Shown here in pieces: positions 1-64,000 of a DNA stretch of 64,000 bases. This DNA comes from a virus: positions 43,026 to 107,025 of the IMG/VR virus record IMGVR_UViG_3300036945_000814. One strand, given 5' to 3'. The translations under genes were made by a program, and so were the position numbers. Numbering within the stretch: position 1 is the stretch's first letter; the number at the start of each line of letters is the position of its first letter. A model generated the notes under the pieces. That model was not told where the DNA came from and did no database searches. It worked only from the letters and a program-made list of their open reading frames with translations.

Positions 1-3000
1 CCGGTCCCGGCGGAGGCGGGCCGGGCGCGCGCACCGCGGACGAGCACAAGCAGCAGGCGGCGGCCACGGACGCTGTCGCCGACAAGCACGAGGCGGCCGG
101 AAACACCAAGCTGGCGACGGTGTACCGCACCGCCGCTGACGCATCACGCAAGGCAGCGGCCTCGGCCCCGGCGAAGCCCGGCGCGGCGCCTGCGGCGCAC
201 GATGACGACGTGTTCGCACCGATGGGATCGGCCACGAAGTCTCTGTCGGCGGTGTGGGATCGGTTGTCCGCGTGGCACCCGTCGCCCATGTGGGCGGGCG
301 AGGACATCGGCATGAGCTTCGGCCACCTTCTGAGCAAGGCGATGGGCGTCGAGCAGGCCGGGCACAAGTACATCAAGCGCACAGCCAAGGCCGGCGGCGG
401 GTACGACTACGTCTACGCCGACGAGCCCCACAGCAAGGAAACGCTCAAGGGTGCGCCCATCGGGTCGACCTTGACGGCGCTGCACAATGGATCGTCGGCG
501 ACGTACACGAAGAAGGGCAAGGACGACTGGCACGGCGCCACCGGCGGCCCGATCTCGTCGGGATGGTTCGTGGGCAAGCCCGGAATGCTCACGCACGGCC
601 CCGCACACCCCGAGCCCGTCCACGCGCCGGCGCCGGCGCCCGTCGCAGCTCCGCCGGCACCGAAGCCCACGGCCTCGAAGCCTGCCGGCAAGCCCGTGCA
701 GGGCAGCCTGTTTGACATGCTGACGGCGCCCGCCCCGGCGGCCGAGCGCCCCAACAACTTCGAGACGATGCCCGACAAGCCGGCGGCGTCACCGATGGCG
801 GAGGCCGTGAAGGAAGCCGAGAAGCAGCCGGCGACGTTCGAGGTGCAGGCCGCTGCGGCCATCGACGACGCGAACGCCGCCGACGACCGCGGCGACGAGG
901 CCGCCCACCGCGAAGCAAGCAAGCGCCTCGCCGAGATCCGATCTGCGGCCGCCGAGGCCGAAAAGCCCGCAGCGCCCGAGCGCGACCGCCCCAACAACTT
1001 CGTCACCATGCCGGATCCCGAGCCCGGCGAGGCCAAGCCGAAGGCGCCGTCGGCCGCCGAGAAGACGAAGCGCGAGAAGTTCGAGGAAGCCAAGGCCAAG
1101 GCCGGCGCAGCCTCACCGATGGCCGAAGCGACGAAGGAAGCCACCAAGCAGCCCGCCGACGTGAGCGGCGCGTGGAAGCTCACCTACGACGCGGAGGCGG
1201 AAGACGCGGAAGAGGCCAAGATCAGCGAGCGCCACGCGAAGTTTCTGGAGGACAAGAAGAAGGCCCTCGCCGTCGCCGAACGCGCTCAAAAGAGCGCGCA
1301 GCACAGCATCGACTACGACAAAGAGCACTTCAAGATGAAGCGCGACGGCGTGCCGTGGGCCGCGAAGCCGACGCAGCTCAAGTCGCTGCAACTGCGCACC
1401 GCAGAGCTGGCGCACGCCAAGATGGATCTTGAGTACTCCACGCAGCGTTTTGCAGGCGCCGCCAAAGAGCGAGCGGAGCAGCGCGCCACCCGCAAGGCCG
1501 CCGCGGAGCGCCATGTGCGTGAAGCCCCGGAGCGCACGAAGGTCGCAGCCGCGGCCCGCGAGCGCATCGCCGCCGAAGAGGCACGCCAGAAGGCGGCCCG
1601 GCTCGTGATGACCGAGTCGACGAAGACCTCCCGCCAGCGCGAGCGCGAGACGGGTGAGCACATCGCCGCTTCGGCAAAGGACCGCTCAGACGAACGTCGC
1701 ATGATCACGACGGGCGACCTTGGATCGATGACGTTCTCCGACGCGCACCGTCTCGTGAACAAGCGGAACGCGATGCCGGTCTACGGCGCCGACGAGTTCC
1801 AAGCCAAGGGCGCGAGCCCCGGCGCGGCCCACATGGGCCTCGCGCTGGCGAACCTCATCGCGCCGTCGCCGCCCGAGGACAGTGACGACGCCCGCCGCCG
1901 GTACCTTGAGGGCATCCGCCTCGTGCATGGCGTGCTGGACAGCGCGAACACCGTCGCCGACTACGCCGAGGCGCGCAAAGAGCTTGCGGCCATGCACAGC
2001 GGCGACAACGTCCCGAAGACGGAGATCCATTCAGCCGTCAAAAAGACGGCTGACGAAAAGGCGGCTGACGTCAGAAAATACCAAGCGGACTACCGCGCTT
2101 GGCAGTCCTCCCACAGCGGCACTCGCCCCGAGTCGCCGCAGGACTATCACGGCATCACCACCTACCCCGGAAACTACATCCGCGAGGTGTTGACGCCCCG
2201 TGTGAAGGCGCAAGATCCAGACCTTGAGGTCGGCTACGAGTACGTCGATTCTGGCGGCGCCGGTGAGCGTCTGTCGTTCTTCACCTATTCCAAGTCGAGG
2301 AAAGAGGCGATGCGCAAGACCATCGACGCCCTCGGCAAGAGGTTCGTCGATCATGTGGTCGGCGACGGGAAGGTCTGGAACGACGCGAAGGCCAAGGCGC
2401 AGGAAGCCGAAGACATGGGCCTTGCCGGGTGGGATCACCTCGACAAGACCGACGAGGAAAAGGCACGAGCGCGGGAAGCCACCAAAGCCGAGAAGGCGAA
2501 GCTGGCGGAGAACGAGAGTGGCAGCGGCAAGGAAACCAAGCTCCGCTGGCGCCGGTCGATCTCGAAAAAGCCCGCCGTGATCGGCGCCAAGGTCACGATC
2601 ACAGACTCGGACCCCGAGCGGTTCCGCAAGACCTTCAACTTCCGTGGCGAGCAGCCCGGCGAGGCCATCCCCGACGCCGAGCTGAATCACCACCGCAAGT
2701 ACGCCGAAATGGCGTTCCACGACCTCGCCGACGTGCTCGGCATCGAGCCCCGGCAGGTGTCGATGAACGGTCGGCTCGCGATGGCGTTTGCCGCGCGCGG
2801 CAAGGGCGGAGCGATGGCCCACTATGAGCCGGCGGAAAAGGTCATCAACGTCACCCGGTTCGCAGGTGCCGGTACCGTCGCCCACGAGTGGGGGCACTTC
2901 ATGGACAACATCGTCGCCGAGCTGCACCGAGGTGGGTCCACCAAGAGCGCCGTGTACGCATCCGCGGGTGAGGGCGAGGGGATGCCGGCGGAGCTTGCCG

Positions 3001-3593
3001 CGGCCTACGCGAAGTTCAACGCCGCGCTGAAAGAGCCGAACCCCAAGACGATCGAACGCTTGAAGAAGGATCACGCCGACCTCGACAAAGAGTACGAGGA
3101 CACGCGGAAAATGCTGAGAGAACACCCCGCGAACACGAGGGCCGACAAGACACCCGAGCAGCGCAAGGCCGACGTGGACAGCTACAACGTGATCGTCAAG
3201 AACCTTGGGCACATTTCCACGCAGCAAAAGCTCATCCAAAACTTCCTGCGCAACCCGACGTCGGACTACATGCACGACGCCATCGGCCGCGACGGCGGAA
3301 GGCGCGGCAAGTATTGGTCGAACCCGCAGGAGCTTTTCGCCCGCGCCTTTGAGAGTCATGTGCAGCACAAGCTCGAAAGCCAAGGCCGGCGCAACAGCTA
3401 CCTCGTCGACGGCGCTGTCGGCCCCGGCAGCCCCTACCCGCAGGACGATGAGCTGTCGAAGATCCACGGCGCGATCGGTGGCATCATCACGGCCATTCAC
3501 GGCGCCAAGCTCTTCGAGAAGGCCCTCAAGGCGCTATCGTCTGTCCCGCTGACGGCGCGGCGGCGCGGCCCCAAGCTCGTGATCGCCGCTTAG
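1..3593 (+). CDS. Large polyvalent protein, 5'-truncated; low-complexity N-half, C-terminal zincin-like metallopeptidase (HEWGH) plus LPD1-like domain; probable capsid-internal/ejected protein
   Basis: The frame is open from nt 3 to the window edge upstream of the 120 call. Motifs: SMNGRLAMAFAARGKGGAMAHYEP...GAGTVAHEWGHFMD and YWSNPQELFARAFESHV, typical of phage/plasmid polyvalent proteins. Confidence 0.8.
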   Translation, partial: GPGGGGPGARTADEHKQQAAATDAVADKHEAAGNTKLATVYRTAADASRKAAASAPAKPGAAPAAHDDDVFAPMGSATKSLSAVWDRLSAWHPSPMWAGEDIGMSFGHLLSKAMGVEQAGHKYIKRTAKAGGGYDYVYADEPHSKETLKGAPIGSTLTALHNGSSATYTKKGKDDWHGATGGPISSGWFVGKPGMLTHGPAHPEPVHAPAPAPVAAPPAPKPTASKPAGKPVQGSLFDMLTAPAPAAERPNNFETMPDKPAASPMAEAVKEAEKQPATFEVQAAAAIDDANAADDRGDEAAHREASKRLAEIRSAAAEAEKPAAPERDRPNNFVTMPDPEPGEAKPKAPSAAEKTKREKFEEAKAKAGAASPMAEATKEATKQPADVSGAWKLTYDAEAEDAEEAKISERHAKFLEDKKKALAVAERAQKSAQHSIDYDKEHFKMKRDGVPWAAKPTQLKSLQLRTAELAHAKMDLEYSTQRFAGAAKERAEQRATRKAAAERHVREAPERTKVAAAARERIAAEEARQKAARLVMTESTKTSRQRERETGEHIAASAKDRSDERRMITTGDLGSMTFSDAHRLVNKRNAMPVYGADEFQAKGASPGAAHMGLALANLIAPSPPEDSDDARRRYLEGIRLVHGVLDSANTVADYAEARKELAAMHSGDNVPKTEIHSAVKKTADEKAADVRKYQADYRAWQSSHSGTRPESPQDYHGITTYPGNYIREVLTPRVKAQDPDLEVGYEYVDSGGAGERLSFFTYSKSRKEAMRKTIDALGKRFVDHVVGDGKVWNDAKAKAQEAEDMGLAGWDHLDKTDEEKARAREATKAEKAKLAENESGSGKETKLRWRRSISKKPAVIGAKVTITDSDPERFRKTFNFRGEQPGEAIPDAELNHHRKYAEMAFHDLADVLGIEPRQVSMNGRLAMAFAARGKGGAMAHYEPAEKVINVTRFAGAGTVAHEWGHFMDNIVAELHRGGSTKSAVYASAGEGEGMPAELAAAYAKFNAALKEPNPKTIERLKKDHADLDKEYEDTRKMLREHPANTRADKTPEQRKADVDSYNVIVKNLGHISTQQKLIQNFLRNPTSDYMHDAIGRDGGRRGKYWSNPQELFARAFESHVQHKLESQGRRNSYLVDGAVGPGSPYPQDDELSKIHGAIGGIITAIHGAKLFEKALKALSSVPLTARRRGPKLVIAA

Positions 3594-3595
3594 GC

Positions 3596-3640
3596 GTCTC
3601 ACGGTTGACACTACGAATGGAGCGCCTACAATGGTTCGCA
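3596..3640 (+). promoter_or_regulatory. Sigma70-type promoter, probably leaderless
   Basis: GTCTCA-CGG-TTGACA(3605-3610)-N16-TACAAT(3627-3632)-7 nt-ATG(3640); no SD before that ATG. Confidence 0.75.
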
Positions 3641-6600
3641 TGACCACACACGACACCATCGAAGACGCTTCCTTCGGTTTGCTGCTCAAGGCCGACATCG
3701 ACGACGCCCTCGACGATCTCGAAAAGGCTTTCGGGTCGGAGCGGGCCGGCCACAAGTACAGCTCCCGCCGACGCAACGCGAAAGGCGAGTGGGAGTACGA
3801 GTACGCCACCGACAAGACGAAGGCGCACGCGCAAATGGCGTTCACCTTCGCCGCGGCGCACGGCACCCCCGAGCAGCAGGATCGCGCCCTCGACGTGCTC
3901 AAGCGCGTCGAGCCGGACAGGTGGCCCGACCACGTCCACGCGGCCAACGTCGCGCACGAGGCCGCGGTCATCCACGCGGCGAACGTCGCCCACGAAGCGG
4001 CCGCCCGACCCCTGCCACCATCGCCAGCGCACGAGCACAGCCCCCCGGCCGCCGCCGCGCCCCCTGCCGTCGTGAGGTTCACGCAGGGCGAGCCCAAGCC
4101 CGCCGTCGCCGCGGCCCGTGCGCTGGATGCCTCCCGTGCGAGCCTGATCCGCGCTGGCATCGGCCTGCGCGCCAACGCAGAAGAGAAGACCCCTATCGAG
4201 GCCGTGGCCGGCCGCGCGGCCGCGCTTCGCAGCTCCGCCTCGTCGCTTTTCAATGAGTCGATCCGCATGGGCATCGTGAACGACGACCCGCGCACCGCGC
4301 GGAAGTTCACGGCCGAGGAACATCGGGCGCTGGCCGCCGCGCACACCGCCCTCTTCGACGAGTTCCGCGAGCTGTACGCGCGCTCGATGACGATGCGCAT
4401 TCGCCCGCCCTCCGGCATGACCGCCGCCGACGCCGATGCGCTCCGCTCCCAGCTCGAACGCGACTTCAAGGGGCACGCCAAGCTCGCTCAAGCCCACAAC
4501 GACGCCGCCAACGCGGCGTCGGGCAAGCCCGCACCCGCGGCCGCTGTGCCGCTCGTGGTCGCGCCTGTGGCGACTTCGGTCGCTCCGGCGCTGGACGCCG
4601 GCCCGGTGCAGCTCATGGACGCCGCCGCCCGCCTCATCGCCGAGCGTGCGAGCGGCGCGCCGCCGGCGTTCAAGGCCGTCGACAACAACCGCGTCACCAT
4701 CGGTGGCGTCAAGATGATCGTGCAGGGTGGCTTCCTCGGCGACGCTCCCGCGCACCGCGCGTGGGCGGAGACGGCCGGCACGTTCTCGGCCGACGCGCAG
4801 CACTTCGACGGCGGCCGGGCCTACCGCGTCGCCACCGAGGCGGAGCGTGTGGCCGCCGTGGCGATGATCCCGCGTCTCCGCGGCTCCGTGAACGTCAACG
4901 CGCCCGCACCGGCCCCTGCCCCGGCGCCCGTCGTCGCCGAGCCCGTGCGCCCCGTCGACGACTTCACCGGCGCGTTCAGGGCGCTGAGTGACGGCAGCGG
5001 CGCCGAAGAGATCGTGACGCTCCCGTCGGGATCCAAGATCGGGCTGTCCTACGTCAGCGGACAGGCCAAGGCGCGCCCCGTCGGAGGCGGCATCGGCCGC
5101 AAATGGGATGCGACCGCGACGAAGCGCGCCCTCGCCGCCTTCGAGGCCAAGGTCGCCGCCCTCGGCCCCGCGTGGCACGCCGCCCACAACGCCATGTACG
5201 GCGTCGCCGCCGCCCCGACGCCGCTCGTGGTGGCGCCCGTGGAGACGGCCGCGCCGAAGCGCAAGCGCGCCAACAACTTCGAGACGATGCCCGACGGCGA
5301 CAGGCCCAACAACTTCGACACGATGCCCGAGGAGATCAAAGACCCGTCGCCGCGCGCCACAAAGATCCGAGAAAACCGCGAAGCTCGCGAAGCCGAAGCC
5401 GCGTTGGAAGCCGGAGCCGAGCGACTGACGGGCGAAGAACGCCACGCCGCCCTGACCCGCATGGGCCAACACTTGCACGAGGTGCAGGACTTCCGGGCCG
5501 GCAAAGACGACACGGGCATGAGCGGCGCCGACATGCTGACGTGGCGCCGATCGACCACCGCACCCCGCAAGGCCAGCGTCCTCCGCAAGTACCGCCGCCA
5601 GCTCGTCGAGAGTTTCGGCGACCTCTACTTCAAGGCCGGGCTGCACGAGAAGGAGCCGATCCCCAAGGGGCACGTTCCTGCCGTCGGCGAATGGACCGAG
5701 CGCGGCGGGCTCGTCATCAAGGCCGACGGCTACCTCGGGACGAAGTTCAACGCATGGAAGAACCTGCTCAAAGAGCACGGCTTTCGCTGGAATGGATCAC
5801 GCGGCGACGAAAGCGCCGACGGGATGCACGCAGAGAAGGCGGCGCTGCTCGACATCCCCGGCTTCATCGAGGCGGCGAACAAGATCGGGATCCATGTCGA
5901 GATCCCCGAGAAGCCCGAGGTCGCCCTCGATGCGCCAGCGGCGGCCAACGAGCCCGAGGCGCCCCTGCCCACGCCCGAGCGGCCGTCGGCGGATCGCCCG
6001 ACGACCACCGAGGACACGCAGCGGGTCATCAACGCCATTCGCGCCAAGCAGGGCCAGCGCGGCACCGTCGCCGTCACCGTGAAGCCCGACGGCAAGTTTG
6101 CTTTCTACGCCGTCGACTACCGCAAGACCGAGGTGCCCGGCTCGTTCAACCACATCATGTCGAACAAGAACGGGCAGATCACCGGGCTCATGGAGGTCGA
6201 CTCCAAGGACGCTTTCTCGCGCACCACCTACGACGCCGCCCTCGTGACCGAGGCGCTTGGCAAGCTCCGCGACGCCAACCCGACCTTCCATTTCTACATC
6301 GACCCGAAGGCCGCCGCCGCCATCGACAAGGCCGGCGCCGACAAGGCCGCAGCCGAGAAGCCGATCCCAGAAGTCGAGGCCCTGCTTGCCGACGGCTTCG
6401 CGCTCAAGCCCTACCAGAACGCGATGGTGCGGTTCCTCGACAGCAACGACGGCAACGCCATCGTCGGCGACGAAATGGGCCTTGGCAAGACGCTGCAATC
6501 GCTCGCGTGGGTGGCGAAGAACAACAAGAAGGCCATCGTCGTCGTCCCCAAGGTCGTGCGCCGCACTTGGATCGAAGAGGCGCACAAGTTTTTCCCCGGA

Positions 6601-7962
6601 CACTTCAACGCGAAAGAGCTGCGATCCAAGGATCTGCTCACGAAGAAGAAGGCCAAGGCCGGCAAGGCCGACGCCGGCGGCCTCTCGTTCATCGACGAGC
6701 TGATGGCAACCGACAGCCCGATGGATCTCACGGGCAAGAACCTCGTGACGGTCAACTACGAGTCGCTTGAGAAGTTCATGCCCTACCTCAAGGCCGCCGG
6801 GTTCGACACGATCATCGTCGACGAATCGCACCGCGCGAAGAACCCGAAGGCGAAGACGACGCAGGTGATCCAAGCCATCGCGAAGACGATGAAGCATCGC
6901 ATCCTCATGTCCGGCACCGCGGTCAAGAACGGCAAGGATGAGCTTTTCACGCAGCTCGAAATGGTGAAGCCCGGCCTGTGGGGCTCGGCGAAGGAGATCA
7001 AGTTTTCCACGCATGGCGCTGCGTGGAACAAGATGCGGGACCACTACCTCGCGCGATCCAAGAAGAACGTGCTCAAGGATCTCCCCGAGAAGACGACCAC
7101 GATCAGCCTGCTCTACGCCCCCGGCGCGCCGGACATCGGCAAGATGAAAGAGCCGACGCCGCCACCGGCGAACGCCACCGCGAAGCAGATTGCGGCCTAC
7201 GAAAAGGCCGCCGAAGAGTGGGAATCGTGGATGGAAGGGGCCGCCGACGGCGACGGCATCAACGAGGACATCGGCGATCTCATGGACGGCGGGTCGTCGA
7301 TCGGCGAGTACAGCCGCGTCCGCGGCCAGCTCGCGCTGGCGAAGGTCGACGGCACCGTCGACATGGTGCAGGAGATCCTTGATAGCTCCGACAGCAAGGT
7401 GCTCGTGTTCACCGAGTCGGTTGCCGCGGCGAAAGCCATCGCCGAAAAGCTCGGCAGCGAGGCGATCCTGCACTACGGGCAGCAGAGCGACGACAAGCGC
7501 GAAGACGCGAAGAAGGAGTTTCAGCGCGAGGGATCCCCCAAGCGCGTGTTCGTCTCGACCCGCCCGTCGCTGGCCGTCGGCGCCACGCTCACGGCCGCCG
7601 ACAAGGTCGTGTTCAACGACCTCCCGTGGACGGCCGCCGACGTGCGCCAAGCCGAGGACCGCGCGCACCGCGTGGGCCAGAAGAACGCCGTCAACGTCTA
7701 CTGGAACGTCGCCGAGGACAACAAGTTCGACGAGAACGTCTCCGCCATCCTCCGCCGGAAGTACGACCTCTCGAAGAAGATCAACGAGGGGCAGCAGCTT
7801 TCGCCCGAAGAAAAGGCGTGGATGAGCAAGCCCGTCACCATGCGCGAAGTCATGGATCGCATCAAGGGCAAGCCCTCCGGCCCGCCCGAGCCCAAGATCG
7901 AAAAGAGCGCCAAGGCGCAGCTCCGCGACATGACCCGCGCGCTGATCAAAGCGGCAAGCTAG
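3640..7962 (+). CDS. Polyvalent protein with C-terminal SNF2/SMARCAL1-like SF2 ATPase
   Basis: LKPYQ, GDEMGLGKT (Walker A), IIVDESH (DExH), MSGT, QAEDRAHRVGQ at ~6400-7780; long Ala/Pro-rich N-terminal part. Start moved from 3631 to 3640 on promoter spacing. Confidence 0.85.
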   Translation: MTTHDTIEDASFGLLLKADIDDALDDLEKAFGSERAGHKYSSRRRNAKGEWEYEYATDKTKAHAQMAFTFAAAHGTPEQQDRALDVLKRVEPDRWPDHVHAANVAHEAAVIHAANVAHEAAARPLPPSPAHEHSPPAAAAPPAVVRFTQGEPKPAVAAARALDASRASLIRAGIGLRANAEEKTPIEAVAGRAAALRSSASSLFNESIRMGIVNDDPRTARKFTAEEHRALAAAHTALFDEFRELYARSMTMRIRPPSGMTAADADALRSQLERDFKGHAKLAQAHNDAANAASGKPAPAAAVPLVVAPVATSVAPALDAGPVQLMDAAARLIAERASGAPPAFKAVDNNRVTIGGVKMIVQGGFLGDAPAHRAWAETAGTFSADAQHFDGGRAYRVATEAERVAAVAMIPRLRGSVNVNAPAPAPAPAPVVAEPVRPVDDFTGAFRALSDGSGAEEIVTLPSGSKIGLSYVSGQAKARPVGGGIGRKWDATATKRALAAFEAKVAALGPAWHAAHNAMYGVAAAPTPLVVAPVETAAPKRKRANNFETMPDGDRPNNFDTMPEEIKDPSPRATKIRENREAREAEAALEAGAERLTGEERHAALTRMGQHLHEVQDFRAGKDDTGMSGADMLTWRRSTTAPRKASVLRKYRRQLVESFGDLYFKAGLHEKEPIPKGHVPAVGEWTERGGLVIKADGYLGTKFNAWKNLLKEHGFRWNGSRGDESADGMHAEKAALLDIPGFIEAANKIGIHVEIPEKPEVALDAPAAANEPEAPLPTPERPSADRPTTTEDTQRVINAIRAKQGQRGTVAVTVKPDGKFAFYAVDYRKTEVPGSFNHIMSNKNGQITGLMEVDSKDAFSRTTYDAALVTEALGKLRDANPTFHFYIDPKAAAAIDKAGADKAAAEKPIPEVEALLADGFALKPYQNAMVRFLDSNDGNAIVGDEMGLGKTLQSLAWVAKNNKKAIVVVPKVVRRTWIEEAHKFFPGHFNAKELRSKDLLTKKKAKAGKADAGGLSFIDELMATDSPMDLTGKNLVTVNYESLEKFMPYLKAAGFDTIIVDESHRAKNPKAKTTQVIQAIAKTMKHRILMSGTAVKNGKDELFTQLEMVKPGLWGSAKEIKFSTHGAAWNKMRDHYLARSKKNVLKDLPEKTTTISLLYAPGAPDIGKMKEPTPPPANATAKQIAAYEKAAEEWESWMEGAADGDGINEDIGDLMDGGSSIGEYSRVRGQLALAKVDGTVDMVQEILDSSDSKVLVFTESVAAAKAIAEKLGSEAILHYGQQSDDKREDAKKEFQREGSPKRVFVSTRPSLAVGATLTAADKVVFNDLPWTAADVRQAEDRAHRVGQKNAVNVYWNVAEDNKFDENVSAILRRKYDLSKKINEGQQLSPEEKAWMSKPVTMREVMDRIKGKPSGPPEPKIEKSAKAQLRDMTRALIKAAS

Positions 7963-7992
7963 AGTAGATCCGTTCACCCCCGAGGACCGCCC

Positions 7993-10251
7993 ATGAGCAC
8001 CAACGAAGCCACCGCCCTCTTGAACGACTCGCCGCTGCTCAAGTCGGACGACGGCCACAAGTACGTCAAGCGTGAGGGGATGCCCGGCGCCTACAAGTAC
8101 ACCTACGCCGACGGCAGCACCGGCCACACCGAGCACAAGCCCACGTTTCAGCTCGGCGCCGCGGCGCATCAACAGGGCCTCTTCGGCGCCAGCTCCTACG
8201 AGAAGAAGCCGGCGAAGCCGAAGGCCCCCGATCCCTTGGCGCACCGGCAGGTCGATATGTTCGCGCCGAAGCCGGCAGCCGCCACAGCGCCCGCGCCCGC
8301 GCCCGCGCCCGAGCCCGCGTCGAAGTTTGACGAGGTCGTTTCAGCCGCCTACACGCAGCGCGCCCGCGAGGCCGGCGCTGCCTCGGCCCATGCTCGCGAA
8401 ATGGATCAAGCCGGCTACCACGGAGGCATCAGCAACGCCCACAGGCACGCCGCTTCCGCGCATCGTCGAGCCGGCGAGGCCGCCATCGCCCTTGGTCACG
8501 GCGCCAACACCGCCATGCACGGCAAGCAGATGGCGCACCACGAGAAGCAGGCGGATCTCGACGACGACATCGCCGCACGCCACGCCGCAACGCGCAGCGG
8601 TGCCGCAAAGGAGGCTTCCGACCGCGTCATGGCTATCGCCGACAAGGCGAAGAAGACGACGATGGTCGACACGCCCGCGGGGCCGCGTGAGTCCACGCCG
8701 GGCGGGCTCAAATGGTACGGCGACAAGCCCCACAACCCGGAGGCGCTGGCCGCGGCGCGTGAGGCTTACGGCAGCGCCAAGTCCGAAGGCCGCAGCGACA
8801 AGCTGGCCCACAGCAAGGCGTCGAAGGCCGCGCAGAAGCACCTCGGCGGCGTCACCGGCGCGTGGGATCACGCGACGCACGCTCAAGAGCTGCACGATCA
8901 CGCGAACGGGAACCGGCACGAGATCCCCGGCGGCGCCGACCGCGCAGGGCCACCGCCCCGTGCGCCCGCGAAGAAGAAGTCCCCGAAGGCGCAGGCCACG
9001 CACGCGGCCAAGGTCGCCGACGCCGCTTCGGCGAAAGAAAACGCCGCCGATCACGCGCACGACATGGGATCCAAGGCGACCACCCTTTCCACGGCCGCCC
9101 ACCGCCTTTCCAACGCCGGCGGCGACATGGGAAGCGCGAACCACCAAGCCGCGCACGAGGCGCACAAGGCCGCCGCCGCTGCCAACCGCGAGGCCGCCTC
9201 GGCGTTCCAGCAGCCGGGCGCCAGCGTGAGCATTGCAGGCAAGTCGTTCTCGTCGCTGCACGAGGAGCGCGCGAAGGCGCACGACGAGAAGGCCGGCGAT
9301 CACTGGCGCGAGGCGGTCAAGGCGCGCTCCGACGAAGAGGGTGAGCCATTCAGCCAAGCCGCGACGCACAAGGTCGACGGCACGAAGAAGACGGATCTCG
9401 ACAAGCTGCACGAAGGTGTGGCGGACCTCAAGCCATCCGCCATGCGCAGCGACGGGCACTTCACGCGGGCTGCCGACAAGTTCAAGGCGCTGCGCGACCA
9501 CATCCACGAGAAGGTCGGCGCCCATCCCGCGCACGCGCACGCGAGCAAGGCGTTCACCCTCGCCAACACCGCGGCGCAGTCGTCCGGCAGCTACGACGTC
9601 AAGACGCGCCGCGAGCACATGGAAGGCGCGCAGCAGCACGCGCAGAAAGCGATCGACGCGATGAAGGGCATGGGCAAGAGCATGGATCACGAGGTCGGAA
9701 TCTCCCGCTTCCAAGACCGCTCCGCCGGCCGTCCCGCCGCCGGCGGCGTGTACGACGGGCTCGGCTCCGGCATGGTCGATCCCACCGTGGATCGCCCGCG
9801 CTACGCCGGCCGCGCCCCCAATCAGGTGATCGCCGTCGGCGTCGCTGGCGACAGCAACGACCGCAACACCTTCGCCTACCAGAAGGGCCGGCAGTCCGGC
9901 GCCACGTTGGATCTGGCGAAGTCGGCGATGATCGGCGCCGTCAAGGACGGCTACCGGATGCAGCTCATCGCCGTCGCCGACGCCAACCCCGTTGCCTCGC
10001 TCATCATGCGCGGCCGCGTGGAAGGCGAGCGCCCGATGGTGCCCGCCGAGCTGCGCAAGAGTGTGCAGCTTTCCGCGCCCGACCCCGACGCCGTCGTCGC
10101 CTTCGCCGCGGCTGCCCTCAAGGCTGCCAGCGACCGCAACCCGCAGCTTCGGGAAGGGCTCTCGCGCCTCGGCGTCTCCCGTGCCACCCTGTACGCGACC
10201 CTTGAGGCGCTGGCCCTCACACCGGCAGGGATGACCGCCGGCAACCGATAG
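7993..10251 (+). CDS. His/Ala-rich hypothetical head-associated protein
   Basis: 752-aa ORF with SD-like GAGG; carries the same LLKS..GHKY tag as the two preceding genes; lies directly before portal. Confidence 0.7.
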   Translation: MSTNEATALLNDSPLLKSDDGHKYVKREGMPGAYKYTYADGSTGHTEHKPTFQLGAAAHQQGLFGASSYEKKPAKPKAPDPLAHRQVDMFAPKPAAATAPAPAPAPEPASKFDEVVSAAYTQRAREAGAASAHAREMDQAGYHGGISNAHRHAASAHRRAGEAAIALGHGANTAMHGKQMAHHEKQADLDDDIAARHAATRSGAAKEASDRVMAIADKAKKTTMVDTPAGPRESTPGGLKWYGDKPHNPEALAAAREAYGSAKSEGRSDKLAHSKASKAAQKHLGGVTGAWDHATHAQELHDHANGNRHEIPGGADRAGPPPRAPAKKKSPKAQATHAAKVADAASAKENAADHAHDMGSKATTLSTAAHRLSNAGGDMGSANHQAAHEAHKAAAAANREAASAFQQPGASVSIAGKSFSSLHEERAKAHDEKAGDHWREAVKARSDEEGEPFSQAATHKVDGTKKTDLDKLHEGVADLKPSAMRSDGHFTRAADKFKALRDHIHEKVGAHPAHAHASKAFTLANTAAQSSGSYDVKTRREHMEGAQQHAQKAIDAMKGMGKSMDHEVGISRFQDRSAGRPAAGGVYDGLGSGMVDPTVDRPRYAGRAPNQVIAVGVAGDSNDRNTFAYQKGRQSGATLDLAKSAMIGAVKDGYRMQLIAVADANPVASLIMRGRVEGERPMVPAELRKSVQLSAPDPDAVVAFAAAALKAASDRNPQLREGLSRLGVSRATLYATLEALALTPAGMTAGNR

Positions 10252-10259
10252 GAGCCCGC

Positions 10260-12020
10260 GTGGACCTCATCAAGCCCGAGCAGATCCGCGCCATGATGGC
10301 GACGGCCATCGAGTCAAAGCTCTCGCAGGCCGTGCATGACGCGACCGGCGAGGCCATCGAGCGGCTTGTCGAGGCGCAGATCCAAGATCAGCTCGCCCCG
10401 ATGATGGGCGGGCTGCTCGCCAAGGGCAACGGCGGCGACCCCGGCCCGCGCCCCGGCCAGCTCTCGCAGACGACGGCCGCCGACCCCAAGGGCCTGCTCT
10501 ACGATCCGTTCACGGCCCTCGACCAGATGGGCTTTCGCGAGCGCCCGAGCGCCATCACGTTCCGCACGCTCGGCGAAATGGCCCGGCGGGTGCCGCCGTT
10601 CTCGGCGTACCTGCAAACGCGGTTGAACCAGATGGCCGCCTTCTGCGAGCCGCAACCCGACGAGCACAGCGTCGGGTTCAAGTTTGTCCTCAAGGACAAG
10701 CAGGCGAACCTGTCGAAGAAGATGCAGCGCCGCAACGACGAGCTGACCCGGTGGCTCTCGGCGATGGGCGACCCCGAGCTGAACATCAAGCGCGACAAGT
10801 TTGGCGCGTGGATGCGCAAAAGCATGTGGGATTCCCTCGTCTACGATCAGATGACGACGGAGATCGTGCCCCGCAAAGATGGATCGGCGCCGTCGTACAT
10901 CCGCGCGCTCGACGCCGCCACGATCCGTGTTTCCGACACGCTCGACGAGGTCGACTACATCGACGAGACGATCCAATACGTTCAGATTTACGACGACACG
11001 ATCATCGCGGAGTTCAAGGAACACGAAATGATCTTCGGGATCCGAAACCCGCGCAGCGACATTCGCTACAGCGGCTACGGAATGCCCGAGCTGGAAATGC
11101 TGATCAGCATCGTCACCGCGCTCCTTTGGGGCATCGACTACAATGCCAAGTTTTTCTCGCAGGGCTCGGTCGCGAAGGGCCTGCTCAACTTCAAGGGCGC
11201 CATCCCCGAGAAGGAGCTGATCGCGTTCCGCCGTCAGTGGTACTCGATGATCACCGGCGTGCAGAACGCTTGGCGCACTCCCGTCGTCAACGCGGAAGAC
11301 GTGCAATGGCTCAACATGCAGTCGAGCAACCGCGACATGGAGTTTGCGGCTTGGATCGACTGGCTGCTCAAGGTGACGTGCGCCGTCTGCCAGATCGCCC
11401 CCGAAGAGATCGGGTTTCAGTTTGGCAACGCGGGCCAGACCTCGACGATGTCGGAGGGCTCGCAGGCCGACAAGCTGGCGCAGAGCAGGGACAAGGGCCT
11501 CATCCCTCTCGCCAAGTTTGTCTGCGAACAGCTCAACGACAAGGTGATCGACAAGCTCGACAACCGCTTCCGGTTGGAGTTTGCCGGCGTGAACGCACGC
11601 ACCGCCGAGGCGTTGATCGACTTGCAGACCAAAGAGGTCAAGACCGTCAAGACCGTCGACGAGGTCCGCAAAGAGCGCGGCGAAGATCCATTGCCCGACG
11701 GGCTCGGCGCCGTCATCCTCGACTCGGTGTGGTTGCAGTTCATGCAGGCGAAGAACGCCGAGAAGCAGCAACAGCAGCAGGCCGGAGGCGGCGACGGCTA
11801 CGGCGCCCCGCCCGGCTCCCCGCAGATGGACGGCGCGCCCCCGTGGGAAGGCGACGGCACCGATCAGCAGGAGCAACCGGACGATGCCGGCCAAGGCGGC
11901 GACGTTGACGCGGGAGGCGCACCGCCCGACGATGTGCAGAAGAGCGGACGCAGCGGCTTCGGCCTTTCGCCGGCCCAACAGCGCGCGCTCCGCACGTTGG
12001 ATCTTGAGGTCGATCTGTGA
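10260..12020 (+). CDS. Portal protein (SPO1/Twort-type)
   Basis: IRNPRSDIRYSGYGMPELEM...YNAKFFSQG...KGLL, NAWRTPVV, NRDMEF...W, IAPEEIGF; position before MuF/protease/capsid. Confidence 0.9.
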   Translation: MDLIKPEQIRAMMATAIESKLSQAVHDATGEAIERLVEAQIQDQLAPMMGGLLAKGNGGDPGPRPGQLSQTTAADPKGLLYDPFTALDQMGFRERPSAITFRTLGEMARRVPPFSAYLQTRLNQMAAFCEPQPDEHSVGFKFVLKDKQANLSKKMQRRNDELTRWLSAMGDPELNIKRDKFGAWMRKSMWDSLVYDQMTTEIVPRKDGSAPSYIRALDAATIRVSDTLDEVDYIDETIQYVQIYDDTIIAEFKEHEMIFGIRNPRSDIRYSGYGMPELEMLISIVTALLWGIDYNAKFFSQGSVAKGLLNFKGAIPEKELIAFRRQWYSMITGVQNAWRTPVVNAEDVQWLNMQSSNRDMEFAAWIDWLLKVTCAVCQIAPEEIGFQFGNAGQTSTMSEGSQADKLAQSRDKGLIPLAKFVCEQLNDKVIDKLDNRFRLEFAGVNARTAEALIDLQTKEVKTVKTVDEVRKERGEDPLPDGLGAVILDSVWLQFMQAKNAEKQQQQQAGGGDGYGAPPGSPQMDGAPPWEGDGTDQQEQPDDAGQGGDVDAGGAPPDDVQKSGRSGFGLSPAQQRALRTLDLEVDL

Positions 12021-12391
12021 AAGCTCTCCGCTCGCTCAAGCTCACCCTCACCGGCGACACCGACGCCGCCAAGCTCTTTGAGCAGGTCTTTGACCGGCAG
12101 GAGGACGTGGCGACGGTCGTCGCGTGGGAGAACAGCGGGATCCGCCGCGTAGCGGCCGCGGCCATCGGCGCCGCCATCCCCTTCGGCGGCATCACCACCG
12201 CGTCGATGCTGCTCATCGCCAGCGACAAGGACATCGTCGTGCGCATCAACGGCGGCGCCGAGAACATCGCCGTGAAGAAGGCGACCGCTGGCCGCGGCGT
12301 CTTCTACCTTGAGGGCGCTGTCACCTCGGTCGTGATAGACAATCCCGGCACCGAAGACGCGACCATCGTGTACGCCCTCGCGGGCGTGTAG
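12017..12391 (+). CDS. Hypothetical virion protein
   Basis: GTGA overlap with portal stop; beta-rich 124 aa with typical codon usage. Confidence 0.65.
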   Translation: MKALRSLKLTLTGDTDAAKLFEQVFDRQEDVATVVAWENSGIRRVAAAAIGAAIPFGGITTASMLLIASDKDIVVRINGGAENIAVKKATAGRGVFYLEGAVTSVVIDNPGTEDATIVYALAGV

Positions 12392-12436
12392 CATCGGATC
12401 TCAACACTACGGGCGTGCCCCGAAGGAGAAGCAGCA

Positions 12437-12841
12437 ATGGCCTTGAAGACCACCCTCACCCCTGCCGAGCACGCCAACGTCGTGCAGGGGCTCACCCTCC
12501 CTCTCACCCTCTCCGGCAACGTCGCCGGCGCGATGTCGACCGGCACCAAGGGCCAGATGCTCTTGGATGGCCCCTCGGCCATCCGCAACATCCGCGCGCG
12601 TCTCGGCGTGTGCGGCACCGTCGGCGCCACCGTCGTCGAGGTCAAGAAGAACGGCGCCGTCGTCGCTTCCGTCTCGATCGACAACACGGCCGCCGACCCG
12701 ACGCAGCTCGTGGGCCTCCCCACGTCCGATGCGCTGGCGAAGTGTGACGCGGGCGACCTCATCGAGATCGCCGTGTCGGCCATCGGCACCGGCTCGACGG
12801 ACCTCGTCGCGACGGCCCACATCGACCGCCGCTTCGAGTGA
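12437..12841 (+). CDS. Hypothetical beta-rich virion (possible head decoration) protein
   Basis: AAGGAG SD, 134 aa. Confidence 0.65.
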   Translation: MALKTTLTPAEHANVVQGLTLPLTLSGNVAGAMSTGTKGQMLLDGPSAIRNIRARLGVCGTVGATVVEVKKNGAVVASVSIDNTAADPTQLVGLPTSDALAKCDAGDLIEIAVSAIGTGSTDLVATAHIDRRFE

Positions 12842-13116
12842 GCGACCGCGGCGCCCCAAAGGCCCGCATTCGCGTCGAGCTTTCGCCCGGCGTCGTGGCA
12901 ACGCACGATGTCCGGGCGAAGCTCGTTTCACAGGTGGCCGCACAGCTCGGCGTCGACCCGCACGCGGACTGCACGCACGGCGACCTCGAAAAGAGCGACA
13001 AGCCGGCGCCAAAGCTCCGGCACCGCGCCCCGCAAGAGGGCATCGAGCAGGCAGTCAGGCTCTATGAGGCCATGCTGCGCGCCATGATCGACGACATCGC
13101 CGCGGCCTTGAAGTAG
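12838..13116 (+). CDS. Hypothetical protein (contains LEKS site)
   Basis: GTGA overlap with the previous gene; 92 aa. Confidence 0.6.
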   Translation: MSDRGAPKARIRVELSPGVVATHDVRAKLVSQVAAQLGVDPHADCTHGDLEKSDKPAPKLRHRAPQEGIEQAVRLYEAMLRAMIDDIAAALK

Positions 13117-13137
13117 CGTCGCGGAGGAGATTCCCCC

Positions 13138-16100
13138 GTGGCGCTGTGGACTGCCGATCAGCTTGCGAAAGTCCGCGCCGTCATCGCGCGGCACCATGCG
13201 GCGATCACCATCGCCATCTTCGGACACAAGGCCCTGCCCGACGACCTCGTCAAAGACCTCCGGGCCTCCGGCATCCCCGTGCCCACCGGCCCGCAGCTCA
13301 TCGACGACGCCTTCACCTACGGGCAGCTCGTTGCCCTCCTTCGCGATCCGAAGCTCGCCACCAAGAGCCCCGCCGAGATCGCCGAGCTTGTGGCCGCCCG
13401 CAAGATCCCGTTGCAGCTCACGCCGTCTGAGAAGGCCGCCGTCGAAGTCGCGCGCACGCACGCCGGGCAGTACGTCGTCGGCCTCGGCACCCGCGTCGCG
13501 GGGCAGGTCATGGCCGCCGTCACCGGCGCCGAGGCCAACCTCACCCCCGAGCGCATGGTCGAGATCATTCAGGACAAGACCGCCGGCAACCTCGCCCGGC
13601 GCGAGACGATCGACAGCCTGAGATCCGACCTCGGGCACGCGATGGGCAACTGGACCCGCGACTGGCAGCGCATCGCGATGACCGAGTCGAACAACGCGAT
13701 CCAAGAAGGCACCGCGGCCACCATCGAGAAAGAGCACGGCGTCGACGAGCTTGTGTCGAAGATGCCGCGCCCCGACGCCTGCCCGGACTGCAAGCGCCTG
13801 TACCTCCGCGGCGGCGAGCCCATCATTTTCAAGCTCTCCGAGCTGCGTGCCAACGGCAGCAACGTCGGCCGAAAGAAGCGCGACTGGAAGCCGACCATCG
13901 AGGCCGTCCACCCGTGGTGCGGATGCGTGCTCGTGCGAATCCCCGCGGGCATGGTCTGGGAGGACGGCGAGCTTGTCGTCGACAAGGCGGAGAAAAGCCA
14001 AGCGGGTATTGAAATGCCCGCCCGGCCCGCATTTCAATACCCGCTGCGGAAAGCCGCCCGCAAGCTCCACGGTCGCCTCACGTTTGCCGGGATGCCGATC
14101 AGCATCGAGAACCGCCGGGGCTCGTTCCGCCATTGGTTCGACCCGGTCGCCAAAGAGCACGGCAAGACCAAGGTGCTTTTCCCCTACGGCTACATCCGGC
14201 TCACCGAGGCCGCCGACGGCGACCACGTCGACGTCTACGTCGGCCCGCTCAAGACGGCGCCCAACGTCTACGTCGTCCACCAACGCAAGAAGAAACCGGA
14301 TGGATCTTTCGGCGGCTACGACGAGGACAAGGCCATGCTCGGTTTCCCGTCGGCCAGCGCGGCGAAGCGGGCCTACCTCGCGCACTACAGCGACCCGAGA
14401 TTCTTCGGGGCGATGACGACCATGACCGTCGCCGAGTTCAAGGTAAAGCTCGTGGAGAACCGGGGGCGAAAGATCACGAAGGCATGGCGCGAGCCGACGG
14501 CGCTCGTGATCGACATGCTGGCGAAGAGCTATGCCCCGTGCGTGCGCTGTGGCGAAATGTCGAAGGAGTCGAGCAGCGACGGCGCCGAGCCGTGCTGGAC
14601 GTGTCGCAAGGCGCTCGAAGCCGCCGGTACGCCCTACGTTCGCGCCGGGTGGAAAGACGGCGTGGAGCTGGCGAAAGCCGGCGGCCCGTACATCGGCCCC
14701 AAGGGCGGCAAATGGGCCGACCCCGAGCACACCGTTGCGTGGCAAGAGCCCGGCGGCGTCGAGAGCCTGCCCCACCTTGAGGACGAAAAATGGGATGACG
14801 GCACCGTCGTTCGCTGGCGGCAAAGCCCGTTCGTTCACGCGCCGCCCCGGTCAAAGCCGCAGCTCCCGTCGTCAACGCCAACCTCGATCGAGCACGTTCC
14901 CCTCGACAAGCTGCACGCAACGCAGAAGCGCGTCACCGAGGGGGGCGTGCAGAAGTACCTCGACAAGCCGTTGAACGCGGCCGCCGACGACAAGCTCGAT
15001 CTCCCGCTCGTCACCGTCGACAAAGACGGCAAGCACTTCATTCAGGACGGGCACCACCGTCTCACGGCCGCCAAGCTCCGCGGCGAGGCGTCCGTTCCCG
15101 TCCGGGTGCAGCGAGAAAAGGCCGAGGAGAAGAAAACGCACGAACCGCTGGCGCCCGACTACGAGCCGAAGGTCGGCGACGAGCACGCGATCCCCGGCCC
15201 GCACGGCATGGCCGCGTTCACGGCGCGCATCGAGCACGTCGGCGACGACCATGTGCGGATCTCGCAGAACCACGGCGACGAGCGTCGCGGCACAGGGGCT
15301 CACGGTACAAGGGTGCCGAAAGCGGCGGTGTCGCACTTCGTCAACGACCTCCGCGGCGTCGTTCACGGCCCGCCGTCGAGCGACCCGCGCGTGCAGGCGG
15401 TACTCGACGGCAAGGCCGAGCACCTTGGCAAAGGCGACGACGGCATCGCCTTCCGCGTCGGCGACACCGTCGTCAAGGCGTCGACGACGGTGCCCTACCA
15501 ACCGTTCAACGAAAACTACTTGACGCCGGCGACGGCGGCCGAGCGCATGGTCGAGCAGGTGAACACGTCGAACGCGATGCACGCCGACGGCGTGCCCGGC
15601 ATCATGCGTTCCGAGCTTGTCCACAACGGCGACAAGGCGTTTCAGATCAAGCCCTACGTCGAGATCCCCGACAAGCTCACCCGCGAACAACTCGACAGCG
15701 TCGCCGATTCAGTGCTCAAGGCGCACGCCGCCGGCTACACGTTCAACGACGAGATCCAAGTAGGCGTTCACGAGGGCAAGCTCGTTCACTTCGACACCGG
15801 CAAGGCGGCGAAGGCGCCCGACGAGAAGCGCCTCAAAGAAAGAGCCGAAGACGACGAGGAACGCCTCAAAGACCTCTTCGCCAAGCACGGCGAGAAGTTC
15901 CAGACGACGAAAGAGAAGCACAACCCGCTCATCGAGTGGGAGGAAATGGCGTCGCGAGATCCAAAGAAGATGACAGATGCCGAGCGCAGCAAGCACGCCT
16001 CGCTTCTGTGGATGCACAGCCTCAAGGTGAAGTCGTTTCGCGATCGGGCTGATCCCGTCGACAAAGACTTCTACGACGTGGTCTACAACAACCAAGAGAT

Positions 16101-16596
16101 CGAAGACGCCATCAATCGGTTCAAGTCGCCGATCCGAGAAGCCATCGACGTGCTCAAGTCTGCGTTCGATTCCATGAGCGCCGGTGAATCCATCGAGCAG
16201 CTTGGCCGCTCGACGTCGCGACTCGGTATGATGAGCTGGCGTGGAAACGAAGACTCACCCCGGCCCGAGCGCCCCGCGGACATCGTCGGGATCACCGACG
16301 ACATGGGGCTCACCGTCAAGGGGCGGAAGAAGCGAAAGAAGAAGCACGCCGAGGACAAAGCCGACGCGCGACGCAGCCGGTTGTCGCCCGCAGACCGCTT
16401 CGCCGCCGCCAAGCGGATGCCCAAAAAGGACGCCGTGAAGCCCCTCGCCCCCGACGCGCTCAAGGAAGCCCGTGAGCAGTCGCGAGACGCCGTGGAAGCC
16501 AAGCGCGAGCGCATCCGCGACGACCTCGCTCGGCGGCAGGCGAACAAGCCCCCGATGGATCCCATCCGCATTGCGCGAGCGAAGGGAGAATCGTGA
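13138..16596 (+). CDS. MuF-family head morphogenesis polyvalent protein: MuF + inorganic pyrophosphatase-like + Zn ribbon + ParB/Srx-like + kinase-like domains
   Basis: MuF: RDWQRIAMTESNNA..CPDC..HPWCGC. InPase-like: ISIENRRGS..YGYI..ADGDHVDVYVGP..YDEDKAMLGF. CVRC..CWTC. ParB-like: PLDKLHATQ..IQDGHHRLTAA. Kinase-like: LGKGDDGIAF..VVK..HFDTG. Confidence 0.85.
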   Translation: MALWTADQLAKVRAVIARHHAAITIAIFGHKALPDDLVKDLRASGIPVPTGPQLIDDAFTYGQLVALLRDPKLATKSPAEIAELVAARKIPLQLTPSEKAAVEVARTHAGQYVVGLGTRVAGQVMAAVTGAEANLTPERMVEIIQDKTAGNLARRETIDSLRSDLGHAMGNWTRDWQRIAMTESNNAIQEGTAATIEKEHGVDELVSKMPRPDACPDCKRLYLRGGEPIIFKLSELRANGSNVGRKKRDWKPTIEAVHPWCGCVLVRIPAGMVWEDGELVVDKAEKSQAGIEMPARPAFQYPLRKAARKLHGRLTFAGMPISIENRRGSFRHWFDPVAKEHGKTKVLFPYGYIRLTEAADGDHVDVYVGPLKTAPNVYVVHQRKKKPDGSFGGYDEDKAMLGFPSASAAKRAYLAHYSDPRFFGAMTTMTVAEFKVKLVENRGRKITKAWREPTALVIDMLAKSYAPCVRCGEMSKESSSDGAEPCWTCRKALEAAGTPYVRAGWKDGVELAKAGGPYIGPKGGKWADPEHTVAWQEPGGVESLPHLEDEKWDDGTVVRWRQSPFVHAPPRSKPQLPSSTPTSIEHVPLDKLHATQKRVTEGGVQKYLDKPLNAAADDKLDLPLVTVDKDGKHFIQDGHHRLTAAKLRGEASVPVRVQREKAEEKKTHEPLAPDYEPKVGDEHAIPGPHGMAAFTARIEHVGDDHVRISQNHGDERRGTGAHGTRVPKAAVSHFVNDLRGVVHGPPSSDPRVQAVLDGKAEHLGKGDDGIAFRVGDTVVKASTTVPYQPFNENYLTPATAAERMVEQVNTSNAMHADGVPGIMRSELVHNGDKAFQIKPYVEIPDKLTREQLDSVADSVLKAHAAGYTFNDEIQVGVHEGKLVHFDTGKAAKAPDEKRLKERAEDDEERLKDLFAKHGEKFQTTKEKHNPLIEWEEMASRDPKKMTDAERSKHASLLWMHSLKVKSFRDRADPVDKDFYDVVYNNQEIEDAINRFKSPIREAIDVLKSAFDSMSAGESIEQLGRSTSRLGMMSWRGNEDSPRPERPADIVGITDDMGLTVKGRKKRKKKHAEDKADARRSRLSPADRFAAAKRMPKKDAVKPLAPDALKEAREQSRDAVEAKRERIRDDLARRQANKPPMDPIRIARAKGES

Positions 16597-16814
16597 GGTG
16601 CCCCGAGTGCAACGCGCAGCTCATGCAAAAGAGCGAGGGCAAGCTCAAGCTGCGCGTGCCGATCCTCGTCTTTTCCGCCGACGGCGAGTCGTGCGTCACC
16701 AACTGCCAGCGATGCAAGGCAGAGATCCCCCTGCCCCTCACGCTCGCAAAAAGCGCGGTGCCCGCGGATGAACCGCCACCGCGGCTCGTCACCACGCGCT
16801 TGACGCGGTCGTGA
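16593..16814 (+). CDS. Small zinc-ribbon protein (CxxC...CxxC)
   Basis: MRCPEC...NCQRC, 73 aa, GTGA overlap with MuF. Confidence 0.7.
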   Translation: MRCPECNAQLMQKSEGKLKLRVPILVFSADGESCVTNCQRCKAEIPLPLTLAKSAVPADEPPPRLVTTRLTRS

Positions 16815-16874
16815 TCCAGACCCTAGCCTGACCATCGACACCCAATGGCCTTGACCACGAACGGTCAAAAGAGG

Positions 16875-16913
16875 CGGGCGGTACAGCGAAAGCTGCGCCG
16901 CCCGTTTTCGTTT
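16875..16913 (+). terminator. Terminator-like hairpin upstream of the protease gene
   Basis: CGGGCGGT-A-CAGC-GAAA-GCTG-C-GCCGCCCG followed by TTTTCGTTT. Confidence 0.55.
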
Positions 16914-16926
16914 CAGGAGATCCATT

Positions 16927-17769
16927 TTGCAGGAATCAGACGCTCCGGCATTCAACTTCGACTTCGACATCGAAGTGTTCGAGAAGGCCGGCGTCGCTCC
17001 TGAGAAGGCGCGCCGCATCGGCGGCTTCGTGTCCACGAGCGCCCTCGACAAGCAGGGCGAGCGCGTCTTGCAGGAAGGGCTCGACTTTTCCCCGTTCCTG
17101 CAAGACGGGTGGTTCAACGACAACCACAGCAAGGCCACCGCCGACATCGTCGGCTTCCCCGAGACGGCCAAGCTCATCCGCAAGGGCGAGCGCCTGCCGA
17201 GCGGCACGTCGGCCGACAAGACCGGATGGTTCGTCGAGGGCTACCTCCTGCAAGGGCACCCGCCGAGCGACCGTATCTGGGAGCTGGCGAAGGCGTTGCA
17301 GAAGACGCCGCGGCGTCTCGGGTTCTCCGTCGAGGGCCGCGTCACGCAGCGGATGAACAAGGCCGGCGAGCCCATCGTCGCCCGCGCCGTCGTCAAAAAC
17401 GTCGCGGTCACCAACTGCCCCGTCAACAATCAGACGTCGCTCGAAGTGCTCGCCAAGAGCCTGAGCGCCATCGAAATGAGCAAGGCGCTTGAGGTCGGGC
17501 CGCCGCCCGGTCCCGCGAGCGACCCCGGCTCCATCCCCGCCGGCGTGCCCCTGTCGGGCATGGGCGCGGGCCGCGTGCTCATGCCTGAGTCGATCGGCGG
17601 CTACGCCGGCGCCTTCGGCAACCCCAACGGTGCGCAGCCCCGGAAGAAGAAGAAGAAGAAGCTCACCAAGAGCGCCGCGTTGGATCTCATTCACAGCCGC
17701 TATCCGGGCATCACCAACCACACGGCGGCGCGGATCTTCCGCTTCGCTGTCGCACACGCCTCTCACTGA
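16927..17769 (+). CDS. Prohead (maturation) protease
   Basis: IGGFVSTSALDKQGE..GLDF..GWFNDNH..LGFSVEG..VAVTNCPVN; AGGAGA SD with TTG start; lies between portal and capsid. Confidence 0.88.
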   Translation: MQESDAPAFNFDFDIEVFEKAGVAPEKARRIGGFVSTSALDKQGERVLQEGLDFSPFLQDGWFNDNHSKATADIVGFPETAKLIRKGERLPSGTSADKTGWFVEGYLLQGHPPSDRIWELAKALQKTPRRLGFSVEGRVTQRMNKAGEPIVARAVVKNVAVTNCPVNNQTSLEVLAKSLSAIEMSKALEVGPPPGPASDPGSIPAGVPLSGMGAGRVLMPESIGGYAGAFGNPNGAQPRKKKKKKLTKSAALDLIHSRYPGITNHTAARIFRFAVAHASH

Positions 17770-17789
17770 GAGAGCAGGAGAAGAACCAC

Positions 17790-18698
17790 ATGGCGAAGAA
17801 GCACCCCACCCTCGACACCGAGCCCCTTTTCAAGAGCGACGACGGCGACCTCGACGACGAGCCCGGTATGCCCGAAGCCGAGGACGCCGACGAGGACGAC
17901 GAGGACGAGGACGGCGACGGCGTCGACGACGAGGAAGAGGAGCAGATGAAGTCGGATCTCACCGAGGACACGCTCATCAAGGCGCTCGACGAGATGGACA
18001 GCATCGCCGTCGCCGCGTCCAACGGAATCTCGCCGCGGGAGCAGGCCCTCGCCTCCAAGCTCGCGTCTGGCACCCCCCTCACCAAGTCGGAGCGTGCCGA
18101 GCTGGCCGCGGCCGGCGAACCGATGGCCAAAAGCCACAAGGAGTCTTTCGTGGAGAATCCGCAGATCGCGCAGGGTTTCGAGGTTTCCGAGTTCCTCGAC
18201 GCCGCGCTCACCAAGGTCGCCGAAGCCCTCGACACCAACCGCGAGGAAATGACCAAGTCCTTCGGCGAGGTCGGCGAGTTCAACCGCGCCCTCGCCAAGT
18301 CGCTCAACGCCCTCGGCGCCGTCGTCATCGCGCAGGACAAGAAGATCCGGCAGCTCGAAAAGAGCCTCGCCGGTGAAGCTCCCCGGCGCGTGGTCGAAGC
18401 GGCCCCCGCCAAGGGCGTCACCTCCTCGCGCAGCTCCGTCGGCCAGCGGGTCAACGACAGCGGCGGGATGCGCAAGTCGCAGGCCGCCGGCGGCGCCACG
18501 CTCACCAAGGGCATGATCCTCGACACCCTCGACGATCAGATCGCCAAGAGCGACGGCCAGCGCGGCGTGGTCGACGGCGTCGACCTCGTGCTCGAAAGCT
18601 CGCGCTACGAGACGACGCAGCTCCTCTCCCCCGACGCCATGCGCCTCGTCTGCAAGGCGCGCGGGATCGACCCCTCCACCCTCGGGCTGAACGGCTGA
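17790..18698 (+). CDS. Scaffolding protein
   Basis: Acidic N-terminus, helical, many hydrophobic-x-K-S sites; between protease and capsid. Confidence 0.75.
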   Translation: MAKKHPTLDTEPLFKSDDGDLDDEPGMPEAEDADEDDEDEDGDGVDDEEEEQMKSDLTEDTLIKALDEMDSIAVAASNGISPREQALASKLASGTPLTKSERAELAAAGEPMAKSHKESFVENPQIAQGFEVSEFLDAALTKVAEALDTNREEMTKSFGEVGEFNRALAKSLNALGAVVIAQDKKIRQLEKSLAGEAPRRVVEAAPAKGVTSSRSSVGQRVNDSGGMRKSQAAGGATLTKGMILDTLDDQIAKSDGQRGVVDGVDLVLESSRYETTQLLSPDAMRLVCKARGIDPSTLGLNG

Positions 18699-18760
18699 TC
18701 GCCGGCTGAATCCCGTTCACGACCACCGTTCACTTCACAGAAGATCCAAGGAGAATCACC

Positions 18761-20200
18761 ATGAGCTACGGTACTTTTGTCGGCGCTTCCGACTACGACG
18801 GCATCGAAGGCTTCGGCTCGGCGAGCGCCGAGGAAATGCAGAACCTCAACAAAGCCTTGCGCTCCGGTCAGGACCGCAACGCCCCCGGCACCGTCGTCGC
18901 TGGCGACGGCTTCACCCTCAAGCCTGAGAGCTTGGATCGCACGTTGAAGAACGTGACGTACCGGATGGAGCACATCCAGTTCTGGAAGTTCCTCGACAAG
19001 ACCCCGGCCTACAACACGGTCGAGGAGTACAGCCGGCTCCGTGAGTACGGCAACGGCGTCGCGGCCTTCATCGAGGAAGGCGAGCTGCCCGCCGAGGACG
19101 ACGCGACCTACTCGCGTGAGTTCAACATCGTGAAGTACATGGGCACGACCCGGCGCATCACGCATGTGATGCAGACCGTGCGCACCCACATCGGCTCCGC
19201 GGTCGCGCAGGAGACGGTCAACGGCACCATGTGGCTGCTCCGGCAGGTCGAGAAGGCGCTGTTCTACGCCGACTCGTCGATGGTCCCGGCCGAGTTCGAC
19301 GGCCTCTTCACGCAGCTCGAAGCGCAGTCGCCGAACATCGTCGACATGCGCGGCAAGCCGCTCAACCAAGACGTGATCGAGGAAGCCGCGCACGTCATCC
19401 GGGCTTCGCCCAACTACGGCATCCCGACGGATCTGTGGATGGCCGACGGCGTCTACAGCGACCTCGCGCGCCTGTTCTACCCCACGCAGCGCAGCGAGAT
19501 CCCGACCCCGGCCAGCGCCGGTGACGGGTACGTCGGCTTCGCGGTGAAGGGGATGCGCACGCAGGCCGGCCCGATCCGGTTCCAGCCCGACGTGTTCATC
19601 GAGCCCGGTCGCGCCCCCGCGGCCGCTGGCATCGGCGACATCGCCAAGCGCCCCGGCCTCCCCACCATCGGCGTCGCCGCCGCTGGCGCCCCCGGTGGCG
19701 GTGAGGTGTCCCTGTTCGTCGGCGCCAGCGAGGACTTCCGCTACCGCGTGGTCGCGAAGAACCGCTACGGCCTGAGCGTCCCCGTGGACGTGAACGGCGG
19801 CGCCGCGATCACCGTGGCCGCCGGCCAGAAGGTGTCGTTCACGATCACCGACGGTTCGCCGTTGGCCTCGTGCTACGTCATCTACCGCACCAAGGCGAAC
19901 GGCCTGCTCGTCGACGCCGTCGAAATGATCACCGTGCGTCGCACCGGCGCCGTCACGGCTTTCGGCGATCTCAACAAGGATCTGCCCGGCACCACGAAGG
20001 CCGCGCTGTTGCAGGGCAACCGCGAGAACATCATGGTCAAGCAGCTCGCGCCGTTCACGCGCATCCCGCTCGCCACCGTCGACACGTCGATGCGTTGGTC
20101 GCAGGTGCTCTACCTGACGCTCACCCTGCACAGCCCGAACAAGAACGTGCTGTTCAAGAACGTCGGCCGCATCGAGGGCACCAAGAACCTCGCCGTCTGA
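18761..20200 (+). CDS. Major capsid protein
   Basis: LNKAL..LKPESLDRTLK..PAYNTVEEY..FIEEGELP..EFDGL..QLAPFTRIPLA resembles SPO1/Twort-type capsid proteins; strong SD; terminator downstream. Confidence 0.92.
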   Translation: MSYGTFVGASDYDGIEGFGSASAEEMQNLNKALRSGQDRNAPGTVVAGDGFTLKPESLDRTLKNVTYRMEHIQFWKFLDKTPAYNTVEEYSRLREYGNGVAAFIEEGELPAEDDATYSREFNIVKYMGTTRRITHVMQTVRTHIGSAVAQETVNGTMWLLRQVEKALFYADSSMVPAEFDGLFTQLEAQSPNIVDMRGKPLNQDVIEEAAHVIRASPNYGIPTDLWMADGVYSDLARLFYPTQRSEIPTPASAGDGYVGFAVKGMRTQAGPIRFQPDVFIEPGRAPAAAGIGDIAKRPGLPTIGVAAAGAPGGGEVSLFVGASEDFRYRVVAKNRYGLSVPVDVNGGAAITVAAGQKVSFTITDGSPLASCYVIYRTKANGLLVDAVEMITVRRTGAVTAFGDLNKDLPGTTKAALLQGNRENIMVKQLAPFTRIPLATVDTSMRWSQVLYLTLTLHSPNKNVLFKNVGRIEGTKNLAV

Positions 20201-20232
20201 TGGTGACGCCGGGGTGAACCCCGGCTAGGATG

Positions 20233-20272
20233 AGGGCCGTTGCGCGATCCGTGCAACGGCCCTTTCCCTTTT
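20233..20272 (+). terminator. Rho-independent terminator after the capsid gene
   Basis: AGGGCCGTTGCGCG/CGTGCAACGGCCCT 14-bp stem plus TTCCCTTTT; an extra hairpin GCCGGGG-TGAA-CCCCGGC at 20208-20225. Confidence 0.8.
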
Positions 20273-20284
20273 CGCGGAGACAAC

Positions 20285-20812
20285 GTGGCGAAGAAACTGT
20301 TTTGCAAGTTCACCCACGAGCGCGGCGAAAAAGTGTTCGTCGGCGGCAAGCTCTACGTCATCGGCGCTGACGGGTTCCTTGAGGTGGACGACGCGCACGC
20401 GCCGCTGCTCCTGCTCAACGACGCGAAGTGGGCCGACCCCGCGGTGACGTCCCCCTACAAGCGCCCCACCGGGCCGCCGGCGCTCATCCTCGCCGACGCC
20501 CAAGGCCGCGAGCTTCCCCCGGCCGAGGCGGCCAAGATTCAGCAGGCAGCCGCCCTCAAGGCCGTGGAGCTTGCCACCAAGGCGCCCGAGCCCGAGCCCG
20601 CCCCGGTCCCGCCCGAGCCCGAGGTCGTCGAGCCTGAGCCCGCCCCGGCGGAATGGCCGACCATGAGCACCGACAGCTCGAAGCGCGACATGCTGGCGAA
20701 CCTCGAAAAGCTCAAGGCCGCGGGTCATGTGGCCGCCGCCGACTTCCACGACAAGATGAGCAAGATGGATCTGCTTGAGGTCATCGAGCGCGCCTACGAC
20801 TCGATGGCCTGA
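20285..20812 (+). CDS. Hypothetical protein with Pro/Glu linker and small C-terminal helical (HeH/Rho-N-like) domain
   Basis: GGAGA SD then GTG 20285. Confidence 0.65.
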   Translation: MAKKLFCKFTHERGEKVFVGGKLYVIGADGFLEVDDAHAPLLLLNDAKWADPAVTSPYKRPTGPPALILADAQGRELPPAEAAKIQQAAALKAVELATKAPEPEPAPVPPEPEVVEPEPAPAEWPTMSTDSSKRDMLANLEKLKAAGHVAAADFHDKMSKMDLLEVIERAYDSMA

Positions 20813-20873
20813 TCGCGTTGCGCTCACGCGCACGCACCGTGATACTTGAACCACCACCCCACCGGAGGCACCC

Positions 20874-21110
20874 ATGTCCAACCTTTCCGCCGAGCAGAAG
20901 GCCGCGCTCAACAAGCTCGGTGATCACTTCCCCGGCCTCGGTCGCACCGACGGCATCGTCCCCGCGCAGCTCGGCAGCTTCCTCGGTGCCCTCGGCCCGG
21001 TGACGAGCCCCGATGCGGTCGACCTCCCCACGGCGCTCGTCCTGCTCAACGAGATCAAGACGAAGATCAACGCCGCTTGCGCCGCCTCTGCCGTCATCGC
21101 GGCGAGCTGA
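20874..21110 (+). CDS. Small hypothetical virion protein
   Basis: GGAGG SD, 78 aa. Confidence 0.65.
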   Translation: MSNLSAEQKAALNKLGDHFPGLGRTDGIVPAQLGSFLGALGPVTSPDAVDLPTALVLLNEIKTKINAACAASAVIAAS

Positions 21111-21113
21111 TCC

Positions 21114-21443
21114 ATGATCATCCGAAGCGGGATTCCCAAGCCGCTCCGCGGCACGGCTCCGGCCGTGCCCGGAGCGCCCCTCGCCGACGTGAACGCGCTG
21201 GCGCCGTTTCAGTTTCTGTCGGAGTGCAAGACGTTCTCGGTCTTGCTCGTGAACACCGGGGCCGTCCCGCTGCGCGTGTTCCCGCAGAACCCCGGCCTCG
21301 ATCCGGCACGTTGGATCGAATACTACGAGCTGGCGGTTGGCGAGCGGTTCGATGGGCTGCTTTTCGAGTTCACCGACATGTGGCTCGCCGGCGTCGGTGG
21401 TCCCTGCACGTTCAAGGCCCTGCTTGGCTTGCGCGTGCTGTAG
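21114..21443 (+). CDS. Hypothetical protein
   Basis: Tight packing, 109 aa. Confidence 0.6.
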   Translation: MIIRSGIPKPLRGTAPAVPGAPLADVNALAPFQFLSECKTFSVLLVNTGAVPLRVFPQNPGLDPARWIEYYELAVGERFDGLLFEFTDMWLAGVGGPCTFKALLGLRVL

Positions 21444-21461
21444 CGCGCCGAGAGGTGCGCT

Positions 21462-21749
21462 GTGCCGCTTGTTCGACGTAGAGCCATCCCCGCAGCCGAC
21501 GCCCGAGAGGGCGTCGTGCTTTCGGGCGTCGTGAACGGCGTCAACGTCACCTTCACGACGCCCGAGAAGTTTCTGCACGCGGTGCCCGGACTGTCAGTGC
21601 GCGTCCACCTCAACGGCCAGCGGTTGCTTCGCGTCGACGACTACACGATCGCTGAATCAGGCGGACCCGGCACCGGCTTTGATACCGTGGTGCTGCTTCA
21701 CGCGCCGGTGAGCGGCGACAAGGTTTTCGCGGACTACTATTCCGCTTAG
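21462..21749 (+). CDS. Small beta-sandwich virion protein
   Basis: SGVVNGVNVTFT..VHLNGQRL..DDY..APVSGDKVFADY, a pattern common in phage structural repeats. Confidence 0.65.
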   Translation: MPLVRRRAIPAADAREGVVLSGVVNGVNVTFTTPEKFLHAVPGLSVRVHLNGQRLLRVDDYTIAESGGPGTGFDTVVLLHAPVSGDKVFADYYSA

Positions 21750-21760
21750 GAGGTTGGATC

Positions 21761-23671
21761 ATGGCTCGCACGTTCATCCGGCAGGAATCGCAGATTCGCC
21801 CGTCGTTCACCTACGTCGACAACGTCGCCCCCTCCGCGACGATGGAGTCGGGCGCCGCCTCGATCGAGGACGACCTCAACAACCTGCGGTCCATCGCGTC
21901 GCTGCTTCGCGACGTGCAGACGGGCAACTGGTACGACGACCTCGCCGCCCCGGTGACGTTCGAGGGCGGCATCAAGCGCGGCGTGCAGAACCTCAACCAA
22001 GAGCTGCACGACCTTGAGCGCAAGCGCGTGCTCGTCGAAGTGTTCGACCTCGCCGACATCCGCGTCGGCGTCAGCGCGATCGGCACGCTCACGGCCACAG
22101 CCGACTTCGCCAACGGCGAGACGGTGACGATCGGGACCAAGACCTACACGTTCCAGACGGTTCTGACCAACGTCGACGGCAACGTGCTCATCGGCGGAAG
22201 CGCCAGCGCCAGCCTCGACAACCTGATCGCCGCCATCGTTCTCGGAGCTGGCAGCGGCACGCTGTACGCCGCCGCCACCACCTTGCACCCGACGGTGCGT
22301 GCGGAAGCCGGCGCTGGCGACACGATGCTTGCCATCGCCAAGGCGGGCGGCACGGGCGGCAACGCCATCGCCACGACCGACGTCGCGACGAATGCGTCGT
22401 GGGGCGGCGCCACGCTGGCGGGCGGCCTCGACAACACGGTGCTCATCCTCGACACCGCGGCCAAGCTCCCCGCCAACACGACCGCGGCCATCGGCTCGGT
22501 CACGACCCGCGGCACGGTCGCCGCGGCTCATGGTGGCGTCTTCGGTGCGCACAGCCTGTCGCTCGTGAGCGGCAGCAACCCGCTGAATCCGAAGAACCTC
22601 GTGCCCCTCGTGGACAGCGTCACGCACGATCCCGTCCTGAGCGGTCAGCGGCGCGTGTGGGGCTTGTTCCAGACGGAATCGAGCACCGACGGCAGCACGA
22701 TCACGACGGCGACCCCCAACCGGGCGCAGGTGAGCCTCGTGCGCCAGAACGGCGCGGGCACGGCGTTGGAAGCCGTGCCGTTCGCCGATGTCTCGTCGAT
22801 GACGCTGCACTACAGCGCCATCGAGCGGAAGGCGCTCGAAGACCTCAACGAGCAGGACTTTCTCAAGGGCAGCACGGTCGACGTCGCCGCCGGCAGCACG
22901 GTCACGCGCCAGATCGGCTACGACAACCAAGGCACCGTTCCCGTCGAGCAGACGACGGACGCTTTCTTGGATCTGGCCGCCGGATTCAAGTGGTCGCTGC
23001 GCGACCTCTTGAACGCCGAGCTTTTCACCGTCCGCGAAGGCAGCGGCGGCGCCACAAGCGAAGTGCAGATCCGAGGTGACGTCGACGTGTTCCGCGCCGA
23101 AGCCCTCGTAAACGACTTCAACGCCGGCATCAACGTCCGCACAGGGGGCACTCGGCCTATCAGGGTCGGCGTCAACGACGGCCTCATCGAGACGACGGCC
23201 GGCGATCTCGGCGTCTCGGCGTTCGCCGAGCTGCTTCTCGACGACGGCAATCAGGCCGGCTCGTCGTGGGCGCAGACCACGGGCGTCAAGCTGTCGGACA
23301 CCTCGGCGGAGTGGAGCGACGTCGAAACCGCCTTCGGCGGCGAGTTCTCGATCCTGCGGATGCTGTATCTCGCGAAGACGACGGGCACCGAGACGAAGAC
23401 GTACCACAACGTCACCGCCAACGTGAACGAAGACCTCGACATCAGCCTCGCCGCCGGCAACATCGACGTCGCGTTCCCCGACATGAGCGCGGGCTCGTTC
23501 CTGAACGACTACGACGTGTTCCTGAACGGCGAGCTGCTTCGCCCCGGCGCCAACAGCGGCGCGAACAACGACTACTACCCCGGCTCGACTCTCACGCCCG
23601 CGGCGGCGTTGCGCTTCGAGTTCAAGCTCAAGAGCGGCGACGTGATCTGCGTCGTCAAGAAGACCGCGTAG
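21761..23671 (+). CDS. Virion structural protein (head/neck fibre-like)
   Basis: 636 aa, Gly/Ala/Thr-rich, GGAGG SD; C-terminal DVFLNGELLRPG..DY module. Confidence 0.7.
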   Translation: MARTFIRQESQIRPSFTYVDNVAPSATMESGAASIEDDLNNLRSIASLLRDVQTGNWYDDLAAPVTFEGGIKRGVQNLNQELHDLERKRVLVEVFDLADIRVGVSAIGTLTATADFANGETVTIGTKTYTFQTVLTNVDGNVLIGGSASASLDNLIAAIVLGAGSGTLYAAATTLHPTVRAEAGAGDTMLAIAKAGGTGGNAIATTDVATNASWGGATLAGGLDNTVLILDTAAKLPANTTAAIGSVTTRGTVAAAHGGVFGAHSLSLVSGSNPLNPKNLVPLVDSVTHDPVLSGQRRVWGLFQTESSTDGSTITTATPNRAQVSLVRQNGAGTALEAVPFADVSSMTLHYSAIERKALEDLNEQDFLKGSTVDVAAGSTVTRQIGYDNQGTVPVEQTTDAFLDLAAGFKWSLRDLLNAELFTVREGSGGATSEVQIRGDVDVFRAEALVNDFNAGINVRTGGTRPIRVGVNDGLIETTAGDLGVSAFAELLLDDGNQAGSSWAQTTGVKLSDTSAEWSDVETAFGGEFSILRMLYLAKTTGTETKTYHNVTANVNEDLDISLAAGNIDVAFPDMSAGSFLNDYDVFLNGELLRPGANSGANNDYYPGSTLTPAAALRFEFKLKSGDVICVVKKTA

Positions 23672-23687
23672 TCGGTGAGGTGATCCC

Positions 23688-24188
23688 GTGAGCGTCGACA
23701 AGACAAGAGCGAGAATGGAAATGGCGCACGCCGTGGGCGCGCGCATTGACGACGCTGTCGAAGCGACTGAACGGGAAGCCCTGCGGGCAGAGGGGGGCAT
23801 GGAGTGGCTTTTGCGCGCCATGCCCCTCATCGTCGCTGCGCAGAAGCGCGTCGAAGACGACGTCGAGGCGGGCAAGATCGACCTCGACACATCCAAGCTC
23901 ATGAAGGACGCGCTTGGGCGCGTGTCCGCCGATCTGGCGAAGGTCGTGACCGCCGCGCAAGGCGACATGCAAGTCGCGCGCGGCAAGACCGTCGGCCTTC
24001 GCGTCGCCGTCGCCATCGCCAAGCAGGCGTTCGACGTCGAGGCCGCCAAAGCCGCTGCCGTCGCGCAAGCCGAGGCGGAGGCCGCGGCCGTCCCCACCTC
24101 CGTCCCCGAAGCCACACCACCTCGCAAGGCCGGCCAGCGCCCGGACGCCACCGCCAAGTCGAAGCGAGCTGCGCGCGGAGGCAAGTAG
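23688..24188 (+). CDS. Hypothetical helical protein
   Basis: GAGGTGATCC SD, 166 aa. Confidence 0.6.
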   Translation: MSVDKTRARMEMAHAVGARIDDAVEATEREALRAEGGMEWLLRAMPLIVAAQKRVEDDVEAGKIDLDTSKLMKDALGRVSADLAKVVTAAQGDMQVARGKTVGLRVAVAIAKQAFDVEAAKAAAVAQAEAEAAAVPTSVPEATPPRKAGQRPDATAKSKRAARGGK

Positions 24189-24661
24189 TGCCCCGCACAC
24201 CCGATCGCAGGCCGGGGGCGCTTGAGGAGGATGAGGAGATCCGCCTCGGCGCAAACGCCGTGCCCCCGACAGTGCCCGGCGCCGTCAGCTTTGACGGCTC
24301 CGCCTTCCAGTTTCGCGACGCCGCCGGCATCTTCGACCCGCGATCGAGCGCAGGCGTCTCCGAGGCCGCGCACAAGGCGCTGCTCCAGCTCATTCACTTC
24401 ATCGACGAAGGCCCCGCCGAAGGCTTTGCCTCCGGTGCTACGCGCACGACGACGGGCACCGTGTTCCCGTCGCAGGTTCTTTGGCGCCGCGCCGACAACA
24501 CCAAGCTCGTCGAGCAGAACGTCACATGGACGGGCGCGAAAGCGACGACGGTGGAATGGAAGGTCTACGCCGCCGACGGCACCACCGTTCTCGCCACGGT
24601 GACAGACACGATCACCTACAGCGGCGCGTTTGAGACGAGTAGAACGCGGGCAATCGCATGA
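24188..24661 (+). CDS. Hypothetical virion protein
   Basis: TAGTG overlap gives GTG 24188 (MPRTPDRRPG...); the part of the 23804 ORF call upstream of this overlaps the previous gene. Confidence 0.6.
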   Translation: MPRTPDRRPGALEEDEEIRLGANAVPPTVPGAVSFDGSAFQFRDAAGIFDPRSSAGVSEAAHKALLQLIHFIDEGPAEGFASGATRTTTGTVFPSQVLWRRADNTKLVEQNVTWTGAKATTVEWKVYAADGTTVLATVTDTITYSGAFETSRTRAIA

Positions 24662-25542
24662 GCAACCTGTCGCCCGCCTCGATCCTGTACGACTCCGCTG
24701 GCGTCGAGAAGGGCACGGGCGCGAACCCCGTGCGCACCGACCCCACGGGCACCACGACGCAGCCCGTGAGCGCGGCCAGCCTCCCGTTGCCCGTGGGCGC
24801 TGCCACCGAAGCCACGGCGCTCACGCTGCTCACGCAGGCCGACTTCGCCGCGCGTACGGGCGCCGTCACGGCAAGCCCCGCCGCAAACACGGTGCTCGCC
24901 CGCCTCAAGGACATCGTCGACACGCTCGTCGCGCGCCTCGGCACCCTCGGGCAGAAGGCGATGGGCGCGTCGACACCCGTGGTGATCGCCAGCGATCAGA
25001 CGCCGGTGCTTGTGCGCGGGTTTGACGAGCCGACGTTTGTTGTCGTTGCTGCCGGAGTCGTGATCGGCAACGGCAAGTCGATGCTCTCGCTATTCAGCAC
25101 GGGCACCAACCCCATCCGCTTGCGCGAGCTGTGGCTGATCAACGCGCAGACGATCGCCGTCACCGGCGTCGTCGGCGAGTTCCAGATCCGTCGCATGACC
25201 GCGCACAGCGCGGGCACCGACCTCACGACGAGCCTGCGTACGCACGACACCACCGACACAATCCCCGCCACGCTGACCGCGCGCACAGGCGCGACCCTCG
25301 TGGGAGAGGACACCGTGTCGCTCTTTCGGCGCCTGATTTCCACGGACGAGTACGGCACCGGATCCCTCGACGTCGAGGCGAGCGACCACGCACAGGCCAA
25401 CCACCGCCCCGTGTACCGGGCGGCGACGCCCGCGAAACCGATCACCATCCGCAACGGGCAGGGGATCTCTGTGCGGTTCAACACCAACAGCACAGCGGGG
25501 GCGTTTGACGTCGTCGCCGTGCTGACAGAAGCGGTACCCTGA
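24658..25542 (+). CDS. Hypothetical virion protein
   Basis: ATGA overlap; LGQKAMGASTPVVIASDQT motif of the kind seen in phage fibre-like proteins. Confidence 0.65.
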   Translation: MSNLSPASILYDSAGVEKGTGANPVRTDPTGTTTQPVSAASLPLPVGAATEATALTLLTQADFAARTGAVTASPAANTVLARLKDIVDTLVARLGTLGQKAMGASTPVVIASDQTPVLVRGFDEPTFVVVAAGVVIGNGKSMLSLFSTGTNPIRLRELWLINAQTIAVTGVVGEFQIRRMTAHSAGTDLTTSLRTHDTTDTIPATLTARTGATLVGEDTVSLFRRLISTDEYGTGSLDVEASDHAQANHRPVYRAATPAKPITIRNGQGISVRFNTNSTAGAFDVVAVLTEAVP

Positions 25543-26003
25543 TGGCTGCCCCAAAGAACACCGACGGTGTCCCGATCACGGCGCCCACCTTCCTCTTCGC
25601 CAGCGAGCAGGCGCGCTTGGAGGGCTACAGCCTGACGTGCGAGCCGGCATCGACCACGATCCTCGACGTCGAGGTGACGTCGCAGATGCTCGTGCAGGGC
25701 GGGCAGTTTTGGATCATGGACGGCGTCGTCGGCGACAAGGCGCAGTTTGCCGTCGTCGACAAAAACGACGTGCTCGGGCTCCACACGCAGCTCGGTCTTC
25801 CCCTCGGCACGCCCATCGAGCTTGTGCGGTACGTCAAAAACTACGCCGTGCCGACGGCGGCGCTGTGGCGCGAAGAGATCATCATGCCGACGGTGGCGCC
25901 CGTCGCGCCCGGCCTCTTCCTCCGCGCCATCTATGAGGCCGTCGCAGGTGGCAGCACGCGGCGGCTCGGCACCCTCTACCGCTGGTACATCGGAGGCGCA
26001 TGA
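25542..26003 (+). CDS. Hypothetical protein
   Basis: TGATG overlap, 153 aa. Confidence 0.65.
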   Translation: MAAPKNTDGVPITAPTFLFASEQARLEGYSLTCEPASTTILDVEVTSQMLVQGGQFWIMDGVVGDKAQFAVVDKNDVLGLHTQLGLPLGTPIELVRYVKNYAVPTAALWREEIIMPTVAPVAPGLFLRAIYEAVAGGSTRRLGTLYRWYIGGA

Positions 26004-26164
26004 TGGATCCCGTGATCAAGGTCATCGAGGTCGGCTCGAACGGCGTTGCATCCGACAAGTCGGGAGCTGCCATCCCCAAGGTGCGGGCCACCGACACACT
26101 CACACCGCAGGAGGTCGAAGCCCTCATCAAGCAGAGGCAGAAGCCCAAGCCCGGCGCGCCGTAG
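26000..26164 (+). CDS. Small hypothetical protein (54 aa), not in the ORF track
   Basis: GGAGG SD, ATGA overlap; MMDPVIKVIEVGSNG...KPGAP*. Confidence 0.55.
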   Translation: MMDPVIKVIEVGSNGVASDKSGAAIPKVRATDTLTPQEVEALIKQRQKPKPGAP

Positions 26165-26199
26165 TACAACTGTGCAGGCGTCTCGCCGGAAAGGTTCGC

Positions 26200-26448
26200 A
26201 TGGCCGAGCTACTTGATCTTCTCATGCGCGGCGGCCCGTGGACCCTGCTTCTGGCGGCCGGGTTCACCATTCGCTTCCTCTTCATCGAAATGCGCCGACG
26301 CGACCTTGAGCACGCCGCGCAGACGCAGGCGCTCAACGACCGCATCGTCGCCAGCGTCGAAAAGCAGATCCCGCTCTTGCAGGCATCAAACGAGCAGAGC
26401 CGCAAGCTCGTCGACGCGCTCACGCGCATGGAGGAACAACACCGATGA
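26200..26448 (+). CDS. Holin-like membrane protein (one N-terminal TM plus coiled coil, BhlA/UviB-like architecture)
   Basis: MAELLDLLMRGGPWTLLLAAGFTIRFLFIEMRRR then a heptad-like region; true start is internal to the 25747 ORF call. Confidence 0.55.
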   Translation: MAELLDLLMRGGPWTLLLAAGFTIRFLFIEMRRRDLEHAAQTQALNDRIVASVEKQIPLLQASNEQSRKLVDALTRMEEQHR

Positions 26449-26858
26449 TGAGCCTTTTCCGCAAGAAGCCGAAGAACGTCGAGGCGAAGAAAAGCCCATT
26501 CGACGATTCTTCCACCTTGGGATCCATCCTGCTCCGCATGGGCAAGCTCACACGCGAGCAGCTTCACCGCGCCGTCGGGGTGCAGGCCCGCGCCGATGAG
26601 TTCCTGCTCGGCGCCCTCCTCGTCGATCAGGGCGCGGTGTCACAGGGCGACGTGGCGAAAGCCCTTGAGATCCAACATCAACTTCGCACAGGCTCCGGCG
26701 CTGACGCCGAGCTGTCCCTGCTCGAAACGGCGATGGACGAGGCGACCGAGGCGAACATCGCCCTCGCCGCGGCCATCGAACGTCGGAAGCAAGGGCAGCG
26801 CCGCCGGGGCGAGAACACGGGGCTCTTTCTCGTCCCCCCGAGACTGCGCACCGCATGA
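26445..26858 (+). CDS. Stand-alone MshEN-domain (c-di-GMP-binding-type) protein
   Basis: Tandem LGxxLLxxGxLxxxxLxxxVxxQ / LGxxLVxxGxVxxxxVxxxLxxQ motifs. Confidence 0.75.
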   Translation: MMSLFRKKPKNVEAKKSPFDDSSTLGSILLRMGKLTREQLHRAVGVQARADEFLLGALLVDQGAVSQGDVAKALEIQHQLRTGSGADAELSLLETAMDEATEANIALAAAIERRKQGQRRRGENTGLFLVPPRLRTA

Positions 26859-27367
26859 TCCTCGGCACCGTCGGCAAGCCCTTGCTGCTTGAGCTTGTGC
26901 TCGCCGACCGTGCCGGCGGGAAGTTCCCGCGCGCCCGCATCATCGACACCGTCGGCGCGCAGATCGGAAGCCCCATCGACCTCGTCGGCGCTCCGGCATG
27001 GACGGGGCTCTATCAGGGCTCGTGGGCGCTCCCTGCGGCCGGGCACTACTCGGTGGTCTTCGAGACGTACAACGACGCGCTGCACACGCTCCCGACCGAC
27101 CACGAGCCCGGCGTCGAGCACGTCCGCATCGTCTCCGACTTCGAGCTGTCGCTGCTCAAGCTGCTCGCCCACCAAGGCGAGAACGTGCGCGACACCATGA
27201 TCACCCCCGACCCGGCCACAGGCCGCCCGATCACAGCTCGGCGCAAGCTCTACGCCACCAAGGCCGACGCGCTGGCCGACGTGAACGTGGTCGCCACCAT
27301 CGACGTAGCCGCCAGCTACCCCGGCCCCCTGACGTGGACCGAGCTTGTGCGGGTGCTCACGCCATGA
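26855..27367 (+). CDS. Hypothetical virion protein
   Basis: ATGA overlap, 170 aa. Confidence 0.6.
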   Translation: MILGTVGKPLLLELVLADRAGGKFPRARIIDTVGAQIGSPIDLVGAPAWTGLYQGSWALPAAGHYSVVFETYNDALHTLPTDHEPGVEHVRIVSDFELSLLKLLAHQGENVRDTMITPDPATGRPITARRKLYATKADALADVNVVATIDVAASYPGPLTWTELVRVLTP

Positions 27368-27648
27368 GCACAGGCCCGAGCCCCCTCATGACCGGCGGGT
27401 GGATTCCCGACCAAGACGCGGGATCCGTGGTCACCCTGCTCGTTTCCGAGCGCGTGACCGGCGCCGTGGGTGGGGATACGCTCATCGGGGCGGCGCTTGT
27501 CGCCCCTCGCCTGTCGGGTGCCGTGTCGTCTGACACTTCGCTCGGCGGCGTGGTATCCGAGGGCCGGGTGTCGGGCGCTGTGCGCGACGACCGGCTCACC
27601 GCGCGGATCGTGAGCCTGCGGGCCACCGCGCGGATCAAGGAGTGCTGA
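27364..27648 (+). CDS. Hypothetical protein with short LxGxV repeats
   Basis: ATGA overlap at 27364. Confidence 0.55.
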   Translation: MSTGPSPLMTGGWIPDQDAGSVVTLLVSERVTGAVGGDTLIGAALVAPRLSGAVSSDTSLGGVVSEGRVSGAVRDDRLTARIVSLRATARIKEC

Positions 27649-27651
27649 CGA

Positions 27652-28308
27652 ATGGCAACGAAGGCGCCTGCGATCGTGGACATCGAGCTTGTTCGAGGCG
27701 ACTCGGACGACATCCTCGTCACGATCACTGACGACGCCTCGCCCACGCCGAACCTCATCGATCTGTCCCTCGCCACCGACGGCACCGCCGGCCGGCCGGC
27801 CATCGTCCGCTTCGCGGTCAAAAAAGATCCGAGCAAAGAGCTGAATCTCAAGGCCGCGGTGCTCAAGCTGTCCTACGACGCGAGCGAGATCGAGATCCTT
27901 TCCCAAGCCACGCCGTCGACGCGCGGCCAATGCAGGGTGAAGCTCGACAAGCCCGACACGTCCGACAACAAGGCCGGCGCCTACTCGTGGGATCTGGAGG
28001 TCACGCGACAAGACGTGCTCCGACCCGGTGCCAGCGTGGGCACGTTGGCCCTTGCGGCAGGAAACGCCGTGCCAATCGGCACAGGCACGTCGATCACCAA
28101 GGCCAAGGTCGGCGACGTCGTGCAGATCACGAGCGGAGCCAACCTCGGCCTCGCGTCGCTGATCACAAAGATCACCTCGGCGACGTCGTTCGAGACGGAG
28201 CGTGTGTGGGAAAACACAGACCCGAGCGCGACGTTTGAGATCCGAAGAGGCAAGAGCAAGACCGCCGTGCGCGGCGTCTTCACGCTCGTGCAGGACGTGG
28301 TGCTGTAG
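27652..28308 (+). CDS. Virion structural protein (Ig/BppU-like plus ubiquitin-like-fold insert, tentative)
   Basis: IELVRGDSDDILVTI..YSWDLEV..RGVFTLVQDV. Confidence 0.6.
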   Translation: MATKAPAIVDIELVRGDSDDILVTITDDASPTPNLIDLSLATDGTAGRPAIVRFAVKKDPSKELNLKAAVLKLSYDASEIEILSQATPSTRGQCRVKLDKPDTSDNKAGAYSWDLEVTRQDVLRPGASVGTLALAAGNAVPIGTGTSITKAKVGDVVQITSGANLGLASLITKITSATSFETERVWENTDPSATFEIRRGKSKTAVRGVFTLVQDVVL

Positions 28309-29345
28309 TGGCTTTCCAGCAGACGATGAGGGTCTATTTCTACTCGAACACGCCCGCGGCGCTGCTCACGAGCGGCTTCAACCGCATCCGCGTGCAGAGA
28401 AGCACCGACCGCGGCACGACGTGGGAAGACCTCACCGACGACACAACGGATCTCGTCATCGAGGCCACGCGGTTCAACTATTGGTTCAACGTCGACGGCG
28501 TGGTCGACTCGACCGACTACTTCCGCCCCGTGCTTCATGCCGTCTCGGGCATTCCCGCCGACTCGCCGCAAGCGCCGACCCAAGCCATCGACACGACGTT
28601 CGAGGCTGTGCTCACGATCGAATCGCTCAAGGCGGTCTACCTCTACGGCATCAACCTCACCGAAGACACGGGCGCCCCCTATCCCGACGAGCTTTACGCC
28701 CACTACATCCGGCAGGCGATCGACCTCACCGAACGCGAGCTGGACATCAAGCTCACGCCCACGAAGATTGTCGGCGAGCGGTACGACTTCTATCGCCGCG
28801 ACTACTCCAACTTCGCCTTCTTGCAGCTCCGCGAGTACCCGGTGCTTTCCGTCGAGAGGTACGCGCTTCAATACCCCGGAGCGCAGAACACGATCATCGA
28901 GTTCGACAAGGATTGGATCCAAGTCGACAAGAGCGCAGGACACTTGCAGGTGTACCCATCGACGGGCATCTACACCAACGCCTTCATCGCCAGCGGGGGC
29001 GGGTTCCTGCCCCTCATCTACGGCGGCGCCGACTACCTGCCGAACCTCATCGTCGTCGACTACACGGCTGGGTTCGAGCTTGGGAAGCTCCCGCCGGGCA
29101 TCCTTGAGATCGTGGGCAAGAAGGCGAGCACAGGCCCGCTCAACACCGCAGGCGACCTCATCGCCGGTGCCGGCATCGCGACCAAGAGCTTGTCGATCGA
29201 CGGCCTTTCACAGTCCGTCGGCACCACCTCGTCGGCGACGAACGCCGGTTACGGCGCTCGCCTGATCCAATATGAGAAGGAAGTCAAAACGCAGATGAAG
29301 CTCATGCGCGCCTATCTCAAGGGGAACCGCCTCACGGCGGTCTGA
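28308..29345 (+). CDS. Head-tail adaptor/neck protein
   Basis: ERELDIKL..ERYDFY..KSLSIDGLSQSVGTTSSATNAGYGARL, typical of the SPO1/Twort-type neck protein. Confidence 0.75.
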   Translation: MAFQQTMRVYFYSNTPAALLTSGFNRIRVQRSTDRGTTWEDLTDDTTDLVIEATRFNYWFNVDGVVDSTDYFRPVLHAVSGIPADSPQAPTQAIDTTFEAVLTIESLKAVYLYGINLTEDTGAPYPDELYAHYIRQAIDLTERELDIKLTPTKIVGERYDFYRRDYSNFAFLQLREYPVLSVERYALQYPGAQNTIIEFDKDWIQVDKSAGHLQVYPSTGIYTNAFIASGGGFLPLIYGGADYLPNLIVVDYTAGFELGKLPPGILEIVGKKASTGPLNTAGDLIAGAGIATKSLSIDGLSQSVGTTSSATNAGYGARLIQYEKEVKTQMKLMRAYLKGNRLTAV

Positions 29346-29348
29346 GCG

Positions 29349-30146
29349 ATGGCAACGCGCTTTCTCGGGCCACAGAAACCGCGTGTCGACTTCGAGCGAA
29401 GCGACTTCGATCGGCTCATCCGCGAGAAGGGCTATCGCATCATGTGGCAGGCCGCCGAGCTGTGCCCCTGCCGTCTCAACAGCGACACCGATCAGCCCGA
29501 TCCAAGCTGCCCGATCTGTGACGCCTCCGGCTACGTCTACACGTTCCCTGACCCCGCCGAGAAAGAGCTTGAGGACTACACGCGCGAGGTGCCGCCGTTC
29601 CAGTCGACGCCGACGGAGCGCGCGACGCAAGGGATCATGACGTCGATGACGCATGACCCGCAGATTTTCGAGAAGTTTGGCGAGTGGCTGCTCGGCACCG
29701 CGGCGCTGACGACGTTCTCGTGGAACAAGGTCGGGTTCCGAGATCGATTCAAGGTGTTGGACCACACGCAGGTCTACCGGCAGGTTCTCGTCGTCCCGCC
29801 GTCGCAGATTGTGCCCGTGAAGCGCGCCGCGCGAGCTTCGCTGCGCTACCCCGTCGTCCGTCTCCGCCGCGTCTTCGCCGTGACGGCGGCCGGCGTGTCC
29901 GTCGACTACACGGAATCGACGACGATCCAAGACGACGGGTCGCTGCTCGTGACGGCGCCGCCGGGCACCCGCCTGTCGATCAGCTACGAAATGAACCCGG
30001 TGTGGATCGTCGTCGACTATCCGCACATCCTGCGGGGCACGCTCATCCGCTTCAAGACCACGAAGATCCTCGGCGACAACGAAGTGCTGCCGATTCAGGC
30101 GATGGTCAAGCTCGACTACCTCTTGTCGGAAGGCAAAGAGCTGTGA
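29349..30146 (+). CDS. Head-closure/neck protein with Cys cluster
   Basis: FDRLIREKG..W..LCPC..PSCPICDASG; synteny. Confidence 0.7.
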   Translation: MATRFLGPQKPRVDFERSDFDRLIREKGYRIMWQAAELCPCRLNSDTDQPDPSCPICDASGYVYTFPDPAEKELEDYTREVPPFQSTPTERATQGIMTSMTHDPQIFEKFGEWLLGTAALTTFSWNKVGFRDRFKVLDHTQVYRQVLVVPPSQIVPVKRAARASLRYPVVRLRRVFAVTAAGVSVDYTESTTIQDDGSLLVTAPPGTRLSISYEMNPVWIVVDYPHILRGTLIRFKTTKILGDNEVLPIQAMVKLDYLLSEGKEL

Positions 30147-31033
30147 TCACCGAGATCAGCGTCGACGCCTTTGTGCCCCCCGGACTTGTCGCGCAGCTCG
30201 ACGAGGGCGCCGCACGCGCCGTGGTCCGCGACATCGCCGCGGCTGCGCGCGCGAAATGGATCTCGCTGGCAGGCGAGCACCTTCGGCGGACGGAGCAGGA
30301 CTACACGCGCGGGATTCAGCCGGTCGTCTTCGGCCAAGGCGGCATCATCGTCGCCAGCATCACGCTGCTCGGCGCGTGGCCGAACATGCTTGAGGCGGGG
30401 TTTCCCCCCTTCGACATGCGCACCACCCTCCTCGGCTCCAGCGTCCCCATCGTGCCGCGCGGCCAACGGGGCAAGCACGCGGCCAAGGGCGGCGGCTTCT
30501 ACCGCACCATCGCCTTTCGCATGACGGGTCCGTCGTCGACCGGCCGGAACGCCCAACGGGTCACCGACGTCTACGCCAAGCAGCTCGGCGCCGAGCGCGC
30601 GAAGAAGCTCGGGCGGGTCGCGTGGAAGGCGATGGGGGATCTCAACAAGAACCCGAGCACGTCGAACCCCGGCGAGAAGACGCGCCACGGCGCGCGGCTC
30701 AAGACGGAGGGCACCGTGCTCGACGTGCGCGGCCACAGCCACAAGCTCATCACGGCCGCGGACGGCTCGACGAGCATCATCCGCCACGGCGGGAGGCAGC
30801 ACGCGGTGCCGCTCTTTGAGGGCGCGATGAAGCACGCGCAGACCTACGCGCGGGCGACGCAGGCGTTCACCGGGACCATGCGCACGATCTCGACGAACCA
30901 ACCCGAGGGATGGATCCACCCCGGCTTCCACGGCGCCCACCTCGTTCCCGAGGTCACGCACTACATCAACCGCGTCGGGCCAGATATGGTCGCGGCGACG
31001 ATGGAACGAATCTCGGAGAAGCCCCGTGTTTGA
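30143..31033 (+). CDS. Neck/tail-completion protein
   Basis: GTGA overlap at 30143; PNMLEAGFPPFDM..RTISTNQPEGWIHPGF. Confidence 0.65.
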   Translation: MITEISVDAFVPPGLVAQLDEGAARAVVRDIAAAARAKWISLAGEHLRRTEQDYTRGIQPVVFGQGGIIVASITLLGAWPNMLEAGFPPFDMRTTLLGSSVPIVPRGQRGKHAAKGGGFYRTIAFRMTGPSSTGRNAQRVTDVYAKQLGAERAKKLGRVAWKAMGDLNKNPSTSNPGEKTRHGARLKTEGTVLDVRGHSHKLITAADGSTSIIRHGGRQHAVPLFEGAMKHAQTYARATQAFTGTMRTISTNQPEGWIHPGFHGAHLVPEVTHYINRVGPDMVAATMERISEKPRV

Positions 31034-31721
31034 GCGTGCGCTGCACCGCGTGATCGAGGAAGGGCTCGCCGTGCTCGACGCGACGCCGCCCCTGCTCGCG
31101 CGCTTCCTGCGCGCCCCCGGATGGACCGACGACGAGGTCGCCCGCATCGTCGCCTTCTGGCAGACCGAAGGCGGCCACCCGAGCATCGTCCACAACTACG
31201 CGCGGGCGGCCGCGTCGCTCCCCTGCTACGCCATCGTGCTCATGAGCGAGACGGAGACGGATGACTACCTCGGGCATTCCGAGGGCGCCGTCATGCTCGA
31301 CGAGGTCACGCAGCTCATGGCGGAGATCGAGGCGGAGATCGGCCGCCGCGTCAACGTCAACATCCGCGGCTTGCAGTTCACCTTTCAGATTTTCGTCTAC
31401 ACCGAGAACCCCGACGTCACCGCGGCGTACTTCAACGTGCTGCGATCCATCTTCCTCGGCGCGAACAAGAAGCTGCTCGACTTCGGCCTTGAGCGCCCGA
31501 CGTACAGCGGGATGGATCTTACGCAGATGCCGGCCTACCTGCCGGAGAACGTGTTTGCGCGCGTGCTGCAAGTCGTGGGCTATGCTCACATCCTGACGGC
31601 GACCGATCTGGATCTGACCCCTTGGGATCAGCTCTTTTCTCGGATCGAGGGCTTGCACGTCGCCAACGCCGTTGTCGGCGCCGACGCTCGGGTTCATCCG
31701 TTTGCAGAAGGGCAGGAGTGA
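31026..31721 (+). CDS. Probable tail terminator/completion protein
   Basis: Position before sheath; 231 aa. Confidence 0.55.
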   Translation: MFERALHRVIEEGLAVLDATPPLLARFLRAPGWTDDEVARIVAFWQTEGGHPSIVHNYARAAASLPCYAIVLMSETETDDYLGHSEGAVMLDEVTQLMAEIEAEIGRRVNVNIRGLQFTFQIFVYTENPDVTAAYFNVLRSIFLGANKKLLDFGLERPTYSGMDLTQMPAYLPENVFARVLQVVGYAHILTATDLDLTPWDQLFSRIEGLHVANAVVGADARVHPFAEGQE

Positions 31722-31723
31722 TC

Positions 31724-32017
31724 ATGGCGCGACGAGACAAGCCCGAAGAGAACGAGCCGGCCGCGGAGCCCGAAGCCGCTCCCGCGGCGCCCGTGTCGCA
31801 TGTGCTCGTCGGAGCTGCCGCGCACGACCCTCTCGCCCACCGAGAGCAGGCCGGCCCGTCGCTCCTCACCGCGGCGACGTGGGCCGCGGCCAAGAAGCTG
31901 CGCGCGGTCGACATCGCCGGCTTCCTCATGTGGACGAAGGCGAACGCGCCCGATCTCCTCTCCGCCGATGAGTGGGCCACCACCCTCGCGACGTTCCAGC
32001 AGACCCCCATCAAGTAG
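31724..32017 (+). CDS. Small hypothetical protein
   Basis: AGGAG SD, ATG 31724. Confidence 0.6.
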   Translation: MARRDKPEENEPAAEPEAAPAAPVSHVLVGAAAHDPLAHREQAGPSLLTAATWAAAKKLRAVDIAGFLMWTKANAPDLLSADEWATTLATFQQTPIK

Positions 32018-32025
32018 GAGCCCCC

Positions 32026-34299
32026 ATGCCGGCCACGCAGCTCTTTTTCAACGGTCGTCTCACCCCCCGTCCCGGCGCCTACAGCAAGGTCGACGCCTCG
32101 GGCTTCGACTCCGCTGGCCTCGGTGCCAGCGGCATCATCGCGCTGCTCGGCGAGAGCGTGGGCGGCAAGCCCTACACGGCCGTCGAGATCCCGCGCGACG
32201 ACTTGCAGCGCGCATCGAACACGGGGCAGGTGAAGCGCCTGTTTCGCTCGGGCGATCTGCTCGAAATGTCGCTGCCCATGTTCACGCCGGCGAAAGACCC
32301 TGAGATCCAAGCCGGAGCGCAGCAGGTCGTCTTCGTCAAGGTGAATCCGGCCACGCAGTCGCAGGCCGACTTCAACAACGCCGACGGCGCCGCCCTCCGC
32401 CTCAAGAGCGCCGACTTCGGCGCCTTCACCACGCAGATCAAGGCGACCATCGCGAACGCCACGAGCGGCGTCGGCAAGCTCGTCACCCTCAACTTCGAGG
32501 ACACGACCGAGACGTTCGATCTGCTCGGGAACATCGCCAAGTTCTCGCTCACCTACAACGGCGGCGCCGACGGTGCGACGGCCGTGCGAGCCAACACGCT
32601 CGCCACCGGCATCACGATCGAGTTCGACCGATCCGACCTCGGCCAAGACACGGCCGTCGTGCAGGCGCCCGCGGCAAGCGCGCTTGAGCTTGTGTCGTCC
32701 TCCGCGGGCGACACCACGCAAACCGCGACCGTCTACGGCCTCAACGGCAGCAACGTGCCCACGATCGCCGTCGTGCCGCTCACGGGCACCGTCGCCGCGG
32801 CGCTCGCGGGAACGTGGAACCTCGTGACGGCCATCGTCCTGTCGGCCGTCGCCGTGGGAACGGTCACCCTCCGCATCGGCGGCGCCGGCGCCACCGTTGT
32901 CACGCTGTCGCCCGGACAGGTGAACAAGGGCCGCGTCACGCTCGACATCCCGGCTGCCAGCAGCCTCACCGTCGAAGCGGATGGCGCGACCGTGCGCAAG
33001 ATCGTCTACCGGGGCCTGACCGCCGCCGGTGCTTCGCTGGCGGAGGTGGCGACGCTCAACGGGACCACCCCGGTCGCGCTCGCCGGGGCTTTCGCCCGGC
33101 TGACCTCGGTCGAGGTGTTGAACGTCGAGACGGCGCGCACGGCGGCCGTCAAGGGGCTCACCATCGACGCCCCGGTCGCGACCTACCCCAACTTGCAGAA
33201 GGCGAAGGACTTGATCTCGGCCAACCCCGACTTCACGTTCACGTCGATCATCGGCAACGCCAAGGACTTCCTCGTCGCCGACCTCGACTACGTCAGCGAC
33301 GTCAGCGTGCTCACGCCGACGACGGCGTCGTTCTTCGCCAAGCTCTTTGACATCGTGTCGGAGCTGAACAGCAAGTCGTCGCTCGTGATCGCGTCTCGTC
33401 TCTCGCCCGGCACAGGCGCGCCGACGAACACGGTCGGCGGGGTCTTCCTCGCCGGCGGCGCCGAGAACAGCCCGGCCAGCGCCGGCGACTGGCAGGCGGC
33501 CCTCGACAAGCTCAAGCAGGTGTTCGTCAACACGATCGTGCTCGGCACCGACGACGCCGCTACCCACGCCGCGGGCGTGGCGCACTGTGCGTTCATGGGC
33601 GGCGCGGGCAAGATGGAGCGGGACATCGTCGTCGGCGCCGCGGCCAACGAGACGAAGGCGCAGCTCAAGGCTCGCGCCCTCGCGCTCAACAGCCGGCACG
33701 TCCGTCTCGTCGGGCAAGAGGTGTCGATGTTCAACGCGGCTGGCGAGACGGCGTGGCAGCCGCCGAAGTTTCTCGCGGGCCTCGTGGCGGCCATGCAGGC
33801 GGGCACGTCCGTCGGCAACCCGCTCACGAACAAGTACGTCAACGTCCTCGGCTTCCGCCAGAACGCCACGATCAACGGGTGGAACCCGATCGACACGGGC
33901 GACGAAATGCTGCTCGCGGGCCTGCACTTCGTGCAGCTCGAAGAGGGCAAGGGCTTCAAGATCGTGCGGAACATCACCACGCACCTCGTCGACGACAACC
34001 TCGTCTTCGTCGAAGCGTCGATGAACCAAGCGGTCAACTTCGCGGTCTACAACCTGCGCACGCGCATGGAGACGATCGTCGGCAAGAAGGGGTTTGCGCG
34101 CACCATCAACGCGGCCAAGGCCGCCGCCGACGGCGTGCTCGAAGCCCTCGTGCGCGAGGAGATCATCGCGGCGTACAAGAAGCCGGCTTTCGAGCTGGCC
34201 CTCGACGTCCTGCGGATGGACGTCGCCCTCGCCGTCATCGCCCCCGTCAACTTCGTCCCGATCACCGTGAACCTCTACCCCCTGTCGATCACGGCGTAG
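32026..34299 (+). CDS. Contractile tail sheath protein
   Basis: FFNGRLTPRPGAYSKVD..ALLGESVGGKP..FRSGDLL..VGNPLTNK..IVRNITT..PVNFVPITV; AGGAG SD. Confidence 0.92.
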   Translation: MPATQLFFNGRLTPRPGAYSKVDASGFDSAGLGASGIIALLGESVGGKPYTAVEIPRDDLQRASNTGQVKRLFRSGDLLEMSLPMFTPAKDPEIQAGAQQVVFVKVNPATQSQADFNNADGAALRLKSADFGAFTTQIKATIANATSGVGKLVTLNFEDTTETFDLLGNIAKFSLTYNGGADGATAVRANTLATGITIEFDRSDLGQDTAVVQAPAASALELVSSSAGDTTQTATVYGLNGSNVPTIAVVPLTGTVAAALAGTWNLVTAIVLSAVAVGTVTLRIGGAGATVVTLSPGQVNKGRVTLDIPAASSLTVEADGATVRKIVYRGLTAAGASLAEVATLNGTTPVALAGAFARLTSVEVLNVETARTAAVKGLTIDAPVATYPNLQKAKDLISANPDFTFTSIIGNAKDFLVADLDYVSDVSVLTPTTASFFAKLFDIVSELNSKSSLVIASRLSPGTGAPTNTVGGVFLAGGAENSPASAGDWQAALDKLKQVFVNTIVLGTDDAATHAAGVAHCAFMGGAGKMERDIVVGAAANETKAQLKARALALNSRHVRLVGQEVSMFNAAGETAWQPPKFLAGLVAAMQAGTSVGNPLTNKYVNVLGFRQNATINGWNPIDTGDEMLLAGLHFVQLEEGKGFKIVRNITTHLVDDNLVFVEASMNQAVNFAVYNLRTRMETIVGKKGFARTINAAKAAADGVLEALVREEIIAAYKKPAFELALDVLRMDVALAVIAPVNFVPITVNLYPLSITA

Positions 34300-34334
34300 G
34301 CCGCCCGCCGACCTCCCGCTGAAAGGAAAGATCC

Positions 34335-34775
34335 ATGACCATCAATGTCTTCACAGGCCCGCGGTGTCGGTTCACCCTGAACGGCACCGTCATCGCCCTC
34401 GGGCGATCCGTGCAGGTGCAGGATGAGCTTGTGTACGACGCGATCAAGGTGCTCGACAACCTTGAGGTGCTGGAGCACGAGCCCATCGACTACAACTGCT
34501 CGATGAGCGCGGCCGAAGTGCTCATCGTCGGCAAGACCCTTGAGGCGCTTGGCTTCACGGCGCTCAAGGGGCAGACCCCCGCGGACCACCTCCGCAACGT
34601 GCTGGCGCTGCCGGACATCACGGCGCAGATCGAGGACAACCAAGGCGACACCATCGTCGCGCGCGTCTTCGGCTGCAAGATCAGCTCGCGGAGCTTCGCC
34701 GTCGACGCCCGCACGAGCGTCGCCCGCGACATTCAGTTTGTCGCCCGGCGCGTGGTTGAAGCGTCCGAGCTGTAG
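34335..34775 (+). CDS. Tail tube protein
   Basis: 146 aa directly after sheath. Confidence 0.85.
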   Translation: MTINVFTGPRCRFTLNGTVIALGRSVQVQDELVYDAIKVLDNLEVLEHEPIDYNCSMSAAEVLIVGKTLEALGFTALKGQTPADHLRNVLALPDITAQIEDNQGDTIVARVFGCKISSRSFAVDARTSVARDIQFVARRVVEASEL

Positions 34776-34835
34776 AAGCCGCGCCTTCCTTTTCAGTCTC
34801 TTGCGTGATACCTCCGACAGCGGAGGCATCACCCA

Positions 34836-35300
34836 ATGGCGAAGCAGAACGAAGCCCCGAGCACCCCGATCCTCGGAATGCCGGACCCCGAGCGCGCGCT
34901 CAAAGAGATCACGAGCGCCGACATCGTCGAGGCAAGCGCCTCGACGCCCTCGCCGATGGCGTCCGAAGAATACGCCTTCACCATCGATCACACCGACGGC
35001 GCCGGCGTGCGTCGCAAGGGCGAGTTCAAGAACCGCATCCTGACGATCGAGCAGCGGCTCAACATTTCCCTCCTGCAAGCCAAGCTCACGCGCAACACGC
35101 CGTGGGAAGCCTTGGATCCCGAGGGGCAGTACCTCACCACCGTCGTCGCGCACCTCACGTCGTCGCTCATCGAAAAGCCGGCATGGTTCAAGGTGAGCGA
35201 AATGCGCAACGTCGCCCTGCTCAACCTCGTCTATGCGGAGGTGGCGCGGCACGAGAGCTACTTTCGTGGCGAGCGCCCGATTGAAGGCGCTGGCGCGTAG
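34836..35300 (+). CDS. Tail assembly chaperone (G-like)
   Basis: Between tube and tape measure. Confidence 0.7.
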   Translation: MAKQNEAPSTPILGMPDPERALKEITSADIVEASASTPSPMASEEYAFTIDHTDGAGVRRKGEFKNRILTIEQRLNISLLQAKLTRNTPWEALDPEGQYLTTVVAHLTSSLIEKPAWFKVSEMRNVALLNLVYAEVARHESYFRGERPIEGAGA

Positions 35301-35670
35301 CGAGGCCGTCAACGTCGTCGACCTTCTGCGCGAGTGGTGGACGACGACGCTTGGCCGCCCTGACGACGACCGTCCGTTTCTCAAGCAGCCGCCGGGCACT
35401 GTGCTGCTCCGGTTCTATCGGCACGCGGCCAACGACCTCCGCCAGCTCAAGCAAAAGAGCGGCAAGGACTTCGCCGAGCTGCGCGAAATGGATCGCCTTG
35501 AGGCCATGCTCGACCCGACCGAGGTGACCGAGACGTTCGTGCAGCGCCTTGAGGCCGCTTGGCGCGGTACGCTCACCACCAGCGGCGACAAGATTTGGGA
35601 CGGCTGGCTTGAGGCCGTGCGGCTCGGCGAGATCCCCGCCGCGTGGTACGGGCCGGTGCAGAAGGGCTGA
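35263..35670 (+). CDS. Tail assembly chaperone extension (T-like), probably reached by frameshift
   Basis: Overlaps the 3' end of the previous gene in the +1 frame; no convincing SD/start. Confidence 0.55.
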   Translation, partial: FVASARLKALARSEAVNVVDLLREWWTTTLGRPDDDRPFLKQPPGTVLLRFYRHAANDLRQLKQKSGKDFAELREMDRLEAMLDPTEVTETFVQRLEAAWRGTLTTSGDKIWDGWLEAVRLGEIPAAWYGPVQKG

Positions 35671-35675
35671 GAGCG

Positions 35676-37997
35676 ATGACGACGAACAAGGTCGAAACGA
35701 CAATCGCCTACAAGCTCGATGCCCGCGGCCTTCGGGACGCGAAGCGCGAGCTTGAAAAGTCGTTCAAGCCCGACAGCATCACCGCCCTCAACAGCGCCCT
35801 CAAAGATGCCCGCACGCGGGTGAAGGATCTGAGCGCCGAGTACGCGAACGCGGCGAAGCAGACCGGGGCGATGGCGGAGTTTCCGAAGACGCTCCGCGAG
35901 GGCCTGCGCACGGCGCGCGAGGAGGTCCGGCGGCTGACCGACGACCTCGGCAAGCAGCTCGGCGCCGAGCAAAAGCTGCACGACCTCCGGGTGAAGTCGG
36001 CGATGCTCGCCAAGGTCACGCGCGCGCGGGAACAGCTCGCCGCCGCGGTGGCCGACGGCAAGTTCAAGAAGGGCGGCGCCGGCGTCGGCCGCATGACCGA
36101 CAGCGAGGCCCTGCACGCCGCGTCGGCGATGAACCGGGGCACCGCTTTCCGACAGGGCATCTACCAAGGGCTCGGCGGCCCGATCTCGCAGTTCATGCAG
36201 CGCCGGGACGGCGCGACGACGGCCGAGCAGCGCGCGGAAATGCGCTCGCAGTTCACCGGGCAGATGATCGGCGGCGCGGTATCCACCATCGGCCGCGGGA
36301 CGATGCAGGCCGGCCGCACGGCCCTCAACATGGGCTCGGCGATGGCCGGCGGCGCTGGCCCGATGAGCACCGTGCTCGGGAGCATCCCCTTTCTCGGCGG
36401 CGCGGCGGCGCTGGCCGAAGGCGCCGTCGGCTCTTTCGTCGACCGCCAGCGGGCCAACCTCGGTGCCCTCCCGTTCATGGGCGGGGCCATCGCCGAAAGC
36501 CAAGCTCGGGGCAATGCAGCCCGCGCAGCGGTCATGCGTAGCGGCGCCGCCGGGGATGCCGGCGTCACCGCCGGCGGCCGCGATGCCTTCCTCAACAACA
36601 TGGTCGGCGCAGGCACGGGCGCTCGAAACCGCGCCGCGGCCATGCAGGAGGCCGTTGCGGGCGTCTATGGCAAGCGCCCGGATGCCGACTACGACGTTTT
36701 CAACGACATCCGGGCAGGCAAGGTCGGCGTCTCCCAGATTCCCGGCCTGAGCCCCGGCGAGCGCGCCGAGATCGCCAACGCCGCCCGGACCCGCATCGCC
36801 GACAAGGGCGTGGCCGCCCTCTCCGGGCAGAGCGCCGACCGGGCCGGGCAAGTCGCGCTCGAAGAACACCGCAAGGCCACAGTGAAGCGCGCCGACGAGG
36901 CATACGCCGAAGCCGCGGGCGATCCCTTTGCCGGCGCCAAGGCCGCGGTCCACGGGCTCATGACAGGAACCGAGGCGATCCAAGCAAGCACGGCGTTCAC
37001 GCGGAAAGTCGGGGGCGGCGTCAACGACGATCAGTTCGCCCAAGCCTTCGCCGGCGAAACCCTGTCAGGTGTCGATCAAGGCACGAGCGCGGCCTTGTTC
37101 AAGGCGCAGCGCGCTGGCCGCGGTGGCACATCGAAGAACGAGCGGGACATGCTCGCCAAGGCCATCGGCGCGGCGACGGCGCAGGGCCTCGAAGGGTCCG
37201 AGATCGGCGAGTTTCTGGACGTCATCGCCAGCGCACAGGCGGAGTCTTCGCAGAAGGGCCTTTCCCTCGACACCGACGCGCTCGGCGACATGGCCGTCGC
37301 GCTTTCGCGCGCAGGGCTCGCAGGGCCGCAGGCCGGGCGGGTCATGGCGGGCGTGTCGAGCTTCGCCGAGGACCAGCTCACGAGCGGCGTGAAGGGTCCG
37401 CTCGGCATCGCGCTCATGCGCTCGCAGGGCTTCGATCCAAGCAAAGGCAACTTCCTCGAAACGCGCGCCAAGCTCGCAGGGGGCATGGACGCCGGCGGCT
37501 TGTTCGACTTCCTCAAGCAGATCGCTCCGGGTGAAGGATCCGAGCTGCAAAGAGGGTTCAACATGGAATCCGCGCTGCGCTCGGGAGGCATCAACCTCGG
37601 CCAGCAGGGCGGCGTTTCACTGGCGAACATGGTGAGCGGCGGCAAAGACGCCTTCATGGCTTCCATCGGCGACCGCAAGGGCACGGCCGACGAGCTGCTT
37701 GCCTCAATGGCGATGAAGGATTCTGCGGGCAACGCGACCACGCTCGGGCAGATGACCGGAGGCATCCGGGGGCAGAACGCCGTGCAGGATGCGCTCGTCG
37801 GCGCCGGCGGCGCTGCCGCAGGCAATGTGCAGGCGCTTCAACAGCAGGCGGCGAGCTTGGCGTCGACGCTGGCAACCAAGCTCGACGTTCCCCTGTCCGC
37901 GGTGACAAACGGCGTCATCACGATGTCGAAGAACATCGAGCGGATTCTAGGTTGGATCGACGCAGTCGCGGCCACAGGAAAGAGCGGGATGCCATGA
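35676..37997 (+). CDS. Tape measure protein
   Basis: Ala/Gly-rich helical ~770 aa after the chaperones. Confidence 0.8.
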   Translation: MTTNKVETTIAYKLDARGLRDAKRELEKSFKPDSITALNSALKDARTRVKDLSAEYANAAKQTGAMAEFPKTLREGLRTAREEVRRLTDDLGKQLGAEQKLHDLRVKSAMLAKVTRAREQLAAAVADGKFKKGGAGVGRMTDSEALHAASAMNRGTAFRQGIYQGLGGPISQFMQRRDGATTAEQRAEMRSQFTGQMIGGAVSTIGRGTMQAGRTALNMGSAMAGGAGPMSTVLGSIPFLGGAAALAEGAVGSFVDRQRANLGALPFMGGAIAESQARGNAARAAVMRSGAAGDAGVTAGGRDAFLNNMVGAGTGARNRAAAMQEAVAGVYGKRPDADYDVFNDIRAGKVGVSQIPGLSPGERAEIANAARTRIADKGVAALSGQSADRAGQVALEEHRKATVKRADEAYAEAAGDPFAGAKAAVHGLMTGTEAIQASTAFTRKVGGGVNDDQFAQAFAGETLSGVDQGTSAALFKAQRAGRGGTSKNERDMLAKAIGAATAQGLEGSEIGEFLDVIASAQAESSQKGLSLDTDALGDMAVALSRAGLAGPQAGRVMAGVSSFAEDQLTSGVKGPLGIALMRSQGFDPSKGNFLETRAKLAGGMDAGGLFDFLKQIAPGEGSELQRGFNMESALRSGGINLGQQGGVSLANMVSGGKDAFMASIGDRKGTADELLASMAMKDSAGNATTLGQMTGGIRGQNAVQDALVGAGGAAAGNVQALQQQAASLASTLATKLDVPLSAVTNGVITMSKNIERILGWIDAVAATGKSGMP

Positions 37998-39538
37998 CGC
38001 GAACCCCGATCACGCCAGCCCCTCGCTACCTCTCGTTCACGACGAGGTGCTTCGCGCGCGTCTACAGGCACGACGGCGAGCCGCTTGACCTCAAGGCCCA
38101 CATCGAACACGGCAAGGTCGAAGGCGCGCCGACCATCATCGCCTGCACGACCAGCAAGACGCTCGCAGCGGCGAGCGGGACGTTCTCGCTCACCCTCCGC
38201 CTGCCGCACGACTACCCCATCCGCGACGAGATCCGCAACGCGGATTGGATCTCGATCTGGTGGCAGCGTGGCGACCAGACCTTCCACGGGATGCTCGGGA
38301 ACATCGACGGCGTGCGCCGCTCACGCGGCGTCTCGGAGGGAGCGACCACCGAAGATTGGATCGTGAACGGTCGCGACGTCGGCAAGGTGTTCGAGACGGC
38401 CGAAGTCTGGTTCAACGAGTACGCGAAGTTCGAGACGAACGTCGGCGGCCAGATTTTCGGCGGCCGCCTCAACTACATCCCCGGCGGCTCCCCTGACCGC
38501 GTCGTCGAGAATCTGATCTCCGCCTTCATCGGCGGAGACGGCAACGTCGGGGGCGCGTGGCGCTGGCCGCAGGGCTTGCGCGGCCGCTTCGGCACCTTCG
38601 TCGCCGACGGGCTCAAGCTCCGCATCCTCGGGACAAAGGAGCGGCGCGCGACCACGATCACCATCGGCGACTCGTTCGTGCTGGCAGGCGGCGCCGGCCT
38701 TCTCCGCGGCGAAATGATCGATCAGGTGAGCCTCTTTCAGCCCGAGGTCGGCACCAAGCTGCACGACATGGTCACGCAATGGTCGAACCCGGTCCTCAAC
38801 GAGCTGTACTACGACCTCTACACCGAGGACGACGCGGAGAGCCCGCCCGACCGACCGAAGCCGATGGTGTTCTTGCGCGAGCGCCCTTTCGTCAACAGCA
38901 TCCAAGGCATCGACTCGCCGTGGTTCAAGATCCCCACCGTGCGCGTCGACCGGAGCGAATGCGGACCCGACGACCTTGGATCGAGCGACCAAGAGCGGGT
39001 CAACATGATCATGCTCTACGCGCGCTCGTCACAGAACACGCAGGCCGAGCAGTTTGCGGCCTACCCGCCAGCGATCGACCAGCTCGACGCTCAAGTCGCA
39101 GGGCTCCGGCGGTGGGAGCGCACGATCGACTTCGCTGGCATCGGATCGACGGGCACGGGCGTCTCGTGGGGCGAGGAGATCAAGACGTGGGAAACGCTCT
39201 TGCAGTCGTGGTACGGGCTCAACCATGAGTGGTTGAATGGATCGGTCAACTTCAACTTCATTCTCGCCGAAGCGCGGATCGGATATCGCCTCATCATGCA
39301 AGGCAAGGCCGACGAGGACACAACGCAGGCGTACATCGAGGGCGTCTCGACGTCGTGGCGGTACCCGAGCGGCGGCACGACGTCGCTTTCGCTCACGCGC
39401 GGTTTCATCGGCTCCGACGCCGAGCTTGTGCGCGCTGTGAAGGCGAAGCAGGAACGCTTCGCCCGCCCTGTGCTCGTGGGCACGGGCGACTTTGTCGGGC
39501 CGTCGGCCGGGCCGGGCGCGCCGGAGGTCACGGTATGA
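37994..39538 (+). CDS. Baseplate hub protein
   Basis: ATGA overlap; SGTFSLTL..GRDVGK..YIEGVSTSW..TTSLSLTRG. Confidence 0.7.
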   Translation: MTRTPITPAPRYLSFTTRCFARVYRHDGEPLDLKAHIEHGKVEGAPTIIACTTSKTLAAASGTFSLTLRLPHDYPIRDEIRNADWISIWWQRGDQTFHGMLGNIDGVRRSRGVSEGATTEDWIVNGRDVGKVFETAEVWFNEYAKFETNVGGQIFGGRLNYIPGGSPDRVVENLISAFIGGDGNVGGAWRWPQGLRGRFGTFVADGLKLRILGTKERRATTITIGDSFVLAGGAGLLRGEMIDQVSLFQPEVGTKLHDMVTQWSNPVLNELYYDLYTEDDAESPPDRPKPMVFLRERPFVNSIQGIDSPWFKIPTVRVDRSECGPDDLGSSDQERVNMIMLYARSSQNTQAEQFAAYPPAIDQLDAQVAGLRRWERTIDFAGIGSTGTGVSWGEEIKTWETLLQSWYGLNHEWLNGSVNFNFILAEARIGYRLIMQGKADEDTTQAYIEGVSTSWRYPSGGTTSLSLTRGFIGSDAELVRAVKAKQERFARPVLVGTGDFVGPSAGPGAPEVTV

Positions 39539-40587
39539 AGGCGACGCAAGTCGGGCTCGGCAACCCGAAGTCGTTTTCGACTCCCGTGGTTCGCGGCGTC
39601 GTCGTCGCCGTCTATTTCTCCGACGGACAGCAAGAGCGCGTCGAAGCAGTCAGGCAGCAAGATCCAAAGTTCTACGGGATGAAAAGCGTCGCGGTGGACG
39701 TGCTCACCTACGGCGGCCGCTTTCGTTCGTACTTGCAGAAGGTCGTCGTCGTCCCCCGGCGGCACGCGCTCAACGACTACGACGGGCTTTGGATCCCGCG
39801 GGCCGCGACCATCGACTTGAGCACGGGCGACGCGCCGATCTACGACAACAAGGACGGCACGCCGTCGGACCCGCGCGACCTCGACGGTGACCACGTCCTC
39901 GTCGAGTTTCTGGAGAACGATCCAAGGCAGCCGTTCATCCGCGACGAGCTGCCCCACCCGCGAACCAACTACACGCAGGTCAAAGCCGCCGGCGACGCCG
40001 TCGAAAGCCGATTCCGCGGCGTCGTCACGCGCATCGACACCGACGGCAACGTCACGCTCGACACGACGAAGGCCAACAGCGGCGCCGTGAATGCACAAGG
40101 CGCTGAAACGTCCGCCCTCGACGCGACGCACGGCAAGGTCACTGTGCGGATGGGCCGCCTCGCCACGTTCACGCTCATCGGCCTCGACGACGCCGGCGGC
40201 GCCGAGACGTTCAAGGTCGACATCGACCCGGCGGCCAAGAAGTTTCGCATCCGCCTCGACGCCGGCGCCGCCCTCGACCTCACCGACAAGGACGGCAACA
40301 CCGTCACGCTGCTCGGGAACGCCACCGTCAAGGCCGTGCGTGAGGATCTGCTCAACACGCTGTGGGGGCAGCTCAAGGTCTACCTCGACGCCCACGTCCA
40401 TCCCGAGGCGGCGCTCCGGGCCGCCTTGGGCGTGGCCGGCGTTGACCCGACCTTGGTCGGCCTCGCACCGCTGGCCGCCGCCGGGCTCGTCACCGCGAGC
40501 GCGAGCCCGCCAACCCCGCCGGCCGCTCCTGCGCCAGCGTGGGATCCCGCCATCGGCTCGAACAAGCTCAAGTTCCCCGCGGGATGA
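39535..40587 (+). CDS. Baseplate central spike (gpV/gp45-like)
   Basis: OB-fold-like DGDHVLVEFL..QPFI, beta-repeat region, HxH tip motif (AHVHP). Confidence 0.75.
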   Translation: MKATQVGLGNPKSFSTPVVRGVVVAVYFSDGQQERVEAVRQQDPKFYGMKSVAVDVLTYGGRFRSYLQKVVVVPRRHALNDYDGLWIPRAATIDLSTGDAPIYDNKDGTPSDPRDLDGDHVLVEFLENDPRQPFIRDELPHPRTNYTQVKAAGDAVESRFRGVVTRIDTDGNVTLDTTKANSGAVNAQGAETSALDATHGKVTVRMGRLATFTLIGLDDAGGAETFKVDIDPAAKKFRIRLDAGAALDLTDKDGNTVTLLGNATVKAVREDLLNTLWGQLKVYLDAHVHPEAALRAALGVAGVDPTLVGLAPLAAAGLVTASASPPTPPAAPAPAWDPAIGSNKLKFPAG

Positions 40588-40622
40588 GGGCAGCGTAGGC
40601 TCGGGGCAGAAGGAGGTAGCGC

Positions 40623-42413
40623 ATGGGGCTCTTTGAGCAACTTCGGGAGGACGTGCGGGCCTCGGACGCGGCCGCGGTGCTGGCGGGCAAGGTGCCCCGC
40701 CTCGGCCCCGACGATCGCTACACGCAGCCCGGCAGCTACGCCTTCACCCTGCACACCGGCGAGGGCGAGACGGTCTTTCCGCTCGTCCTCAACCCAATGA
40801 ACCTCCGCAAGACGCACCCGTTCGCTGTCGAGCTGACGCCGACGCAGGAAAGCGGCGTCATGGCCGAAGAGAACGGCGTGCTCATTTCCGAGCTGACGAT
40901 CTCCGGCCACACCGGCGTGCGACCCAAGGAAAGCAAGCTCGACGGCGCGCCGCCCATCGCCCTCTCAGGGCAAGCGCATTTTCTGTGGCTGCAAGACGCT
41001 TGCTTTCTCGAATACTCGCGCCTGAAAAAAGATCCAAAGACTGCCGCGAAGACGTGGATGTCGTTCCACAACTTCAAGGATTCAGAGCATTGGGTTTGCG
41101 TCCCGCGAAGCCTCACCTTGGATCGCAATCAGGGCAAAAACTTCTACTACAACTACACGATCGCCGTCTCGCTCATCGAGCAGATCGAGAACCAAAGCAA
41201 GGCGCCCTCCGAGGACAACGAGCTTTTCTCGGCGATGAAAGACGCGATCCGAAACATCGCCCTCGCCGTCGCCACCATCCAAGGTGTCGTCACAGACATC
41301 GAGAAGATCGAGTCGGTGATCAGCGGGACCGTGACGGGCGTGCTCGCCAACGTCACGGCCATGCTCGGCTTCGTCAATGCGTTCGTCACGGGGCAGTCGA
41401 CGTTCATCCGCTTCCCGCAACGCGCCATGCTCACCCTCGCGACCGACATCGACACGATCATGCAGCTCGCAGATCCGAACAAGGTTCTGTCGCTGCCTTA
41501 CGACTACGTCTCGGCGTTCCTCGAAATGCAGGACGGGATCCTGCGGCTGGCCGCCTACCCCGAGAAGTTTTCCGAAGACTTCACCTCGGCAGGCGAGCGC
41601 CTTCGGCAACTGACGCTCGGCCCCGCAGCCTTCGACGCCGCAGACCTCGACGCCGCGGCCGCCAGCTCCATCACGCAGGCGACGCAGCTTGAGGACAGCG
41701 GGCTTCGCCCCGGTGACCGTGCGCGAGTCGATGCCGGCCTTTTCACCCTGCCTGTGACCTTCCCTCGCTACCTCGGCTTCCGCGAGATCAGCGTGGCCCA
41801 CGGTGACAGCCTGCCGTCGATTGCAGCGCGTGAGCTGGGCGACGCCCGCCGGTGGCTCGACCTCGCCGTCGCGAACGCGCTCAAGGCGCCCTATATCTCC
41901 GACGAGGGCCTGCCGTTCACGCTCCGCCCCGGAGCGCCCATCCTCATCCCCACAACCGAGGCCAACCAAGCCGCGGACACCGTGCGGACAGCCGGCGACC
42001 CCGAGGACGGCGCCTCGCAGCTCGACGCCCTCTTCGGCTCCGACTTCGCCCTCGCGCCGCAGGTGGACGGCACCTACGACTTCGTCGTCGACCCCGGCAC
42101 GTTGACGGATCTCGTCGTTGTGAGCGGCGTCTCGAACATCGAGCAGGCGATCAACACGATCTTGTCGACGGACAGGGGCAGCTACTTGCTGCACCTCAAC
42201 GTCGGGATCGCACGCATCATCGGACGGCCCGGCACCGTCGAGCGCGTCATCGAGGCCCGAGCCCGCGTCATCGAGGCCGTGCAACGGGATCCGCGCGTCG
42301 CCAAGGTCAAGAACGCAAGTTTCAAGCTGGCGGGCGATGCGCTTGAGATTGGCCTCGAAGTCGACACCGTCGACTCAAGCCCGATCCGAGTCATCGGCCG
42401 CGTGATCAGCTAG
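40623..42413 (+). CDS. Fused baseplate protein: tube-initiator-like + LysM + gpW/gp25-like
   Basis: FPLVLNP..TPTQ..ISGHTG (N-term); HGDSLPSIAARELGDARRW (LysM-like); NIEQAI..DRGS..QRDPRV (gp25-like). Confidence 0.7.
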   Translation: MGLFEQLREDVRASDAAAVLAGKVPRLGPDDRYTQPGSYAFTLHTGEGETVFPLVLNPMNLRKTHPFAVELTPTQESGVMAEENGVLISELTISGHTGVRPKESKLDGAPPIALSGQAHFLWLQDACFLEYSRLKKDPKTAAKTWMSFHNFKDSEHWVCVPRSLTLDRNQGKNFYYNYTIAVSLIEQIENQSKAPSEDNELFSAMKDAIRNIALAVATIQGVVTDIEKIESVISGTVTGVLANVTAMLGFVNAFVTGQSTFIRFPQRAMLTLATDIDTIMQLADPNKVLSLPYDYVSAFLEMQDGILRLAAYPEKFSEDFTSAGERLRQLTLGPAAFDAADLDAAAASSITQATQLEDSGLRPGDRARVDAGLFTLPVTFPRYLGFREISVAHGDSLPSIAARELGDARRWLDLAVANALKAPYISDEGLPFTLRPGAPILIPTTEANQAADTVRTAGDPEDGASQLDALFGSDFALAPQVDGTYDFVVDPGTLTDLVVVSGVSNIEQAINTILSTDRGSYLLHLNVGIARIIGRPGTVERVIEARARVIEAVQRDPRVAKVKNASFKLAGDALEIGLEVDTVDSSPIRVIGRVIS

Positions 42414-42423
42414 AGGATCCAAC

Positions 42424-43824
42424 ATGGCGAAGTTCATCCCGAAGACCTACGAGCAGATTTTGCAGCGCGAGATTGATCGCGCCGTCGCGCGATCCACCCT
42501 CTCGGATCTCACCGAGACGAGCGCGCTCAAGGCCGTGCTCGCCGCGACGGCGCGCGAGGTCGCCGACGCCTACTTCCAGATGAAGAACCTGATCGATCTG
42601 TTTTCGATCGACCGGGCCGCCGGCGCCGACCTCGACGAGCGCGCCAAGGACTACAACCCCGCCGTCATTTCCCGCATCTTGGCGACCGTGGCGGTGGGCA
42701 ACCTCGTCTTCACACGCGCCATCGCCGGCCCGATCGTCGTTCCCGCGGGCACGCGCGTCGAGGTGCCGGGATCCAACCCCGCCATCGTCGCCGTGACGCA
42801 AGCCCCGGTGAACATCGTGTCGGGCACCACGAGCGGCAACGTGTCGAGCACGATGGAGCTGGCGGGCCTCCGGGGCAACGTGGCGGCCGCCACGCTCACC
42901 AAGTTCAAGGGCCTCCGACCGTCCGGCGTGGACGCTGTGACGAACCCCGCAGGCTTCGTGGGCGGCGCCGACAAGGAAACCGACGACAGCTTCCGCGCGC
43001 GCATCAAGGCGTTCGTCTCGACCCTGTCGCGCTGCACGCCGCAGGCCCTTGAGGTCGCGGCGAAGCTCGTGCAGATGCCCTCCGGCCAGCGCATCGTCTT
43101 CGCCAAGACCGTCGAAGACCCGATCAAGCTCGGGCTCGTCTACCTGTTTGTCGACGACGGCACGGGCGCCGCTCAAACGACCGACAGCGGCACGGGTGAA
43201 GTGCTCACCGTCGGCGTGGAGTACCCCGGCGACGTCGCTCAAGGCGGCGAGCAGTACCTCTACACCGACAACTTCCCGATCCTCGAAAGCGCCACGATCA
43301 ACGTCGTGCGCCTCGCCGGCCCGACCACGCTCACCCGCGACGATCCCGGCCCCGACGGCTACCGCCTCAACCCGGCGTCGGGGCAGATTTACCTCAACAC
43401 GCCGCTCGTTGCCGGGCAGAGCGTGACGATCGACTACACATGGATCACGGGCATCGTGAAAGAAGTGCAGAAGGTCATCGACGGCGACGTGCTGGACCCG
43501 GTCAACTATCCCGGCTGGCGCGCCGCGGGCGTGCTCGTGGTGACGCGCGTGCCGACCGTGCTGTCGGTCGTCATCGTCGCGAACATCACCGTGCTCGACG
43601 GCTACAGCCAAGCCACCGTCGGCGCCAACGTCGAAACCGAGCTGGCGGCCTACGTCAACAGCCTCGGGATCGGCAACGACGTCGTCTTCGCCGAAATGGT
43701 GCAGCGCGCGATGGGCGTTGAAGGCATGTACGACATCGCCATCACGGCACCTCTGAGCAACATCGTCGTTCTCGACGATCAGCTTCCGCGCACCAACACC
43801 GTCACCGACATCACGATCACATGA
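42424..43824 (+). CDS. Baseplate wedge protein, gpJ-like
   Basis: AGADLDERA..GNV..VTNPAGFVGGADKETDDSFRARI. Confidence 0.88.
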   Translation: MAKFIPKTYEQILQREIDRAVARSTLSDLTETSALKAVLAATAREVADAYFQMKNLIDLFSIDRAAGADLDERAKDYNPAVISRILATVAVGNLVFTRAIAGPIVVPAGTRVEVPGSNPAIVAVTQAPVNIVSGTTSGNVSSTMELAGLRGNVAAATLTKFKGLRPSGVDAVTNPAGFVGGADKETDDSFRARIKAFVSTLSRCTPQALEVAAKLVQMPSGQRIVFAKTVEDPIKLGLVYLFVDDGTGAAQTTDSGTGEVLTVGVEYPGDVAQGGEQYLYTDNFPILESATINVVRLAGPTTLTRDDPGPDGYRLNPASGQIYLNTPLVAGQSVTIDYTWITGIVKEVQKVIDGDVLDPVNYPGWRAAGVLVVTRVPTVLSVVIVANITVLDGYSQATVGANVETELAAYVNSLGIGNDVVFAEMVQRAMGVEGMYDIAITAPLSNIVVLDDQLPRTNTVTDITIT

Positions 43825-44774
43825 CGTTTAGCCGTACCAAGATCACCACGTCGAACGACACGGATCTTCCCCGTGTCGTCCACCTTGGATTGAACGTGAT
43901 CTGGTACGTCTATCGCCGCGCCGATCGCAAGCTCTACCTGCAACGGGAAGCCGCCGGCGCGCGTGGCGCCGAAGTCGAGATCGCACAGTTTGTGTCGGCC
44001 GTCGACGTCGCCATCGACCCCGGCGGCCTCAAGGCTTGGATCTACTTCGTCACCGACGGCTCGTTGCGTCGCATCGAAGTGACGACGACGTCGGAAACGC
44101 CATCGACGCAGGCGGTGCAGCGCAATGACGGATGGTACGAGCGCGTCCTCGTGCGCCCGTCGATGGGCACCGACAGCGCCTTCACGCCGACAGAGATCGG
44201 AGCGCCGACCATCGCTCTTTTCGATTCAGGGTCGCCGCTGACGAGAACGCTCGTCGCTATCCCACCGTCGGTGAACATCGGCCGCGTGAGCTTCCTGCGG
44301 ATCTACCGCGCCCTGTCGATCGCTGGAGCCGGCTTCCAGCTCTACGCTACGCTGCCCCTCCTCGGGGCGCCCTACGCCGTCGTCGACGTCCCCGCGGCGA
44401 CGAGCCCCGCGGCGCCGGTGTCGTGGATTGCTGACGCTGTGCGCGACGAAAGTGGCCGATACCTCGTGTCGCGATTCTCCAGCGTGGTTGTCGACAAGGC
44501 GCAAGCCGATGGCGACATTGTGCGGATGCGCTTGAGCATGGGATCGGAGTCTGGGTGGACTTCGGTCGATCGACCGCCGATCAAGTTTGCTGCACCGACG
44601 GACAGCTACCCCTTCGCAGGTCCGAGCATGGGATCGGAGTCTGGGTGGACTTCGGTCGATCGGCCGCCGATCAAGTTCGCTGCACCGACGGACAGCTACC
44701 TATTTGCAGGCGTTCCGAGCATGGGATCGGATTCGCGATGGACCTCAAACGGCATTGACGTGCTGAACCCGTAG
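43821..44774 (+). CDS. Hypothetical virion protein with C-terminal tandem repeat
   Basis: ATGA overlap, 317 aa. Confidence 0.65.
   Translation: MTFSRTKITTSNDTDLPRVVHLGLNVIWYVYRRADRKLYLQREAAGARGAEVEIAQFVSAVDVAIDPGGLKAWIYFVTDGSLRRIEVTTTSETPSTQAVQRNDGWYERVLVRPSMGTDSAFTPTEIGAPTIALFDSGSPLTRTLVAIPPSVNIGRVSFLRIYRALSIAGAGFQLYATLPLLGAPYAVVDVPAATSPAAPVSWIADAVRDESGRYLVSRFSSVVVDKAQADGDIVRMRLSMGSESGWTSVDRPPIKFAAPTDSYPFAGPSMGSESGWTSVDRPPIKFAAPTDSYLFAGVPSMGSDSRWTSNGIDVLNP
44534..44750 (+). repeat. ~90-bp tandem repeat, ~2.4 copies (SMGSESGWTSVDRPPIKFAAPTDSY)
   Basis: Units begin GAGCATGGGATCGGA at 44534, 44624 and 44717. Confidence 0.9.
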
Positions 44775-44783
44775 GATGGATCT

Positions 44784-47700
44784 ATGACAACGAAGATCAG
44801 CGTTCTCAACAACATCGTCGGGTGGTGCGAGTGGACGTTGCGGAACGAAGACGGTTCAATCGCGACGAAGGGGGAAGGCCCCAACTTGTTCACGCGCGTC
44901 GGCCGTCGCCAGATCCCCGGCTACATGGGACTTCCGACGTACATCGTCCTGCTCGACGACGAGAGGCCGGCCGGCATCAAAGAAGGCCTGACCACATTCA
45001 AGGTCGATCAGCTCTCCCCGTCGCCGATCAATGCGGCCGCGGTTTCCGTTTCTGGATTCATCCGCACCCTCACCACGTCATTCTCCTCGCCAAGCGGCGT
45101 GCGCACGATCCGAAAGATCGGCCTTCAAGGGATCGAGGGTTCGGTTTTCGGTCCCGAAGAGGGAGGACAGTCGCAAGTGAGTGCCTACCTTGAGCTGTCG
45201 CCGGCCATCGTGCAGCAGCCGGGGCAGTCTTTCGAGATCGTCTACCGGCTCGCCGTTGTGGTGAATCCGGCGAAGAATCTCAAGCGATGGCAGACGACGA
45301 CGCCGATCGACGAATCGTACTTCGCCGCTGATCTCGTCAACGGCGGCATCCCCGCTGGAAACTTTTTCCATTTTCTGCACAACGTGGTCGGTTCTCATTT
45401 CTTCGTCGACCAAGGCGCCGAGTACCGCGGCGTCCACATCGCCAATGGCGCTCAAAACTTCAACACCGGCGGCGGTGCGACGTTCTCGGACGGCACCATC
45501 CAACGACGAGGACGCGACACGACGCACCTCACCACCTCCGGCGAAAACGATCAGGTGGTTGGCGCCTACGGCATGAGCGCGGCCTCGCGAGGCAGCGTCA
45601 ACGGCAACAGCGACGCCGCATTGCTGGACGCCAGCAAGAGCTACGGTTTCTTCCCGCTCGTCGCCTACGAGGGCACGCTCACCAGCGTGTTCAAGCACCC
45701 TGCCGGGGAGACTTACCCGTTCAACGTGATCGGGTCGGTGGCGCTCTCGCAAGGAGCGATGGAAGTGCGAGGCCCATTCCGGCCTGACGACAGCAAGACC
45801 CCGTTCCATTGGGGCCACCACGTTGTCATTCAAGACAGTGGCGACACCGACCCCGGCACGGAGGGCACCTACACCGTGCTGCGCCACGGATGGGTCAGCT
45901 ACCCGTACCCGAGCTACTACGCGAACCCAAGCGACGACACCAACAGCCCTTGCCTCGGCCACGGCGGTCTTGCGATACCGGGCGACGTGGCCCTCGGGGC
46001 ACCGCGGCCGCAGCTCGTGTTCGATGGCGTGGACACCTATTGGTACGCCGGGCAGTTTGGCGGCATCAACGCTCGCCTCGCGCGGCAGCGAGCAGGAACC
46101 AACGAGCAGCAGTTTCTCGACGTGGTGGGCGATCTCACGAGGTACTACGGGTTCGACGTGAGAAATGCGAACACGGCTGAGTACAGCCTCGCCACCGACG
46201 GCGCGGGCATCGTGTTCATGGTGGAGGCCAGCACCCTTCTGGCGCAGCAGAAGGTCTATCAGATCGACAATCGCAAACCGGGCCGCCACTACCAACGGCC
46301 GAGCGGAGTCGTGCTCACGGCCAGCCCGCAGACGTTCACCGTTGACGCTGCCGACGAGATCCACGCCATGTTCCCGTTCGTGATCGGCGATGTCGGACGG
46401 AAGATCCGAACAGTGTCGACGCTCAACAACGGCGCCGACGTCGTTCGCACGATCACCGCGTACAACGGACCCAACAGCGTTGACGTTGACGGCGCGCCTT
46501 TCATCACCGAAAGCGCGATGCTTTGGCACTTCGTTACCGTCACGAAGGTTTCAACGGGCGCGCTCACGGGCATCGTGCGCCGAGGAAACTGCGAGTACGA
46601 CGCCACGAACGGCCGCCTCTGGCAGCTCACCGCCGCGGGCCTTGAGTTTTCTCTCAACGGCGGCGTGACGTGGACAAAGATCGACGAGACAAACGGGCTC
46701 ACAACGGCGCTGGCGAAAACCGTGATCTTGCAGCAGGGCAATGAGACACCCCGCGCCTTCGTCATCGGCAACGGCGGCAAGCTCTATTGGATCGACACGA
46801 GCAATGCGATCAACAAGTACACGCCCGTCCCTGTGACCGTGGTGAGCGGGACGCATGAGCGCGTGCTCATCGCCTCCTTGCCGGGGTTCGCCAACGGGTT
46901 CACCAAGGGCACGCTCACGTCTCTCTGCTACGACGGCACGGCGCCCGACCAGACAACGCACACCGACGGCGTGCTGTGGCTCGGACAGGACCGTACCTAT
47001 CAGCGCGGCCTGTGGCGCATGGCGTGCGGTCCGACGTTCATCGCCGGGGGCGCGACGCCCTACGACAACTGGACGATTCGCGGCTCGAACGTGAACGACT
47101 ACTTGGATCACAGTTTTCAAGAAGCTGTCGTGCTGTCCGATGGGCGCGTAATGCTATGCACCGCCGTGCGTAATCAGTGGGCGGTCGCCCGCGTGTCGGA
47201 AACGACGGGCCTTATCACATGGAGCTTCGAGGGTGCCGCCATATCGGCGACGACAAACGGCTTCTACGGCATGATCCACAGTAGGCCGGACGGCCGCGTT
47301 GCCTTTTTTGGCGGCACTTCACGGGCCGACGGGGGAACCCTCTCGGGCAAGCCCATTCAATACAGGTACAACGACCTCCTCGACGTCTGGGTGCCGTGGC
47401 ATGGCACCGCCGCGCAGTTCGATGCCCGCTTCGGGACGACGAACGGAGGAAAGCGCAAGTGTCACGCCGCCTTCCAACCCATCCTCGGGGTCGGAAAGAG
47501 CCACGGCATTTCCATCCGGTTTGTGCAGCTCGGCGTCGCCCCCGCTGACGAGTTCAAGGCTGCGGAGCGGTTCACCTTCATGGCGGCATGGGGCGTCGCC
47601 CGCACCAACGTGCAGGATGTGACGTGGCGCCACGACTGGAGCCAAGCTCTCACAGAGACGAAAGTCGAGGCAGAGGCAATCAAGATCGCGACCGGGAGGG

Positions 47701-48890
47701 GCGCGATTCAGGTGTTTTACCAACGCTACACCAGCGTCGGTCCCGGCCTGCCTCTCGCTCTTGGCGGCGGCGGTATCCCGTCCCTCGACAACCTCGGCGT
47801 CAACTACGGATGGCTGCCGGTAAAGGGGGATCTTCGCCTCTTGGGGGGCGGGGATGCCCCGGACACGAGCGTCGTCGGCGGGGCTGTAAGCTACTCGATC
47901 GCAAGGATCGGCCTCGACCTCGGTGTAGGGCCGCCGCCGATTTCCCGTCTTCACACTCTTTGGAGGGACGGCCAGTGGTACATTGGCCAGCGGTTCCATC
48001 GCGCCAGCGCCGATCGAGCTGACTTCCGTGTTTTCTTTTCCGACGACAACAGCATCTGGACCGAAGCGACCGCGGTTCGCTTCAAGTTCAACGGTGCTTC
48101 ACAGCCGGACGCTGGCTACAGATACGCCTACTTCGCAGAATACCCATATGGCGGTGCCATCGCCGAAAATGTCGGCGGCGCGCGGTCGATGATCTTCGAC
48201 CTTGAGTCGGCGGGATTGTCCGTCGGCGCACGCACACACCGCTACTGGCAGATCCATCTTGGCGTATCCGGCGCAGGCAACAACTTCGGCACCCCGTCTT
48301 TCGGTGGTGTGTGGGCGGAGGACGCCTCGTCGAATCCCATCGGGTTCACATCGAATCACAGGACCGACGAAGCCCACGACGTCGACCACGGTGGTAGCTG
48401 GATTCGTGAAGTCGACTTCATCCAGACGCGCACCGGCCTTTCGGGGCAGGGCGGGATCAACACCGTCGACGACGGTGACGGCAACGGCTACACCGACACG
48501 GTCACAATCGCCGCCGGCTCCTTCGATACCGGGGTCATTTCCACCGTGACTGACCTCCTTGCGTGGAAAGAATCGCCCGGCAGCGGCAACGGCTTTGTGC
48601 GCAGCGGGCCAGCAGCGGCAGCGAGTCGAGGTATGCCGTGGAGTCTCGGCCACCAAGCGAGATCACGGATCATCGCGGTGAGCCCTACGACGATCCAAGT
48701 CGCGAGCCCCATCATCCCCGACAATCTTGCGGCGGTGGACTTCGAGATCAGAAGGCCGGGAACCACAGCGTCGTTCGTCGCAGGTTGCTCTCCGCGGTAC
48801 GACATCCAAAGTGGCTACGTTCAGTTTCACAACGCAGACTTTGGCCGTGAGTTTCGGATCACGCGGAAAGTGATCATCCGCCTCCCATGA
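44784..48890 (+). CDS. Large tail fibre/receptor-binding protein (beta-propeller/BNR-like motifs)
   Basis: 1368 aa, aromatic/Gly-rich, FSLNGGVTW and FSDDNSIW; visibly more A/T-ending codons than the core genes. Confidence 0.65.
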   Translation: MTTKISVLNNIVGWCEWTLRNEDGSIATKGEGPNLFTRVGRRQIPGYMGLPTYIVLLDDERPAGIKEGLTTFKVDQLSPSPINAAAVSVSGFIRTLTTSFSSPSGVRTIRKIGLQGIEGSVFGPEEGGQSQVSAYLELSPAIVQQPGQSFEIVYRLAVVVNPAKNLKRWQTTTPIDESYFAADLVNGGIPAGNFFHFLHNVVGSHFFVDQGAEYRGVHIANGAQNFNTGGGATFSDGTIQRRGRDTTHLTTSGENDQVVGAYGMSAASRGSVNGNSDAALLDASKSYGFFPLVAYEGTLTSVFKHPAGETYPFNVIGSVALSQGAMEVRGPFRPDDSKTPFHWGHHVVIQDSGDTDPGTEGTYTVLRHGWVSYPYPSYYANPSDDTNSPCLGHGGLAIPGDVALGAPRPQLVFDGVDTYWYAGQFGGINARLARQRAGTNEQQFLDVVGDLTRYYGFDVRNANTAEYSLATDGAGIVFMVEASTLLAQQKVYQIDNRKPGRHYQRPSGVVLTASPQTFTVDAADEIHAMFPFVIGDVGRKIRTVSTLNNGADVVRTITAYNGPNSVDVDGAPFITESAMLWHFVTVTKVSTGALTGIVRRGNCEYDATNGRLWQLTAAGLEFSLNGGVTWTKIDETNGLTTALAKTVILQQGNETPRAFVIGNGGKLYWIDTSNAINKYTPVPVTVVSGTHERVLIASLPGFANGFTKGTLTSLCYDGTAPDQTTHTDGVLWLGQDRTYQRGLWRMACGPTFIAGGATPYDNWTIRGSNVNDYLDHSFQEAVVLSDGRVMLCTAVRNQWAVARVSETTGLITWSFEGAAISATTNGFYGMIHSRPDGRVAFFGGTSRADGGTLSGKPIQYRYNDLLDVWVPWHGTAAQFDARFGTTNGGKRKCHAAFQPILGVGKSHGISIRFVQLGVAPADEFKAAERFTFMAAWGVARTNVQDVTWRHDWSQALTETKVEAEAIKIATGRGAIQVFYQRYTSVGPGLPLALGGGGIPSLDNLGVNYGWLPVKGDLRLLGGGDAPDTSVVGGAVSYSIARIGLDLGVGPPPISRLHTLWRDGQWYIGQRFHRASADRADFRVFFSDDNSIWTEATAVRFKFNGASQPDAGYRYAYFAEYPYGGAIAENVGGARSMIFDLESAGLSVGARTHRYWQIHLGVSGAGNNFGTPSFGGVWAEDASSNPIGFTSNHRTDEAHDVDHGGSWIREVDFIQTRTGLSGQGGINTVDDGDGNGYTDTVTIAAGSFDTGVISTVTDLLAWKESPGSGNGFVRSGPAAAASRGMPWSLGHQARSRIIAVSPTTIQVASPIIPDNLAAVDFEIRRPGTTASFVAGCSPRYDIQSGYVQFHNADFGREFRITRKVIIRLP

Positions 48891-49405
48891 GCACCATCGC
48901 CCCTGTCGTCGACGCCGTCGCGGACGTGAAAGCCTTTGGCCTCTTCGCGTACCGCGGCGCGTTGTGGTCGATCTACGTCCGCGAGAGCGGCGAGCTTGAG
49001 CTGCACCGGACAGGCGATGCCGTGATGGCCCACACGTCCATCGACGTGCCTTTCCGCAAGAGGCAGCCGACGGCCACGGCCATCGGCGACGAGCTGTGCA
49101 TCGCATGGGCGGAGCCGACCTCTGGGGCGATCTTTTTCTCGCGGTGGGATCTCTCCGCGGGCAGGTACAGCGCGCAACCGTCGTCGATGGCGGTTGGATC
49201 TTCGCCGTCGATCAAGGTCTACAAGACGACGCGCTTGGTGCTCGGCTACCGTGACGGCGTCAACCGCTTCGTCTATCGGATCTCGGCGAACCTCGGGCTC
49301 ACATGGAGCGACGAGATCGTGGTTGATCCGCTGGCGATCACCGAGGTCGACATCGACGTGTTCCCGACGAGCGACAACAGTGCTTTCTTCGCCGAGACAA
49401 ACTGA
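48887..49405 (+). CDS. Hypothetical virion protein (BNR-like SANLGLTWS)
   Basis: ATGA overlap. Confidence 0.6.
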   Translation: MSTIAPVVDAVADVKAFGLFAYRGALWSIYVRESGELELHRTGDAVMAHTSIDVPFRKRQPTATAIGDELCIAWAEPTSGAIFFSRWDLSAGRYSAQPSSMAVGSSPSIKVYKTTRLVLGYRDGVNRFVYRISANLGLTWSDEIVVDPLAITEVDIDVFPTSDNSAFFAETN

Positions 49406-49416
49406 AAAGGTGATCC

Positions 49417-49842
49417 ATGTCTGACGTCATCGTTGGCGGGTTCTTCGTCGACACCCTTGAGCTGACGTCGGTGCTCCCCGGCGAGGTCGAGGACAACGGC
49501 GGAACCGTGCTTGAGTTTGTGGGCAAGTTTGCCAACGCGCCCATTCAGATTTTCGTCGTCGTCTCCGGCGTCGAGGTGCCGTGCTACTCCGGCGTCTCCG
49601 GCAACGGCTACTCGCCGCGGCCGGTCACGGGCACGCAGCTCTTTGCCGTTACGCCGCCGCTGCCCAAGGGAGGCCCCTACACGATCCGAGGAAAGCAGGG
49701 CATCTTCGAGGCCGAGATCCCCGCCGCCCTCACCGTGCGCAACCGCAACTTCCGATCGCGCACCAGCGCACTCCGGCAGCTCATGCCGCCGCTTCTCCGC
49801 GCCGGTCCCCGGCGGCTGGATGTGACCGACCCGCTCGCATAG
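49417..49842 (+). CDS. IPT/TIG-like Ig-fold virion protein
   Basis: LTSVLP..GGTVLEFVGKF..TQLFAVTPPLPKG. Confidence 0.6.
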   Translation: MSDVIVGGFFVDTLELTSVLPGEVEDNGGTVLEFVGKFANAPIQIFVVVSGVEVPCYSGVSGNGYSPRPVTGTQLFAVTPPLPKGGPYTIRGKQGIFEAEIPAALTVRNRNFRSRTSALRQLMPPLLRAGPRRLDVTDPLA

Positions 49843-49854
49843 GATCTGCCCGAC

Positions 49855-52215
49855 ATGCCTTCCAACGTCCTCACCTTCCCGCTCGGACCCGCCGAGGCCG
49901 TCCTCGACGGCATCGGCGACGAGCTGAATGAGCTGGCGGGCCTTCGGGTCACGCGGCTCGCGGCCCCGGCGTTGGCGTCGGCGACCTCGGTGACGACCGA
50001 AACGACGTTCACATGGCCGGACACGGGCGCGTTCTACATGGCGGGCGTGCTCTACGCCTACACCGGCAAGACCACGTCGAGCTTCACAGGGCTTACGCCG
50101 CCGGTGGCCGAGGATCTGCGGGCCATGACCCCGCTCGTCGACTGGAGCCAATCGTACAGCGCCTACGACCTCGCTCGGCGCGCGCTCCTCGTCGACTTCG
50201 CCGAGGACGAGTACCTTGATGCCCTCGGGCGAAACTACGGCGTGTTCCGGTTCCCCGGCCTGACCGACGACAGCTTCCGCTCGGCGATCAAGGCGCTCGC
50301 CTTCGCCCCCAAGGGCACCCTCGCCACGATCACGACGGTGCTCAACTACCTCGTCGGGCCGGGCAACTTCGACGTCTTCGAGGACTTGGTCAACTTCCCC
50401 AACTGCGTCTTCATCACGCTCGACGCCACCGTCGGCGCCGGCTCACAGGCAGGCAAGACGTTTTTCGGCGCGCGCGAGACGCAGACGTCGCTCACCGCTG
50501 CGACAGTGCAGACGCAGTACGAGCCCGTCGGCCTCGACGTCGACAGCGTCGCGTCGATCTTCCTCGCCCCCTTCCTGCACCACGCCTACTTCGACGTCGG
50601 CCCCTCGGCCGAGCCTGAGACGCCGTGGACGTACACCGGGGCGCAAGCCGAAGCCTCCGTCGTCACGCCCAACAACGACGGCTCTTTCCGCTTGCAGGAC
50701 ACGGGCGGCGCCCTCATCGGCGCGCAGTATCAGCGGACCCTGAACGCGACGACGACGACAGACGTCTTCGTGAAGGCCGCCGTGCGCCGTGTGTCGTCGA
50801 CGGTCAACGACGCCCTACAGATCCGCTTCGCCGACGGCGCGCGCGAGATCGCAGTCGGGTGGAACGCAACGCAGCTCTTTTTCTACAACACGACGACGCT
50901 GGCGCAGCTCGGCACCCCGTTCCTGCTCGACGTCGCTTCGCACACCATCGAGGTGCGCAAGCTCGGCGGCATCGACGGCCCCACCGCGGCCGTCGAGCTG
51001 TGGGTCGACGGCGTGCTGCGTGACAGCGCCCCCTACGCGAGCTTCCCCACCAGCGTCACGCGCCTTGTGCGGTTTGGATCGTTCTCGTCCGCGGGCCTGA
51101 TGGATTCGTCGTGGGCGACGTTGGAGGTGTTCACGCGCGACGAGAACACAAACTACTGGAACCAACGCAGGGTCGCCGACGGCACGGTCGCAATCGCCAA
51201 CCCTGCGCGCCTGACGAGCACAGGGTCGTTCTTCGATGCGATCTTCTCCGCCGGCCGGCCGGTGCAGGTTCGCGGCGGCACGGCGCTCCACGGGCGCCAC
51301 AACGGCCGCTACAAGGTCACGGCCGTCGGGCCGGCAGGCGCTTACGTCGACGTGACGGGCCTTGAGCACGCGGGCCTTGAGATCCTTTCCGCCGACACGG
51401 TTCGCTGTCCCGTGAACCACTACAACGGCTTCACAGCCGAAGACGCGGGCGTCGTCGCCACGCGCACCACCGGCGCCGGGGCCGCGGGCCTGATCTGGAA
51501 GGCACGCTACGGCGGCGGCGACGGCAACCTCATCACAGTCACGATCGTCGACCCGCCGGGCAACCTCGTTCCGCTGACGGTGAACGTCGTCGGCCCTGCC
51601 ATCACCGTCACGCTCGCCACAGACGGCGCGAGCACGCCGATCTCGACGGCAGCACAGGTGAAGGCGCTGATCGACGGCAACGTCACCGCGGCCGCCCTCG
51701 TCGAGATTGACCTCGTGCAATCGCCCGGCGGCGGCGTGGTCGCGCCCATCGCCGTCGGCAACCTCGCAGGCGGCGAGGACGGAAAGATCCTCTCGATTGC
51801 CAGCGCCGGCGCGCCTGCGAACAACGGGCTCCGCAAGATCGCCACGCTCATCGACTCACGCACCGTGCGCCTCGGATCTCACGTCACGCCAGCGGCCCTC
51901 TCCGTCCCTGACGTTGTGCAAGCGCGATGGAAGAAGAACCCCAACTTCGACACCGAGGCCGGGCTGACGTGGGAGGTCTTCGGGGCGGCCACCGTCGCCG
52001 CCGGCAACAACCTCACGATCCAACGTCAGCTCTATGCGGCGCTCGTTCCCGTCGAGGTCGTCTATCTCACGACGCGCACAGGCTCGGTGCTGCTCAACGA
52101 GTTTGACGTCAACACGGGCGCCCTTTTCCCGTTCTACTTGGCCGACCCGCTGGCGTTCGTTCGTGCGATCATCGACGCGATCACAGTGGCCGGCGTGACC
52201 CCGAAGTACAGGTGA
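49855..52215 (+). CDS. Baseplate wedge protein, gpI-like N-terminus with added domains
   Basis: AEDEYLDALGRNYGVFR..DDSFR..PKGT. Confidence 0.7.
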   Translation: MPSNVLTFPLGPAEAVLDGIGDELNELAGLRVTRLAAPALASATSVTTETTFTWPDTGAFYMAGVLYAYTGKTTSSFTGLTPPVAEDLRAMTPLVDWSQSYSAYDLARRALLVDFAEDEYLDALGRNYGVFRFPGLTDDSFRSAIKALAFAPKGTLATITTVLNYLVGPGNFDVFEDLVNFPNCVFITLDATVGAGSQAGKTFFGARETQTSLTAATVQTQYEPVGLDVDSVASIFLAPFLHHAYFDVGPSAEPETPWTYTGAQAEASVVTPNNDGSFRLQDTGGALIGAQYQRTLNATTTTDVFVKAAVRRVSSTVNDALQIRFADGAREIAVGWNATQLFFYNTTTLAQLGTPFLLDVASHTIEVRKLGGIDGPTAAVELWVDGVLRDSAPYASFPTSVTRLVRFGSFSSAGLMDSSWATLEVFTRDENTNYWNQRRVADGTVAIANPARLTSTGSFFDAIFSAGRPVQVRGGTALHGRHNGRYKVTAVGPAGAYVDVTGLEHAGLEILSADTVRCPVNHYNGFTAEDAGVVATRTTGAGAAGLIWKARYGGGDGNLITVTIVDPPGNLVPLTVNVVGPAITVTLATDGASTPISTAAQVKALIDGNVTAAALVEIDLVQSPGGGVVAPIAVGNLAGGEDGKILSIASAGAPANNGLRKIATLIDSRTVRLGSHVTPAALSVPDVVQARWKKNPNFDTEAGLTWEVFGAATVAAGNNLTIQRQLYAALVPVEVVYLTTRTGSVLLNEFDVNTGALFPFYLADPLAFVRAIIDAITVAGVTPKYR

Positions 52216-52224
52216 GGGTGATAC

Positions 52225-54156
52225 ATGGATCTACCTAAGTTTCATCCGAACGAGCGCGTCGACCTCGGCGACATCGAGTTCCTGTCCACCGGGCAGCTCG
52301 GCGAGTTTCAGCGGTTGCAGACGAACCTCATTGTCGGCGAGGCCGTCAAGCGCATCCTCGACGGATTCAGCTTCGCCATCTTCTCGCCCACGGTCATGAC
52401 CATTTCCTTCGGCAAGGCGATCCTCGCCGAGAACCGACAGACCGCCGTGCGCTACGGGCAGCTCGTCGGCGGCGGGAGCCCCGTCGAGGGTGTGGCCTCG
52501 CAGAACGTCTCATTCTCGGGCATCGCCGCGGCCTACAGCGTCTTCGTCCGCTTCGTCTACGGCGACGGCGTGCAGTCCAACCGCGCCTTCTGGGACACGA
52601 TCCTCGCTCAAGAGGAAGTGCAGGCCGTCAACACGCGCAAGGTCGCCGGATGGCAGGCCATCGTCGCGCTCACCGTGAACGACCCCGGCGCCGACTGGCT
52701 GCGCATCGTCGACATCGCGTGGGATGGATCTGCGCTCGGTTCTTCGGTGATCACCGACAAGCGCACGTTCTTGTTCGAGGGGCCGGCCGACTCGACGCCG
52801 CAGAGCTTCCGCCCGACGTGGGGTGGCGGCGCAGACCGCAACGCCGCCCGCGCCACCAACGGCGTCAAGACGCTCGAACGCTTCGCCTCGGCCGTGCTCA
52901 AAAAGATCGAGGAGATCCAAAGCGACACGCCGACGACGCGATGGTGGGATGCCCCCGTCGAGCCCTTGAGCAAGAAGGTGAGCCGCTTCGGTGACCTCTT
53001 GCTCGTGGGCAACTACAAGATCACGGGCGGCTTCGAGGTCGACGGCGGCACGTCCGTCTTCGAGCAGATCAACCCCGACGTGACCAACCGGGGGATGGGC
53101 ACGTCGCTGCTCCGGTGGGATGCGTTTCTGCGCGACCTCAACACGACAGGGGCCGTGACGGTCACGGGCACTCTCTCGCTCGCGGGCGGCGGCCGTACCT
53201 CCAGCTCGATCATCCCCGACTTCGACGACGGCTACACCTTCGGCGATGCGTCGTTCAAGTGGAGCGACGTCTACACCAACTTCCTGCACGCCGGGCAGAT
53301 CCGCCGACAGCCGGCGATCCTCACCGCCGACATCGGCACAAGCGTCGCGCGGTTCCGAAAACTGTGGTTTGAGAGCGGAGACTTTTCCGCGGGACTGACG
53401 GCCTTCGGCCCGATCTCTTTCGGGTCCACGCTGACGACCGACGGCAGCATCTTCACGTCGGGCGCAACGAGGGATCTCGGCACCGTGACGTCGGCGGGCA
53501 CCCGGTGGAATGTATTTGCCAACACGCTCAACGTGCTGGCCGCTGCCACGTTCGCCGGCACGCTGGCGCCATCGGCCTCCGGCGTCGACCTCGGCTCGCT
53601 CGCGGCCCGCTGGGATGTCTTCGGCGGCACCGGCAACTTCTCCGGCACGCTCACGTCTGATGACATCGAGCCGAGCGGGTCGGGGAAGAACATCGGCAGC
53701 GGCAACACCGCCGCGACCCGCTACAGCAATGTCTACTGCACCAACATCAATGTCGGCACGCTGTTGGTTATCGGCGCCGGCTCCGGCACCGACATCAACC
53801 TTGCCAGCGCCGGTAACGTCCTCAACGTCGGCGGCCGTGTGTGGTTCTTCGGCGGCACCAACAACAAGGAGTCGCAGATCCAACTTGATCAGGACTTCAT
53901 TGGCCCTGACGACGACGGCAACACTTCCCTCGGCGCCGCCGGCGTGACGAGCGATGTCGGCATCATGATGACCTTCCGCTCAAGCAACGCGCGCGTTGCC
54001 GGAACGGTGAGCCCGACCGCCGACCGGCAACTTCACATCGCAACGACGTTTGGCCCGACTTCCCAATGCGGCGCCATCAAAGTTCAGCTACAGGACGGGG
54101 CCGGCGGCACACAAACACGCGGATTCATTCGCGTGTGGTTCACGCCCGTCGGATGA
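52225..54156 (+). CDS. Tail fibre protein
   Basis: Repeated P..d..lG....RW..f units (GTSLLRWD, GDASFKWS, GTSVARFR, GSLAARWD). Confidence 0.75.
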   Translation: MDLPKFHPNERVDLGDIEFLSTGQLGEFQRLQTNLIVGEAVKRILDGFSFAIFSPTVMTISFGKAILAENRQTAVRYGQLVGGGSPVEGVASQNVSFSGIAAAYSVFVRFVYGDGVQSNRAFWDTILAQEEVQAVNTRKVAGWQAIVALTVNDPGADWLRIVDIAWDGSALGSSVITDKRTFLFEGPADSTPQSFRPTWGGGADRNAARATNGVKTLERFASAVLKKIEEIQSDTPTTRWWDAPVEPLSKKVSRFGDLLLVGNYKITGGFEVDGGTSVFEQINPDVTNRGMGTSLLRWDAFLRDLNTTGAVTVTGTLSLAGGGRTSSSIIPDFDDGYTFGDASFKWSDVYTNFLHAGQIRRQPAILTADIGTSVARFRKLWFESGDFSAGLTAFGPISFGSTLTTDGSIFTSGATRDLGTVTSAGTRWNVFANTLNVLAAATFAGTLAPSASGVDLGSLAARWDVFGGTGNFSGTLTSDDIEPSGSGKNIGSGNTAATRYSNVYCTNINVGTLLVIGAGSGTDINLASAGNVLNVGGRVWFFGGTNNKESQIQLDQDFIGPDDDGNTSLGAAGVTSDVGIMMTFRSSNARVAGTVSPTADRQLHIATTFGPTSQCGAIKVQLQDGAGGTQTRGFIRVWFTPVG

Positions 54157-54166
54157 GGAATGACGC

Positions 54167-54463
54167 ATGACGATCCAAGCATTCAACGCAGACAAGTACC
54201 TCGACACCTTGCTCGCCAGTGACGGCAAGCAGCTCAACGAGGCCGAGCAGAAGATCCTCGCCAAGCTCAAGGCGGCCGACGCCGCCATGCCCCGGATCCG
54301 AGCGCGCATCGAGCAGATCGAGCAGGAACGCCAGCAGCTCACGGGCAAGCTCAATCAGATCGCGGGGCAGGCGCAGGTGTGCTCGGCGCTCCTGATCGAA
54401 GCGGAGCAGGACAGGCAGCCGGTCGTGCCGCTGGCCGACATCACCGCCGCGCTCGTGCCGTGA
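54167..54463 (+). CDS. Small coiled-coil protein (possible fibre chaperone)
   Basis: Heptad pattern; GAGG SD. Confidence 0.6.
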   Translation: MTIQAFNADKYLDTLLASDGKQLNEAEQKILAKLKAADAAMPRIRARIEQIEQERQQLTGKLNQIAGQAQVCSALLIEAEQDRQPVVPLADITAALVP

Positions 54464-54489
54464 GGTAGGCTCAAGGCACGAGGTGCTTT

Positions 54490-54930
54490 GTGGAACCAGA
54501 CCAGATCGACATGCCCGCAGCCGTCGTTTCGATGACGCCCGAGCCGGCGGCGCCGCAACTCGCGGCGATCTTCGACGTGAACGCCCTGCTCACGCACTGG
54601 AACGTGCTGCTCATCGTGGCGGTGTGGGCCGGGATCCAGTCGGTCAAGCGCGCCTGCCCCGACGAGTGGTTCGACGCCGGCAAGCCGCTGGCGCGGCTTC
54701 TGCCGCTGGCGCCGCTCGTGGTCTGCTCGGTCGCCGTGTGGATCCCCGGCCCGTGGCTCGATCCCGCCGAGACGCCGGCGCAGAAGCTCATCCTCGGCGT
54801 CATCCTCGGCACCGTCACGAGCAACTTCCACACGATCGCCAGCCGGCTCGGGCTGCACTCGATCCTCGGCATCGAGGCGGACACGCGCAAGCTCAAGCCG
54901 TCGTCGTCGGATGAGGCGCCTGCCCCATGA
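54490..54930 (+). CDS. Holin-like multi-TM membrane protein
   Basis: Three hydrophobic stretches; end of the tail module. Confidence 0.55.
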   Translation: MEPDQIDMPAAVVSMTPEPAAPQLAAIFDVNALLTHWNVLLIVAVWAGIQSVKRACPDEWFDAGKPLARLLPLAPLVVCSVAVWIPGPWLDPAETPAQKLILGVILGTVTSNFHTIASRLGLHSILGIEADTRKLKPSSSDEAPAP

Positions 54931-55271
54931 CGAAGCTCAAAGCGGCATGGACGTGGGTCAAGGCGCACTGGCCCGTCGTCGTCGCCATCGTCGTCGGCGC
55001 CATCGGCTTCGCCCTCGGCGGCGCCTTTGTCCGCGAGCTGCGCTTTCCCGACAAGCGCGTGCGACGCGAGCTTGAAGCCGCCCGCGAGGGCGAAATGGCG
55101 GCCCGCGTCGCCATCGACCACGGCACCGAGCACGCCGTCAAAGCCATCGAGGAGCAGCATGAATCCACGATCCAAGCCCTCGACGCCGCACAGAAGGCCA
55201 AGTACGAGCGCCTGCGCGCGGATCCTCGCGCTCTTGCTGCTCACCTCTCACGCCTCTCCGACAAGGGCTGA
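54927..55271 (+). CDS. Rz/i-spanin-like protein (N-terminal TM plus coiled coil)
   Basis: WPVVVAIVVGAIGFALGGAFV then a helical region. Confidence 0.5.
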   Translation: MTKLKAAWTWVKAHWPVVVAIVVGAIGFALGGAFVRELRFPDKRVRRELEAAREGEMAARVAIDHGTEHAVKAIEEQHESTIQALDAAQKAKYERLRADPRALAAHLSRLSDKG

Positions 55272-55653
55272 CGAGCCCGACGCCGTCTTCGTCGAAGAGG
55301 GCGGCCGCGCGCCGTTCGATGCGATCTGCTTCCCGCCCGCTCGCGCGGAACGCCTCGGGGCCAAGGCCGAGACGTGCGAGCTTCGACGACAGCTCGACGG
55401 CCAGCTCGCCACCGACAGGGCCGCGCTACAGCTCGACGCCTGCAACGCCAAGCTCAAGCTCGCCGACGAGGCCGGCAAAGCCCGTGAGGCGCTGCTCGTG
55501 AAGGCGCTGGAGGACGCGCGCGAGGCCGGGCGTCGTGAGGTGTGGGAGGAGCCCGCAGCCGTGCTCGCCGTGGGCGTCGTGGCGGGAATCGCCGCCACGG
55601 TCGGCGCCGTCCTGCTTGTCGGCCAGCTTCGGCCGTTGGTTCCCGCGCCGTGA
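55159..55653 (+). CDS. Overlapping exported protein with C-terminal TM (spanin-like position)
   Basis: GGAG-ATG 55159, signal-like RILALLLLTSHASPTRA, coiled coil, C-terminal VLAVGVVAGIAATVGAVLLV. Confidence 0.5.
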   Translation: MNPRSKPSTPHRRPSTSACARILALLLLTSHASPTRADEPDAVFVEEGGRAPFDAICFPPARAERLGAKAETCELRRQLDGQLATDRAALQLDACNAKLKLADEAGKAREALLVKALEDAREAGRREVWEEPAAVLAVGVVAGIAATVGAVLLVGQLRPLVPAP

Positions 55654-55772
55654 GCTGGACGTGCGTGCTCATCGGGTTCGCCGCCGGGCTCGTGACGGCC
55701 CTGCCCCTGCTCGCCATCCGCCGGGGGCACCCGCGGGGGCGCCGCCGCGGCGACGTTGACCCGCCGCGTTAG
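55650..55772 (+). CDS. Small single-TM peptide (40 aa)
   Basis: GTGA overlap; MSWTCVLIGFAAGLVTALPLLAIRR. Confidence 0.35.
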   Translation: MSWTCVLIGFAAGLVTALPLLAIRRGHPRGRRRGDVDPPR

Positions 55773-55776
55773 AAGA

Positions 55777-56601
55777 TCAGCCTTCGGTCGGCGACGCGGC
55801 GAGGGTTTCCCCTTCGGCCGGCGGTGGGGCTTTCGGCATTCCGGCTTCGGCCGGCGGCGCATTCCGCGCTGCTCGACGCGCGCGCACGGCGCGAGTGTGA
55901 TCGAGCCAGACCGTTCGCCCGGCCGGCATACACCATTTCTTGCGCAGCTCGACGACGATGAGGTCGTCGAGCACATAGCGGTGCTGCGGGATCGTGGGCT
56001 CGTCGATGCCCCACAAGCGCACGGCGGCGGCGCGCAGCACCTTGCGGAAGGTCATCCCGTGCGCGCCTTCGGCCCGGTTCAAGGCAGCGCAGGCGCCATG
56101 ACAAAGCTCGTGCAACAGAAGCTCAAGAGCGGCGGCTCGATCCACGCCGGGACCGAAGCGGAGGTGCGTGCGCCGGCGTGAGCCCGTGCCTCGGTAGTAG
56201 CCGGCTCGCGTGCTGCGAGCGACCACGAGCGAAGGCGGGGCGTCATGCGCCGGGATGAAGGTGCCGCGCGGCGCGGCCTTGCGCGCTTCGTCGCAGAGCA
56301 CATGCCAGTAGGACGGCACACGCTCCGGCAGGTAGGCGCCGTCGATCGTGAGCTTCGAGCGGTCGGCGGCCTTTGCCACCGATCGGGTCGCCTTGCGGCG
56401 CTCGGCGGCCTTGCCGGCCTTGGCCTTGGCCGCTTCGGCGCGGGCCTCGCGCTCGCTGTCCAGCGCCGGACAGGTGCGCTCGACGAGGCGGCCCGTTTTC
56501 TCGCTGCACGCGAGGCAGTAGCGCCGGGCGTCGTCGCGGCGGGGCTTGCTCGGGGCGAGCTTGCCCCCGGCGCACAGGGGACAGATCCATCGCTTCATCA
56601 T
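55777..56601 (-). CDS. Zn-finger plus SprT-like metalloprotease
   Basis: CPLC..CLAC..C at the N-terminus; LLHELCHGAC..AHGMTF; ATGA overlap with the upstream gene. Confidence 0.7.
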   Translation of the reverse strand: MMKRWICPLCAGGKLAPSKPRRDDARRYCLACSEKTGRLVERTCPALDSEREARAEAAKAKAGKAAERRKATRSVAKAADRSKLTIDGAYLPERVPSYWHVLCDEARKAAPRGTFIPAHDAPPSLVVARSTRAGYYRGTGSRRRTHLRFGPGVDRAAALELLLHELCHGACAALNRAEGAHGMTFRKVLRAAAVRLWGIDEPTIPQHRYVLDDLIVVELRKKWCMPAGRTVWLDHTRAVRARRAARNAPPAEAGMPKAPPPAEGETLAASPTEG

Positions 56602-56834
56602 CGAGCGGCCTTCTCTTTCTTCGCCGCGAGCTTCGCCTTTCGCGCGGCCGCGGCTTCGATCTTGATCCCCATCCACGCGATCGACTCGATCGGCACGAGG
56701 TAGCGCATCCGCCGTCCCTTCTCTCGGATCTCGACGAGGTCGCCGGGCAAGAGCGTCACGATCAGGACACGGCCGCCTGAGCGGAGCGCGCTGTAGGTTT
56801 CGCGAGAAACGGGCTTGGTGAGCTTGGTTGCCAT
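56598..56834 (-). CDS. Small basic hypothetical protein
   Basis: AGGAG SD, 78 aa. Confidence 0.65.
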   Translation of the reverse strand: MATKLTKPVSRETYSALRSGGRVLIVTLLPGDLVEIREKGRRMRYLVPIESIAWMGIKIEAAAARKAKLAAKKEKAAR

Positions 56835-56842
56835 GCAGACTC

Positions 56843-57067
56843 CTAGAGGAAGCGGACAGTCGCGACGGCGCCGGTGACGAAGGCGCCGCCGAAGTGGCCG
56901 GTGAGCCCGATCGTGACCTCGGCTGACTTACCGACGGTGGCGAAAACGAGGTCGTGAGCAGCCCGGATGACCGCAACGCGCGCCGCTTCCACGTCGGGCG
57001 CCGTCGCCGTGAAGTAGACGGTGCTGCCGAAGTCGGCGACGTGAACGGCGGGGGCGGTGTGGTTCAT
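56843..57067 (-). CDS. Small hypothetical protein (74 aa), probably leaderless
   Basis: ATG 7 nt after the -10 box of the reverse promoter. Confidence 0.6.
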   Translation of the reverse strand: MNHTAPAVHVADFGSTVYFTATAPDVEAARVAVIRAAHDLVFATVGKSAEVTIGLTGHFGGAFVTGAVATVRFL

Positions 57068-57111
57068 GCGCTCCATTCTACAGATCGCATTTGTAGTGTC
57101 AAGCGTGAGAC
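57067..57111 (-). promoter_or_regulatory. Sigma70-type promoter, probably leaderless
   Basis: Reverse strand GTCTCA-CGC-TTGACA-N16-TAGAAT-GGAGCGC-ATG. Confidence 0.8.
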
Positions 57112-57123
57112 TGAAAATAAATG

Positions 57124-57258
57124 GATCGGCGCCGCGGATCTGCGCAAATGCTTGGATCTTCGGATGATCTTTCGAGATCCATCGGCGTGTCGCGTTTGGA
57201 TCTTTCGAGGCTGATCCTCCTGATCTGTCGTAAATGTGCGGATCTGCGCAGATCCGCA
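57124..57258. promoter_or_regulatory. GATC-dense operator/origin-like region with a 22-bp perfect palindrome
   Basis: 10 GATC in 131 bp; TGCGGATCTGCGCAGATCCGCA at 57237-57258. Confidence 0.65.
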
Positions 57259-57267
57259 TTATTTTGC

Positions 57268-57304
57268 GTCTCATGCTTGACACCGGAAACGAAGCGCGTA
57301 TGAT
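57268..57304 (+). promoter_or_regulatory. Sigma70-type promoter
   Basis: GTCTCA-TGC-TTGACA(57277)-N16-TATGAT(57299). Confidence 0.8.
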
Positions 57305-57344
57305 GGTTCTCACGGCACTACCGCCGCAGCACAGGAGCCCGCCA

Positions 57345-57854
57345 ATGACGACCACCACCGCTTCCGTCTCTGCCCGCCGCGCCGCCATCGCCCGCGAGAA
57401 CGCCCGCGCCGACGCCTACCTCGCGAGCGTCGAGAACCAGACCAACCGCTTCATCAAGGCCATCGTCGAGGCCGCCAAGCTGACCGAAGAGAACACGCCC
57501 GTCGTCGGCGGCGGCGCCAACGTCTACGGCTACTCCGACGTCATGGCTCACACCGTGATCTCGGTGAACAAGACCGGCACCGTCGCCATCATCCAGCGCG
57601 ACACCGCGACCCTGCTCAACGGTCACGGCTCGGACGCCGCGGACAAGCTGTCGTTCGAGCCCGGCGGCTTCTGCGGCCACACCTCGGGCCGGCAGCGTTA
57701 CAGCTACGAGCGCAATCCCAACGGCGAAACGCTGCGCATCACCCTCCGCGCCAAGGGCCAGCACGCCGGCACATGGCGCACCAAGGGCGCTGGCACCGGC
57801 GCCGCCCGCGTCCGCTTCGGCACCCGCTCCGAGCACTGCGACTTCAACTTCTGA
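57345..57854 (+). CDS. Hypothetical (probably early) protein
   Basis: AGGAG SD, ATG 57345. Confidence 0.7.
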   Translation: MTTTTASVSARRAAIARENARADAYLASVENQTNRFIKAIVEAAKLTEENTPVVGGGANVYGYSDVMAHTVISVNKTGTVAIIQRDTATLLNGHGSDAADKLSFEPGGFCGHTSGRQRYSYERNPNGETLRITLRAKGQHAGTWRTKGAGTGAARVRFGTRSEHCDFNF

Positions 57855-57916
57855 TCGCCCGCCGCCCGCGCGCTCGACGCGACGCTTGCCCCGGCCTTGC
57901 GCGGGGCTTTCGGCGT

Positions 57917-58501
57917 ATGACGAAGAGAATCAAAGCCGGCCGCCCCAACTTTGCGCCCACCTTTGCGTCGTGGGAGCACTTCGAGGACAGCAGGAAAGCG
58001 CGCATCGTGGCCCGCGCGGAACAGCTCTACCGCAAGCACCTTGTCGGCGACGAGCATGTGCCCGGCTCGTGCCTGTATTGGGCCGTGAGCGTGATCGCCG
58101 CGGCGGCCGAGACGGGGCTGCGGCTCATCCCCCAAGCCGGCACCGCGTCCTTCCAGCGGCTCCCCGGCCACCTCGACGACGGCGCCCCGACGACGCTGAC
58201 GCACTTCGGCTACGAATGGCAGCCCGGCTCCCGCTCGCTCGTGAACCTCGGCGGCCGGCTCGTGCTGCCGGAAATGCACGTCTGGGCGGCTGACCCCGTC
58301 GCCGGCGAGATCGTGGATCTCTCCACGCGGCACCTCGTCGAAATGTGCCAGACCGTCGGCGGGCTGCCGTGGCTTGAAGCCGCCCCGCCGCGGTTCCTGT
58401 GGGCGCGTCAGCTCCCCGCCGGCTGGCACTACGCGCCGACGCGCGAGGCGACGGAGCTGGCCGTGCGCTTCGCCACCGAAGCCCTCGCAGAAGAAAAATA
58501 G
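57917..58501 (+). CDS. Hypothetical protein with transglutaminase/papain-like C-H-D pattern
   Basis: GSCLYWA...EMHVWA...EIVDLS. Confidence 0.55.
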   Translation: MTKRIKAGRPNFAPTFASWEHFEDSRKARIVARAEQLYRKHLVGDEHVPGSCLYWAVSVIAAAAETGLRLIPQAGTASFQRLPGHLDDGAPTTLTHFGYEWQPGSRSLVNLGGRLVLPEMHVWAADPVAGEIVDLSTRHLVEMCQTVGGLPWLEAAPPRFLWARQLPAGWHYAPTREATELAVRFATEALAEEK

Positions 58502-58821
58502 GGCCGGGCTGCATCATCGCGACAGGGCGGCGATAGGTACTTGCGGGATAGGGATCCGCCCGGCGCGCAACCGCCATTGATCAAGCCCCCGCACAGACCG
58601 CACCAAGCCGATCCAAAACCGCCACCCCTGACTCACCCATCGCCCCCGCCTTTGGGGGTTGGGGGTCGCACCTCGCTTCACGATCGTTACACGTCGATCC
58701 AACCTGTAAGGATCATAAACGTCTACTGTCGTTTTTCTTGGATCTTGGAACGGCGCTGGCGGTGTTTGTGGCGAAGCGCCACAAACACGCAGAAGCTCGC
58801 TTCGCTCGCTTCGGAGGATTC

Positions 58822-60282
58822 TTGGACCCGCAGATCCGCATCGTCATGGAGAACAGCTCGGCGCGAATCGTCTTCGCGCCGCCAGCGTTGATCCAGCTCT
58901 TGCGCTACGACCTCTCGTACCTCGCCACCGAGGCGTTCACGCCGTCGGACGACGACGGCTGGGACGGCTGGATCAGGCTTATGGACGCAACCGGCTTCAT
59001 GCCAGCGGGCCTCGTGCCGACCGTGCGGCGCCTGCTCGCCAAGTACCAGATCCCCTACGCCTTCAACGATGCTCGGGAGCGCCCCGACGACGATCTGCCG
59101 CTGCACAGCGGCTTCCAGCTCCGCGACTACCAGCGCCACCTTGTCGACCGCGCCTTGAGCATGGGCCGCGGCGTGCTCGACTCCCCGCCGCGCAGCGGCA
59201 AGACGCTCATGGGCGCGGCCATCATCGACGCGAACCCGCTACACACGCTTTGGATCGCGCCTACCAAGGGCATCGTCGCGCAGACGACCCGCGCGCTCGG
59301 CAAGCTCGCGCTCGGCCCCCGTGGCGTCGTCGGCCTCACCGGAGGCTGGCCGAAGACGGCCACCGTGCCCGGCAAGCGGCGATCCGACGAGCTGCACGAC
59401 ACGCGCGTGGTCGTGACGACGGCGGCGACGGCCGTCAAGGCGCCTGAGAGTTTCTACCGATCGCGCAAGATCCTCGTCGTCGACGAGTTTCACCACGCCG
59501 CCGCGTCGACGTACCAAGAGATCAACAAGCGGGCGTCGCCGATCTACTACCGCTACGGCATGACCGGGACGCACTTCCGCAGCGACGAGAACAGCGAGAT
59601 CCTGATGGACGCGGTGCTGTCCGACGTGATCGGGCGCGTCGAGGTCAAGCAGCTCATCGACCTCGGCTTCCTCGCCCCCGTCGACTTCGTCTTCGTCCCC
59701 GTCGAGGAGCCGAAGCTCGGCCCTTGTGCCCTCGACACGGCCTACCGCATGGGCATCGTGAACCATGAGCGCCGAAACCAATGGGCCGCGTGGGCGGCGC
59801 AGACGCTCATGGCGATGGGCAAGCGGGTCATCGTCCTCGTCAAGCACGTCGCGCACGGCGCCAAGCTGGCAGGGATGATCCCCGGCGCGCAGTTTGTGCA
59901 GGGCGCCGGCGGCAGCGGCGACGACACCGTCACCGACGAAGAGGTCGAAGCGAAGATCCACGACTTCAACGCCGGTGCCTGCCCGTGCCTCGTCGGGACG
60001 TCGGTGCTTGGCGAGGGCATCGACCTCCCGGCGGCCGACGCCCTCGTCTACGCCAAGGGCGGCTCGGCGGCCGTCACCGTCACGCAAGACGTGTTTCGCG
60101 TGCTCACGGCGAGCCCCGGAAAGGCGCGCGCCATCGTCGTCGACTTCGCCGATCGGCACCACGACGGGCTCATCGCGCAGTCGGCGAACCGGGGCAGGAT
60201 CTACTCGCGCGAGGATTCATTTTCGGTGGACGTGCTCGGGCAGCCGATGGATCTCGTCGCGTGGCTCGCCCGCCGGCAATGA
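58822..60282 (+). CDS. SF2 DNA helicase (UvsW/XPB-like)
   Basis: LRDYQ, SPPRSGKT, VVDEFHH, GMTGT, EGIDLP; GGAGG-TTG start chosen at 58822. Confidence 0.88.
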   Translation: MDPQIRIVMENSSARIVFAPPALIQLLRYDLSYLATEAFTPSDDDGWDGWIRLMDATGFMPAGLVPTVRRLLAKYQIPYAFNDARERPDDDLPLHSGFQLRDYQRHLVDRALSMGRGVLDSPPRSGKTLMGAAIIDANPLHTLWIAPTKGIVAQTTRALGKLALGPRGVVGLTGGWPKTATVPGKRRSDELHDTRVVVTTAATAVKAPESFYRSRKILVVDEFHHAAASTYQEINKRASPIYYRYGMTGTHFRSDENSEILMDAVLSDVIGRVEVKQLIDLGFLAPVDFVFVPVEEPKLGPCALDTAYRMGIVNHERRNQWAAWAAQTLMAMGKRVIVLVKHVAHGAKLAGMIPGAQFVQGAGGSGDDTVTDEEVEAKIHDFNAGACPCLVGTSVLGEGIDLPAADALVYAKGGSAAVTVTQDVFRVLTASPGKARAIVVDFADRHHDGLIAQSANRGRIYSREDSFSVDVLGQPMDLVAWLARRQ

Positions 60283-60376
60283 CGACAAGCGCGTGCGATG
60301 CCGATTGATCAAGGCAGGGATTGTGGTGTACGTTGCGGTTGCTCGCCCCTTCAACGCACGTTGGTTCGAGCAACCG

Positions 60377-60420
60377 CAACGGCCCCTCTCTCCCCCCGGA
60401 GGTGGCCGTTGTTTCTTTTT
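60377..60420 (+). terminator. Intrinsic terminator overlapping an alternative hairpin
   Basis: CAACGGCC...GGCCGTTG stem followed by TTTCTTTTT. Confidence 0.7.
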
Positions 60421-60428
60421 GGTGCGCC

Positions 60429-61091
60429 ATGAAAGCCAAGCCCAAGCCCAAAAAGGCGAAGAGGGCTCCCGCGCCGCGGTGGACGCTGGCCGCGTGCCCC
60501 GTGGATGCCCCGGCCCGCGAGCTGTGGCGGCCGGAGTGGCGCGATCACGCCACGAGCCTGCTCGTGGCCTACAACGCCGGCCTGCTCAACAACCCGACCC
60601 GTCGGCGCGTGGCAGACGCCGGCCACGTCTCGGTCACGCTCTCCAGCTCGGAGGACGTGCTTGAGGCCCTGTACGCGGTGAGGGTGTGGGCGAAGGCGCA
60701 GGGGGTCGAGCCCGTGGCGTGGGTCCGGTGGAATGGCCGCCGGGTGCGCACGGCCGACAGCGCCGTCGCGCGTCTGCTCCATCTTTTCGACACCGAGCGC
60801 GTGGTGGCGTACCGCTCGGACGCCATGACGAGCGTCAACGAAGCCGACGCGCAGGATGCGGCCCTACACGCTCGTCTCGGGGCGAGCGGGTTCGTTCCGG
60901 GCCGGGATCTGCACGCTGGCGCCGAGCTGGCGAAGCTCCATTTCCTCGATCGAGGCCGCGAGATCCTTTGTCTCGATGCCCACGACATCACTTTTGGGTT
61001 CCACGCCGCGTCCCCCTCGTGTTTGAGGTGTTCGTTGCGCGACCGTTGCAAGGCTGAGACGACGTTTCGTCTCGGAAAGAACCGCCCGTGA
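60429..61091 (+). CDS. Hypothetical replication-module protein with C-terminal Cys cluster
   Basis: C..CLRC..C; GTGA overlap with the DnaB-like gene. Confidence 0.6.
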   Translation: MKAKPKPKKAKRAPAPRWTLAACPVDAPARELWRPEWRDHATSLLVAYNAGLLNNPTRRRVADAGHVSVTLSSSEDVLEALYAVRVWAKAQGVEPVAWVRWNGRRVRTADSAVARLLHLFDTERVVAYRSDAMTSVNEADAQDAALHARLGASGFVPGRDLHAGAELAKLHFLDRGREILCLDAHDITFGFHAASPSCLRCSLRDRCKAETTFRLGKNRP

Positions 61092-62461
61092 GCTACCAGC
61101 TTGGCCCGGAGTACCAGCGTGCGCTTCTCCGCTTGTGCCTCGACAACGAGGCTTTCGCGGTGCTCGCCGCGCGGCACCTCAAGCCGGCGTTCTTCGAGAC
61201 GCCGGCCCTGTCGTGGATCTTCTCGACGGTGCAATGGTACCTGTCGACCTACGCGCGGCCGCCGACGGCGCTCGTTGTGCTCGACGCTTGTCGACGTCTC
61301 GACCCGCAGCTCGCCGCGCAGTATTTCCCGACTGTCGAGGGCGTGTGCCTGTCCGTCGTCGTCGAGGAAAAGTACATCGGCGACAAGCTCGTCGAGTTCA
61401 TCAAGCGCAACCTCGTCGTCGACGGCGTCGAGAAACTGCGGCTGCTCTACAACGGCGGCGACGTCGATGCCACGGTCGACTTTTTCCAACAGCGCGCGGA
61501 CGAGATCCAACAAGTAAACGTCGGCGCCGTCGACCGCAGCTTTTTCTTCGAGGAGATTGAGCAGCGCACGGCGCGTCGTCAGCGCGAGGCCGCGCAGGGC
61601 CACCTCTACACGTTCTCGACGGGCGTGCCCGACCTCGACGCCGTGCTCAACGGCGGCTTGAGCAAGGGCGAGCTTGGGATCTGGGTGGCCTACCCGAAGG
61701 TGGGCAAGTCGCACATGCTGCAATGGCTGGCCTACTACGCCGTGCGCGCGCTTCGGATCCCCGTGCTCTACGTCGTCCTCGAAGGCGGCCGGGAGCAGGC
61801 CGAGGACCGTTTCGAGGCGGCTTTCACCTACTCGACGGCAATGGATCTCAAGCACGGCGTCGTCGACGTGAACCGCATGAAGGCGATTCGCGACGAGTAC
61901 CGCGAGCTGAAAGACCTCCTCGTCATCCGCGGCTACACCAAAGACGCAGCGTGGAACGCGAGCGTCAACGACGTCTACGCCGAGATCGTGGACCTTCGCC
62001 AGCGTCGAGGATTCCGCCCGCGGCTCATCGTGATCGACTACGGCGACCTCCTGCACCCTCGCGAGAAGCAAGAGAACGAGGTGCGCTCGCAGGCGGCGGC
62101 GTTCCGCGACATGAAGGCCCTGTGCGACCGTGACGAGGGCTACGCCTTGTGGACGGCTTCGCAGGCGCAGCGGCCAACCAAGGGCGCCGCCGACAACGTC
62201 GACCACATCGTGCGCAGCTCGCAGATCGCCGACTGCTACGAGAAGGTCCGTTGCGCCGACTTCATTGGATCGCTGAATCGCACGAGCGAGGAAGCGCGCA
62301 CCGAGAAAATGCGGATCTTCGCCGAGCTGTACCGCTCGGCGCCGGCGGGCCGGCTGATCGAGGTCCGTACCGACTTCGCCCACCACCGCGCAGTCACGAC
62401 GACGCTGCGCTCGACGCAGTTTGAGGCGGCACATGAGCAGGAGCAGCTTGAGGCATGGTGA
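61088..62461 (+). CDS. DnaB-like replicative helicase
   Basis: STGVPDLDAVLNGGLSKGEL, AYPKVGKS, LIVIDYGD, WTASQ. Confidence 0.9.
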   Translation: MSYQLGPEYQRALLRLCLDNEAFAVLAARHLKPAFFETPALSWIFSTVQWYLSTYARPPTALVVLDACRRLDPQLAAQYFPTVEGVCLSVVVEEKYIGDKLVEFIKRNLVVDGVEKLRLLYNGGDVDATVDFFQQRADEIQQVNVGAVDRSFFFEEIEQRTARRQREAAQGHLYTFSTGVPDLDAVLNGGLSKGELGIWVAYPKVGKSHMLQWLAYYAVRALRIPVLYVVLEGGREQAEDRFEAAFTYSTAMDLKHGVVDVNRMKAIRDEYRELKDLLVIRGYTKDAAWNASVNDVYAEIVDLRQRRGFRPRLIVIDYGDLLHPREKQENEVRSQAAAFRDMKALCDRDEGYALWTASQAQRPTKGAADNVDHIVRSSQIADCYEKVRCADFIGSLNRTSEEARTEKMRIFAELYRSAPAGRLIEVRTDFAHHRAVTTTLRSTQFEAAHEQEQLEAW

Positions 62462-63506
62462 CGACGCCGACTTCGCCCTCGCGCTGTCGAAGTTTCCTCT
62501 CGTGCCGTGGCTTGTGCGGCACGGCTTCGTCGCGCAAGGCCGGGCGAAGCTGGAGTGGCTGCACGACTGCCCGTGGTGCGGCGGCGAAGACAAGCTGTCG
62601 GTGAATCCGTCGCGGAAGTTCTGGCGCTGCTTCGTGTGCGCCAAGCAGTTTCAGCTCTTGGATCTGCTCGCGGCGTTCGACGGCGGCCACGCCGCTGCCG
62701 CCGAGATCGTGCGGGCCTCGTCAGGCGGCCGGTCGCTCACGCTCATCCCCGAGGACTACCTTGAGGCGGCGGCGCCGTCGCGGCCGTCGACGTGGGAGCC
62801 GGAGCCCATCGCGCCGCCGGAGAGTTTTGCGCCGCTGCACGCCCACATCGAGTACACCGCGCGCCGCGGGCTCGACCTCGACAACATGCGCCGGCTCGGC
62901 GTGGGCGTGTGCTCGTGGGGGCGCTATCAGGATCGGCTCGTGTTCCCCGTCCGCCGGTGGGATGGACATTGGATCTACTTCCAGTCCCGCGCGACGTGGG
63001 AGAAGCGCGACCACGACGAGCTGACGAGCGGCAAGTACCGCAAGAACCTCAACCCGGCCAACGACAACCCGCTCCGCTTCGCGTCGGCGGGCGACGTGGT
63101 GCTCGGCTTGGAGCTGGCCTCCGCCTACCAGCGCATCGCCATCGTCGAGGGGCCGACGGACTGGATCCAGAGCGGACCCGACGCCGTGGCCCTCTTCGGC
63201 AAGGCGCTGTCCGATCGCCAGATCATGCTTCTGGCGCGCGCTGGCGTGCGTGAGGTCGACGTGTGCCTCGACCCCGACGCATGGGAGCGCCCGACCATGA
63301 AAGACCGGGCAGGGCACGTCGTGATCCTCGACAAGCCCCCGCCGGCGAAGCTCGTGGCCGACCGGCTCGCGCAGCATTTTGTCGTGCGTGTCGTGCGTTA
63401 TGCCGATGGAATGGATCCCGGCGCGCACACCCCGGTCGAGAACCACGCCATGCGGGCGACGGCCGAGCTGTGGGGCAACGGATCCAGACTGGCGCAGATC
63501 CCGTAG
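62433..63506 (+). CDS. DNA primase (Zn finger plus TOPRIM)
   Basis: CPWC..CFVC, RLVFP, IVEGPTD, CLDPDA. Confidence 0.88.
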   Translation: MSRSSLRHGDDADFALALSKFPLVPWLVRHGFVAQGRAKLEWLHDCPWCGGEDKLSVNPSRKFWRCFVCAKQFQLLDLLAAFDGGHAAAAEIVRASSGGRSLTLIPEDYLEAAAPSRPSTWEPEPIAPPESFAPLHAHIEYTARRGLDLDNMRRLGVGVCSWGRYQDRLVFPVRRWDGHWIYFQSRATWEKRDHDELTSGKYRKNLNPANDNPLRFASAGDVVLGLELASAYQRIAIVEGPTDWIQSGPDAVALFGKALSDRQIMLLARAGVREVDVCLDPDAWERPTMKDRAGHVVILDKPPPAKLVADRLAQHFVVRVVRYADGMDPGAHTPVENHAMRATAELWGNGSRLAQIP

Positions 63507-63565
63507 CAGATCCATGCAAGGTGGCGGATCTGCGAGAGATCCAATGAATCGCCATGCCGCGCACA

Positions 63566-63609
63566 GTCTCATGCTTGACACCATAAACGCGGCGTGTAGA
63601 ATGGACTCA
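63566..63609 (+). promoter_or_regulatory. Sigma70-type promoter, probably leaderless
   Basis: GTCTCA-TGC-TTGACA(63575)-N16-TAGAAT(63597)-6 nt-ATG(63609). Confidence 0.8.
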
Positions 63610-64000
63610 TGAACACCACCGACCGCACCGCCATCTTCGCCTCCGCCCTCCGCCACCTCGCGGCCAACTTCGGGACCGACCGGGCGTTGACCCTCACCAA
63701 CGACGAGGCAAAGGCGGTCTACGCGCTCCTCTTGGTGCAGCCGGGCGTCGTCGCCGCGTCGGAGGAGCAGGAGGCCGAGATCGAGCGCCAGCGTGTCGCG
63801 CACATCGCCGGCATCAAGGCCGTCACCGAGAAGTCCCTGCCCGCCGGCAGCACGTTCACGGTCACGGCCGAGGGGCAGCTCGACTACAAGAACACGCCGT
63901 GGATGCGCCCTGTCGTCGACGGCGCCGTCTGCACCGTCCGCCGTTACCGGATGCGCTCCAGCAACGGCTGGAAGACGCGCGAGCTGTCTTTCACCTTCAC
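63609..64000 (+). CDS. Hypothetical protein, 3'-truncated (MNTTDRTAIFASAL...)
   Basis: Open frame to the window end with typical codon usage; absent from the ORF track because it has no stop. Confidence 0.7.
   Translation, partial: MNTTDRTAIFASALRHLAANFGTDRALTLTNDEAKAVYALLLVQPGVVAASEEQEAEIERQRVAHIAGIKAVTEKSLPAGSTFTVTAEGQLDYKNTPWMRPVVDGAVCTVRRYRMRSSNGWKTRELSFTF

Follow-up and report, generated by a model that had tools for sequence, protein, structure and literature searches.

Four giant proteins are encoded among the head genes of this virus, and the question raised by the locus is whether these proteins are loaded into the capsid and divided there by the protease that matures the head. The source is an uncultivated myovirus with a genome of 107 kb and 67% GC. 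The window, which is the whole stretch of 64,000 nucleotides that was analysed, is its late operon. The gene order is TerL, ORF1, SNF2, ORF3, portal, three small genes, MuF-InPase, protease, scaffold, and MCP. The giant proteins are thus encoded from the large terminase to the protease, alongside the portal genes. These cargo genes occupy ~17 kb, and the four proteins total 5684 aa, ~16% of the genome. As in polyvalent proteins, multiple domains per polypeptide (ORF1, MuF-InPase, and SNF2) and a neighbourhood of packaging genes were found. The packaging and processing of polyvalent proteins have been predicted previously (Iyer, Burroughs, Anand, de Souza, and Aravind, 2017; PMC5512222). The head genes (capsid, protease, portal, and MuF) belong to the SPO1 / phage K type, and a DNA search of cultured phages gave no match to them. 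A portal search of bacterial and archaeal genomes found no relative and therefore no prophage context.

The canonical head proteins and their motif sites, with the arrow marking the predicted cut, are as follows.

10260..12020, + strand, portal protein
10416-10427, + strand, portal N-terminal site LAK↓G, residue 53, kept in lineages A to C
11934-11945, + strand, portal C-terminal site VQK↓S, residue 559, kept in lineages A to C
16927..17769, + strand, prohead protease, assemblin / T4 gp21-like fold
16978-16989, + strand, protease site FEK↓A, residue 18, N-terminal propeptide
17449-17460, + strand, protease site LAK↓S, residue 175, core end; its Lys is invariant
17476-17487, + strand, protease site MSK↓A, residue 184
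17662-17673, + strand, protease site LTK↓S, residue 246, between a poly-Lys run and the C-terminal helices
17790..18698, + strand, scaffolding protein, 302 aa, 11 motif sites
18761..20200, + strand, major capsid protein (MCP), SPO1 / phage K family
18845-18856, + strand, predicted capsid maturation site LNK31↓A32 (L29-N-K31)

Sites were counted as [LIMVF]-x-K-[SAG], with [LM]xKS as the strict form, and the expected numbers were taken from composition-preserving shuffles. The scaffold contains 11 sites (LFKS, LIKA, LTKS, MAKS, MTKS, LAKS, LEKS, MRKS, IAKS, plus LTKG and VCKA) vs 1.3 expected (z 8-9), and seven of the strict form vs 0.2. The protease contains seven vs 1.4 expected (z 5). Pooled, the portal, protease, scaffold, and MCP have 24 vs 5.9 expected, and the remaining genes of the genome have 55 vs 57.6. 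Control patterns, with Arg or Glu at P1 or with the motif reversed, were flat. Scaffold and protease are likewise enriched in lineages B, C, and D, and an SPO1-like Bacillus phage has seven sites in its protease (1.0 expected) and 11 in its scaffold (1.1 expected). The family was sampled as 79 related IMG/VR loci, with start codons picked mechanically; these loci are evolutionarily non-independent, and the family-wide counts carry that kinship. In 33 scaffolds from these loci there are 360 sites vs 50 expected. In 32 of the 33, P1 is most often Lys, and for this reason a covariation test within the family is impossible.

The protease that could read these sites has an assemblin-type fold. Its sole family match was PHROG 1028, 'head maturation protease' (E 3e-41); Pfam (Peptidase_S78/S77), NCBIfam, and PDB sequences gave no match. 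An AF2 model (mean pLDDT 81) matched the KSHV and HCMV proteases and T4 gp21 (5jbl, TM 0.50) in Foldseek. His67, Ser134, and the site lysine Lys177 are unchanged in 28 aligned relatives, and the family pattern points to His67 and Ser134 as the putative catalytic pair. The protease's own motif sites fall at the borders of its catalytic core. The scaffold had no match in Pfam, NCBIfam, or PDB sequences. The MCP is homologous over its full length to SPO1 gp6.1 (9vel, E 3.5e-67), and L[NQ]K↓AL is kept across lineages A to D and SPO1 gp6.1. LNK31↓A32 aligns with VVK24↓S25 of Staphylococcus phage 812, which is the start of the deposited 439-residue chain 9row. A literature search gave no explicit statement of K↓S specificity for Herelleviridae proteases, so support for this specificity rests on the PDB chain comparison. 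The N-terminal portal site is present in 92% of the family's portals.

An earlier note on this DNA had described a protease code in the head proteins, and this claim holds. The motif marks the scaffold, the ends of the protease, the capsid N-terminus, and both ends of the portal. The capsid site, the nine scaffold sites that had been listed, the two portal-end sites, and FEKA and LAKS/MSKA/LTKS on either side of the protease core were each located. Judged from these counts, a hydrophobic-x-K↓S/A/G code is real and family-wide, and the protease most likely cuts after its Lys.

The cargo proteins and their sites are as follows.

1..3593, + strand, C-terminal half of ORF1, the full polyvalent protein being 2337 aa
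330-341, + strand, ORF1 site LSK↓A, immediately 5' of a GHKY module (nt 363-449)
3513-3524, + strand, ORF1 site FEK↓A, C-terminal tail
3631..7962, + strand, SNF2-helicase polyvalent protein, 1443 aa
3682-3693, + strand, SNF2 leader site LLK↓A, residue 18
3718-3729, + strand, SNF2 leader site LEK↓A, residue 30, then a GHKY module (3751-3828)
6322-6333, + strand, SNF2 site IDK↓A, upstream of the helicase core
7897-7908 and 7942-7953, + strand, SNF2 tail sites IEK↓S and LIK↓A, residues 1423 and 1438
7993..10251, + strand, ORF3, 752 aa, Ala/His/Lys-rich, directly upstream of the portal
8035-8046, + strand, site of the ORF3 leader MSTNEATALLNDSPLLK↓S (LLKS, residue 15), then a GHKY module
9670-9681, + strand, ORF3 site MGK↓S, residue 560, strict
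9913-9924, + strand, ORF3 site LAK↓S, residue 641, strict
10051-10062, + strand, ORF3 site LRK↓S, residue 687, strict
13138..16596, + strand, MuF-InPase polyvalent protein, 1152 aa
13978-13989 and 14044-14055, + strand, MuF border sites VDK↓A and LRK↓A, residues 281 and 303, linker
14473-14484, + strand, MuF linker site ITK↓A
14518-14529, + strand, MuF linker site LAK↓S
14668-14679, + strand, MuF linker site LAK↓A

ORF1 directly follows the large terminase gene, with its start 3420 nt upstream of the window, and has a leader site, LKK↓S, at residue 7. It contains DUF5661, two GHKY mini-modules, an HEWGH zincin-like motif, and LPD1, with 11 motif sites in all. The four cargo proteins together have 32 sites vs 24.1 expected (1.33x). 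Their raw density is two-fold higher because they are Lys/Ala-rich. ORF3 has 4 vs 3.1 and the MuF protein 10 vs 5.0. The earlier note had also listed sites in ORF1 (LSKA at nt 330, FEKA at nt 3513), at the start and end of SNF2, in ORF3 (LLKS, MGKS, LAKS, LRKS), and at the MuF borders (VDKA 281, LRKA 303), and all are present. Its dense polyprotein division of ORF1 and SNF2 is not borne out, with counts at chance (11 vs 9.7 and 7 vs 6.8). Corrected for composition, the enrichment thus stands for scaffold and protease and falls away for these two proteins. The residue at P1' of cargo sites tracks background composition (Ala > Ser), whereas scaffold sites are Ser-rich, which marks many of the copies in the cargo as noise. 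In ORF1, SNF2, and the kinase-like domain, most of the remaining motif copies reflect chance or are intrinsic to the fold. The non-random feature of the cargo sites is their placement, not their number.

This placement can be seen at the N-termini. In ORF1, SNF2, ORF3, scaffold, protease, and capsid the motif lies within residues 7-33. A site in the first 35 residues occurs in six of 11 head-module genes vs three of 75 others (p 7e-5), and two distant genomes show the same placement (p 0.0017 and 0.0009). Across the 79 loci, 51 of 82 large cargo-like proteins have a leader (62%; 14.6 expected) vs 10 of 113 neck/tail proteins (9%). After the N-termini were clustered, the numbers were 25 of 42 and seven of 75. 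The ORF3-type leader, MST.EA..LL.K↓[SA], is kept in lineages A, B, and C, with unrelated sequence beyond the Lys.

Placement is also seen at internal junctions. All 14 GHKY or YIGP modules of lineages A to D have a Lys site 3-21 residues upstream, 13 of these being the strict motif and one WQK↓S. Among 88 metagenomic homologues, a site lies upstream of the modules in 28 of 32 and five of six cases and upstream of the InPase start in 24 of 28. Gene splits and fusions in relatives coincide with these junctions. The YIGPKGGKW mini-module had no match among cultured phages in tblastn. Thus, the bracketing of cargo described in the earlier note is upheld in that the motif ends conserved N-terminal leaders of the polyvalent proteins and precedes junction modules.

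The MuF-InPase protein consists of a MuF-like domain (1-283), InPase (309-447), a Zn ribbon, the YIGPKGGKW mini-module, a ParB-like stretch (weak), a Rio-like kinase fold (660-1012), and a basic tail. Its MuF part has CPDC and HPWCGC, with Cys/His/Pro columns invariant in 26 homologues. The protein encoded in the window gave no hit to Pfam PF04233, a family that is nevertheless listed for two InPase-bearing hits from the same search. Its homologues in Bacillus phages carry the annotation 'minor capsid protein'. The mapping of sites onto domain borders, which the earlier note had put forward, holds in part. In the predicted structure five of the 10 sites are in or at short low-confidence linkers. 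Another four are inside the folded kinase-like domain, one of them probably the conserved kinase lysine, and cutting there is thus unlikely. Taken over every low-confidence residue, the enrichment does not reach significance (p 0.097); it does so for short interdomain linkers only, a subset chosen after the data were seen. In the MuF-polyvalent proteins of relatives there are 552 sites overall vs 330 expected.

ORF3 belongs to no known family in Pfam, NCBIfam, or PDB sequences. It is enriched for the strict [LM]xKS only, with four seen and 0.3 expected. The gene adjoining the portal upstream in relatives is motif-dense (20 vs 3.5, 23 vs 6.3, and 19 vs 3.6). From their sequences, ORF3 and these counterparts look like a heavily processed internal protein.

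The motif of the scaffold also ends the cargo leaders, and the cargo therefore probably enters the capsid and is trimmed in the manner of T4 internal proteins. It is likely, although with some room for doubt, that the packaged cargo is trimmed at leaders and junctions. Motif statistics, positional conservation, the protease fold, and capsid-site homology are the basis for this, and they suggest packaging, cleavage, and ejection of the cargo. The prohead protease would cut the scaffold into peptides of ~25-30 residues (302 aa in 12 pieces if all sites are cut) and would strip the first 20 residues and the C-terminal targeting tail from itself. It would also take 31 residues off the capsid protein and trim both portal ends. 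The leaders of ORF1, SNF2, and ORF3 (9-33 residues) probably bring each protein to the procapsid core before being removed. With no leader of its own, the MuF protein may enter through its MuF domain. Sites before the GHKY..R..YxYxY / YIGPKGGKW modules, InPase, and C-terminal tails probably separate some of the domains. More tentatively, a grammar of leader, motif, and adaptor (GHKY or YIGPRGGKW) may load any enzyme domain. Polyvalent proteins would then be capsid-matured polyproteins, and adaptors at the new N-termini might serve DNA retention or ejection.

The code could instead be limited to the canonical head proteins. The motif in the cargo would then serve for binding or targeting, or would cap the modules structurally, and the cargo would be packaged uncut, like N4 vRNAP. 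N4 vRNAP is packaged unprocessed according to Iyer et al. (PMC5512222), and a study of P1 shows capsid targeting by the DarB N-terminus, with no report on its removal (PMC9024508). The near-chance cargo counts fit this reading. The motif also abuts conserved modules, such as the DUF5661 end (..IEK↓A), and being contiguous with them could be a structural part of them. However, the same tetrapeptide closes leaders with unrelated sequences after it, stands before three unrelated module types, and matches exactly the motif with which the scaffold is saturated. Where the head module is of another kind, the InPase domain has no such motif before it (the outgroup comparison being limited to three phages, PB1-like, ECML-117, and Xanthomonas Rb1), and the motif is thus not part of the InPase fold. 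Packaging of uncut cargo appears rather unlikely.

Processing by a zincin-type metallopeptidase within the polyvalent proteins, rather than by the prohead protease, seems quite improbable. ORF1 does have HEWGH followed by LPD1, and in the published model an MPTase domain releases the functional units (PMC5512222). However, ORF1 did not match Pfam MPTase families even at E up to 1. SNF2, ORF3, and the MuF protein have no zincin domain, yet show the same leaders and junctions, and the junction motif is that of the scaffold. The two mechanisms are also not mutually exclusive. It is hardly credible that the cargo sites are coincidences in Lys/Ala-rich proteins and that the cargo consists of unpackaged, late-expressed intracellular enzymes. 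Composition alone does predict 24 of the 32 cargo sites, but the N-terminal placement is repeated in three genomes and the 79 loci, and the genes lie between the terminase at one end and the portal and protease at the other. Virion-delivered polyvalent proteins also have MuF, InPase, and LPD1 as hallmarks (PMC5512222).

Polyvalent proteins are among the largest and commonest candidates for phage anti-defence. The single published proposal for their capsid entry and domain release is self-processing by built-in metallopeptidases. In this family a rule can be read from sequence: a leader followed by a prohead-protease site specific for Lys. Should it hold, mature products could be predicted for hundreds of uncharacterised giant phage proteins, packaged and non-packaged phage proteins could be separated from sequence, and a portable tag could load foreign proteins into SPO1/K-type capsids. 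Should it fail, the family is still an example of a protease motif being misread where proteins are Lys/Ala-rich.

The T4 protease cuts after Glu, and the predicted specificity here, hydrophobic-x-Lys↓Ser/Ala/Gly, is unlike it. T4 IPI-III and Alt likewise have a short N-terminal leader ending in a protease consensus site. As predicted for the protease here, T4 gp21 breaks down the scaffold core and shortens the capsid protein, and the assemblin / gp21 fold is common to both. T4 internal proteins are delivered with the DNA, and sequence suggests the same delivery here. The T4 cargo consists of small basic proteins, whereas here it is made up of giant polyvalent proteins that have multiple domains and additional junction sites inside them.

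Among the Herelleviridae (SPO1, phage K / 812, and A511), the MCP is 32-34% identical to that of SPO1-like Bacillus phages, LNK↓A is homologous, and motif enrichment in protease and scaffold is common to both. No giant cargo genes surround the portal in the SPO1-like locus that was examined, whereas they occupy ~17 kb here. In phiKZ / SPN3US the prohead protease cleaves many of the 'ejection' proteins that are packaged (PMC7411985, PMC10052503); these phages are of another lineage, and the genome here is much smaller.

The polyvalent proteins of Iyer et al. likewise combine LPD1, InPase, DUF5661, SNF2, MuF, and ParB-like domains in huge polypeptides. They too are in a late-gene context with portal and terminase, and their domains are heavily shuffled between relatives. 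Iyer et al. described processing mainly by built-in zincin peptidases or C-terminally fused assemblin domains, whereas here the prohead protease, encoded separately, is proposed to process them in trans through a readable site code and leaders. A giant LPD1-bearing protein was detected in phi24B virions (10.64898/2026.04.10.717836).

DarB of P1, which is classed among polyvalent proteins (PMC5512222), is a 250 kDa protein with a 30-residue N-terminal capsid-targeting signal, and darB adjoins portal and protease genes (PMC9024508). The likeness is one of gene context, a very large helicase-containing protein of anti-defence type adjoining portal and protease. The P1 Dar proteins have no common N-terminal consensus according to their authors, whereas several cargo proteins here share a leader that ends in the motif. 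The P1 capsid is cut at E120↓S121, unlike the predicted Lys site here. The general mechanism is not new, as T4 internal proteins and P1 DarB already have N-terminal capsid-targeting sequences. The system described here is a variation on the theme of the T4 capsid-targeting sequence and P1 DarB.

The source record is a single virus sequence of 107,025 bp with 67% GC, and the window is its final 64 kb. Gene calls in the record are on the + strand only. Tail sheath and baseplate genes are encoded in the window, and the phage is therefore a myovirus. A DNA-level search against cultured phages gave no match. The capsid protein shares 32-34% identity with its counterparts in SPO1-like Bacillus phages. 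Three related uncultivated phages have portals 85% (lineage B), 65% (lineage C, an 89-kb contig), and 46% (lineage D, a complete 110-kb genome) identical to that of the window phage (lineage A). The late operon has the following order, with three small genes between the portal and MuF-InPase genes. ORF1 starts 5 nt past the stop codon of the large terminase.

Late-operon genes of the window phage
A short way upstream of the window: large terminase
1-3593, + strand: ORF1, last 1196 aa of a full length of 2337 aa; the remaining 3420 nt are upstream (whole ORF1: L006:1605-8618, in a locus reaching upstream of the window)
Between ORF1 and ORF3, + strand: SNF2 protein, 1443 aa
Upstream of the portal, + strand: ORF3, 752 aa, without family
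10260-12020, + strand: portal
13138-16596, + strand: MuF-InPase protein, 1152 aa
16927-17769, + strand: protease
17790-18698, + strand: scaffold
18761-20200, + strand: major capsid protein

A MuF-domain profile search of IMG/VR identified 244 relatives; 80 loci were kept, and 79 new loci (L027-L105) were analysed. These phages are a large uncultivated family, and many of the contigs are 100-110 kb. Their conserved order is TerL, giant cargo genes, portal, MuF-polyvalent gene, often a gene of ~2000 aa, protease, scaffold, and capsid.

The motif [LIMVF]-x-K-[SAG] is a predicted prohead-protease site, cut after the Lys (P1). Each of the sites listed in the earlier note was found in the sequence. 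Expected counts were obtained from shuffles that preserve composition protein by protein. The scaffold has 11 sites vs. 1.3 expected (z 8-9), or 7 vs. 0.2 for the strict form, [LM]xKS. The protease has 7 vs. 1.4 and the portal 4 vs. 1.9. All remaining genes of the genome have 55 vs. 57.6, and control patterns (P1 changed to Arg or Glu, or the motif reversed) were flat, with no excess. Scaffold enrichment is also present in lineages B, C, and D (z 7.5-10.5), and across lineages the sites hold position though the flanking residues vary. In the 79 IMG/VR loci, scaffolds carry 360 sites vs. 50 expected and proteases 203 vs. 46, and of 33 scaffolds, 32 have Lys as the most frequent P1 residue. Counts are similar in a SPO1-like phage (7 vs. 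1.0 in the protease and 11 vs. 1.1 in the scaffold), which also has the capsid site LNK|AL. Lineages A to D and SPO1 gp6.1 all keep the capsid site L[NQ]K|AL. Its aligned counterpart in Staphylococcus phage 812 is VVK24|S25, and the 439-residue chain deposited for that phage (9row) starts at Ser25 of a full-length chain of 463 residues. The protease code is real and extends across the family, and the protease-site reading proposed for the core head proteins is well supported by the scaffold and protease excess, its replication, and the conserved capsid site.

The predicted protease model has a herpesvirus assemblin/T4 gp21 fold. Aligned relatives all retain His67, Ser134, and Lys177, the last of which is a site residue. 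Sites lie at the exact edges of the catalytic core (Lys20 and Lys177) and at Lys248, ahead of two C-terminal helices. A six-Lys run (PRKKKKKKLTK|S, nt 17641-17673), kept in lineages A to C, lies immediately before this last predicted self-cleavage site and the helices.

In the cargo, ORF1 has 11 sites vs. 9.7 expected and the SNF2 protein 7 vs. 6.8, so that the test suggested in the earlier note refutes the dense site code claimed for them; a dense polyprotein code is wrong for both. Their higher raw motif density arises because they are Lys/Ala-rich. The coding-strand AT skew is 0.17-0.31 over the head and cargo genes (window 1-20000) and <0.13 downstream, in keeping with the abundance of Lys, Glu, and Ala in the cargo, protease, and scaffold. 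The MuF protein has 10 vs. 5.0. ORF3 has 4 vs. 3.1, but 4 vs. 0.3 in the strict form. It is directly upstream of the portal, and in relatives the gene in this slot is often motif-dense (20 vs. 3.5, 23 vs. 6.3, 13 vs. 2.6, 16 vs. 4.0, and 19 vs. 3.6). The idea that cargo is cut into pieces fails for ORF1 and SNF2, where counts are at chance; ORF3 is the sole cargo protein that fits it.

The non-random feature of the cargo sites is position. Sites within the first 35 residues are present in ORF1 (LKK|S at residue 7), SNF2 (LLK|A at 18 and LEK|A at 30), and ORF3 (LLK|S at 15), as well as in the scaffold, protease, and capsid. Such N-terminal sites occur in 6 of 11 head-module genes vs. 3 of 75 others (p 7e-5; composition expectation 1.3), and the test was repeated in two distant genomes (p 0.0017 and 0.0009). 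In the IMG/VR loci, the share of proteins with such a site was 92% for portals, 90% for scaffolds, 86% for capsids, and 78% for proteases. For large cargo-like proteins it was 62% (51/82; 14.6 expected), for MuF proteins 27%, and for neck/tail proteins 9%. With similar N-termini clustered, the counts were 25/42 for cargo vs. 7/75 for tail. The ORF3-type leader, MST.EA..LL.K|[SA], is common to lineages A, B, and C, and the sequence past the Lys is unrelated. Conservation that stops at the Lys is the pattern that would be expected of a removable signal. In the SPO1-like phage, a gene upstream of the portal (L026:3270-3704) encodes a 144-aa protein with 24% Lys and the N-terminus MDKDVLLVVMVDDLIK|G. 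Its start is a leader of the same kind, and the protein may be a small DNA-binding one that is packaged by a relative open to cultivation.

Sites also recur at junctions. Two mini-modules of ~25 residues, GHKYxxR...YxYxY and YIGP[KR]GGKW(AD), occupy the N-termini of many polyvalent proteins and positions between their domains, with copies in the window at 363-449, 3751-3828, 8053-8130, and 14689-14718. A Pfam search (E up to 1) gave no family for either one, and a tblastn search of cultured phages for the YIGP module gave no match. Each of the 14 copies in lineages A to D is preceded, at a distance of 3-21 residues, by a Lys site, which is the full motif in 13 copies and WQK|S in the other. 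Among 88 metagenomic MuF-InPase homologues, the motif precedes 28/32 YIGP modules, 5/6 GHKY modules, and 24/28 InPase domains. The motif does not belong to the InPase fold, as the InPase domains of phages with other head modules (PB1-like, ECML-117, and Xanthomonas Rb1) are without it. Gene splits and fusions in relatives coincide with motif junctions. In lineage C, for example, the MuF domain and the part equivalent to ORF1 residues 1-350 each have a gene of their own, and SNF2 is fused to InPase.

The AF2 model of the MuF-InPase protein contains MuF (residues 1-283), InPase (309-447), a Zn ribbon followed by a long disordered stretch, and a Rio-like kinase fold (660-1012, window 15115-16173; Foldseek matches include Rio2 and Rio1 among other kinases). 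Residues 587-666 weakly match a ParB-like nuclease. Lys283, 305, 448, 463, and 513 are in or at short low-confidence linkers, but Lys728, 765, 780, and 861 are within the kinase-like fold, where Lys780 is probably the conserved kinase lysine. Thus, about half of these sites are plausible and half are not. In three metagenomic MuF homologues (P0010, P0025, and P0028), the MuF domain's conserved HPWC-x-C motif is split by a ~300-residue insert (CFPAG... to ...VHNC) that looks like an intein.

From the sequence statistics, folds, and homologies, we infer all of the biochemical steps as follows. Leaders would recruit cargo to the scaffolding core, and the MuF domain would recruit the MuF protein. 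The activated protease would break down the scaffold, release itself, and trim the capsid and portal. The same protease would cut off the cargo leaders and cut a few linkers, and the products would be retained in the head and then exit with the DNA. Packaging of polyvalent proteins was predicted by Iyer et al., who assigned their processing to built-in zincin peptidases (PMC5512222). Besides DUF5661, two GHKY modules, LPD1, and long Pro/Ala-rich linkers, ORF1 has a HEWGH zincin-like motif, which makes processing by such a peptidase instead of the prohead protease a possible but improbable rival; trimming of the cargo leaders and some junctions by the prohead protease is likely, if unproven.

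Xanthomonas phage Rb1 (L108) has an excess of hydrophobic-x-Asp-[SAG] in its annotated internal head protein (13 vs. 6.5) and a neighboring M12B-like protein (9 vs. 2.9). It may represent a second protease code, used by another phage that carries cargo. T4 internal proteins bear capsid-targeting sequences. In P1, the first 30 residues of DarB suffice for capsid targeting, and its gene adjoins the portal and protease genes (PMC9024508). A 2811-aa LPD1-bearing protein was detected in phi24B virions (10.64898/2026.04.10.717836), and the ejection proteins of phiKZ and SPN3US (PMC7411985) are a related precedent.

Follow-up and report, generated by a model that had tools for sequence, protein, structure and literature searches.

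Why should three unrelated giant proteins, encoded beside the head genes in an uncultured phage, share one short peptide cassette? The phage genome is 107 kb long, and the stretch analysed here (the window) covers 64,000 nucleotides of it, with all features described below on the plus strand. The gene order is TerL, ORF1, ORF2, ORF3, portal, MuF, protease, scaffold, and major capsid protein (MCP). The portal protein (10260–12020) is 35–39% identical to the portals of SPO1-like Bacillus phages, and the head maturation protease (phrog_1028; 16927–17769) has residues H67 and S134 that are invariant in 30 homologues. The scaffolding protein (17790–18698) is followed by the MCP (phrog_752; 18761–20200), which has a conserved N-terminal site, NLNK/ALRSG, at 18845–18856.

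ORF1 is a polyvalent protein of 2337 aa (genome 39605–46618) that starts 3420 bases upstream of the window, so that its C-terminal 1196 aa (3–3593), ending in an LPD1 zincin-like domain, fall within it. ORF2 (1443 aa; 3631–7962) is a SNF2-family helicase whose N-terminal half is long and of low complexity, while ORF3 (752 aa; 7993–10251) has no domain recognised among Pfam or PHROG families. The MuF-type giant head protein (13138–16596), whose residues 23–270 match an ORF in the MuF region of contig L015, contains an InPase domain and a weak ParB-like match, among other parts. Together with their LPD1, SNF2, and InPase domains, the great length of ORF1, ORF2, and the MuF protein corresponds to what defines polyvalent proteins, namely at least two unrelated effector or enzymatic domains in a very large polypeptide; the gene order also places them with the portal-terminase packaging genes and head genes.

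Three tags in unrelated giant proteins

The peptides to which the initial annotation drew attention are exact translations at 327–423, 3718–3813, and 8035–8112. Tag T1 in ORF1 (GHKYIKRTAKAGGGYDYVYAD; 360–422), for which AlphaFold2 predicts a hairpin, follows LSKA at 330–341, a putative prohead-protease site with the cut after K. Tag T2 (GHKYSSRRRNAKGEWEYEYATD; 3748–3813), at residue ~40 of ORF2, follows LEKA at 3718–3729, and tag T3 (GHKYVKREGMPGAYKYTYAD; 8053–8112), at residue ~21 of ORF3, follows LLKS at 8035–8046. ORF1 is tagged internally twice, near residues ~385 and ~1261, with the extra copy (GHKYLRR...YRYIY) ~2.3 kb upstream of the window at genome position 40757, which agrees with the earlier suggestion of a cassette-type polyprotein. 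In this genome, HKY tags are confined to the three giant genes between terminase and portal.

In pairwise BLASTP, ORF1 and ORF2 match significantly in the tag module alone (E=2e-4). Among ORF1, ORF2, ORF3, and the MuF protein, no other pairing was significant, with the best E of 0.03 falling outside the tag. When ORF3 homologues are aligned, the tag is kept while its flanks and position diverge.

Architecture and predicted fold of the cassette

The tags share a GHKY...R...YxYxY core, and the consensus first proposed was too short. The conserved unit begins with a helix whose last residues are phi-x-K; next come [AGS] and a linker, 2 or 7–8 residues long and often xGxERxG, and then the hairpin HKY-phi-[KR]-R-x-G-x-P-G-x-Y-x-Y-x-Y, in many cases with a third strand behind it. 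Judged by sequence, a portable, putative junction cassette of ~40 residues is built around the GHKY peptide in polyvalent proteins that are putatively capsid-packaged. The peptide is kept with different codons in genomes of 35–67% GC, which indicates that the tag is maintained by selection at the protein level.

AlphaFold predicts a helix, a loop, and a 2–3-stranded beta-meander, in line with the basic/aromatic beta-hairpin expected at the outset. The AlphaFold2 model of T1 is a helix plus hairpin, with a block-mean pLDDT of 71–83 for the hairpin, and the model of the common tag class has three strands (block-mean pLDDT 73–85). Fold searches returned generic beta-meander matches only (Z<=3.3), and the ESM Atlas yielded as structural neighbours PepSY-like domains built of a helix plus a sheet (TM-score by query 0.54–0.64). 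The upstream helix is short, often acidic, and amphipathic. Helix, linker, and hairpin might together form a small stable domain that is not cut there, acts in oligomerisation or as a spacer, and merely happens to contain L-x-K-A. The PepSY-like neighbours and the joint conservation of helix and hairpin would suit such a domain, which we nonetheless consider very unlikely: the same motif is 6–13 SD over-represented in scaffolds, and the helix, predicted at low confidence (pLDDT 55–60 in T1), is poorly conserved and, in many tag copies, dispensable.

Distribution of the tag across phages

A profile built from 17 tags was searched against 1.84 billion proteins and matched 653 cluster representatives at E<=1e-3, including 73 at E<=1e-10, so that sharing of the tag by unrelated proteins goes far beyond chance. 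We counted 321 instances in 164 proteins, usually 1–5 per protein, and the description of the tag as portable is borne out by the range of effector domains on its carriers, which include Zeta_toxin, Phage_Mu_F, ART-PolyVal, RelA_SpoT, LPD1, ddrB-ParB, Acb1/2H, PBECR2, SNF2, and InPase proteins. The cassette is uncatalogued: no Pfam-A, NCBIfam, PHROGs, or PDB sequence entry covering the tag gave a significant profile match, and neither isolated-phage nor plasmid records matched it, with no cultured carrier found. The tag-bearing phages are a large uncultured clade with contigs of 65–150 kb and an SPO1-like head module.

The expected linkage to portal and MuF loci was recovered wherever genomic context was visible, with tag genes neighbouring those for portal, MuF, or protease in L002, L005, L007, L010, L012, L013, and L015. 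Tags were seen in some but not all of the 10-kb stretches that lie upstream of related MCP genes, and the head module is therefore independent of them.

The tag carriers are anti-defence or host-takeover enzymes, as would be expected if the cassette acted after injection by bringing each effector to a target in the infected cell (such as the sliding clamp, the nucleoid, or DNA of host or phage), with the cleavage site serving only to separate the units. A clamp-binding-like peptide, Q-x-[GSD]-L-F-[GD], also occurs in 23 of the 164 tag proteins, in L002 and L005 immediately before the tag. We give docking of this kind a low probability, as the tag is near-invariant over phages of 35–67% GC whose hosts are presumably very different, which favours a phage-encoded or universal partner.

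A candidate maturation-protease site precedes the tag

The motif [LIVMFYW]-x-K-[AGS] lies no more than 16 residues upstream of 284 of 319 tags (89%), as compared with 10.8% of random positions in the same proteins, which upholds the original placement of the tag behind a putative cleavage site. The spacing between site and tag is bimodal, at 3 residues (n=108) or 8–9 residues (n=105). Among the ~85 ORFs of this genome, and besides one single-site ORF of 126 aa, the motif is enriched only in the protease (7 motifs vs 1.4 expected; z 4.9) and the scaffold (11 vs 1.3; z 8.5), and the same pattern was found in three further tag-bearing phages of 43–64% GC. All 77 of the 77 scaffolds encoded beside related MCPs are enriched (z 6–13), as is the scaffold of the cultured phage SPO1 (z 9.2). 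The motif also marks the conserved N-terminal site of the MCP ("LNKAL"), the putative MCP propeptide boundary, and the first site of the scaffold in this genome, PLFK/SDDG, has the same form as the LLKS site before T3. Because of its enrichment in protease, scaffolds, and SPO1 and its presence at the MCP N-terminal site, phi-x-K-[AGS] is very probably the site of the SPO1/HK97-type maturation protease; literature searches returned no cleavage data for this lineage. Many such motifs in the giant proteins have no tag behind them, and the putative first fragment of ORF1 carries none, so the tag is not required by every fragment.

The strict bimodal spacing and the conserved linker xGxERxG could also mean that the hairpin serves the protease as an exosite ligand, or as a rigid stop, by presenting the junction for precise and efficient cutting, and has no later role; tag and phrog_1028 protease were found together in 3/3 of the larger tag-bearing contigs tested. 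Known prohead proteases, such as T4 gp21, read short linear motifs. The main substrates here (scaffold, protease, and MCP N-terminus) are likewise rich in the motif without any hairpin, and tags without a preceding phi-x-K-[AGS] site exist, all of which makes a role confined to protease docking improbable.

Comparison with known packaging and processing systems

The T4 capsid targeting sequence of IPI–III comprises ~10 residues at the extreme N-terminus, upstream of the gp21 cut, and is discarded. Like the cassette, it is short and portable and adjoins a prohead-protease site, a putative one in the cassette. Its carriers enter the head and are injected, as proposed for the tag carriers, and the helix before the putative cut resembles it in position. 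The HKY hairpin, in contrast, lies downstream of the site, would be retained, is often internal, and occurs in up to five copies; a comparison of the two revealed no sequence similarity. The tag was not classed as a T4-type targeting sequence, with the hairpin 3 or 8–9 residues downstream and only a weak helix upstream.

Polyvalent proteins have been argued to be likely capsid-packaged when phage-encoded, and the same paper proposes their processing by peptidase domains inside them (Iyer et al. 2017, PMC5512222). The domain set of the tag carriers (ART-PolyVal, ddrB-ParB, PBECR2, Zeta_toxin, RelA_SpoT) is that repertoire, but the junctions here bear a head-maturation-protease motif instead of following the internal-peptidase scheme, and a term search of that text found no such junction peptide (PMC5512222). 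The head of P1 takes up giant anti-restriction enzymes through the Dar system; these undergo processing and are anchored both to the DNA and to the inner face of the capsid (PMC12810830, PMC5512222). Dar uses dedicated adaptor proteins (DarA/Hdf as anchor, DarB and DdrB as cargo), unlike the peptide tag here, and no homology was seen between the tag and DarA or Hdf. No shared peptide tag is known in P1 Dar. The ejection proteins of phiKZ and SPN3US lose their propeptides at S/A/G-x-E, a motif distinct from phi-x-K-[AGS], and are not known to have a conserved peptide at the mature N-terminus. Two reports describe how the prohead protease of these phages cleaves many head-internal proteins at a simple motif (PMC10052503, PMC7411985).

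Proposed role of the tag

Tentatively, and with a little less than an even chance in our estimation, we read the tag as an encapsidation handle retained on processed cargo units. The giant proteins would be incorporated into the procapsid through the hairpin, which is proposed as the handle as the only element common to all of them and would dock them to a conserved procapsid component, be it the interior of the capsid shell, the portal, or the scaffold. The head maturation protease would then cut after the lysine and free each enzyme unit inside the head, with the hairpin staying at the new N-terminus of each unit until the units exit with the DNA at infection. If this is true, the cassette would mark out, in hundreds of phage "weapon" proteins, units of cargo destined for capsid loading, separation by cleavage, and injection. 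Precedents for a handle are the T4 capsid targeting sequence and P1 DarA-Hdf on the inner capsid surface (PMC12810830). The placement of the tag downstream of the putative cut, where it would be retained, counts against a handle, given that the T4 sequence is removed, as do the untagged first fragment of ORF1 and the tag-free stretches upstream of related MCP genes.

In the main competing explanation, the ligand of the hairpin is the packaged genome or some other polyanion. The cargo units would then remain in the head after scaffold exit, leave with the DNA, and stay bound to it after injection, protecting it in cis. A different element would have to bring them into the procapsid, for example the helix that precedes the cut, as the targeting sequence does in T4. 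The mean net charge of the tag, +3.4, with 4.3 aromatic residues in 18, is compatible with DNA binding, as is the disposition of an invariant K, a hydrophobic residue, and R in strand 1 and three Y in strand 2 on one face, in a register deduced from the sequence pattern. The internal proteins of T4 are likewise basic and DNA-associated once their targeting peptide is removed. P1 DarA-Hdf also touches DNA (PMC12810830).

A pattern of ~25 residues, Y-I-[RK]..G.Y.Y.[RK]-D-P-x-T-G-K, further resembles the arm-binding domain of lambda integrase (PF09003; YIRNNGYYCYRDPRTGKE vs YIKRTG.PGNY.YWYKDP.TGK), with a three-stranded meander predicted here, although the tag has no conserved counterpart of the helix found behind the sheet in the integrase. 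Pfam Arm-DNA-bind_1 matched the tag fragment P0133 at E=0.072, 1 of ~20 fragments scanned, but the resemblance is non-significant (best 13.6 bits vs a cut-off of 22; hhalign E=0.058–0.071); the tag was not assigned to PF09003, and the likeness is a lead only.

Several features do not suit a DNA handle. In the tags of this window, strand 2 is acidic (EWEYEY, GYDYVY), and the tag is found here on head-region giant proteins only and in the census on polyvalent-type effector proteins. Moreover, proteins cannot come in through the portal along with the DNA, so a DNA handle needs a separate loading signal, and some tags sit at the extreme N-terminus with no preceding helix (MRGHKY... in L015). On balance, we regard binding of the packaged genome as rather unlikely. 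The charge of +3.4 per 18 residues and the tyrosine ladder suit nucleic-acid binding equally well, a point against the encapsidation handle.

A second tag type in the MuF protein

The encapsidation reading extends to the MuF protein, for which an analogous segment had been pointed out. Directly after LAKA, a phi-x-K-[AGS] motif at 14668–14679, lies GGP-YIGPKGGKWADPEHTVAWQEP (GGP-YIGPKGGKW...; 14680–14751; the segment quoted as GGPYIGPKGGKWADPEHTVAWQEP), which occurs in this genome in the MuF protein only. Across phages, 18 instances were found in 12 proteins, most of them behind the same site, and 11 of the 12 also carry HKY tags, the exception being the MuF protein of this window. The peptide is a second tag, interchangeable with HKY, and on the encapsidation reading it would act as a second handle of like kind. 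Proteins with MuF domains are tagged too, though MuF itself should bring them to the head, which speaks against a handle. In the relative L002, whose portal is 85% identical, MuF has an HKY tag at the matching position.

Tag copies within the head block

The window spans bases 43026-107025 of a virus record made up of a single 107,025-bp contig (67% G+C), in which the large terminase, ORF1, ORF2, ORF3, portal, MuF protein, head maturation protease, scaffold, and major capsid protein (MCP) genes follow one another in that order. ORF1 starts before the window (2337 aa for the whole gene) and carries an LPD1 zincin-like domain at its C-terminus, ORF2 (3631-7962, 1443 aa) is an SNF2 helicase, and ORF3 (7993-10251, 752 aa) is without a known family. 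The portal gene (10260-12020) lies downstream of ORF3, and a giant MuF/InPase protein with a weak ParB-like match is encoded at 13138-16596. The one element seen in all of ORF1, ORF2, and ORF3 is a cassette comprising a helix that ends in phi-x-K, a residue of the [AGS] set with a linker, and a basic, tyrosine-rich hairpin peptide (GHKY..R..YxYxY), here called the HKY tag. The three peptides reported in the initial annotation agree exactly with the translations. When the complete contig was scanned in six frames, GHKY...YxYxY occurred four times, always within ORF1-ORF3. The fourth copy belongs to the part of ORF1 outside the window, 2.3 kb ahead of its start, and the tag described earlier as internal to ORF1 is therefore one of two internal tags. 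In BLASTP comparisons, the tag module was the sole significant similarity between ORF1 and ORF2, and the other pairs among ORF1, ORF2, ORF3, and the MuF protein gave no significant alignment.

Spread and carriers of the HKY tag

Related phages retain the tags. In a close relative (L002, portal 85% identical), the three tags are conserved at orthologous positions and the MuF protein contains a fourth, whereas in a more distant one (L005, portal 46% identical) the ORF3-like protein bears the tag at residue 362. Nine tags used as queries in a word-indexed search recovered 23 longer proteins with LPD1, RelA_SpoT, SNF2, InPase, ParB, and other domains, and a degenerate DNA pattern for GHKYIKRT matched further IMG/VR contigs of 35-64% G+C. 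A 17-tag profile was searched against 1.84 billion cluster representatives; 653 proteins passed E<=1e-3 and 73 of them E<=1e-10, and low-complexity chance was rejected on this basis as the source of the resemblance. A recent origin as DNA repeats or recombination scars was likewise rejected, since the same peptide occurs in genomes of 35-67% GC, a range that forces different codons.

The analyzed set comprises 321 tag instances in 164 proteins (1-5 per protein), and 93 of the instances begin inside the first 50 residues. A Pfam census of 54 carriers found Zeta_toxin, Phage_Mu_F, DUF5661, ART-PolyVal, RelA_SpoT, LPD1, ddrB-ParB, Acb1/2H phosphoesterases, PBECR2, HD, PolyA_pol, and other domains. 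These domains correspond to the effectors of phage polyvalent proteins given in the paper that defines the class (Iyer et al. 2017, PMC5512222), and the tag carriers thus count as polyvalent proteins; a term search of that paper revealed no junction peptide of this kind. Where genomic context could be seen, the cassette is confined to head-block proteins of phages with one common head module.

Catalogue searches with tag fragments (Pfam, NCBIfam, PHROGs) gave nothing over the tag save a sub-threshold match to Arm-DNA-bind_1, and PDB sequences yielded no match to a profile. Searching 50,697 phage records by tblastn with the tags and one two-tag protein yielded no match apart from one chance row at E=9, and 72,556 plasmids yielded chance rows alone; an Aeromonas plasmid row annotated as helicase-related was read and is not a tag. 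No cultured carrier turned up, and literature searches returned no paper with the motif. Across 185,579 species genomes, the GHKYIKRT DNA pattern matched nine stretches, with the peptide readable in seven and a true tag in just one of these. That tag lies on a 103,553-bp contig (CAZNVR010000001.1) of an "uncultured Legionella sp." MAG. The contig is of a size that fits the tag-bearing phages and is therefore probably of phage origin and was binned with the MAG, which may hint at a host.

Predicted structure of the tag

AlphaFold2 models were built with a 32-row alignment. The model of the ORF1 tag in the window has a low-confidence helix over the residues ending LSKA, followed by a hairpin with strands at residues 25-30 and 36-40 (block-mean pLDDT 71-83), while the commonest tag class (HKYIKRTGxPGNYxYWYKxPDGS...) has three predicted strands (block-mean pLDDT 73-85). 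The sequence pattern suggests a register in which the three tyrosines would share one face with the invariant lysine, hydrophobic residue, and arginine of strand 1. The three-strand model had no PDB match at E<=0.001 with Foldseek; its best hits in a wide VIA-align search (Z 3.3) were generic propeller-blade meanders. The ESM Atlas gave no match by features, and its structural neighbors were PepSY-like helix-plus-sheet domains with TM-scores (by query) of 0.54-0.64, too short for much meaning.

In sequence pattern, the common tag class is similar to the sheet with which lambda integrase binds arm sites. Comparison with a 64-sequence profile was not significant (E ~0.06) and does not support homology to that arm domain. 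Tags have a mean net charge of +3.4 and 4.3 aromatic residues per 18 residues, a pattern that would suit a DNA handle retaining the cargo and co-ejecting it with the DNA. Such a handle would still require a separate loading signal, and we consider this reading improbable.

A lysine site shared with scaffold and protease

The initial annotation placed the tags directly after a putative cleavage site and proposed checking their position downstream of K[SA], which the larger set bears out: [LIVMFYW]-x-K-[AGS] occurs within 16 residues upstream of 284 of 319 tags, compared with 10.8% of positions chosen at random in these proteins. Counted from the residue that follows the lysine, the histidine lies at one of two preferred spacings, 3 residues (108 cases, for example LFKARPHKY) or 8-9 residues (105 cases, for example LEKAxGxERxGHKY).

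Among the ~85 ORFs of the contig, the same motif is enriched in the protease (7 motifs vs. 1.4 expected, z 4.9) and the scaffold (11 vs. 1.3, z 8.5), and the sole further ORF flagged is a 126-aa ORF with a single site. Such enrichment is expected of a prohead-protease motif, since maturation involves digestion of both the scaffold and the protease. Three other tag-bearing phages (43-64% G+C) show the same pattern, and all 77 scaffold genes found adjoining 80 related MCP genes are enriched (9-22 sites vs. 1-3 expected, z 6-13). The cultured Bacillus phage SPO1 (NC_011421, 39000-47000) has 11 motifs vs. 1.3 expected in its scaffold (z 9.2), 8 vs. 1.6 in its protease (z 5.4), and DALNK|ALEAG near the N-terminus of its MCP. 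Related MCPs conserve an N-terminal [DE]-L-N-K-A-L-x-A-G near residue 30 (18845-18856 in the window). From the enrichment in scaffolds and proteases together with this conserved MCP motif, we infer that heads of this lineage are cleaved at maturation according to a phi-x-K|[AGS] code, and the SPO1 data indicate that the putative code is common to the tag phages and cultured Herelleviridae. The putative code can be read off the composition of the scaffolds throughout the SPO1-like head lineage; literature searches yielded no information on where SPO1-like head proteins are cleaved.

The giant proteins as a whole show no enrichment of the motif (ORF1, 11 vs. 9.7 expected), yet it is placed before the tags. 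The hairpin could in principle be a docking element for the protease, although the scaffold holds many sites without a tag, and we give this explanation little credence. Complex prediction of the MCP and protease with the tag module as partner gave no answer (score 0.00, in a run without controls), which is evidence neither way. The first site of the scaffold (PLFK|SDDGD, 17826-17837) and the pre-tag site of ORF3 (PLLK|SDDGH, 8035-8046) share a near-identical heptapeptide.

A second tag type

The MuF peptide singled out in the initial annotation as analogous belongs to a second tag family with the consensus phi-x-K-[AGS]-GGP-[YF]-I-G-P-[KR]-G-G-K-W-A-D-x-x-H-T-x-x-W, termed the GGKW tag. It has 18 instances in 12 proteins of the 164-protein set, 11 of which also carry HKY tags, and most instances are preceded by phi-x-K-[AGS] at spacing 3. 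The MuF protein of L002 has an HKY tag at the place corresponding to the GGKW tag of the window, and the two tags therefore appear interchangeable. When tag presence near related MCP genes was scored within 10 kb upstream of those genes, the GGKW tag was also found in many of the stretches.

Possible function of the cassette

The cassette is thus conserved and portable, is predicted to form a small beta-meander, and has a fixed place behind the motif enriched in scaffold and protease. Proteins cannot enter the capsid along with DNA, so the giant proteins each need a signal for being built into the procapsid. To our knowledge, the loading and division of giant anti-defence proteins are known for only a few model phages (T4, P1, phiKZ-like), and the solutions differ. 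In the reading we tentatively prefer, with somewhat less than even confidence, the hairpin would be the handle by which a conserved component of the procapsid takes up the protein, the head maturation protease would cut after the lysine, and the enzyme units would be released with a hairpin retained on each. Some relatives have the hairpin by itself at the N-terminus (MRGHKY...). The tag could instead be a docking module acting after injection or a structural domain that is never cleaved, each of which seems quite unlikely.

We place the cassette among the signals that address and process phage proteins packaged in the head. Its logic is similar to that of the T4 capsid targeting sequence and the P1 Dar system. 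Unlike these, the cassette has a conserved tag element after the putative cut that would be retained, is internally repeated, and has no sequence relation to either. With a loading handle and a cut after the lysine, polyvalent proteins would be strings of separately addressed cargo units, and a portable cassette marking such units in hundreds of protein clusters would predict both the injected proteins and their cut positions. It would also be a compact, testable candidate loading signal and a possible tool to put chosen proteins into capsids. A bolder proposal, which we regard as rather doubtful, is that the HKY cassette and its GGKW alternative form a universal, self-sufficient address code of a large uncultured phage clade, in which ~30 residues would load any protein into the capsid and the upstream lysine site would free the cargo for injection. 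If true, each cargo unit would be addressed independently, sequence alone would reveal what thousands of uncultured phages inject, and foreign proteins could be loaded into phage heads.

Other short motifs in tag proteins

Of the 164 tag proteins, 23 contain a Q-x-[GSD]-L-F-[GD] peptide (29 occurrences in total) that resembles QL[SD]LF, the motif for binding the bacterial sliding clamp; the window has QGSLFD (699-716, ORF1) and QQGLFG (8170-8187, ORF3). In L002 (7275-7340) and L005 (8364-8430), the peptide immediately follows the lysine site and precedes the HKY tag (LKA-SQLGLFGG... and LKA-QQLSLFGG...). A third shared motif, [RA]-x-N-N-F-x-T-M-P-[DE], has four copies in low-complexity linkers of ORF1 (747-776, 987-1016) and ORF2 (5266-5295, 5302-5331); the looser [DN]-N-F-x-T-M-P is found in 8 of the 164 tag proteins, chiefly close relatives.

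ORF1 contains an internal repeat, AAHDDDVFAP[IM]GS, at 198-230 and at residues ~989-1005 upstream of the window (~214 residues apart), and ORF3 has a similar VDMFAP, which together may represent another short linear motif. DUF5661 is among the commonest tag-associated domains (4 of 54 carriers), and a DUF5661-like helical segment (EH...IA..HL.E.P.YY..L..MEKA) ending in the lysine motif is present in ORF1 (residues ~775-820, upstream of the window) and in protein P0172. Finally, a small conserved segment of ORF2 (5704-5796, residues ~692-722), GGLVIKADGYLGTKFNAWKNLLKEHGFRWNG, is also present in P0014, P0015, and P0023, which are SNF2 homologues. This segment shows weak alignment to the GGKW tag region of MuF, and it may represent a tag-like element that is either degenerate or of a third type.

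Follow-up and report, generated by a model that had tools for sequence, protein, structure and literature searches.

A phage-encoded MshEN-type four-helix bundle belongs to a conserved two-gene membrane module

In most bacteria, c-di-GMP governs the switch between biofilm and motile states. The MshEN/GSPII domains of V. cholerae MshE (5HTL), T. thermophilus PilF (GSPII-B; 8PDK), and Geobacter PilB share two 24-residue motifs and a four-helix bundle. When MshE binds its ligand, an Arg lid (motif position 1) covers one face of each guanine and a Leu triad the other; backbone amides at positions 3–4 read the base, and the terminal Gln makes hydrogen bonds to the ribose-phosphate (PMC5013675; PMC12002112). 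The Arg is dispensable in PilF GSPII-B, which carries K167 and L196 and binds c-di-GMP with a KD of 6 nM; the K167L variant binds at 2 nM, introduction of Arg reduces affinity, and the Q190E+Q218E double mutation abolishes binding (PMC11731258). For c-di-GMP to bind, helix 1 of GSPII-B has to unwind one extra turn at its N-terminus, and a shorter helix 1 favors binding (3 nM for L166G). The α/β subdomain that follows the bundle adds one contact (D108 in MshE; D266/R268 in GSPII-B). NfrB, a c-di-GMP-controlled glycosyltransferase, carries a C-terminal MshEN domain (PMC8669469). The literature that we searched contained no description of a viral MshEN-type protein and no phage protein that senses c-di-GMP through a dedicated receptor domain. 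Here, we describe a phage-specific variant of this receptor domain that is encoded, as a separate protein, in a conserved two-gene membrane module.

We analyzed a 64,000-nucleotide stretch of DNA (the window) that comprises bases 43026–107025 of a 107,025-bp IMG/VR record of an uncultured virus, which CheckV rates as complete. The phage has a GC content of 67% and carries nearly all of its genes on the plus strand. As judged from its sequence, it is contractile-tailed, encoding tube and sheath initiators and baseplate J in addition to the structural genes listed in Table 1, with large polyvalent proteins upstream. Between the head genes and the neck/tail genes lie two small genes, for an 82-residue membrane protein (TM82) and for the MshEN-type protein (Msh137), preceded by genes for products of 294, 153, and 54 residues and followed by genes for products of 170, ~91, 218, 345 (phrog_772), and 265 (phrog_1004) residues. 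Both reading frames lie where the initial annotation had placed them and, as it had noted, share an ATGA (26445–26448); a second ATGA (26855–26858) joins Msh137 to the 170-residue gene, whose product is probably a virion or morphogenesis protein. The Shine-Dalgarno sequence of Msh137 is spaced 9 nt from its ATG. In the region from 23.5 to 29.5 kb of the window, we found no promoter-like site, and terminator-like sites were no more frequent than in shuffled sequence; the RNA at the junction of the two genes had a folding energy no better than that of shuffles (z 0.16). Thus, the pair is most simply read as translationally coupled and part of a late operon, and expression of Msh137 appears to be late. 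A megablast search with 14 kb around the pair returned no cultured-phage relatives.

Table 1. Coordinates of features in the window (positions 1–64,000)
Feature	Position	Strand	Description or basis
Portal gene	10260–12020		
Major capsid protein	18761–20200		SU10-like
TM82	26200–26448	+	82-aa single-pass membrane protein; ORF, AF2, homologues at same position
Predicted transmembrane segment of TM82	26236–26289	+	residues ~13–30; hydrophobic stretch in translation
Shine-Dalgarno sequence for Msh137	26430–26435	+	GGAGGA, within 3′ end of TM82 coding sequence; read from sequence
Msh137	26445–26858	+	137-aa stand-alone MshEN_N-type protein
Motif I of Msh137	26514–26585	+	T24–Q47; L2, G3, G10, L17, and Q24 of motif kept; lid is Thr
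Motif II of Msh137	26604–26675	+	L54–Q77; Leu lid, as L196 of PilF GSPII-B; G56 and G63 kept
Long helix of Msh137	26697–26804	+	residues 85–120 (36 residues, amphipathic); AF2, alignment
C-terminal motif of Msh137	26799–26837	+	R-x-x-G-E-x-T/S-G-x-F/W-L-x-P (RGExTGxFLxP); conserved in family
170-aa gene	26855–27367	+	overlaps Msh137 by ATGA; conserved beside pair in many relatives
Sheath gene	31972–34299		
Three other small membrane ORFs	54927–55772		after tail-fibre genes

Msh137 consists of a basic N-terminal tail, a four-helix bundle, a long amphipathic helix, and a conserved C-terminal motif. The two tandem MshEN motifs read from its sequence in the initial annotation are present at residues 24–77, well past chance, and are separated by 6 residues rather than the consensus 5. 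In a phmmer comparison with PDB chains, Msh137 matched T. thermophilus PilF with an E-value of 4.2e-8 and Geobacter PilB at ~1.5e-3. A profile built from 34 family members matched PilF (E 1.9e-20), Geobacter PilB (1.4e-7), PilF GSPII-B (2.2e-5), V. cholerae MshE (9.1e-5), and M. xanthus PilB (0.013), and the HMMER alignments to PilF, PilB, and MshE span both motifs of Msh137. The AF2 model of Msh137 has an overall pLDDT of 89.1, with values above 90 in the bundle helices (residues 25–31, 37–50, 55–61, and 67–81). Foldseek superimposed the model on c-di-GMP-bound GSPII-B and MshE with an rmsd of 0.7–1.0 Å over 54–56 residues at a probability of 1.00, and VIA-align gave Z scores of 10.4–10.5 against 8PDK-type entries and 5HTL, the next unrelated chain scoring 5.3. 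The geometry of helix 1 in the model matches the ligand-bound rather than the apo form. Across MshE, PilF GSPII-B, and Geobacter PilB, identity to Msh137 is 27–35% and the rmsd is 0.7–2.1 Å over 54–59 residues; the Leu-Gly start, the turn glycines, the Leu clusters, and the terminal Gln are kept, as is a motif II Leu lid like that of GSPII-B. Residues 24–77 of Msh137 are thus a true homologue of the N-terminal four-helix bundle of MshEN/GSPII domains, and the earlier proposal of a stand-alone, phage-encoded MshEN-type domain is borne out by phmmer, the family profile, the AF2 fold, and the phage genes around it.

Unlike the MshEN/GSPII ATPases, Msh137 is phage-encoded, stands alone, carries Ser/Thr/Asn/Asp as its family's motif I lid, and adds the amphipathic helix, the C-terminal motif, and, in every case, a single-pass membrane partner. 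Beyond residue 81, its AF2 model contains helices only, and the α/β subdomain that follows the bundle in a full GSPII/PF05157 domain is absent. The short helix that had been reported after the bundle exists (residues 125–129, within the C-terminal motif), but the long helix of residues 85–120 precedes it. This long helix bears a conserved hydrophobic a/d stripe at residues 86, 90, 93, 97, 107, and 111 and may form a coiled coil, either with TM82 or with a second copy of itself. In alignments, the C-terminal motif lines up with the beginning of an additional MshEN-type repeat of P0120, a cellular protein.

The Pfam MshEN model (PF05157), proposed earlier as a check, matched neither Msh137, nor the 34 family members, nor any other protein of the phage. 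This result is not decisive, because PF05157.20 covers only the α/β subdomain: when both models were mapped onto P0023, a cellular protein, the family profile fell on residues 4–55, 141–194, and 195–253, and PF05157.20 on residues 56–137 between the bundles. The current Pfam "MshEN" model therefore excludes the 53-residue nucleotide-binding bundle, and the missing match carries no meaning for a protein that lacks the α/β subdomain. We also considered and rejected assignment of Msh137 to PatA_N/DUF4388 (PF14332), which it matched with 13.7 bits (E 0.065) against a gathering threshold of 25 bits; weak matches to PF14332 occurred in 20 of the 34 family members, at best with an E-value of 3e-4, and involved only profile positions ~30–97.

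An exhaustive HMMER search of 1.84 billion representatives returned 508 proteins at E <1e-3, which divide into small full-length relatives of 92–155 residues (alignment A1) and long cellular proteins with 2–7 tandem bundle units. The representative search yielded ~60 family members. One of the strongest cellular hits, P0010, is a GT2 glycosyltransferase whose C-terminal part holds five MshEN-type units; its architecture resembles that of NfrB and shows the bundle as a membrane-proximal regulatory unit outside the ATPases. In NfrB-type proteins, however, the bundle is fused to a polytopic enzyme, whereas Msh137 is a free-standing protein accompanied by a one-helix anchor and no enzyme. No natural fusion joining a membrane helix to the bundle occurred among the proteins that we retrieved. 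The nearest ESM Atlas clusters to Msh137 consist of hypothetical proteins and are 50–93% viral. A tblastn search with three different family members against 50,697 cultured-phage records found no homologue, and a search of viral folds in BFVD with Msh137 gave nothing meaningful. A scan of genome contigs returned a single match (L005), which lies inside a 752-residue ORF of a MAG and is not a family member.

To describe the candidate nucleotide site, we compared residue conservation in 59 family rows with that in 278 cellular domains. Half-site II is fully canonical in its residues: its lid is most often Leu (L 32, K 6, R 5, M/V/I 11 of the 59 rows; L54 in Msh137), as in nanomolar-binding GSPII-B, and its terminal Gln is invariant (59/59; Q77). 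The Leu-Gly of positions 2–3, which in MshEN domains contacts phosphate and the edge of the guanine by its backbone amides, is present in both motifs of Msh137 (L25-G26 and L55-G56); across the family, the Gly at position 3 is kept in 57 of 59 rows in motif I, where it follows Leu or Ile, and in 56 of 59 in motif II, and the turn Gly is kept in both. Half-site I retains its Leu positions, and its terminal residue is Q in 41 rows, K in 12, R in 3, and L in 3 (Q47 in Msh137), giving Q, K, or R in 56 of 59. Its lid differs. Ser, Thr, Asn, and Asp, which are classic helix N-cap residues, occupy this position in 57 of 59 rows (S 38, T 9, N 6, D 4), and R, K, and L never do, whereas the cellular domains have R in 84, K in 54, and L in 27 cases. 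The motif I Ser/Thr is thus a departure across the whole phage family. Replacement of both motif Arg residues had been raised as a caveat to nucleotide binding; T24 and L54 are real replacements, but the caveat holds only by half, as GSPII-B binds with Lys and Leu at these positions.

The altered motif I lid provides evidence that cuts both ways. On one side, the stacking lid is lost, and a Ser at the equivalent position of motif II is one deviation of the non-binding PilF GSPII-A (PMC12002112); Msh137 also lacks the contact from the α/β subdomain. On the other side, helix 1 of the AF2 model starts exactly at motif position 2, set there by a conserved stop signal, D-[DE]-P-[ST]-[ST], and, since GSPII-B must unfold an extra helix-1 turn, such a built-in helix stop could keep the pocket open. 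Weighing these features, we regard binding of c-di-GMP or a related dinucleotide by Msh137 as a serious prospect, a little short of an even chance. At ~60 residues, with no α/β subdomain and one altered half-site, the bundle is a natural minimal MshEN domain and therefore useful for learning what the motif needs to bind nucleotide; the pair is small and easily synthesized, and is thus testable without a host.

TM82 has a short acidic N-terminus, a membrane helix at residues ~12–30, an RRR cluster, and a charged helix of ~50 residues, and AF2 modeled it as one continuous helix from residue 2 to 81 (pLDDT 88.6). Homologues of TM82 occupy the same position in 8 aligned loci (alignment A6) and in further loci. 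A G-G-P-W motif conserved in this alignment marks the start of the membrane helix; the features shared by the partner proteins are G-(G/A/P)-(W/Y/L) at the helix start and a basic cluster after the helix. All aligned members have an acidic N-terminal flank and a basic C-terminal flank and so, by the positive-inside rule, the topology is probably N-out/C-in, which would place the long tail in the cytoplasm, the compartment required for Msh137, which has no signal peptide. The a/d stripe on the Msh137 helix and the single long helix of TM82 together suggest a coiled coil, either hetero or homo.

The label "holin-like" given to TM82 in the initial annotation drew no support from searches of holin families. 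TM82 does have generic holin traits, being small with one membrane helix and a charged C-terminus, but neither it nor two homologues matched the holin families of Pfam or PHROG. The sole recognizable endolysin of the phage, an Amidase_2 protein encoded just before the terminase, lies 32 kb upstream of the pair (Phage_lysozyme and SLT domains were absent in the endolysin search), three other small membrane ORFs follow the tail-fibre genes (Table 1), and one related locus (L011) has a separate holin. Of the two candidate roles, that of a regulator of a membrane event fits better than that of "the holin". We also rejected a spanin pair, because Msh137 has neither a signal peptide nor a lipobox Cys (it contains no Cys at all) and its fold is a cytoplasmic-type helical bundle.

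Linkage of the two genes, which had been named as a check, is kept across uncultured phages. A search of IMG/VR and one metagenome scan gave 25 loci, from which duplicates were then removed. In 17 distinct loci (the window, L002, L003, L004, L006, L008, L009, L010, L011, L016, L017, L018, L020, L021, L022, L024, and L025), the Msh gene is immediately preceded by an ORF for a single-pass membrane and coiled-coil protein, and by our reading of the ORF coordinates the two genes overlap or are only a few nucleotides apart. In L012 and L026, the membrane and coiled-coil gene is instead directly downstream, and the L015 contig has no upstream DNA. Thus, beyond the window, the pair is carried by 18 or more further contigs, all uncultured and either phage or phage-like, over a GC range of 38–67% and with Msh identity to the window protein as low as ~30%. 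This recurrence, including the two inverted cases, establishes the pair as a conserved two-gene module, in our reading an accessory module of tailed phages, rather than a peculiarity of the virion operon of the window. The GC range of the module and the unrelated hosts of the nearest cultured relatives of the capsid protein (Bacillus and Bacteroides; 33% identity) lend no support to the earlier hint of a Myxococcota host.

The neighborhoods of the pair vary. In the window and its closer relatives, it sits in a morphogenesis operon and is followed by the same 170-residue gene, counterparts of which were identified by tblastn in L002, L003, L004, L006, L007/L008, and L009; similar ORFs, judged by eye, occur in L015, L016, L017, and L020. 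In L011, the pair follows a tail-fibre-like gene and precedes a holin (phrog_1299, 2e-5) and the large terminase, and in L022 it is set in a cluster of small non-structural genes. Given these varied surroundings, the pair behaves as a mobile two-gene unit. A gene for a patatin-like phospholipase lies directly upstream of the membrane gene in L002, L003, and L006, and we counted it, together with the L011 holin, as a lysis link for the model described below. An intact membrane GGDEF cyclase is encoded two genes downstream of the pair in L022 (Pfam 1.7e-35) and was counted as a c-di-GMP link; no GGDEF gene was present in the window phage or in 9 related viral records. Such lysis-type and c-di-GMP-type neighbors are occasional, each seen once or a few times: holin adjacency is a single case, and the GGDEF linkage occurs in 1 locus of ~20.

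As a joint explanation, we favor, tentatively and with somewhat less than even confidence, a membrane-tethered dinucleotide-binding module that controls a late membrane event. Msh137 would be cytoplasmic, its core (residues 24–81) corresponding to the four-helix nucleotide-binding subdomain without the α/β part, and would be co-produced with TM82 from the overlapping cistrons. The tail of TM82, most likely facing the cytoplasm, could pair with the amphipathic helix of Msh137 and tether the bundle to the membrane's inner face. In this position, the bundle would most likely bind c-di-GMP or a related guanine-containing cyclic dinucleotide in a putative pocket formed by the canonical half-site (L54, L25, V70, L74, G56, and Q77) and the altered half-site, with T24 for a lid. 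The likeliest output would be control of a late membrane event, with lysis timing as the best candidate, and release of progeny would thereby be tied to the biofilm or motile state of the host. The placement of the Msh137 gene in the head-to-tail morphogenesis operon, without a promoter or terminator of its own, weighs against this explanation. We consider a more specific version rather unlikely, in which a viral MshEN-type receptor reads c-di-GMP or a cGAMP-type immune signal late and gates lysis through a hetero coiled coil to TM82, in some phages with a patatin-like phospholipase, so that burst timing follows the biofilm or motile state; if true, this gating would make Msh137 the first viral MshEN-type receptor. 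The T4 antiholins RI and RIII, like other holin regulators of phages, are small and set lysis time through a membrane lysis protein, on which they work from the cytoplasmic or the periplasmic side. Their likeness to Msh137 is a functional analogy only, with no relation in sequence or fold, and RI and RIII are not known to sense nucleotides. Whether it serves as an input to a lysis clock, a signal sink, or a pilus-motor decoy, the conserved phage module would constitute a new contact between viral decision-making and the lifestyle signaling of the host.

The decoy reading supposes that Msh137 is a ligand-free mimic of the PilB/MshE/GspE bundle, which TM82 holds at the membrane, where it would compete with, or capture, a pilus- or secretion-motor partner such as a PilZ-like adaptor, PilM, or PilC. 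Piliation would be blocked, and the phage would benefit by excluding superinfecting pilus-dependent phages or by keeping its progeny off dying cells. We judge this reading unlikely. The N-domain of X. citri PilB has the same four-helix fold (Z 8.7) and is a platform that binds PilZ and not c-di-GMP (7LKO), but the consensus motifs, mostly retained in the phage family, are missing from it, and its identity to Msh137 is 13–14%, compared to 33–35% for c-di-GMP-binding GSPII-B. Family-wide loss of the motif I lid is consistent with a mimic, whereas the invariant Gln/Gly pattern suits a nucleotide site and not a generic interface. Although pilus ATPases are the strongest PDB sequence matches to Msh137, contact with the platform is thought, by analogy with type II secretion, to be made via the N-terminal domain, whose α/β subdomain is absent from Msh137. 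The GC spread of 38–67% makes one conserved host target less likely, and the apparently late expression of Msh137 also argues against a mimic. The small phage proteins Tip, Aqs1, and Zip are known to target PilB (PMC11656802), a precedent in favor of a mimic. Like these pilus-motor inhibitors, the nucleotide sponges Acb2, Tad1, and Tad2 are small, helical, and phage-encoded; both groups are unrelated to Msh137 in sequence and fold, are soluble with no membrane partner, and are mostly products of early or moron genes.

It is more doubtful still that Msh137 acts as a cyclic-dinucleotide sponge, either a c-di-GMP sink that would yield a dispersed, low-matrix cell or an anti-CBASS sponge for 3′3′-cGAMP-type signals, in the latter case anchored at the membrane, the site of action of phospholipase and pore effectors. 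The sponge gene acb2 reportedly also lies beside capsid genes, which counts for this reading, but known sponges are soluble oligomers, and an obligatory membrane partner would be unexpected for a sink. A small, phage-only family with a dinucleotide-binding fold and largely viral Atlas clusters as its nearest neighbors is what a sponge might look like, yet one ligand per 137-residue chain would be costly, and late expression would suit an anti-defence protein badly. Weak binding of cGAMP by MshEN is also known (PMC5013675), and a mixed G/A dinucleotide could fit the asymmetric half-sites; against an anti-CBASS role, no CBASS link was present in any locus.

A morphogenetic role, for example as a membrane-anchored assembly or chaperone factor in head completion or neck joining with the bundle as a stable scaffold, is very unlikely: in the window and its closer relatives, the pair does lie between head and neck/tail genes and before the same 170-residue gene, translationally coupled and with no separate promoter or terminator, but membrane proteins are unusual in tailed-phage morphogenesis, and the different contexts in L011 and L022 and the inverted order in L012 and L026 indicate that the pair moves independently of structural genes.

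The Pfam MshEN model does not include the four-helix bundle that forms the core of Msh137, the 137-aa product of the Msh gene. Of 34 family members, 20 show a weak match of the four-helix unit to PatA_N (PF14332, DUF4388) at profile positions ~30–97; in multi-repeat cellular proteins the same model matches this unit strongly, to 1e-14. These matches suggest that PATAN domains carry, as their helical insertion, a unit of the same kind as the MshEN-type four-helix bundle. In the cellular protein P0120, a further MshEN-type repeat begins with a segment (..GEKTGEILV..) that aligns with the conserved C-terminal motif of Msh137, RGExTGxFLxP (window 26799–26837). The Msh137 motif resembles a vestigial third half-motif and may dock onto the bundle.

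Genes with possible roles in lysis were found beside the pair (the membrane gene plus the Msh gene) in several relatives and elsewhere in the phage itself (see table). A patatin-like phospholipase gene adjoins the pair in three loci, with Pfam Patatin matches of 1.9e-17 and 1.7e-10 among the copies and 38% identity between those of L002 and L006; the window and locus L004 have no such gene at the pair. This phospholipase, linked to the pair, may serve as an accessory for lysis or for attack on the membrane. At L011, a holin-like protein (phrog_1299, 2e-5; Pfam Hol118, 0.005) follows the pair. In the phage itself, the only recognisable endolysin is an Amidase_2 protein (4.2e-11), whose gene directly precedes a 563-aa gene for a putative large terminase and has no adjoining membrane gene. 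Three small membrane ORFs lie 3′ of the tail-fibre genes at window 54927–55772 and are candidate holin or spanin-like lysis genes.

Features near the pair in related loci and candidate lysis genes of the phage
Feature	Location	Context
Patatin-like phospholipase	L002:4928-5725	immediately 5′ of membrane gene
Patatin-like phospholipase	L003:4836-5657	immediately 5′ of membrane gene
Patatin-like phospholipase	L006:3911-4720	immediately 5′ of membrane gene
Holin-like membrane protein, 172 aa	L011:5333-5851	immediately 3′ of pair
Large terminase	L011:5877-7553	next after holin-like gene
Amidase_2 protein, 366 aa	genome 36812-37912	5.1-6.2 kb upstream of window start
114-aa ORF, N-terminal membrane helix + coiled coil	within window 54927-55772	
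Coiled-coil ORF, C-terminal membrane helix	ends at window 55653	
Short membrane ORF	ends at window 55772	
GGDEF membrane protein, 212 aa	L022:1668-2306	two genes 3′ of pair
Cys-motif protein	L010:3768-4319	one gene away, 5′
Cys-motif protein	L020:1193-1729	directly adjoins pair, 5′
Cys-motif protein	L023:1053-1604	one gene away, 5′

L022 lies on a metagenome contig of 4.7 kb that is made up of small phage-like genes; in the membrane protein encoded there near the pair, the GGDEF diguanylate cyclase domain is intact (1.7e-35). Three low-GC relatives encode, shortly 5′ of the pair, a conserved protein of 178–183 aa with a C-terminal Cys motif; the L010 copy had no match in Pfam and matched phrog_1128 (3.9e-9). 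Finally, L007 and L008 are the two ends of IMGVR_UViG_3300042898_006838 (155,932 bp). Both ends match the Msh gene and the 170-aa gene that follows it in the window, and L008 also contains the membrane gene, indicating that in this record the pair falls within either a terminal repeat or a region of assembly overlap.
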